DNA of 63,448 bases, filler included, from Reclinomonas americana ATCC 50394 (lineage: Eukaryota): the NCBI GenBank assembly GCA_048213135.1. It is 5 parts of 3 records of this genome, joined end to end, with 100 filler letters (N's around TTAATTAATTAA, not from the genome) between each part and the next. Parts side by side here need not be neighbours in the genome. Positions count along the whole stretch, not along the records: positions 1 to 10,673 come from PS015276.1; positions 10,774 to 34,940 come from PS015276.1; positions 35,041 to 46,407 come from PS015277.1; positions 46,508 to 61,288 come from PS015277.1; positions 61,389 to 63,448 come from PS015281.1. One strand, given 5' to 3'. The translations under genes were made by a program, and so were the position numbers. The notes under the pieces were generated by a model. It saw only the letters and a list, made by a program, of their open reading frames with translations, was not told the origin of the DNA and ran no database searches. Each line of letters begins with the position of its first letter. Within the stretch, counting starts at the first letter, position 1. Below, one piece after another: positions 1 to 63,448 of the stretch.

Positions 1-260
1 TTTGTGGGAACGAGAGGGAGGAGGGTGGGAGAAGGAGACTCTGGGTAGCCTGAGAGCTTGAGCAGTTAATCTGCGGCGATTGTGGAGAACGTGAGGGAGG
101 AGGTGGCAAGTAGCAGACTCTGGAGGCCTGAGAGCTTGAAGAGTTGTTTTGTGAGAACGAGAGGGAGGAGGTAGGAGAAAGTGATTGGTAGCAGACTCTG
201 CAGGGATGAGAGCGATTGTGGAGAACGAAGACTGAGCAATGGACTGTCAGAAGCTGTGGA
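1..260 (-). repeat. Degenerate tandem repeat, reverse-complement of the 843-1500 array
   Basis: agcagactctggaggcctgagagcttga (~113-140) is close to the reverse complement of tcaagctctcaggcttcccagagtctgct (1141-1169); agactct units recur. Confidence 0.7.
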
Positions 261-842
261 AGCTACACAGTCAACTATTCCCTCTCTCTATTCCATCGCT
301 GGCACGTTGCACAAGGCGCGTGTTGGGAGACAGTGCGTGAGAGACTNNNNNNNNNNNNNNNNNNNNNNNNNNNNNNNNNNNNNNNNNNNNNNNNNNNNNN
401 NNNNNNNNNNNNNNNNNNNNNNNNNNNNNNNNNNNNNNNNNNNNNNNNNNNNNNNNNNNNNNNNNNNNNNNNNNNNNNNNNNNNNNNNNNNNNNNNNNNN
501 NNNNNNNNNNNNNNNNNNNNNNNNNNNNNNNNNNNNNNNNNNNNNNNNNNNNNNNNNNNNNNNNNNNNNNNNNNNNNNNNNNNNNNNNNNNNNNNNNNNN
601 NNNNNNNNNNNNNNNNNNNNNNNNNNNNNNNNNNNNNNNNNNNNNNNNNNNNNNNNNNNNNNNNNNNNNNNNNNNNNNNNNNNNNNNNNNNNNNNNNNNN
701 NNNNNNNNNNNNNNNNNNNNNNNNNNNNNNNNNNNNNNNNNNNNNNNNNNNNNNNNNNNNNNNNNNNNNNNNNNNNNNNNNNNNNNNNNNNNNNNNNNNN
801 NNNNNNNNNNNNNNNNNNNNNNNNNNNNNNNNNNNNNNNNNN

Positions 843-1500
843 GCAACAATCAAGCTCAGTCCCTGTAGAGTCTGCTTCCTGTCACCTTCTCCTCACTCTC
901 ATTCTCCACAAGTGCCACAGAATAGCTGCTCAACTCTCAGTCTTTCCAGAGTCTGCTGCAAATCACCTCTCCCTCCTCTCCTTCCCAAAAAACAACTGCT
1001 CAATCTCCCAGTCTCTCCCGAGTCTGCTACCCACCACCTTCTCCCTCTCTCGCCTCTCGTTCTCACAGAAAAAGTGCTCAACTCTCAGTCCATACAGAGC
1101 CTGCTTCCCATCACCTTCCTCCCTCTCCAAATACAACTGCTCAAGCTCTCAGGCTTCCCAGAGTCTGCTCCCTCTCGTTCCCAAAAAAACAACTGCTCAA
1201 CCTCAGTCCCTGTAGAGTCTGCTTCTTGTCACCTTCTCCTCCCTCTCGTTCTCCACAAGTGCCACAGAACAATTGCTCAATCTCCAGAGTCTGCTACCCA
1301 CCACCTTCTTCCTCCCTCGCCTCTCGTTCTCACAGAAAAACTGCTCAAGCTCTCAGTCCATACAGAGTCTGCTTCCCATCACCTTCTCCCTCCCTCCTCC
1401 CATTCGTTCCCAAAAAAACAGCTGCTCAATCGCAAGCTCCCACCAGAGTCTGCTTCCAATCACCTCCTCCCTCCCTACCCCCGTCCTCCCTCCCTCCCTC
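843..1500 (+). repeat. Degenerate intronic tandem repeat (core aactgctcaa...agagtctgct...caccttctccctc)
   Basis: agagtctgct core recurs about 8-9 times with conserved flanks. Confidence 0.85.
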
Positions 1501-1545
1501 TCTCCCATTGTCTCCCTCTCCTTTCCCTTCCTCCTCTCCACTCAC

Positions 1546-2014
1546 CCGCATCATACTTGTCCGTCTTTTGCGTAATGTTGACATACGTGTCCTCGGCCTC
1601 CGCAGCGCTCACCCCCGAATCCAACACCGCCGCCTCACCAAAGCCCGTAATCATTCGCCACTTGGCGCCCGGCTCCATCGGTCGTCCCATCAGCTCAGCT
1701 CCAGAGGCGCCTGCGCGCGAAAACATAATTTGAGCGCGAAAACGTAAACAAGAGGAATCGCTGCATGTGCGACTCAGAGGGAGAGTGAAGAGAGTGGAGA
1801 GGGAGAAGGGGAGTGCGTTGGGAGGAGGAGAGAAAAAGGGAGGGAAGAGGGAAGTGATGTGTGCTGGAGCAGTCAATCTCTTGCATGCCTCATTCTGCTC
1901 TTTCTCTCTCCCCCTCCCCTCCCTCTCTCTGTGCGTGTGTATGTTGATCGCTCACGCACTGACAGTGATCACGGCCGTTGCCAAGAGCACACATGCGAGG
2001 AGGATGAATCGCAT
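1546..2014 (-). CDS. Secreted protein, first two exons (2014-1960, 1710-1546); weak resemblance to a peptidase S28 N-terminus
   Basis: Spliced reading MRFILLACVLLATAVITVSASGAELMGRPMEPGAKWRMITGFGEAAV...YVNITQKTDKYDA; hydrophobic signal peptide; GTGCGT..CAG intron and GTGAG donor. ITQKTDKYD only loosely resembles the S28 FxQxLDHF motif. Confidence 0.55.
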
Positions 2015-2997
2015 GGTTGCTTGTGTTTTTCTTCCCTCAGAGCGCGCTTGGTGGACACTCTTCCTTTCACTCTCTGTCTGTCTCTCCTTCACTCTCGCGC
2101 AGATGCTTTCCGTGTGTGCGTGCGTGTGACGGTGTGTGAGTGATCTCCTCTCGCCGCGTGAGTGAATGTCAAGTTTGGCGGGAAATCAACGGTTTCGCGC
2201 GCGAATCTGTTTTCGCCGTTTCATTGTGCGGTGGCGGGTGGAGTTGTGTTGTAGAGGTGGAGAGGGGAGAGAATGGGCGTCTGTTTATGTGTGCATCGCT
2301 GTCGAAACTGATGCATTGCATTTGTTGTTTCGAGGCCTTCAATGAAGGGTGCGCATGAGCTTGCGCAGCGCAGGGAGGTCCGATGTAACAGCACATGTAC
2401 CGTGACTGGAGCAAGTGGCAGTGGGACTGCAGTTGCAGCTGGCATTGGTGAAGTCTGATGGAAGTGTTGAGCTGCGGAACACGAAGTCGAGGACAATCCA
2501 TAACTGTAGTGTCCTCTCCTTCAGTTCCTTGCTTCTGTAGGCTTCCTCTCTTACGAGAGCAAGCCACCTGGTTGGCACTTCCGTGGTGGATAAAGTCAAA
2601 CTATAAGTCAGTTGTGGTTGGGGTGCATCGCTGTCGGTGTTGAGTCGAGTAGAGAGTGCCACGTTAGTGACGGTGCTGTCCAGTGGTGGACTGGTGGTGG
2701 CAGTAGAGGACACTACAATTGGTTGTCGAGACTGATAAGTGTGGAGCAAGCTCAAATACGGAACTCTCTCCAAACGTAGTCAGGAGAGGCCAGTGCACTG
2801 GCATGTGCCGTCCGTCTTGCACGTTTCGTGTCCAGGACAGATGAACTCCCGAGAGGCCACCTGATCCGCGCACCTTGCATCTACCAGCCCTGTCGAGCTG
2901 CTTTGCTCCACATTATCTAACAGATTCTTCTACTTCATTCCCCCCTCTCCTGTACCAATACAATCACACACACGCACACGTTCTCCCTCTCTCCCGC

Positions 2998-5900
2998 TCA
3001 CGCCAAGTACCTGTAGGAGGCCTTGTTACCGGTGGACTCGTCATTGACGCGCTCCAGGAACTCCTTCTCAATCAGGGCATCAATGTTGCGCTTGATGTCG
3101 GCGACCTGCGGCTGGAAGCGCTCCTGCAGCAGCGAAATGACCTCGGCCAGCAGCGCGTGGTGCGGCAGTTCGCGGCGGGCCTTCATTACGCGGACGATGG
3201 CAGCCTGGAATAGTGATCGTGAGGGGAGATGATACAGCAAGAAAAATGGTGCAAAAGTTACACTCACCTGCAGCGCAAACTTGCGATCCTCCGTAATCAC
3301 CGTGTGCGTCGCTTGCTGCTCTTCCTTGGTCTCCTTTTGTGTTGCAATGTGCAGCGTGACCTTGCGTGACGGACTGCAAGCAGCACAGTGAGATATCGCC
3401 CATCTGATCACAATCTTCTCTCTCCGCAAACCTCTGGAATTCCGGATTCAAGTACAACATACTGCCGTCGTGAACGTGGCGCACCGACGGAGGCAAGCGC
3501 GAGTCACTGCTGGGTGGTGCCAGCAAACCACTTCGTTCCGCCGTCGAAGACACACACACCAGCTTGGCTTTCAGCAGCGACTGTTGGAAAAGTGAGGAGT
3601 CCACATACTATTTGTTACTTCAAACAACGTTGACGCAACATCCAGCTGCAACAGAAGGGATTGCCGGTCAAGCTGCGTGCGCTCGGCCACTTGCGCCACC
3701 GACAATTCCTACACGCGATGAGTGAGGAACTTGAACAAGATACTGAGCCAGCTGTCCAGAACGATTCCGCAACATCCCCCTCGTTGAACAGCAACAGCAG
3801 GCCAATCTGGTACGTTGTGCAGTGAACTTCGTAGCTGCGACCTACATGAAAGAAAAAACAGATGTCAAACAAGCATGCAACTGATGTAATGGCCCCTCAC
3901 AAAAAACCCCGACCGTTGAACAATGATGATGCTGACTTTAGCACTCCGCTGCTGTGATGATGCAGCCATTTGATGCGCCGACCTGTGTAGCGGCCAGCGT
4001 AGAAGCGCTCAAAGTTGTCGGCGCATCTGGCGAGCTGCGGAAGAATAAGCAGCTGAAACATCGAATGAGGTCTCAAAGTACAAACCTCGTCGGGGAGCGT
4101 AAACCCGCAGGCCGACTGCGTCATTGGCCACTGCACAGCGGTGCAAACCAGCACGCTAAATTCACCTGATTCGGGTGCAGAGAGAAGTGTGAGTGGCTAT
4201 GATTGTGTAGCAACGTCCACACTGACGCAACATGGCAACACTGCGCGTCCTTGCACCCACTGGCGGAACTGCGTGGTATTCTCCGCACTCAGCGAGACAT
4301 CGGCAAACATGCGCTGGAGGCGATTGGTGAATTCCCACTTGTAGACGTCCTGCGACAAGAAGGTCAGGTGATGGAGACGACAGGATGGAGGAAGAGGTTG
4401 GAAGCTCGGCAACAATTTCAACAAGTAAACAGACTAACTGCGGTTGCGATATGATGACGGAAACACAACGTGATCAGGGAAACAACCAGCTCGGAAGGAA
4501 TACACAACAAGATAAGGAAGAGGCAATCACACACAGACAATACTGGAAAGTGAACAGGAACACACAGCAAGGTCAAAAAGAGACACAAGCACACAGAAAA
4601 AGTTGGAAAGTGAACGGCCGTGATTGCAAGCTCGGTAGGAATACGCAGCAGGATAAGGAAGACCCCTGACATGCAAACACAGCTGGAAAGTGAACGATTG
4701 TGGTCGCAAGCTCGGCAGGAATACGCAGCAAGACAAGGAAGTGGCTACCACAAGCACGGAATGCTAGAATGTGAATAATTGTGATTGCAAGCTCGGCAGA
4801 AACACACAGCAAGATCAGAGAGAGACAGCCACGAGCAGACAAGGTTGGTAAGCAAACAGCCGTGGTTGCAAGATTGGAGGGAATACCAAGGAACATGCAG
4901 AAAAGCTGAAATGCATACTAACTGCAGATGCAATCTCGGCAAACACACACACAGCAAGATCAAGCAAAGCTGGGAAGTGAACAGTCGTGATTGCAGTCTC
5001 GGCAGGAATACACAACAACAACAGAGAGAGAGAGACAGTCACGAGCAGACAAAGCTGGGAAGAGAACAAATATAATTGCACTCTCGACAGAAACACACGA
5101 CAAGACCGGGAAGACGCAAGTTGGCATGCGCAAGATCTTCAATGCACGGCAAGATCAAGACAAAGCTGGAAAGTGAACAGACGTGGTTGCAAGCTCGGCA
5201 GCAATACGCAACAAGATCAGGAAGAGACAAACCCACGCAGACAAAGCTGGAAGTGAAAAATAACAGCTCCAAGCTCGGCAGAAGCTACCACACAGGGAAA
5301 GCTGGATCGGCACGAAACATGCAGCAAGATATAGAAGAGATAACCACATTCAAAGATAACTGGAAAGTGAACACCGCAAGCTCACAGAAACAACCAGCAT
5401 CGAGGACCGCACCACATCCCTTCTCCTTCGTTGTCACTCACCCTCAACCGACACACGGCCTCATTCTCCAGCTCCATGTCAAACGTATCCTGCACCAATC
5501 GTCGACACAAGTGCTTCTGATAGAATGTCTCAAACACGTCGCGATGTTGCAGGTAGCCCGACAAGTGAATCTAGTCGCATACACGTGAGAGATCATCACC
5601 ACTAAGCAGACAAAAGTAGCAGCGCTGCACACCGTATCGCTCAGTGCCTCCAGAGTACCACTCGTGCCCAGTGAGCGCGCCAGACGCGACGACGGTCGCA
5701 TGAGGATCGAAGTGTACTTGGCCAGTGTCTCGGCCACCTGATCGGAAGACAGCTCGTCTGGACGTCGCTCGGTGTTGTTCAAGAATCGCTGGCAGCCCTG
5801 CGCGGAGACGAGAAAAGTGAACAGCGAGTGGTAGGCCACACATATTTCCAATCCGCGTACCGCATGCATGGCCTCCACCATTGTGCACGAGTTGCTGAAT

Positions 5901-8900
5901 GTGTCAGCCACCATGCGCTGGAACTTGCGGTACACTTGGATGATGGCGGTGCAGAATTGTTGTGGGTCCTGCGAGTGTTGGAGACGAAGAGTGAATCACC
6001 GTCGGCAAACAATGAGAAAGCCCACAAAAGCCTACCTTTCTCAACTCTGGCGACAACTTTTCCACCTCCTCCACTCCCTGCTTGCAGACAAAGTCGGTGA
6101 AGACGCGCGAAAAGAGCAGAGAGCCGTCGTCGGTCTGTTGGAACAGGCGTTGGATGCGTTGCAGGTCCTCCAGGCGGTTGTACTCGAAGAATGCATTGCA
6201 TTCGGAGAGAATCAATTCCTTGCGAGAGTTGACCAGCACGTCGACGCAGCGGCGGATCAGCTGTGAGAGGGGGAGAAGGGGGGGGAGAAGGGGGGGGGGA
6301 AGGGGGAGGAAGGGGGAGAAGGGGAGAAGGGGAGAAGGGGAGAAGGGGGAAGGGGGAGAAGGAAAAGATGACAGAGAAGGAGGGTTAGTGGAAAACGTAC
6401 AGGGAAGAAGAGAGGAGTAGACGGTGCAAAGAGTAGCGAAACAAGACTGGCGGATCTGGTGGAGAATGAAAGAAGCGGAGAGATGCACGAATAACGGCAA
6501 AGTCGCGGAGTAAATCAGTGAATAATGGCGATAAATGAGTGAGAAGGAGGCAAGAGTCTCAGCATGATACGTCTTATAGAAGAAGTGAAAGAAGAAAACA
6601 CCAAAGCAATAAGACGGCTAGATGAGGCAAAAAAAGGGAAAGGAAAGTGATGACCAAGAGTCTCAACACGGCAGGCAGGAATCATCGAGAAGGAAAGTGA
6701 GTGATAGGAGAGTGCTAACCAAATGTGATGCTTGCACTAGTCATGGCGTAATTGAACGGAGAGCACACCCGTATCGAAACGACATCATGTCATAGAGATG
6801 GATGTCTCATGCGAAAGATGGGGGCGGCGGTTGGGAAGAGGTAATCGATGACAGAGATGTGCGTCTCAACATGACTGACTGGCAGCATGATGGAGACAAA
6901 AATGCAGAAGTTCGAGTCTAGACACGACTGTGCCTCATCGAGGACGTGAGAGGAGAAAGACTGGCGACGGAGAATGAGATGATGCCTGATCGAGGCAACA
7001 TGAGATAATGGAGGGCAAAAGTCCTGACAAGACAAACTGGCTGCGTGGAGAAAATGACGAGAAAAGAACGACTAACAGGGTGCTGATATCTGACAAATAT
7101 AGAGCATGTCTCGCAACGCACTCTTGTCCTCGTCGACGGGTGCAAGTACGACTGCACTCGGCGCTCCTCCTCCGCCAGTCGCTCCTCCATCTGCGCAACG
7201 CATATCAGCGAGGCCTCCCACTTCCCTTCTTTTCCAGGTCAATCGACTCACAATTTTCAAGTAATCCGACAGAGCGCATTTGGCGAGATACTCCTCCGCC
7301 TCGGCGTTGTAGTACTCGCCAGTGCGTCGCAGAAACTCCTCCTCAAAGTTCTCCTGGTAGAAGGCCAGTGGTGATTTGAGGTTGGCGCCCAGAGCCACTG
7401 CAGGAAGGGGGGGTGAGGAGAAGAGACAAGACGGGTGGAGAAATGGGAGAAGAACTCGGCGCACCATAACTATCCGTCACTCTCCGCAGAATCTCCCGAT
7501 CGACAATCTCCCGCCTCCTGTCAGCCTCGACGCACTGCACAAAGGCGTCGGTGATGCGCGCACGCAGCGGTCGGAAGAACTCGGTGCGCCACATTTCCAG
7601 GCCCAGCTGCGTGTGGAAGGGCGGTAAGCATGATGACATTCAAGAAGGCGAGCATGTTCTGTCGACGCAACATCGCGTGTCATCAGGAAATCGCCGCCTG
7701 GACGCGTCCGCTTCACCGAAGGCTTCATCACGAACTCGCGATTCTGCGGCATGACATTTGAGGAGAGTACGTGGCACGCAGCACAAAGGTCACACACGCA
7801 CACACTCACATTCACATGCACACAAGCAGACATGCACGCAAACACACACACAGGTACACAAGATACACACCCACACATGCACACGCACATTTGTGCGCGC
7901 AACCCCTCTCAGATAAACAGGATAAACTCACTCACTCGCTCTCACACGCATACAGACACACACAGGCACACAAGATACACATGCACACATGCACACGCAT
8001 TCGCGCGGACACACACACACAGACACACAGAGAGAGAATACAATTACACAAAACACAACAGTCACAAACGCCCACTCACACACTCACTCGAACACTCACT
8101 AACTCACTCACACACTCACGCACAGAGACAGACAGACATCCACACACCTACACACGCACACACTTACACACACACACCACACACAGACAATACACATACA
8201 CAAAACACAAAAGACACACACGTACACTCACTCACTCGAACACTCACTAACTCACTCACGAACTCACGCACAAAAACAGACAGACATCCACACACGCGCA
8301 CACGTACACACTTACACACACTCACCACACATAGACAATACACATACACAAAACACGGAAGACACAAACGCCCACTAAAACACTCGCTCACTCACTTACT
8401 CACTCACTCACTCACGAACAGAGAGGCAACGCAACGAGGTAAAGAAAGATGACGTGCACCACATCGAGCCCGAGCGAGTAGCGGCCCCACATGGTCGAGT
8501 ACACTTGCAGGAGCTGCGAGCTGCTGGCCGTCGCCACCAGGGTGTTGAAGCGCTGTGTCGGTGATGTTTGGGTGAGGACAGTTGGCAGAGTACGAATAGA
8601 GGAAGAGAGAGCACCTCCAGCAGCGTGCGAGAAACGTAGGCCTGCAACGCGAGTCGGAATTGGTGGTAGAGAGCCTCGGGTTGCGGGAGACCGGGTCGAC
8701 ATTTGTGGCCGCCGACTTCGGGTGGGGTGTTGAAGCATTGGCCGATGCAGACGCGGTAGACGTAGCTGGGGGAGAGGGAAAAGGGTGAGAGGGAGAAGGG
8801 TGAAGGGAGAAGGGTGAGAGGGAGAAGGGTGAGTGGGAGAAGGGTGAGAGGGAGAAGGGGAGAGGGAGAAGGGAAGAGGGAGAAGGGAGAGGGAGAAGGG

Positions 8901-8976
8901 TGAGAGGGAGAAGGGTGAGAGGGAGAAAAGAGGGAGAAGGGAAGAGGGAGAAGNNNNNNNNNNNNNNNNNNNNCTC

Positions 8977-9038
<62 letters not shown>

Positions 9039-9343
9039 TCACTCACTCACTCACTCACTCAATCACAAAAAATCCAACACATTCTCCTCCCCTTCTCCTC
9101 CCCTTTTCCTCCCCTTTTCCTCCCCTTCACTCCGCCCACACCACTCAACTTGTGCAACTCTCGCCACCGATCGGCACCAAGCGGCGCACGCACCGGATCA
9201 TCGAGAATCACAAAGAGCGCCGACTCCAGTTCCGCCCACAATCGCCCATAGTCCACAGTGCTCGCTCGCAGAGACGAAGAAGAAGGAGGAGCAGTGGTGG
9301 TGGCGCGAAGGGAGCCGGGAGTTGAGGGCGCAGAGGAGGCCAT
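2998..9343 (-). CDS. Cullin (CUL1-like), multi-exon
   Basis: IFLYL|NREFV, FYQENFEEEFL, EEERRVQSYLHPST, DVFETFYQKHLCRRL, TNRLQRMFADVSLS, FYAGRYTGRRIKWLHH, C-terminal neddylation region AAIVRVMKARR...LIEKEFLER...YRYLA*; start MASSAPS at 9343. Confidence 0.93.
4430..5390. repeat. Degenerate tandem repeat filling a cullin intron
   Basis: Repeated ctggaaagtgaac...gcaagctcggcag(g)aatac...gcaaga units. Confidence 0.85.
7780..8420. repeat. CA/CTCA-rich intronic microsatellite with a duplicated unit
   Basis: cactcactcgaacactcactaactcactca...cagacagacatccacac...cagacaatacacatacacaaaacac occurs twice. Confidence 0.8.
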
Positions 9344-10075
9344 TTGCGCGCGAAAAGATGTGACAAATTACGGACAACTCTGTGTCCTGTTGCTCAAGAA
9401 GAGCTGTATGTTGGGTGGTGATGGGAGTAACTCTATGCTATGAGAGTGATGGCGGCAATGGACGGGAAAGAGAGTGAGAGGGAGAGAAAATAATTTAGAA
9501 TTGCATGCAGTTTTGATTTTCGAATTCGTTTGTCCGCAGCGCGGCCGCTCTCACTGAAGCATGTCCGCGGAGGTGGTAATGCAGCAGTGGGAGCATTAGC
9601 AGCCAAATGGAGCTGGAGTGAGGGTGCAGAAGAGGCCATTTTGCGCGAGAAAAGTTGTGACAAATTACGGACGTCGACGTCGACAACTGTGTCCTGTTGC
9701 TCAAGAAGAGCTTGCTGGGTGGTGATGGGAGCACTGTGCTATGACACACGAGGAGCGTGGTGGAATAGAGAGTGAGAGGGAGAGAAAGTGATTTAGAATT
9801 GCGTGCAGTTTTGATATTCGAATTCATTGTCCATTCTCACTGAAGCATGTCTCACTGGCGGAGATGATGATGCAGCAGTGTGAGCGTTAGCAGTCAAATG
9901 TGGCTGGAATTGAGGGCGCTGACGAGACCGTCTTTGTCTGTTTGCGCGCGAAAAGACAATTTTGGGACAACTTGCTGTGTCCTGTTGTTGCCGCTTGTTT
10001 ATTTATTTGTGTTTGTGTTTTGATTGCGAGAGAAGAGCATGTTGGCTGTTGATGGGAGTAACTCTGTGCGGTGAG
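9320..10075 (-). repeat. Three degenerate ~300-bp tandem copies of the cullin start/upstream region
   Basis: gaggccatttgcgcgcgaaaag..gtgacaaattacggac..ctgtgtcctgttgctcaagaagagc..ggtgatgggag at ~9335, ~9632 and, more degraded, ~9925. Confidence 0.85.
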
Positions 10076-10218
10076 TGCGATGTATGAAGAGAGAAAGAGT
10101 GAGGGAGTGAGTGATTGCAGCAGTTTTGATCGTGCGTTGTCGCAGAGGCAAGTAAACGCACACTTTGCACAGTCTCTCTCTGTGTCTGTCTGTCTGTCTC
10201 TCTGTGTGTGTGTGTGTC

Positions 10219-10250
<32 letters not shown>

Positions 10251-10717
10251 CGAAACGCAGAAGAGATATGAGCGTGAATGATTGTTCAATGACTGAGCTC
10301 TGGTTTCCATCAGTGATTGCTCTTCTCTCTGCATACAACCTCTGTGCTCTCTCACACACACTCTCACGCACTCTCTTGTCGAGCTTGTGAGCGATCATTC
10401 GCGATCGTTGACATTGATTGAGCTTGTGTTCATCAGTGATTGCACTGCTCCTTTCTCTCCTGTCACACACATGCACACACACACACACACACTCTCTCTC
10501 ACACACTCACACACACACACTCTTGCCGTGTATATCGCTGAAGATCAGAGGGCGCGTGTGATTGCTCAATGACTGAGCAGTTGATTTCATCTCATCCTCA
10601 CTCTCGCTCTCTCTCATCAGGTGCACACGCGGTGGCCGTTCTCTCTTTTTCTCTCTCTCTCTCTCTCTCTCTCNNNNNNNNNNNNNNNNNNNNNNNNNNN
10701 NNNNNNNNNNNNNNNNN

Positions 10718-10729
10718 TTAATTAATTAA
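10718..10729. other. Assembly spacer TTAATTAATTAA (stop in six frames) within an N gap; also at 34985, 46452 and 61333
   Basis: Identical 12-mer flanked by N runs at four places. Confidence 0.95.
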
Positions 10730-10773
10730 NNNNNNNNNNNNNNNNNNNNNNNNNNNNNNNNNNNNNNNNNNNN

Positions 10774-11100
10774 ACTGCCTCTGCACCTCGCCGCCTTCTC
10801 TCTGAGAACTTGCTTCCACTGTTTAGCACAGATCACTCGCGATCTCCATTGGTTTCTCTCCTCTTCTGTCTTGCATGTGTTTCTCTCACCTCCGTTGCAC
10901 ACTCACTGCCTCTGCACCTTACCATCTTCTCTTTGAGAGTTGTCCACCCAAGACCAGCGAACGCGCGCTGATGGATCTCTATTGGTTTCTATCCTCTCCT
11001 CTTGTGCCTGTTGTTGCGCATTTCGTTACCTTCTGTCGTCTCTCTCACTTTCCCTGAGAGTTTGTAGAGCAGAGATCGCTCGTTTATTGATCGCCCTTCC
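10774..11100. repeat. Degenerate duplicated unit upstream of the TBCB exons
   Basis: actgcctctgcacct...gatct(c)cattggtttct...cctct repeated. Confidence 0.65.
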
Positions 11101-11133
11101 ATATTCTTCATGCTGACCTGTTGCTTTTTGTAG

Positions 11134-12162
11134 GTTGTTTGTGACGCACTCGGTGCTGCAAATGATGCGGCAGGATACGTTTTCATTGGCCTCGAGTGTT
11201 GGACAGATCAAGGTTGGTAACTTGCTCTCGTTCTCGCCCTTGCCTGTCGACTCACCTCGCCATCCACAGGACAAGCTCTACAACATCACCGGCACTGCGC
11301 CGGAGCACCAGCGCGTGCTGCTAAAGGCCACTGATGGATGTGCGTTTGCCTCCCCGCCTCCCTTGACCCTCCTCGTCCGCTGACTTCTATCACCACCAGC
11401 AACGACGCTGAGCAACCTGGACGACGACAGCTCCCAACTGGGCTACTTTGGGGCCGCCGATGGCATGTACCTGCACGTGATTGATCAGGTACGGCACGAA
11501 ACCAACTACCATACCCTCTTCATCTCCCTCACTCACCCTCACCCTCACCTCCCTCCAGGACCCCTTCAAGAGCGTGGAGCAGCTGCAGGACGTGTCGCAG
11601 ATTGAAAAGTTCGAGCTGAGCGACGAGGAGTACGCCAAGCGCGATGGTATGCGCGCCCTTCTCTCTCCTTATCCTTCTCACACTCTCTCACGTTTTGCGC
11701 AATCAGGTACCTTCCTCAAATTCAAGCAGGCGCGCCCCGACCTCTTCGCGGCGGCCGAAGCCGAACGGGAAGAGCGCAGCCACGAGGGCGAGGAGGGCGC
11801 CGCGCGTGTCATCGTCGGCAGCCGGTGTCGCATCCAGTTGCCGGGCGGCAGTGCGCTGGATCGACGCGGCGTAGTCAAGTTTGTCGGCCGCACGCAGTTC
11901 CAGCCGGGCTACTGGGTCGGGGTGCACTTGGACGAGCCACTCGGCAAGAACGACGGATCGTTGCGTGCACTTTTTCCTCCAATCAGAGAAGTCTGCTTCT
12001 CCGCCCACTCATCCTTTCGTGCGCAGCGTCAAGGGCGTACGATACTTTACGTGCCCGCAGGCGTGCGGTGTGTTCGTGCGACCGGACAGCGTGGAGTGCG
12101 GTGATTTCCCGGAGCTAGATTTTGACGCCGAGCTGGAGGCGCTGGACGACGATGAGATGTAG
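11134..12162 (+). CDS. TBCB: Tubulin-folding cofactor B (Ubl + CAP-Gly); first exon not located
   Basis: LFVTHS..IK|DKLYNITGT..YLHVIDQ|DPF..EKFELSDEEYAKRDG; CAP-Gly GYWVGVHLDEPLGKNDGS|VKGVRYFTC..GVFVRP; acidic C-terminus ending DDDEM*. Confidence 0.95.
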
Positions 12163-12289
12163 TGGGAGAGAGAGGAGGGGAATGGGGATGTGTGGGGTGA
12201 AAATGAAGGAATGGCAAGATGCATGAGACACGCCCGTTCACTTTGCAATAAAAAATGCGGCGAGGCGATTCTCAGCAATCGAGAGGATG

Positions 12290-13093
12290 TTACCGGCCAC
12301 TCGTGGCCTGGTGGAGGGCGTGCCGCAGGGCGGCCTGCACCTTGCCGTGACACCGTGGATCGTTGCTGCGGGCCTTGGCGGAGGCGTGTCCATTGCCGTC
12401 CACGATCAATTCGAGGAGGAAGATGGTCGAGGTGGATCTCTGGGGGAGGGAAAGGAGGAGGTGAGGGAAGGGGATTTAAGAAAAGGGAGAGACTGGACGG
12501 ACACGAGAGGTGCACAAAAGGGGGTGGATGAGGAAAGCAAGCACATCGAATGGTGGGAGCAGACAGCGACAAGGTTCTGAAGGGGAAGGCTAAGTGCCGG
12601 GAGGAAGAGGAAGTGTACGACAGCGTGCCCTCCGCAATGCGTCCTTGTGCGTGCGCATGCGAGGAATTGAAAAAGTGAAGTGCCAACTGCGCAACAACGG
12701 CACCGGGGACCGTCTTGTCAGAAGGGAATGCAAAGGGCTGAGTGCAAGCGGAACAGAGTGCACAGCGAAATGAAAGAGAGAGAGAGAGAGATGCGAATAG
12801 TCAATGAGCACAACCTTGCCTGCAGTGTCGCTCACTTCCGTTCCCACTCCCTCTACCCCTCCTTCTCCCATCACGCGCACGCAACAAACTGCCCGAATGC
12901 AAAGAACCGCGACGAATTGTTGGGACCAGCGCCGACAGCCACACACTTGATGCCAATGGGGGCCAGGCGAGCGGCCAGATCCTTGGCGGGAAGAACGCGA
13001 CCCACACGGCCGCGCACGTCGCCACTGTGTTGATAATGACAGTGAGAGGGGGAGGGAGACAAAGTGGGGGAGGGAGAGGGAAAGTGAGAAGGG

Positions 13094-13152
<59 letters not shown>

Positions 13153-41391: not shown

Positions 41392-41655
41392 GTGAGGAGC
41401 GGCTTTGCGTGTCGCGAGCATGGAGTTGCACTCACTACCAGGNNNNNNNNNNNNNNNNNNNNNNNNNNNNNNNNNNNNNNNNNNNNNNNNNNNNNNNNNN
41501 NNNNNNNNNNNNNNNNNNNNNNNNNNNNNNNNNNNNNNNNNNNNNNNNNNNNNNNNNNNNNNNNNNNNNNNNNNNNNNNNNNNNNNNNNNNNNNNNNNNN
41601 NNNNNNNNNNNNNNNNNNNNNNNNNNNNNNNNNNNNNNNNNNNNNNNNNNNNNNG

Positions 41656-42890
41656 GGGGAGGACGCACCTCCACCACCACCGCCACCATCACTACCCATG
41701 ATCTGATTTTTCCACTCTCTCACTCTCGCTCTTGTCTCAACTCACGCGCACGATGGGGAGTGTTCAAGTAAACAACAAGGTAAACGGAGACCCGTGTATT
41801 GCAGGGTGATTGTGTAGTTACATCGGATTGAGTCGTCTTGGGCGCTGCTGCTGCTGCTGCTGTTGTTGCTGGTACTGCTGCTGCTGCTGCTGCGCGAATT
41901 GGCCAGAGCCCGTGGACGAGAAAGACGCGGCGCTGGTTGAACGCCGCGTGCCGGCCGTCGAAGGAGGTCGGTGTTGCTGTGGCGGCGCGCCATTGTGGCG
42001 GATGCGGGGCAGCGACTTGGACTGAATTGGTGCCAGCGGGCCGCGGCCCGAGTTGGAGGCCGACGACGGAGCGTCCAGCCCAGCATCGGTCCACGTCCGT
42101 TGCAACTGCTCAATCTCCATCCGTGCACGCTCCAGCTGCTGCGACACGCGCTGGAACTCGGACTTCCACTGTGCCGGCGGCACATCGTCGACCGCGTACA
42201 TTTCCTCACGCAGCGTGCCGAGCTCCTTGAAGGCCTCCATCTTTTCGCGCTTCTGCTTGTCCACGAACTTGCGAAGCGCCAGCATTTCCTAGTGTCATGC
42301 ACGCCACAGATTAGTCGCCGCTCCTTTCCCTCCTTGTGTGATCTGCTCGGCTTTCTCACCTTTTCTCTCCTCGTCTCCAACGCCTCATTGTCCTTGTTGA
42401 ATTGCACTTCGATCGACTGCAAGCGACTCAGCTCGCGGTCTTTGCTCTCCAACTCGGTCAACATGGCGTCCACATCCACCGTACTCCATCTGCGGTACGG
42501 TGAGCACAGCGCCAACACGGAGTGATGCACTTGTCTCTCGACTTGACGCACCTCTCGTACTTCTTCGCCTTGGCCTCCAACTCCTCCAACATTTGTGCAT
42601 TCTTGACCTTCCACTGCACCAGTGATTGCTTGGTCTTGAGCTGCATGCATCGGGAAAAAAGTGAGAATAACTGTCGCTCCTTCACAGGCATACGATCAAC
42701 AACAGACCTGCACTTCCAGCTCCTTGCGCAACTGCTCGACTTGCATCTCTTGCGTGTTGAGCGAGTTCTGTGCATTGAACAGACTCTGTCGCAACACGCT
42801 CTCCTTCTCCTCAATGGTCTGCAGCGTGGACCAGTAGGAGCGCGTCACAGTCTTCTTGAACTGCTCCGCTTCGTGCAACTACAATCGAGA
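41656..42890 (-). CDS. Coiled-coil exons resembling the CCDC162 C-terminus, on the opposite strand
   Basis: LRQSLFNAQNSLNTQEMQVEQLRKELE|, SLVQWKVKNAQMLEELEAKAKKYE|RWSTVDVD..|..KQKREKMEAFKELGTLREEM. Confidence 0.65.
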
Positions 42891-44038
42891 GATCGAGTCA
42901 GNNNNNNNNNNNNNNNNNNNNNNNNNNNNNNNNNNNNNNNNNNNNNNNNNNNNNNNNNNNNNNNNNNNNNNNNNNNNNNNNNNNNNNNNNNNNNNNNNNN
43001 NNNNNNNNNNNNNNNNNNNNNNNNNNNNNNNNNNNNNNNNNNNNNNNNNNNNNNNNNNNNNNNNNNNNNNNNNNNNNNNNNNNNNNNNNNNNNNNNNNNN
43101 NNNNNNNNNNNNNNNNNNNNNNNNNNNNNNNNNNNNNNNNNNNNNNNNNNNNNNNNNNNNNNNNNNNNNNNNNNNNNNNNNNNNNNNNNNNNNNNNNNNN
43201 NNNNNNNNNNNNNNNNNNNNNNNNNNNNNNNNNNNNNNNNNNNNNNNNNNNNNNNNNNNNNNNNNNNNNNNNNNNNNNNNNNNNNNNNNNNNNNNNNNNN
43301 NNNNNNNNNNNNNNNNNNNNNNNNNNNNNNNNNNNNNNNNNNNNNNNNNNNNNNNNNNNNNNNNNNNNNNNNNNNNNNNNNNNNNNNNNNNNNNNNNNNN
43401 NNNNNNNNNNNNNNNNNNNNNNNNNNNNNNNNNNNNNNNNNNNNNNNNNNNNNNNNNNNNNNNNNNNNNNNNNNNNNNNNNNNNNNNNNNNNNNNNNNNN
43501 NNNNNNNNNNNNNNNNNNNNNNNNNNNNNNNNNNNNNNNNNNNNNNNNNNNNNNNNNNNNNNNNNNNNNNNNNNNNNNNNNNNNNNNNNNNNNNNNNNNN
43601 NNNNNNNNNNNNNNNNNNNNNNNAGTGAGTGAGTGAGTGAGTGAGTGAGTGAGTGAGTGAGTGAGTGAGTGAGTGAGTGAGTGTGAGAGAGTGAGTGAGT
43701 GAGTGAGTGAGTGAGTGTGTGTGAGAGAGAGTGAGTGAGTGTGAGAGAGTGAGTGAGTGAGGGAAGGGAATGAGTGAGTGAGTGAGTGAGTGAGTGTGTG
43801 TGTGTGTGTGTTTGTGAGTGTGAGAGAGTACGTTTGGCCGAGTCCTGCAATGACACACTCAGTGTCTCCAGAGGCACATACTCCACGACATTGCCCGACG
43901 GCACTGCAGGCGATGACGCAGAGGAGGACGAGGAGGAAGCAGAGCTACTCAACGGCACAGCGGGCAACATCACACACAAAGAGAGAGAGACAAACACGCG
44001 CGCGAGTTGTGTCTGTCTCTCATCTCACACACTCACTC

Positions 44039-44956
44039 ATGCGCGTCTGCGTGCTCGTTGTTGCTCTTCTTGTGTGCGCTGTGTGCGTCACCGACGCACT
44101 GCGCATCATGTCATACAACATCCGCTCCGGCTCCGACATCAACAACGCCTACAACATTACGCGCACAGGCGAGCAGGTGCGCCAGTTGCGTGCCTCTCTG
44201 GTCGGCCTGCAAGAGGTCGACCAGTTGACCGCGCGACACGCAGGCGACGATCAACCGGCGATCTTGTCGCGTGTGTCGGGCCTTCCGCATGTGGCGTACG
44301 GGCGAATGCGCGACTTTGAGGGCGGCGGATATGGCGTTGCGGTGTTGTCGGCGTTTCCGATTCTCGAACAACGTGTGTTTCATTACGCCCCGCCTGGCGG
44401 CAAACCAACTACGGTAAGCCTAGCTATAGCTTTTTACATAACACAGTAGATGCTGATTTGTGTTTGGTACACTTGGCAGCCGGCGCAGTGTGCGGTGCCG
44501 GTGAGCAATGATTTCTGTCAGGGTGTTGTGGCGGTGCGCGTGCAGCCGGATGAGTTTGGTGGGCGTGACTTGTGGTTTGCGACGACGCATTTGGGGCTGG
44601 GCGGTGGCCAGTTCAATGAGACGGTGCAGTTGGTGGAGATGGTGCGCTCGTTGAGTGTTGACGGGAGTGTGCCGGTGGTGGTCACGGGCGATTTCAATAG
44701 TGTGCCCTCGGATGCCGACATTGCGGAGGTGATGAGCCGGGAGATGATTGATGTGTGGACGCAGTGTGGTGATGGCTCGGCGGGCTACACCTTCAACTCG
44801 GCCATGCCGTCGGAGCGCATCGATTTCCACTTTATGGCGCGGAGCGGAAAAATGCGTGGTGATCCTGCTCGAGGTCTCGTGTGCTCCGGCGCCAAGGTGC
44901 CTGTCACGGAGGTCTCTGATCATCGGCCGGTGATTGCCGAGTACACGCTGCAATGA
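44039..44956 (+). CDS. Secreted endonuclease/exonuclease/phosphatase (EEP) family hydrolase; one intron 44414-44479
   Basis: Signal peptide MRVCVLVVALLVCAVCVTDA; LRIMSYNI, VGLQEVD, YGVAVLS, ATTHL, VTGDFN, RIDFHF, SDHRPV. Confidence 0.93.
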
Positions 44957-45025
44957 ACAACGCTTTTGTATTCCACTGAAGAAGGGGAGAGGAAAGAGAG
45001 CAAAAAAAAATTGAGGGTCACTTGC

Positions 45026-48000
45026 TCAAGCCGTGGCATTCTCCGTCAGTTGCGTGTCGCTCTCGTGCAACAGGTGCAGCCGCAGCATGCGCACGCCGCG
45101 ACCCGGCACCGTCAGCGTGATACTGTCGTTGAAGGAGCCGAGATCGACGCGCGCCCACAAATCGCGCACCAGGTACGTGTGACCGCCAGACGGCACCAGC
45201 ACATTGTAGTTTAGCGTGAGGCTCACGGGGCTCGAGTTCTGCGAGTCAGAGAGGCAGGGGCATGAGACGGGGGTGAAAGGAGAGAGTTCATTTCAGGGAA
45301 GGGGTCACCTTGTTGAACAAGACCACGGCGTGCTGACCGTCGACCAGTTGCTGTGTTCGGAGTGGGAGAGTGAGTCACAGGGGGGAAAGGCGGAGGGTGG
45401 AGAGCACGGTGCACGGCACCTTGGACCAGATCTGCGTCGAGCCGTTGTCCACGCGAATGTCACCGGCGACGCCGAGCTTGTCTTGGTTGATGGCAATCAC
45501 CTGTTGAGAAACACAGAGGGAGGGGAGGGGAGGGGGGAAGGAGGGGGAGGGGGAAGGAAGAGAGGGGGAAAGAGAGGGGGAAAGAGAGGGGGAAAGAGAG
45601 GGGGGAAGAGAGGGGGAAGAGAAGGGGAAGGGAGGGGAAGAGAGGGGGAAGGAGGAGAAGGGAAGGGAGAAGAGATTAGGGAAAGAGAAGGGGGAAGAGA
45701 AGGGAGAAGGGGTAAGAGAGAAGGAAGAGAGGGGGAAAGAGGGGAAGGAAACGGGGAAGGAAAGAGAGAAGGGAAGGAGGGAGAAGGAGGGGAAAGGGGG
45801 GAGAGAGGGGGAAAGAGGGGGGAGAGAAGGGAAGAGCAATGTGTGAGAAACACAAGAGGGAGAGAAAAAGAGCGCTATGACTGTACCTCGGGATTGGTGA
45901 GCACGAGGGTCGTGTTGCTGCGCGGATCCATGTTGACAACATCGTTGCCCTGCAAGCGTGCGACTGTGAATCAGCAGAGGAAAACATGAGCTGCTGAAGA
46001 AAGAGCAGGGGCGACGCAACGGCCAACAGCGGGGCGTTCATCAGCGACCACAGCGACATGTGCGCCTGGGCAGCTGTAGGCGAAAGAGTGTGTCAGAGGA
46101 GACTTGCAGAGTGGTGCGATGGTACTCTTACTCGCCGGTCATGTTGCGATCGCCAAAGTCGCCGTTGCCAACCTGCACAGGATGTGAGTATGAAACGCGC
46201 AGGAGAATAGCAACGAGAAGGCTCACCTCCAACATGTCGGGGTCGTTCCAGCCACCAGGGCCTGTCGCATGGATGGGAGAAGGGTGAGGGAAGGAAAGGG
46301 AGAGAGGGAAAGAGGGGGAAAGAGGGGGAAAGAGGGGGAAAGAGGGGGAAAGAGGGGGAAAGAGGGGAAGGAGGGAGAGGAGGGAAGAGGGAGAGGGAAG
46401 GAGGAGGNNNNNNNNNNNNNNNNNNNNNNNNNNNNNNNNNNNNNNNNNNNNTTAATTAATTAANNNNNNNNNNNNNNNNNNNNNNNNNNNNNNNNNNNNN
46501 NNNNNNNAGGAGGGGGAAGGAGGGGGAAAGAGGGGGAAGGAGGGGGAAAGAGTAGGGGGAAAAGAGGGGAAAAGAGGGGAGGAGAGGGGAGGAGAGGGGG
46601 AAAGAGGGGGAAGAGAGGGGGAAGGAGGGGGAAGGAGGGGGAAGGGGAGAGAGAGAGAGGAAGGGGAGGGAAGGATGGAGAGTGACAGCACACACACAAT
46701 ACACATTGGCGAGCTCACCAGCGTACTTGCTGAGTCCACGCATGGAGTCGACAATCTGCAAAAACATGATTTACATACCACGCACAACGAGAGAAAGTTA
46801 GCAGCGAAAGAGTCCCGCACCTGCACCATGCGGTCCCAGCTGTGCAGGAGTCGTGAGTCATTACGCACATGCTTGTAAACTGGCACGCAAAACACGAACG
46901 CACCTGGCGTTGATGTCGCCAGTCGTGCGCCACGAATTGCCTGTCGTGAAGTATTGAGCACCGAGACGCACAAAAGTGAATAAATGACACAATCAACTCA
47001 CCAACAGGCATCGCCCACGACCTGGTGGCAACGGAGAGAATGAGTGAGCAACAAAAGACGAGTAACACTGACTGTGGTTTCACGTCTCACCATGGCTGGT
47101 CGACACCTGTGCATCGAACACGCAGTCAGACAGAAGGCTACACAGCGACTTTCATCGCACATTCCACTCACCCCACTCGCACATCGAGAAGAAAATCGGA
47201 CGACCACTGGCCAGCAGCGCGTCACGAATCTGCGCGTGGCAAAATGTTACACACACACGCACACATGTGCAAACACACCACCGACAGTCGACACACCTTG
47301 GGATAGCGGTCACGCGGAGTCATGCCGTCCGTGTAGCACCCTGCACAAGGTCAGCAAAACGGTTTCCCCACACACATGTGCTCTCCACAAGCACAACGCA
47401 ACAGTCGACCTTCAGGTAATCGACACCCTGCACGACAACTGGTGAGCGACGAGTGCAAAACAGGCAACACCACACAAGCACAACACACCATGCCCGCAAA
47501 CGTGTTGGCGTCCTTGGTCTCGTAGCCATAAATGCCCGGTCGGCCCTGGCACGTCTTGTAGCCCTGGTGTTATGCAAGCGCGTTGAGAATCACCGTGCAC
47601 TTTCTCTGTCTCTCTCGCTCGTCTCAGCGCACCGCATCCGTGTAAATGCCAAACTTGAGACCCTTGCTGTGCACGTAGTCGGCTGCAACCATACAGACAC
47701 ACACAAGCAGTGAGTTGCATGCAGCATATAACGCGTCCACTTGTCGCAACACACCAAGCGCCTTGACCCCCGACGGGAACTTCTTCGGATCCGCAATCTG
47801 CAACAGAGAGAGAGAGAAAGAGCAAAGGAGAAGGAAACGGGGCAAAGGAGATGAGAAGTGGTGAGTGTAGTTGAGAAAGGAGCTGAGAGACGCAGGCAGA
47901 GAGACGGAAAGAGGAGGAGAAGTGAAGAGTGCAGCTGAGAAGGAGACAGACAGAGACAGGCAGACAGAGATAGGCAGAGAGAGAGAGAGAGGAGGAGAGA

Positions 48001-48957
48001 GAGAGACAAAGGAGAAGGAAAGGGGGCAAAGGAGAGAAGGAAAGAGAAGGAGAAGTGGAGAGTGCAGTTGACAAGGAGACAGGCAGAGACAAGCAGAGAG
48101 AGGGAGAGAGAGAAAGAGAAAGAGGTCACGCTCACAGCTTACATACCAACGTGCCACTCGAATCACGGCCGATAAACACACTGTCACGCAGCTGCTCAGC
48201 AGAGTGCACACTATATATCATCGCGCACACATGCACAAATGCAGCTCACCAGTCGTCGAGGTTAACATACTGAAACAAGACCACTAACATGAGCGAGAGA
48301 GAGACACACTGAGAGAGAGACAACTCACCTCATAGCCCTGCACAAAGAGACTCGCCTGTGTGAGTGACACAGGAGACACAGTATGTGCATCACAGACAAG
48401 CATGCACACACCGCAGCCTTGAGCCCTGCATGCATGCATAGAGTGAGAGAGAGTGAGAGAAAGACACACTCTCACATGCACTCACACGCACTCACCCTTG
48501 CTGACAAAGGCATCGGCGACTGTGCGCGCACAAGTGTGAGTGTGAGAGAAAGAGAAATGCATGACTTGTCTCTCACCTCCGCGCACAACACTCTCATCAA
48601 TGTCGCACCCGTACTTGTTCCTGCACACACACACACATAGTCACAAAGAGAGAGAGTGTGTGTGCGCGTGTGAGAGGGAGACTTACACACCAGCTGCGGA
48701 GAATTACACAGTGTAAGCACATGAGCAGAGGCGCAGTGACACGACGAGAGCAAGACACACACACCTGTTCCAGCCCATCTGCGGAGTCTGCACAGAGAGA
48801 GAGACAGAGAGAAGGGGGTCAGTGCCTCTTTTTGAGTGAGACATGTCACGCGTGTCTTGTGTGTTACCAGTCCAAGCCCATTGTTCAACGCGTACACCGG
48901 GCACAGAAGCGCAAGTGCCACCAGCAAGCAGACAAGCAGACGAGCACCGCTCAACAT
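45026..48957 (-). CDS. GH27 alpha-galactosidase (melibiase), secreted, >20 small exons
   Basis: Spliced: signal peptide, LNNGLGL|TPQMGWNS|WNKYGC, GYE|YVNLDDC, DPKKFPSG, KGLKFGIYTDA, GVDYLKVD (nucleophile), GNSWRTTGDI (acid/base), GWNDPDMLE|VGNG, VIAINQD, VRDLW. Confidence 0.95.
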
Positions 48958-48989
48958 TCTGCAATGAAAAACCCAGATTGAAAGTTCGT

Positions 48990-50605
48990 TCACTTGTTGT
49001 CTTCTTGTTCCTCCTCGTCGTCCAACAGGCTCTTCTTCATCTCTACGCGACTCGACTGCCGATCAAGCGCATGAGCATCACTGCGCGAAGCTTCACCATC
49101 TGCAATTGCAACAGTGGAGGCACCACTGCTGACTGGAGAAACGTCGGAAAACGGCTTCGCGTCTACAGCTGGTGGTGGCGGAGGTGGCGGAGGTGGAGGA
49201 GGCACGACGTGTGGATCCTTGCGGCGTGCGGCCAGGTAGAGCACCCAGCAGCCGAAGAGGAAGTGGATGGTGGCGGGGACGAGGAGCGAGTAGGTGTCGA
49301 TGTGGATGATGAGGAGCATGGAGAGGGCACCGGCGCCGAAAAACGTCATGAGGAAAGGCACAAAGACGGAGAGGCGCCAGACGAGACGCCGGTCGCGCTG
49401 CACGACCCAGAGACCGGAGATGGTGCCAATGTCGTTCGAGATGCCCGTCATGTCTGCGCACGCATGATGAGATACAGCACAACAAGTTGCACGCAAAGGG
49501 AAGGAGCAGGCGCGCGNNNNNNNNNNNNNNNNNNNNNNNNNNNNNNNNNNNNNNNNNNNNNNNNNNNNNNNNNNNNNNNNNNNNNNNNNNNNNNNNNNNN
49601 NNNNNNNNNNNNNNNNNNNNNNNNNNNNNNNNNNNNNNNNNNNNNNNNNNNNNNNNNNNNNNNNNNNNNNNNNNNNNNNNNNNNNNNNNNNNNNNNNNNN
49701 NNNNNNNNNNNNNNNNNNNNNNNNNNNNNNNNNNNNNNNNNNNNNNNNNNNNNNNNNNNNNNNNNNNNNNNNNNNNNNNNNNNNNNNTAACGAGTGGTTC
49801 GCATGAGACCGGCCGTGTACGACGTGGTGGTCGAGTTCTGCAGCCCGTTGATAAAGGCAAACATGAGCTCGCCGACGCGATCCTGCGGCCGCACGTTGGC
49901 CTTGTGGAAGTCGAGCAGCAGCGCAGCAGCAATGAGCACCAGCACCGACTCTGCCATAAACACAAAGCCGTATCGTCGCGAGGCCACCCATGGCTTGAGC
50001 GGAATGATCAGGCCGCTGACGAATCCACCGAGCATGAAGCAGAAGACGAGGCCGCACAGCATGCCGGCGTCCACGTAATGTGTGGCGACCAAGGAGCGCG
50101 CCATATTGGTCACATTGCCGGTGGTATGCGAGGAGCCTCGCCCGAAATGCGCAAACGAGAAGGCGTTGATGTAGCCGGCGCAGAAGACCAGCACGCACGC
50201 CAGCAGCACGGTCTTCATAAACACGCCCTCGGGCAGTGGCATGGGCGGCACAGCTGCTGCGCNNNNNNNNNNNNNNNNNNNNNNNNNNNNNNNNNNNNNN
50301 NGGTACCAAGGCACCGACGCAGGCGGAGGCAGTGACACTGCAGGTGTCTCCGCAGGCACCGATAACTCGACAGTGGTCGCCGACTTGGCCTTTAGCGCGT
50401 CGCCTGCCTCCTCGCCCTCTGCAACTCCCGCCTCTCCTCCTAATGAAGGCGAGCGGTGGTGGTGCTGGTGGTGCTCCTCGCCCTCGCCCTCCTCGCTCTC
50501 GCCATTGTTGCTGCTGTGGTTGACAGTGGGTGTGTCCACGAGCTCGCTCACCACCATCGTCACTGCGCGCTCGACATCGTGTGTGTGCTGTCGCGCCACT
50601 GCCAT
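48990..50605 (-). CDS. DUF1275 (YoaK-like) multi-pass membrane protein
   Basis: LVFCAGYINAFSF..SSHTTGNVT, CFMLGGFVSG, AFINGLQN..MRTT..MTGISNDIG; several hydrophobic helices. Confidence 0.88.
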
Positions 50606-50818
50606 TTACAGAATGACGCGTGCACGTGTGTGTGTGTATCACAGAGAAAGAGAGAGAGAGAGTGGAAGGGGGGAATGTCAGCGTGTGCGTGCGCGCGCCC
50701 GCGGCAACACGACGAGAAACAGAAAGAGGATGCATTCACCCCACCATTCAATCGATGAATGCATTGGGTGGTGCGTACATTGAGAGATTGGGCATGGAGG
50801 ACGCGGGCGAGCTTGTGT

Positions 50819-52995
50819 TCAGTCACGTGGTGGCAGAGCGTGAGTGGGCCCACCGCGCGGTGGCACCCCCGCACCCTGTGATGTGGTCAGCAAGCAGAGG
50901 AGGATGAGGAAGAGAGCAAGACGGCATGGACGAACCATGGTGACTGGTGTCGACGAGTGTGGCATTGTCACTCGTTGTGGCGAGGCCATGTACATGCCGG
51001 GGTAACTGCGCGAGGTGCAATTGATGTGTGTTTCTGTGCGCATCCTCTCATTGATCTTGTACGCACCCCACAGAGGCACCGTAGGCGAACTGGAATGGCG
51101 ACGGTGGCATGGCGGGTGCGTACACGGGGCCTTGTGGGCTGAACAGCATCATTGGCTGCGCGAAAGTTAGTGTGTGGCACGCCAGGCAGGCGAAGGGGGA
51201 GCGACAACACCTGCATGTGTCGCGGTGGCTGTGGCGGCGGTGGTGGTGGGGAGGAGAACATGTAGTGGCTGGGTGGTGGGTGGCGTGTGGGCGGGGAGGC
51301 AAACACCATCTCAGGCGACACCATGATGGTGGTGGTACTGGCGGTGGTGGTCGTGGTGGCCATCGGCGGCGGTGAAGACATTGTGGCGGTCATCATCGGG
51401 GCCAGGCGCGGAGGAGGAGCAGGAGCCACGTCGATGGAGGAGTCGTCGACGTATTCGGGCTGCGGAGGGCGGGTGAGGAAGGAGTGGCCTGTGCGTGCGA
51501 TCGGGGTGCAGGTCGACTCACCTTGTATGCAGGCGGTGAGTCCCATGTGTGCCTGGCGCTGAAGGGAGGGAGGAGGGGGAATGGTGAAAGGGGAGGGGGA
51601 AGGGGGAAGGGGTGAGGGAGGCAGGAGGGAGGAGAAGCGAGGAAAGTGAGGAGGGGGAGGGGAGTGACAGAGAGAGAGTGTGTGAGAGTGAGAAAGACAG
51701 ACGCAACTGCGACCGAGAGGTGAAACGCGCGTCGGGTCGAGCAAATTGCACATGCAGTCGCATGCCAAACACCTCGCTGTTGTTCATGGTCTGTTGGTGC
51801 AGAGTGGGGTTCAGTTGTGAGAAGAACGGGAGGAGAGGAGGGGAATGGGACTCACGGCGACAGCATGCTTGGCATCCTTGTGCCGGACGAATGCGACAAA
51901 GCCGTACAGGAGACTCTCGTTGGTCTCCTTGTTCATCATGACGCGGCACGAGCTGATGGTGCCGAACTCCTTGAAGATCTGGTACAGTTGCTGCACGCGG
52001 ATGGCGGTGAGTGATGTGTCGGCGACCGTGACTAACACACAAGACGAACCCGGCTGTCGATTGAGTGATGCAGGTTGCGGATGTACAAGTTGGCGACACG
52101 CGTGCGCGGCGACGGTCGGTAGCCGGGTCGGAAGCGCCTGTGACGAGAGCGGTGAGCACGGACAACATGGAGCATCGGATGCATGCGCGCGCGACACACC
52201 TGGCGGGCGACAGGATCATCTCGCGCCGGTACAGCCGCGTGTAGTTGAAGTAGTCAATGGCTTCCTCGGCCTGGGTGTTGAAGGTGAGCAGGAGAGGGGG
52301 AGGGGAGGTGAGGCAGCAGTACCATTTCGGGAGTGAGGAACTTGACGTAGGCGTAGCCGCGTGATTCGAACGTGTCGGACGATCTGCGTGGCCTGCACGT
52401 GAGCACACAGAAGCACGACACGCAGACGTACGCACACACACACCTCACGAGTTTGATGTTCACAACCAGCAGGCCAGGGTGTGCCGAGAAGAAGCTGCAC
52501 AAAGACACAGTGAGAAAGGGGAACAGGCGGGGGAGAGCAAACAAGAAGGCAGTCAGTCGACTTTTGCAAGATGAGCTCATCGACAACGGGGTCGAGGTTG
52601 CTGCAGTGCACTGAGCCAGGCACCATCAAGCCCTCTTCTTCCTCTTCCTCCTCTTCTTCCTCTTCTTCCTCCTCCTCCTCGTGGAATGCCTCCTCTCCAT
52701 CCTCGTCAAACACGTTGTCTTGGTCGTCCACAGGCGACACCTCCCCACGCTGTGTGTGAGAGAGAGAGACAGAGAGAGTGACTTTTATGACAAGTTGTGT
52801 GATCAAAGTGACTTTCATGCTGACCACTGAGGCGGCCAATGCCGGCCACATTTCCTCCTGTTCTGCTCGCGTGTGTGTGGAGAGAGAGTGTGCAAGAGGA
52901 GGTTGGCGAGTGCGACGGAGAGCGCGTGGAGTGTGTCGCGTGTGTGCCTTGCGACGTGAGCTGCTTGGTGGATCGTGTGGTGTGGTGTCGGCCAT
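50819..52995 (-). CDS. Two-RRM RNA-binding protein (divergent PABP-like RRM1/2) with acidic N-terminus and Pro-rich C-terminus
   Basis: SVHCSNLDPVVDE..SRGYAYVKF; NLYIRNL..LYQIFKEFGTISSCRVM..YGFVAF..MNNSEVFGMRLHVQFA. Confidence 0.85.
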
Positions 52996-53683
52996 GAGTG
53001 GGTGTTGTGTGAGAGAGTGAGAGAGAGAGAGAGAAGGGGGGAGGGGGAGTGTGTGTGCTCTTTGCGTGTGTCGTAAAAGTGCAGGTTTGCGATGCGTGAA
53101 GCGCCAAAGTTGGTTGGTTGGGCGGCTGGTGGAAATTGAATTCAAAGGCGAGGTCGCGAATCCACACCGGAAACGCAGCTGCATGATGGTAATGAGCTTA
53201 AGTGAGCACCAGCAGAATTGTGGCAGCATGTAAAAAGCGAGAAAAAAAGTCGATTGGTGAATGAATTGTTGTCGAAATACGTGCATGCGTGTGTACATGT
53301 TGTCGGCAACGACGGTGCACGTTTGTGGCGGAAGCAGTCTCTTCACAGAGTCTTGCATGCTAACCCGGCCGCTTGTCTTCGGACGGCGGCGGTCACCCTG
53401 AAAATCCTCTTGAGCGCTCGTTGGCTCGGTGGTGCATGCACCGGTACCTGCAATTGCAATCCGGAAAAAGATGCAACCATGCTGCCCGCTGCGTTGGTGC
53501 TCGCTGCCTGCTGAAGTGTGTCGAAGGAGGTCACGTGTCGAAGCCCATGGGACCACGTGCTTGCCTCTCGCAGCGAGCTCCGCTGTCAACGGATCCGGAT
53601 GGAATGCCGTCTTCCATCAAAGGCAGTGTCTTTTTGCTCTTCACATCCAGCTCCTCCTTCATCACCGCCCGAGATTGCGAGCT

Positions 53684-56600
53684 TTACATGTCTTCATCAA
53701 ATTCCTCATCCTCCACGTATTCCTCCTCTCTCCTCACCGGCTTCTCGCCACGCAGCACTGTATCATGCATGTCAGAGCTGACATCAGGTGCTCCCGGACT
53801 GGTGCGTTTAGAGCACTCACCAGCACGAGCGATCTCCTCCGTTGAAAGACAGCAGTCTCGAAGCAGTGTGGCCAGCAGGCCACGAGAGGTGTGGAGCAGA
53901 TGCATGGCCTGGGTAACGTATGGAAGAAGAACATTCCGGTTGGCATTGTTGTATTTCGCCAAATTTGCAGACGCCTTGTTACACGAGAAATCAGCAACAC
54001 AAGCCAAGCACGGCAGCGCATGCACCCAAAAAGACAAACCGCAGAGTAGCCACGATCATCGATTACAATCAGCGGTCTTTCGACAGCATCCACCAACTCG
54101 GCTCCTCGAATGCCACTTTTCTGATGATCGTTGCGTTAGTTGCCAGACACATCACAAGCCATTGAAAAAAACACAGAAACAACACACTAACGCTCACTTC
54201 GACAAAGTTACACATGCTTTCGAGCACACCCTCCACAGACTTGGCCGTTTTGCGACGTGCTTTCTCGGCACCGATATAAAGACTCTTGCCGAATGCTACC
54301 ATGACTGCGGATGACGGGCGACCGGGTCCCATAAAAGGTACTCCGCAGTTGTCACAAGCAAGCTCGAGAAGTACGCGCTGATGACGCAAGACTGTGGATC
54401 CCATCACCACGGGTGCCATGAGGCCGAATGCCTTCACCAGTATCCTCTTCCTGTTGCAGTCCTACGAGCGAGAAGTTAATGGCGGAATTGTAGATCACTA
54501 GGTGGCATGCAAAGATAACAGCACAATACGCAACAAGCAGTCTCGCCAGCGTCAACTGCTCGTTGACGCATAGCTTCATTGGATCAATCATGCGGTGCTG
54601 TGAAACGCAAACCCACGCAGTGTTGAGGTACATCTACACAGACTTCTCGCAGCAAGAGAAAGCAACGTCTGGCATACCTTGTTTTTCCCGTTTCCCTTTG
54701 CGCCAACGTCCTCATCCTCGCTCTCGGAATCATCCTCCAGCTCGTCCTCACTTTTCACCATGTCTTTCTCCCTCAATGCTGTTCACTTGCTTGTCAACAC
54801 ACGCGCACGCACGGCGACCACGAGGCAAAGCTGTCATACCTCGTTCACTGCACCACTCGGCGACACGTGCAATCTCCGCCTCAGACAGGCAACCATCACG
54901 AATCAGAGTGGCATGCAGGCCAGGATAGGTGTCAAGAGCCTCAATGGCCTGCGTAGTGAACGGTAGTAGAGGTCTCTGATTGCTGTGCTGCATCCCCGGC
55001 AAGCGTGACGACTCCTGCCATTCCCCAACACAGAAAGTGAGAAACGCCACCCACAATGCACTCCGAGCACAATGAAACTGCACCTCAGAATAGCCTCGTT
55101 CGTCCACCATAATCAGTGGTCTCTCAATGGCATTCGCCAGAGCAGCGCCACGCAGTCCACTCCTCTGCATAATGGCGCATGCATTAGCACTGGCCTTCAA
55201 TTCAGTCGTGCGGGGTGGACGCTGCTCACCTCGACAAAGTCGCTCATGCTCTGGAGCACTCCCTTAACTGACTTCAGCGTCTTGTAGCGCGTACCTCGAA
55301 CGAAATGGCCAAGACTCTTGCCGAATGAGCTCACGACTGCCGACGAAAGACCAAATGTTTTCGACGAGGGGAAGCCACACTCCTTGCACGCGAGTTCAAG
55401 AAGAACACGCTCATGATGGCGGACAGTGCTTGGCAGCGCAATCGGCGCCATGCTACCGAACGCCTTGATCAGTATCCTCTTCTTGTTGCAGCACTGTACT
55501 CGTACGAAACACGTCGGAAGTGCGATGACACTAAATCAGCCGGACGACTAATGAAAAGGACTTGACTGAAACACACGAAACAAGCAGCCTCGCCAGCATC
55601 AGCTGTTCGCCTCTGCTCATATTCGCACGGCCACTCTCCCGTCGCTGCGAATGCGCACCATGAAATGTTGTCACAGTGTGCCCCATAATCCATGGTCGTA
55701 CCTTGCTCGTGTCACCTTCACCCATAGCGACGTCCTCATCTTCTTCCTTGTCGACCCTCGAATCACCCTTCAGATCCTCTTTCTCCTTCTTCATCTCCTC
55801 TTTCACCAGCATCTTCGTGTCCAGCAGAGCTGCATCTCGCTTGTCAGCCCAGACACAACACACAGTAGAACGCACCCGATGCCATCAACCTCTTTCGCTG
55901 CACCACTTGACGGCCCGAGTGATTTCCACCACCGAGAGACAGCCGTCTCGAATCAGCGACACCTGCAAGCCAGGACACTCACGCAGGGCCCGCGCGGCTT
56001 GGGCGATGAACGGCAGGAGACGGTCGTTACACTTCCGTTTATACTCCATCATCTTCCATGACTCCTGCAACACGACAGGCATGGTAGGAAAACACGTGAG
56101 TCAACACAAACCGGGAAACGCAATGGAGCGCAAAATGGAATGTTGGCACACCTCTGAATGGCCACGTTCATCCACCACAACCAGTGGTCTCCTGATCGCA
56201 TTCGCCAGAGGAGCGCCGCGCAGTTCACTCTCCTGTGGTGCAGCACATGCATCGATGTTGGTTCACTTTCCAGTTGCGTGTGAGATGGACAACGGATAGA
56301 CACTCACCTCGATAAATGTGCTCATGCGATGAAGCACTCCTTCGACTGACTCACGCGTGTAGTGGCGTGCCTTGTCGACGACATTGCCAAGGCTCTTGCC
56401 GAAAGAGTCCACGATTGCGGACGACGGGCTGCCCACTCCTGATGATGGGATGCCGCACTCTCTACAAGCAAGCTCAAGAAGGACGCGTCGATAATGCAGG
56501 ACTGCGGATGGCTTCACACAAGAAGCCATGATGCCGAATGTCGTCACCAGTATCTTCTTCTTGTTGCACCGCTGTTTGCACACAGACACGCACGCACCAA

Positions 56601-58275
56601 GTGTTATAACAGGCAAGCACATGGCAGAGCCGACCAATCTGCCATGCTGAAGTGCTGCGGACATGCACACGCAACAAGCAGTCTGTCCAGCAGCATTCGC
56701 TCGTCCTTGCTCAGATCTGCGTTTAATGCTTGGCGATTGCCTTTGACGCGCTGCACCCCATCCAACATCCACAATCAAGATCTCAAAAAACCTGCCTCAC
56801 CAATCACAGATATTCACATCACCGAACCTTGCTTTGCTTTGATTCTTCGTCATCGTCACTGCCTGCATCCACCTGTGAACACAAGGCATCCATGTTTGGC
56901 CGAGTCCACGAAGACACGCACATTCGCGCGCAACCTCTATCAACCATGTATTATTTGCTGCGTACCTTGGCGTCATCGTCTTCATGTTTGATACCATCCT
57001 TCTCCTCTTCATCTTCGTCTTCCTCCTCTTCCTTTGCCAACATATTCACATCGCCGGATTCTGCGTTGTGCTGGTAAACCCCAGTGAAAGCATAACCAAC
57101 AGGTGAATGGGATTGCAGACCTTTCGATCGGCACCAAGCGACGGCGCGTGATATCCTGGCCTTGGAGAGGTGGTTTTCTCGAAGCAGGGCAGCCATGAGA
57201 CCGTCGCACTCGAGCATCGCATCCATGGCCTGCTTGACTAACGGCTGAAGATGATTTCTCCTGGCCTTGGAGGGTAGAGGCAGTTTCTCCCACGATTCCT
57301 GTCACGTACAAGCAGCGAGAGAATCAGTCGACGTGATCGCAACAGCCAGAAGAAGACCGTGCAGACACGACGCACCTCCGAGTATCCACGCTCATCCACC
57401 ACAATCAATGGTCTCTCCACAGCATCCACAAGTGCCGCACCAGAGAGTTGACTCATCTGCAGAATGTGATCATCTGAAGGTCGATTCACCAACCACGGTC
57501 GTTCAGGAACGTGCGCCGCTCACCTCGATGTAGTTGCTCATTCTCTGGAGCACATCCTCCACAGACTTGGGCGTTTTGTTGCGCGAATTATAAGCAGTGT
57601 CGCCAAGACTCTTGCCGAATGCGCACTTGACTGCCGACGACACCGACAATGGCATCCAGCAGTCGTCACAGGCAATATCCAAGAGAACATTCTGATGGCA
57701 GATGACTGTGGATTCTTGAACAATGGATGCCATCAGGCCGAATGCCTTCAGCAGAATCCTCTTCCGATTGCATCGCTGTGAGTGACACAGGAAGAGGAGC
57801 GCTTGGAATGAGGAGAAGGAGGAGACTGTTGGATTGCAATGATGACAGAGAGAGAGCATGCACACGCAACAAGCAGCTTGTTCAGTAGCAGCCTCTCGTC
57901 TGCGCTTAACTCGTCTGGCTCTTCTGCCGCCCGAGCCTTGCTGCGCTGTGAATCCACAACATGCATCATTGACAAGAAAGAACCCAAAGGCAGGTTGATG
58001 AACAAGAACACCAATGACAGCGACTGAATTCAAACCTTCTTCTTCTTCTTTGGAGGTGCAAGCTCATCATCGCTGTATGAATCCACCTGCAGCAATTGAA
58101 GAGAACCTCAGGTGTTACTGTGATGCACAAGCGAGAGGCAAGTGAGACGCGTGCTTCGTCGGAACTCACCTCCAGAGATCGCTTGCGGACCAATGTCTCT
58201 TCTGAGTCATGTGCGAGCAAGTCCTCACTGTGATCCACCAGAGACGAGTCGACTCGCCGCCTTCTCGCACGTTGC
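53684..58275 (-). CDS. Hypothetical putative nuclear protein with four tandem ~190-aa CxxC-containing domains separated by acidic linkers
   Basis: Four homologous exon sets starting at 57945, 56750, 55644 and 54597 with the same intron positions; linker exons keep frame; PPKKKKK upstream. Confidence 0.85.
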
Positions 58276-58782
58276 TGTACAATCATGCCAATAGAGAGAA
58301 GATTAGTGAGAGACTTGCTCGTCTGGGATGACACAATCAATGTACCTCGACGATGCCCGCCATCGATGTGTGTTTCGTGTGCTCCTGGCGAGCAGCTGTG
58401 TGTGCATGTACCACCCTGGTTAGGCATCACGCGACGCAAGGACACCAAAGACTGCGACAGCAAGAGAGACANNNNNNNNNNNNNNNNNNNNNNNNNNNNN
58501 NNNNNNNNNNNNNNNNNNNNNNNNNNNNNNNNNNNNNNNNNNNNNNNNNNNNNNNNNNNNNNNNNNNNNNNNNNNNNNNNNNNNNNNNNNNNNNNNNNNN
58601 NNNNNNNNNNNNNNNNNNNNNNNNNNNNNNNNNNNNNNNNNNNNNNNNNNNNNNNNNNNNNNNNNNNNNNNNNNNNNNNNNNNNNNNNNNNNNNNNNNNN
58701 NNNNNNNNNNNNNNNNNNNNNNNNNNNNNNNNNNNNNNNNNNNNNNNNNNNNNNNNNNNNNNNNNNNNNNNNNNNNNNNNNN

Positions 58783-59410
58783 CAGGCACTCGTCGCCTCG
58801 CCATCGCAGGCACACCACGATGAGCAGACGAACCCGATGCACTCTTCTTCTTCTCTTCATCATCATTGATGTTGATGGGGAGTGAGGAGGAATGCATCAT
58901 CGTCATCATTGGCGTCACATGCTGCTTGCTGTCGATGAGCATCATGTCTGCTTTCTCGTCGTCGCACAGAGAAGAGGCAGACATTGGCAGTGAAGGAGTT
59001 GTTGTTGTTGTTGAGGGGTGAGGGCGTGGATGAGGAGGAGGACGTCGAGTGTGTGAGTGTTTTGGTTGTTTCGCATACACCACACACACACACACCTTTC
59101 TTGGCAGTGACGCTGGTGGTGGTGACAGACGTGGAAGCAGAATAAGATGAGGAGGTGAAAGGCACTCGTCGCCTTGCCATCGCAGGCACTACATGAGCGA
59201 ACGACCCCGATGCGCTCTTCTTCTTCTCCTCCTCAGCATGGTTGCTACTGTCGATGGAGGAGGAGGAATGCATCATCATCATCATTATCGGCGTCACATG
59301 CGAAGGCGTGGTTGGTGTTGTTGTTGAGCGAGGGCGTGGTGGTGGAGGAGGAGGAGGAGGAGGTCGAGAGGTCATTGTGTGTGTCTTAGTTGTTGCTTCG
59401 CACACACGCG
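58783..59410. repeat. ~375-bp degenerate tandem duplication
   Basis: ggcactcgtcgcct.gccatcgcaggcac..cccgatgc.ctcttcttcttctc..gaggaggaatgcatcatc..ggcgtcacatgc at ~58785 and ~59160. Confidence 0.85.
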
Positions 59411-59774
59411 CGCTGCGTGATGCAAGAAACTAAGAGAGAGAAATTCGTCGATCCGAACAACAAGGACGAATGGAGGAGGGGTGTGGTGGGGACGGTGAGA
59501 CGGAAGAGGGGAGTCAGAGATTTGTGCAACCTTGGGTGCATCGTTAATTGCGACTGTTCTCCGTGACTAGAGATGCATGTCCCTTTGTTTGGATATCTCA
59601 TTCCTGCAGAGAACACGGATCAGAGGAAGTTGGTGCTGAGATCACAGAATACAACAGCACACATGAGCCTCTGCATCATGGCAGCATCACCTCATCGGAC
59701 ACCGAGGAAGAGTTGCCGATAGCACGCAACATCGTCAAAAAATCCCGTTCACTGTAACCCTCACCACTCACTCA

Positions 59775-61110
59775 CTACACATCCACCTTTAACGCCCCAT
59801 TCAGCCGACCGATAAAGTTACCGCTGATCAGCACACTTCGACAGTCGACCGACAACAGCAACTGCGTCTCCAGTATGCCGACAGCATTCGAGCCCGTAAC
59901 CCGATCGAGCTTGACGGTGCCGGTGGGTAATATGGACTCGAGCGCACGCTTCAGCCGACTCATCTGCTGCTCCGCACTCCGTTCTCCACCGCCTCCCTCC
60001 TCCTCATCATCATCGTCCTCGTCCTCGCCATCGACGCTGGTGTAGTGAATAACAATCTGCGACGAATCGCCGTCGTACATCACCGTATTGTGTCGGGCAT
60101 TGTCGGCCGTGAAGTGTGACACCAACAGCAGGTCGAGATAGGAGGCGAGGACGCGGGGATGTTGTTGTTGTTGCTGCTGCTGCTGCACCAGTGATGGTGG
60201 CGGTTCACTGCCGGCCGTGACCGGCCACATTGCTGCCGTGGCATTCACCATGGCTGGTTTCGACGTGGGGTGAGGGAAACTAGAACTTGCATCACACACA
60301 CTGCACTACAAACCCGTCGCCTGCAGTGCCTGCACCGAGAGCTCGTCGACTGCATGGGCGGCCGCCGTTTGCCTCTGTTCGAGTTGTATGAGGCGCTCGG
60401 AGGCGGCACGCATCTGTGATACATCATGAGCACATTGCCGGGCGATTCTTTGTTTTTTGTGATGCAACTGTTTCCTCCCGTCGACGCTCTTCTGCGCGCG
60501 GCGAAGGTGAAAGTCGACTGCGCTCGTGTTGCGCGAGGTCCCCCAACTTGGAGAGCTGGTCCACCAGTGAGTGACACCAACAAACGAACGACGGACACGA
60601 GAGATGTGTGTACCTCTTGTCGANNNNNNNNNNNNNNNNNNNNNNNNNNNNNNNNNNNNNNNNNNNNNNNNNNNNNNNNNNNNNNNNNNNNNNNNNNNNN
60701 NNNNNNNNNNNNNNNNNNNNNNNNNNNNNNNNNNNNNNNNNNNNNNNNNNNNNNNNNNNNNNNNNNNNNNNNNNNNNNNNNNNNNNNNNNNNNNNNNNNN
60801 NNNNNNNNNNNNNNNNNNNNNNNNNNNNNNNNNNNNNNNNNNNNNNNNNNNNNNNNNNNNNNNNNNNNNNNNNNNNNNNNNNNNNNNNNNNNNNNNNNNN
60901 NNNNNNNNNNNNNNNNNNNNNNNNNNNNNNNNNNNNNNNNNNNNNNNNNNNNNNNNNNNNNNNNNNNNNNNNNNNNNNNNNNNNNNNNNNNNNTGAGAGT
61001 GGACTGATGGAGTGGTGCGTGCAGGGTCTGCTGCGGTGTGCGGAAGAACTCGATGTACACAATCGGCGAACGTCATCCATTGCACGGTGCTGGGACGAGC
61101 GAGTGCGTGC
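59775..61110 (-). CDS. Hypothetical multi-exon protein
   Basis: Exons DWQVHALARPSTVQWMTFADCV.., DQLSKLGDLAQHERSR..EET|, MRAASERLIQLEQRQ..QAT|AMVNAT..LASYLDLLLVSHF..FIGRLNGALKVD; no family recognised. Confidence 0.6.
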
Positions 61111-61502
61111 ACTTGCCAGTCTGCAACACGCCTCGCTCACCGTGGCCACTCGCACGCGACAGGCCGCCTCTCAGGTGCGTTTCAGTGGTGGGGGGGGCGG
61201 GAGGGTATTTTTTGTCTCTCTGACGAAGGCATTTGGGGCAGCTGGCGGCGGCCGAGAAGGAGCAGGTGGATGCCAAGCTCAAGGCCACNNNNNNNNNNNN
61301 NNNNNNNNNNNNNNNNNNNNNNNNNNNNNNNNTTAATTAATTAANNNNNNNNNNNNNNNNNNNNNNNNNNNNNNNNNNNNNNNNNNNNAAGGGAGGGAAA
61401 GGGAGGAGGTGAGGGAAAGGGAGAGGGGAGGGGAGGGAAGGGGGAAGGGGGAAAATGGAAAGAGAAGAAGAGGCAGAAGATACAGATATATGAGATTTGG
61501 CA

Positions 61503-61660
61503 ACAGCACAACACAACACAACACAACACCACACAACACAACACAACACAACACAACACAACACAACACAACACAACACAACACAACACAGCACAGCACA
61601 GCACAGCACAGCACAGCACAGCACAGCACAGCACAGCACAGCACAGCACAGCACAGCGAA
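61503..61660. repeat. (ACACA)n grading into (GCACA)n pentamer microsatellite in a dynein intron
   Basis: Direct reading. Confidence 0.92.
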
Positions 61661-61857
61661 GCGCAGCACAGCATAGCGCAGCGCAGAAGAGTACAGCATA
61701 CCACAGCACAAAATACAATGCAGAGCAGAGTTGCAAAGAACAGCTGACCACACGAAGTGCATAGCACAGCACGGAACAGCACAGAACAGCACAAAACAAC
61801 GCAGAACAGAACAGCACAGCACCACACACTTCCATACACAATGCAAGACAGACGAAC

Positions 61858-63448
61858 CCTCTCCAAAGCAGCATCAATCTCGTCGAGCTGCTCCTGGAAA
61901 AGCGGACGCTCGACCTCGAGCAGGGAGGTGAGGATGGTATTGTACATGCTGACGATGAGGTCGAGCTTGGAGGTCTGCGCGCGGTACACGTCGACCTGCT
62001 GGTAAATGTCCTGTGCCTCGGCCGGCACCGCAAACACCGACTCCGGGTCGGCACCCGTGTTGATCTTCTCCACGTAGTGCACCTCACGGAGGAGACGCAC
62101 AAGTGCCGGGTCAAAGTTGACGTACAGCAGGCGAGTGGCACCGTCGCGACGCAGCAGCGGCTGCTTCAGCTTCTCCTTGGAGACGGTCGACACGTCGGCC
62201 GCCCAGTGCTGGTACTGAGCGCGCTGGTAGTCGTGCAGCAGAGCGGCCAGCGACTGCTGCATCTTCAGCACCTCCTTGGCCTCCTCCGACTGCAACAGCG
62301 ACATGTTGAGGCGATGGAAGGTGGCCATCGGCTCCTCAATGCGCTGCAGCAGGCCCTTGCACCACGCAATGGCGCCAGTGGTCGGCGGCATGTTGCTGTA
62401 GGCCGGTGGGTGGTCACGGAACGCGTGGAAAATCTCCTGCGTCTCGTGCAAATCCTGGCTGTAGGCACTGTGAAAATGGGAAAGCGGGAGGCGGGTGGGT
62501 GAGTGGATTGGTACAGCGGACGACTATGGTCATGCGGAGAGAGAGAAACGCAACGTCAGCAGCTGTGCCTGCTTCTTCTCCAGGTCGGTGCGAATAATGT
62601 CGCGGTCAAGCAGACCCTCAAAGCTCTCCACCAGCTTGAAGGCGGCAAAGATGGAGCCGCAATCCTCAAAGCCCTTGCCGAGAACAGCGCTGCATGGCAC
62701 AACATTAGAGAGAAGCGAGAAGAAGAGATGATGATGATGATGATGATGATGACGCACCCCAATCGTCTCTCCAGCTCCTTGATGGTGCTGCGGAAGCTGT
62801 GGAAGTCGTCCTCGAAGCGGGTGACGCTGACGTCGAGCAGATCGTACTGGACACCGCGGAAGCGCTCCAGAGCCTCGGCAAACTCGGCGTGAATCTGGCG
62901 GGCGCTGTTGGTCAGATTGCGACCCTGCGTGCCGCCAATCTCAATCTCGGCCAGCTTGTCAAACTGCAGACGCGTCTCCGTCAGGTACTGAATGTCGTTG
63001 CAGCGCTCGAGGAACAGGTCGAGGCGGTGGAAGAGTGCCGGGTTCTGGATACGCCAGGGGAATTCGGGGAACTCGGCGGCCACCTTGGCCTTGTACTCGA
63101 AGAAGCAGTCCTTGAAGCGACCGCACACGTCGAGTGTTGTGTTCAGCTTGTCGGCCGACTCTTGTGGCTCAATGTCAAAGATCTTGCCGGCGTCCACAAA
63201 TTGACGGGCCTGGCGGGGCGGGAAAAAAGGTAGTGGTGAGCAAAAGGAAAAAGAGAGTACGAGAGGGAGGGAGGGAGGGAGCTACGACGCACCTGCTCCA
63301 CCAAGTCGTTGCAGATTTCGCGAACGAGGCAGACGAGGCGTGTGGGCGTGCGGTAGGCCTCCGAGTTGGTCCACACGAGGTAAATGAGGTGCATGATGCG
63401 CGGGAACACCGTCGTCAGTGCCGGGAACTCGACACGTGTGGGCGACGT
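61858..63448 (-). CDS. Axonemal dynein heavy chain, outer-arm beta type (DNAH9/11/17-like), DHC_N1 region, partial
   Basis: IYLVWTNSEAYRTPTRLVCLVREICNDLVEQ, LFHRLDLFLERC, LAEIEIGGTQG, NMPPTTGAIAW, LLYVNFDPALVRLLREVHY, LLEVERPL. Confidence 0.93.

Follow-up and report, generated by a model that had tools for sequence, protein, structure and literature searches.

A frequent class of GTTGCG 5' splice sites in a window of the Reclinomonas americana genome

Many introns in a stretch of Reclinomonas americana DNA seem to start with GTTGCG, a motif which resembles the local donor GTGCG with an additional T. Are they real 5' splice sites, and how might they be recognized? The first-pass annotation had listed such sites in several unrelated genes. 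We have studied one window, the whole 63-kb stretch of DNA, which is intron-dense and protist-like. Its assembly is gappy (25 N runs), and the databases searched gave no close relative of its proteins. All junctions were inferred from reading frames, homology or paralogy. We also used a semi-Markov parser which combines a codon and dicodon score, an acceptor matrix and an intron length prior; it is blind to donors, which are scored flat, any GT or GC being equal. This parse has 171 introns in the genes kept and is noisy: 76 of the 171 donors fall outside any class. It recovered 14 of the 24 GTTGCG sites listed previously, missed 10 and found an unlisted one at 4231. With a self-trained table of donor hexamers the parser gave 171 introns, 19 of them with a GTTGCG donor; of the 24 sites it now found 16.

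The presence of a GTTGCG donor class is confirmed. The hexamer is found at all 24 coordinates listed, on the strand of the gene given in each case, and the variant motifs are also in place (GTTGAGT at 24767, GTTTCGT at 40950 and at 55581, formerly given as about 55580). On both strands together it appears 71 times, versus 41.22 ± 6.01 expected from 100 dinucleotide-preserving shuffles, none of which reached 71. The surplus, about 30 copies, is similar to the number of donors. Within predicted gene spans there are 47 sense and 18 antisense copies. In the donor-blind parse no donor hexamer is more enriched than GTTGCG, which has 15 of 168 GT donors versus 47 of 3172 sense GT sites; it is 6-fold more frequent at donors than in the background (hypergeometric p = 6.7e-9). 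When it is banned as a donor this parse loses 44.1 score units, to be compared with 41.9 for GTGCGT, 12.2 for GTGAGT and just 0 to 1.5 for the control hexamers GTGGCG, GTCGCG and GTGCTG. We have curated 25 such donors among about 170 introns of the window, about one intron in seven, so they are indeed a major class. In the window it is as frequent as the GTGCG and GTGAG donors, of which the parser finds 19–22 and 17–23. The introns are collected in Table 1.

Table 1. GTTGCG introns and related candidates in the window; a slash marks the exon boundary
Gene	Position	Strand	Length (nt)	Donor	Remarks
Cullin	3581..3639	-	59	GAT/GTTGCGTC	donor-blind parse
Cullin	3709..3773	-	65	GAT/GTTGCGGA	donor-blind parse
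Cullin	4166..4231	-	66	CAT/GTTGCGTC	donor-blind parse; not listed before
Cullin	7607..7671	-	65	GAT/GTTGCGTC	donor-blind parse
Cullin	7744..8435	-	692	CTC/GTTGCGTT	acceptor CGCAG/AAT
TBCB (CAP-Gly)	11960..12026	+	67	ATC/GTTGCGTG	phase 2; donor-blind parse
AP-4 beta, C-terminal	12440..12885	-	446	TTT/GTTGCGTG	donor-blind parse
AP-4 beta	20345..21120	-	776	TGG/GTTGCGTA	contains 20-N gap
AP-4 beta	21143..21226	-	84	AAA/GTTGCGGA	
Hypothetical	25222..25283	+	62	GTC/GTTGCGTG	not listed before
Hypothetical	25385..25441	+	57		candidate; in-frame, stop-free, ambiguous
PH (first-pass name)	27206..27285	-	80	GTG/GTTGCGTG	acceptor CAAG/; donor-blind parse only
CCDC162-like (first-pass name)	35821..35895	+	75	AA/GTTGCGCA	read by eye
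CCDC162-like	36668..36734	+	67	CAA/GTTGCGGC	donor-blind parse
CCDC162-like	37008..37080	+	73	GTC/GTTGCGTC	donor-blind parse
CCDC162-like	38977..39046	+	70	CAA/GTTGCGCC	only with self-trained donor table
CCDC162-like	39914..39977	+	64	GCT/GTTGCGTC	donor-blind parse
	40329..40391	+	63		candidate; in-frame, stop-free, ambiguous
GH27 (alpha-galactosidase-like)	45950..46020	-	71	GCC/GTTGCGTC	donor-blind parse
GH27	47341..47402	-	62	ACT/GTTGCGTT	donor-blind parse
RRM protein	51559..51707	-	149	CA/GTTGCGTC	
Repeat protein unit	54462..54534	-	73	CTT/GTTGCGTA	acceptor CGTAG/GAC; paralogy
Repeat protein unit	55494..55581	-	88	CTT/GTTTCGTG	variant donor; paralogy, donor-blind parse
Repeat protein unit	56572..56675	-	104	CTT/GTTGCGTG	paralogy
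Repeat protein unit	57776..57870	-	95	CTT/GTTGCGTG	phase 0; paralogy, donor-blind parse
Dynein heavy chain	62468..62554	-	87	AC/GTTGCGTT	acceptor CACAG/T; phase 2; tblastn with P0001 and others, donor-blind parse

The exact boundary is fixed by homology or paralogy at about nine junctions, which lie in dynein, cullin, AP-4 beta, TBCB and the repeat protein. We submitted nine GTTGCG junctions to a homology test. The GTTGCG..AG pair came first in five of them, with a lead of 7.5 to 11 points at 21226, 21120, 8435 and 62554 and of 1.7 at 12885; it was joint first at 3773 and 3639 and second at 7671 and 4231. Canonical junctions, used as controls, came first in 3 out of 3 cases. In dynein 18 GT/GC..AG pairs are stop-free and frame-compatible, and the GTTGCG junction is the best of them, with 109.6 points versus 99.0 for a GC donor 3 nt downstream. 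For AP-4 beta, compared with six homologues, 21226 scores 62.3 versus 51.8 for the GC alternative and 21120 scores 68.3 versus 57.3, each the best of 6 pairs. The N-terminal spacing at 21226 equals that of P0133, and the join at 21120 lies inside a block of equal length in all six homologues. At 12885 the margin is small (43.5 versus 41.8, 41.3 and 41.2) and the spacing agrees with P0133. In TBCB the Pfam CAP_GLY match is continuous: the upstream frame reaches positions 43–44 at the donor, and from 43–44 the match resumes in the downstream frame at the acceptor.

The cullin gene has five such introns. At 8435 the P0121 alignment reaches the exon end, 8436, and continues without gaps in the next exon from 7743; the score is 56.5 versus 49.0 for the GC alternative. 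This intron is packed with GTGAGT-like repeats. The P0121 and Pfam Cullin matches stop exactly at 3774, next to the donor at 3773, where both alternatives have an equal score. The Cullin profile continues from about 473 to 474 over the 4231 junction (56.0 versus 57.5 for the GC alternative). At 7671 a frame change is required to reach the LGLEMWR exon matched by P0121; its score, 33.5, equals that of the GC alternative, and a 47-nt GC-AG pair is higher, 36.5. At 3639 there is a tie at 33.0.

Four paralogous units of the repeat protein have a common exon end (..LL) and a common start of the next exon (.CN.K.IL), so both boundaries are fixed, at CTT/GTT. The parser donor at 56668 was rejected, since it shifts the frame and breaks the paralogous next exon. 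At 54534 the parser donor is correct; its acceptor lies 11 nt further on than 54462, which is given by paralogy. Among the variant donors proposed previously, GTTTCGT at 55581 is sustained by paralogy, whereas 24767 and 40950 have frame-compatible rival donors.

At the five sites which the parser mis-set, 56675, 35821, 51707, 21120 and 21226, the earlier placement is preferable by paralogy, homology or the quality of the splice sites. An intron with a GTTGCG donor is likely at 35821: together with a G/GTGCGT intron at 35937–36005 it preserves a long open frame, where the parser took a GTCGCC and GTACAC pair. In the RRM gene the Pfam RRM_1 match of the previous exon covers positions 13–57 of 70, so the exon must extend past the end of the fold, towards 51707, and a CT-rich, intron-typical tract directly follows the motif. 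The parser cut at 51751 falls earlier, inside the RRM. At 38977 the donor-blind parse used instead an in-frame GTTTTG 12 nt downstream. The identity of the GH27 gene is backed by Melibiase Pfam matches, with exons beside the 46020 intron too short for the homology test. The PH gene has a weak score, 17. At 25222, found with the donor table, a frame change is required; the donor-blind parse joins the acceptor of this intron to GTGGGA at 25201 instead. Of the 27 sites listed, variants included, one is unsupported and four are ambiguous. The candidate introns at 25385 and 40329 need not be removed; in the first case the parser prefers a donor at 25373 (GTACAG), with an unchanged acceptor, and in the second it reads through. 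The only visible acceptor for the donor at 34730, at 35115, is in a different frame and fits instead the canonical donor at 34716 (GTGCGA). The intron at 34730 contains masked N runs.

These donors also differ from the ordinary ones in the preceding base. A scarcity of exons ending in G had been reported (2 of 23); we count 2 among the 24 listed sites, and the scarcity holds. In the curated set −1 G is found in 2/25 GTTGCG donors, those at 21120 and 27285, versus 45/60 ordinary donors (Fisher p = 1.5e-8), and it is also below the G content of exons, 0.308 (binomial p = 0.007). The dependence is real, as it is also present in the donor-blind parse: 1/15 versus 50/67 GTRNG donors (Fisher p = 1.4e-6). 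On the intron side, the main local donor G/GUGCGU has a GCG(U) block at +3 to +6, which in the GTTGCG class is found at +4 to +7 and requires an additional U before it. T is found at +7 in 20/25 GTTGCG donors and at +6 in 29/60 canonical donors, which have +3 G in 47/60 and +4 C in 27/60.

The motif is used as a donor at 15–19 of its 47 sense sites. According to the parser, related hexamers are hardly used at sense sites: GTTGAG 0/10, GTTGTG 0–1/40 and GTTACG 0/2. The same applies to other inserted bases, GTAGCG 0/1, GTCGCG 0/20 and GTGGCG 0/31. The GTTGCG:GTGCG ratio differs from the GTTGAG:GTGAG ratio (Fisher p = 7.7e-4). The description of these sites as the majority donors plus one T therefore fails as a general rule, since only GTT followed by GCG is used. 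Given that GTTGAG, GTCGCG and GTGGCG are unused, the class is not any donor plus T, it is discrete and motif-specific.

We favour, with a probability of about 0.6, the reading that GTTGCG(T) is a true 5' splice site, which starts ordinary GT-AG introns removed by the major spliceosome, and that its UGCGU block is read in a displaced position. Most likely the 5' end of U1 snRNA, and later the U6 ACAGA box, would pair with this block, either shifted by one position or with the extra U bulged out, and cleavage would stay at the only GU. Recognition would then lie on the intron side, so that the −1 G of three quarters of ordinary donors would be dispensable. Both registers, shifted and +2/+3 bulge, have been validated for human U1 in the data of Tan et al. 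(2016, PMC4856993). With the standard U1 block, duplex prediction makes GUUGCGU unstable (+0.5 kcal/mol) and the unused GUUGAGU better (−2.7), so plain shifted or bulged pairing fails to explain the use of GCG alone. The bulged register predicts a benefit from −1 G (−4.2 to −10.5 kcal/mol with G), which the class avoids. Contrary to what is expected for a fully shifted helix, exon positions −1/−2 of the class do not resemble −2/−3 of ordinary donors.

A co-evolved or additional U1 snRNA which reads the motif, so that a single major spliceosome would have two donor classes defined by U1, is possible but in our opinion rather unlikely. In one version the U1 5' end would have a G opposite C, as in Mastigamoeba, and possibly a C opposite +3 G; GUGCGU would pair perfectly and GUUGCGU would hold a five-pair helix in a displaced register. 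In another, a second U1 gene would have full complementarity to GUUGCGU, the register being the normal one. The exclusive use of GCG behind the extra U and the +3 G and +4 C preferences of canonical donors are in its favour. With such a G in U1, GUUGCGU would have −4.2 to −6.2 kcal/mol and GUUGAGU −0.7 to −1.5, an order which the standard block reverses. Elsewhere the U1 5' end hardly varies, and this reading would leave unexplained why −1 G is avoided. An Rfam search of the window gave no match. Precedents are found in the preprint of Roy and Bowser (2022, 10.1101/2022.06.08.495308): Entamoeba and Mastigamoeba have altered U1 pairing blocks, the latter with a +4 C consensus, GUGCGC, which shows that this block can evolve, and Physarum has both standard and modified U1 candidates. 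The two amoebae have one consensus and one U1, whereas here two donor length classes coexist within the same genes. In the same source, Mamiellales and Thecamonas have +4 C and retain a standard U1, so a changed U1 cannot be predicted from donor composition alone.

The 3' halves of these introns resemble those of ordinary ones. A branch-like CTNAY motif is found in 19/25 GTTGCG introns versus 44/60 ordinary introns, and in either group its median distance to the 3' end is 19 nt. The two groups have a pyrimidine content of 0.66 versus 0.62, C at acceptor −3 in 21/25 versus 58/60, and a median length of about 67–70 nt each. Phases 0, 1 and 2 have a similar spread (10, 2, 3 versus 40, 17, 10). 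This agrees better with the major spliceosome than with an intron type of its own. A diverged minor-spliceosome (U12-like) class with its own rigid 5' motif and no exon-side consensus is thus very unlikely. In its favour, the motif is long, nearly invariant over 7 nt and lacks −1 G, and minor introns are greatly expanded in one known lineage, Physarum. However the motif is unlike the U12-type 5' consensus, and the branch-like sequences (CTCAY or CTGAY), their distance, the acceptors, lengths and phases are those of ordinary introns.

It is hardly credible that these are GC-AG introns which start three bases further in (GTT/GCG), with GTT as exon end. Every GTTGCG has a GC at +4/+5, always in frame with the same acceptor, and this reading is slightly better at 4231 and ties or nearly so at 3773, 3639 and 7671. 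Nevertheless it would add one residue to blocks of fixed length at 21226, 21120, 8435 and 62554, where it loses the 7.5 to 11 points mentioned above, and another in the core of the CAP-Gly domain, at 11960. At 55581 the paralogous unit, with the intron in the same position, has GTTTCG; without a GC three bases downstream the in-frame rival is absent there. An unexplained GTT consensus at exon ends would also be required, and a GCGT.. donor shares only its first G with the local consensus.

Least probable of all is an artefact, due to hand-picked sites that fit the frame or to homopolymer errors which make GTTGCG from GTGCG: the sites were chosen by hand, 5/27 are doubtful and the assembly has gaps, but a parser blind to donor sequence still finds the class, the motif is strand-asymmetric and in excess over shuffles, and T insertions would keep −1 G at about 75% and strike GTGAG equally, with 0 GTTGAG donors observed.

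We did not find the GTTGCG donor motif reported in the literature searched. The main canonical donor, GTGCGT, is shared with the Mamiellales green algae, whose donors are a rigid GTGCG(T/C) (Irimia and Roy 2008, PMC2483917); no extra-T class was found reported for them in the literature searched, and the window is far more intron-dense. [quoted passage not shown] (2022, eLife, PMC9803359), a theme also found in Open Biol 2025 (PMC11732430) and, for LUC7 classes, in PMC11842720. Their trade-off between −1 G and intron-side pairing resembles our case, with GTTGCGT as an extreme intron-side class. However one register is common to those classes, whose sequences overlap, whereas here the classes are discrete and set apart by an inserted base.

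For the displaced reading by U1 which we favour, a close parallel is with the human shifted GUUAAGU sites (Roca and Krainer, cited in Tan et al. 2016). They likewise have GU plus an extra U with the tail one position late, and keep cleavage at GU. In their helix +1 G can stand in for −1 G, in agreement with the scarcity of −1 G in our class. The GTTGCG class differs in requiring GCG, not a tail which pairs better with standard U1, and in avoiding a −1 G which the human sites merely dispense with. The +2/+3 bulge (68 predicted human sites in Table 3 of Tan et al.) is similar in that the extra U next to +2 U could bulge, the rest pairing canonically, but it should allow other inserted bases, unused here, and gain from −1 G, depleted here. 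All validated non-canonical registers in humans add up to 1.5% of 201,541 sites in that source, whereas in our window a single motif, in a register which we infer, starts about one intron in seven. A kind of splice site which is rare in humans would be routine here.

The hexamer GTTGCG, proposed in the first-pass annotation as a second class of 5' splice site, is present on the gene strand at all 24 coordinates listed for it. It is clearly above background: the window has 71 copies, against 41.2 +/- 6.0 in 100 dinucleotide-preserving shuffles, none of which reaches 71. The excess, about 30 copies, is near the number of donors claimed. Within gene spans 47 copies are sense and 18 antisense.

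We have parsed the genes with a semi-Markov model in which donors are scored flat (any GT -4, any GC -8), without any motif and without exon-side positions. Beyond this it rates coding potential by codons and dicodons, acceptors by a matrix, and introns by a length prior and by composition. The seeds were segments defined by Pfam or tblastn, followed by self-training; an initial set of seed ORFs was dropped as unusable, because CT-rich introns inside them remained open in frame. In the genes kept there are 171 introns, 168 with GT donors. The parser recovered as donors 14 of the 24 listed sites and also one which had not been listed, at 4231 in the cullin gene. GTTGCG is the most enriched donor hexamer, with 15 donors in 47 sense copies among 3172 sense GT sites (6-fold, p = 6.7e-9); GTGCGT comes next with 11 of 42. 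Banning a hexamer as donor costs the parse 44.1 units for GTTGCG, 41.9 for GTGCGT and 12.2 for GTGAGT, against 0 to 1.5 for three control hexamers of comparable abundance. The output is noisy, with 76 of the 171 donors outside any recognisable class; several junctions are mis-set, so that the counts set a minimum for either class. A gauge of this noise is found at 20054–20075 (minus strand), where the parser skipped a textbook donor, CG/GTGCGTGG, at the end of a conserved AP-4 beta exon and took instead a GTGAAG 17 nt beyond it.

The window is eukaryotic and very dense in introns, which are short (mean 68 nt, sd 10, from the self-training of the parser); it has 25 N runs. Its Pfam matches are the N-terminal region of dynein heavy chain, a cullin, an Adaptin_N protein, a CAP-Gly protein, pieces of GH27 (Melibiase_2, Melibiase_C) and an RRM. 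The adaptin is AP-4 beta-like, as judged from its full-length relatives. The organism's own proteins are absent from the protein collections, where the closest matches have 46% identity for the dynein, labelled "axonemal dynein" in the protein atlas, and 41% for the cullin. A metagenome scan with a 203-aa dynein exon as query matched 156 pattern stretches, none of them confirmed. The nearest relative seen is P0125, a protein from a Logan contig, which is 71% identical over the AP-4 beta exon at 20069–20242. Its public gene model runs through the CA-/CT-rich introns flanking this exon on either side, which suggests that automatic gene calls are poor in this lineage. At 29179–32022 (plus strand) we find an open frame of 948 codons that scores high for coding, is predicted to be almost intronless and has no Pfam match; the genes around it carry one intron per 100–150 nt. 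Paired runs of 44 N, with a spacing of exactly 12 bases, are found at the part junctions 10674–10773, 34941–35040, 46408–46507 and 61289–61388; they look like a masking or scaffolding artefact and not like true gaps.

Exact boundaries can be studied by homology and paralogy. At nine GTTGCG junctions we scored against relatives all frame-compatible GT/GC..AG pairs within 30–36 nt. The annotated pair is first at five, tied for first at two and second at two, as given in the table; three canonical control junctions all came first.

Introns with GTTGCG donors compared with related proteins (junction test: score of the annotated donor–acceptor pair vs a competing pair)
Donor	Gene	Homology	Junction test
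62554	dynein	87-nt in-frame insert between two matched blocks (tblastn, five relatives)	first, 109.6 vs 99.0
11960	TBCB	CAP_GLY profile ends at 43-44 at donor, restarts at 43-44 at acceptor	
8435	cullin	intron 7744–8435 (minus strand), 692 nt; relative P0121 (796 aa) aligns to 8436 and again from 7743	first, 56.5 vs 49.0
21226	AP-4 beta	N-terminal block spacing equals that of relatives once this intron and 21120 are removed	first, 62.3 vs 51.8
21120	AP-4 beta	as for 21226	first, 68.3 vs 57.3
12885			first, 43.5 vs 41.8
3773	cullin	P0121 alignment ends exactly at 3774	tied for first
3639			tied for first
7671			second
4231	cullin		second

The split codon of TBCB lies in the core of the CAP-Gly domain. 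The long cullin intron is made of GT-rich repeats, and dozens of GTGAGT and GTGTGT look-alikes are found just downstream of its donor; none but the GTTGCG site keeps the frame of the conserved exon that follows. A repeat protein (53685–58363, minus strand) contains four or more paralogous units in tandem, whose introns lie at conserved positions. Four units have a common exon end and a common start of the next exon, which fixes phase-0 junctions at 57870, 56675, 55581 and 54534. Donors at one same position drift between GTTGCGT and GTTTCGT in these units. Removal of the intron clearly restores a continuous homologous protein at 21226, 21120, 8435, 62554, 11960 and the four repeat units; at 12885, 3773, 3639, 7671 and 4231 the restored protein is consistent with the annotation, but not decisive. 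The GH27 pieces, with exons of 25–50 nt and only three short Pfam pieces, are too short for a homology test. Judged from the sequence, GTTGCG sites are very probably real donors.

A few individual assignments have a different standing. The donor at 34730 is not supported: it is out of frame with the sole acceptor in view, to which a canonical donor at 34716 is joined in frame. The intron also contains masked N runs, and one of the 44-N pairs falls there. The candidate introns at 25385 and 40329 are ambiguous, being in frame and free of stops. So are the variant donors at 40950 and 24767, both of which have frame-compatible rivals. Splice-site quality makes it likely that 35821 is right, and the same holds for 51707 when the end of the RRM is added.

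The class was described in the first-pass annotation as the majority donors plus one extra T. This is too broad: GTGCG and GTGAG have similar frequencies as donors (19–22 and 17–23), though only GCG is common behind GTT. GTTGAG is used in 0 of 10 copies, GTTGTG in 0–1 of 40, GTTACG in 0 of 2 and GTTTCG in 1 of 7. The contrast of GTTGCG:GTGCG with GTTGAG:GTGAG has a Fisher p = 7.7e-4. The third position is equally restricted: GTNGCG gives 15 to 19 donors when N is T, and none in 1, 20 and 31 sense copies when N is A, C and G.

The exon side is also different. We have compared 25 curated introns of the GTTGCG class with 60 short GTRNG introns from the donor-blind parse. As had been claimed from a hand count, the base at -1 depends on class: it is G in 2 of 25 vs 45 of 60 ordinary donors (Fisher p = 1.5e-8). 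This is under the exon G content of 0.308 (binomial p = 0.007), and the most frequent base is T (10/25). The same is apparent inside the parser output, where the exon side was never modelled (1/15 vs 50/67). On the intron side +7 is T in 20 of 25, and the corresponding +6 of canonical donors is T in 29 of 60. The parser also found a separate group of donors (e.g. 4085, 37408, 40143, 50935, 52049, 58035, 60313) which have T at +3 yet G at +5 (GTTTG, GTTCG). GTTTG and GTTCG donors retain the -1 G in 9 of 12 cases, as ordinary donors do; the loss of -1 G is therefore tied to the displaced GCG block and not to the T at +3 itself.

The sequence GTTGCG fits shifted or bulged pairing with U1, its UGCGU block being displaced by one base. 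In human U1 both pairing shifted by one position and a +2/+3 bulge have been validated (Tan et al. 2016, PMC4856993); the validated non-canonical registers add up to 1.5% of 201,541 sites, with 68 predicted for the +2/+3 bulge. We give a probability of about 0.6 to the statement as a whole, that these are genuine donors which would be read through a displaced intron-side block. In the shifted register the GCGU tail fits, exon positions -1/-2 are unlike the canonical -2/-3, and the standard U1 block is predicted to form no stable duplex. Nearest-neighbour energies with this block are +0.5 kcal/mol for GUUGCGU and -2.7 for the unused GUUGAGU, so that the predicted instability of the former does not fit a standard U1. 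A bulged helix does not fit either: it should gain from a -1 G, yet this base is avoided. Against the +2/+3 bulge register, U alone is tolerated at +3 and -1 G is depleted (2/25). A trade-off between exon-side and intron-side pairing is known (PMC9803359, PMC11732430, PMC11842720); it explains that -1 G is dispensable, not that it is avoided.

The main rival of the displaced-block reading, or a refinement of it, is a co-evolved or second U1, which we regard as rather unlikely. A U1 with G opposite the C flips the order of the predicted energies: -4.2 to -6.2 kcal/mol for GUUGCGU vs -0.7 to -1.5 for GUUGAGU. Such a G is found in Mastigamoeba; the Roy and Bowser preprint (10.1101/2022.06.08.495308) shows that the pairing block of U1 can co-evolve with donors in Entamoeba and Mastigamoeba, yet that Mamiellales and Thecamonas have donors with C at +4 and a standard U1. 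A changed U1 is thus possible, but not implied. It might let one major spliceosome handle 5' splice sites of two lengths, with a block which fits GUGCGU and finds GUUGCGU off-register, or there might be a second U1 complementary to GUUGCGU; we hold this only tentatively. The avoided -1 G would in that case point to a rule, not yet described, by which the cleavage site is chosen. An Rfam search of the whole window at the gathering threshold gave no matches, so no snRNA is found there.

It is very improbable that these are GC-AG introns which start three bases in and leave GTT in the exon: every GTTGCG site does offer GTT/GCG in frame, but this reading loses 7.5 to 11 points at four well-conserved junctions through a one-residue insertion, would break the CAP-Gly core, needs an odd exon-end consensus GTT and is impossible at 55581, where GTTTCG has no GC three bases in.

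The rest of the intron is of the ordinary kind. All 25 curated introns begin with GT and end with AG. CTNAY is found in 19 of 25, vs 44 of 60 ordinary introns, and its median distance to the 3' end is 19 nt in either set. The two sets also resemble each other in pyrimidine content, acceptor, length and phase. An all-against-all blastn-short comparison of the N-free curated introns under 200 nt found no shared sequence beyond the donor; its two matches are repeat paralogues over 14 nt and a CT run. The alike 3' halves and the absence of shared sequence speak for introns that would belong to the major (U2-type) spliceosome. U12-type introns have their own 5' motif and their own branch motif near the 3' end; here the 3' halves are indistinguishable from those of ordinary introns, which speaks against a minor class. 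Introner-like mobile introns were rejected, since copies have no similarity along the intron.

Splice-site recognition is usually taught as a single register, in which +5 is almost always G. Donors in a non-canonical register were known before; what appears to be new is that here they would form a class which is major, discrete and tied to one motif. Human sites of this kind make up only some 1.5% and were proven singly with minigenes, whereas one displaced motif accounts for about 1/7 of the introns in the window. We found no report of GTTGCG as a donor class in the open literature, where the hexamer turned up only in primer lists and unrelated papers and nothing relevant appeared on bulged or shifted U1 registers in algae; this is weak evidence. 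The genes that carry GTTGCG introns include essential, conserved ones, for dynein, cullin, AP-4 beta and a tubulin cofactor. Gene finders trained on one donor matrix will mis-call such genes, a worry which the read-through in P0125 fits. A genome with a displaced-register motif at about 1/7 of its introns would amount to a natural experiment: it might reveal how U1, U6 and U5 set the cleavage site in spite of a pairing block displaced by one base, and the co-evolution of U1 and splice sites would become directly testable.
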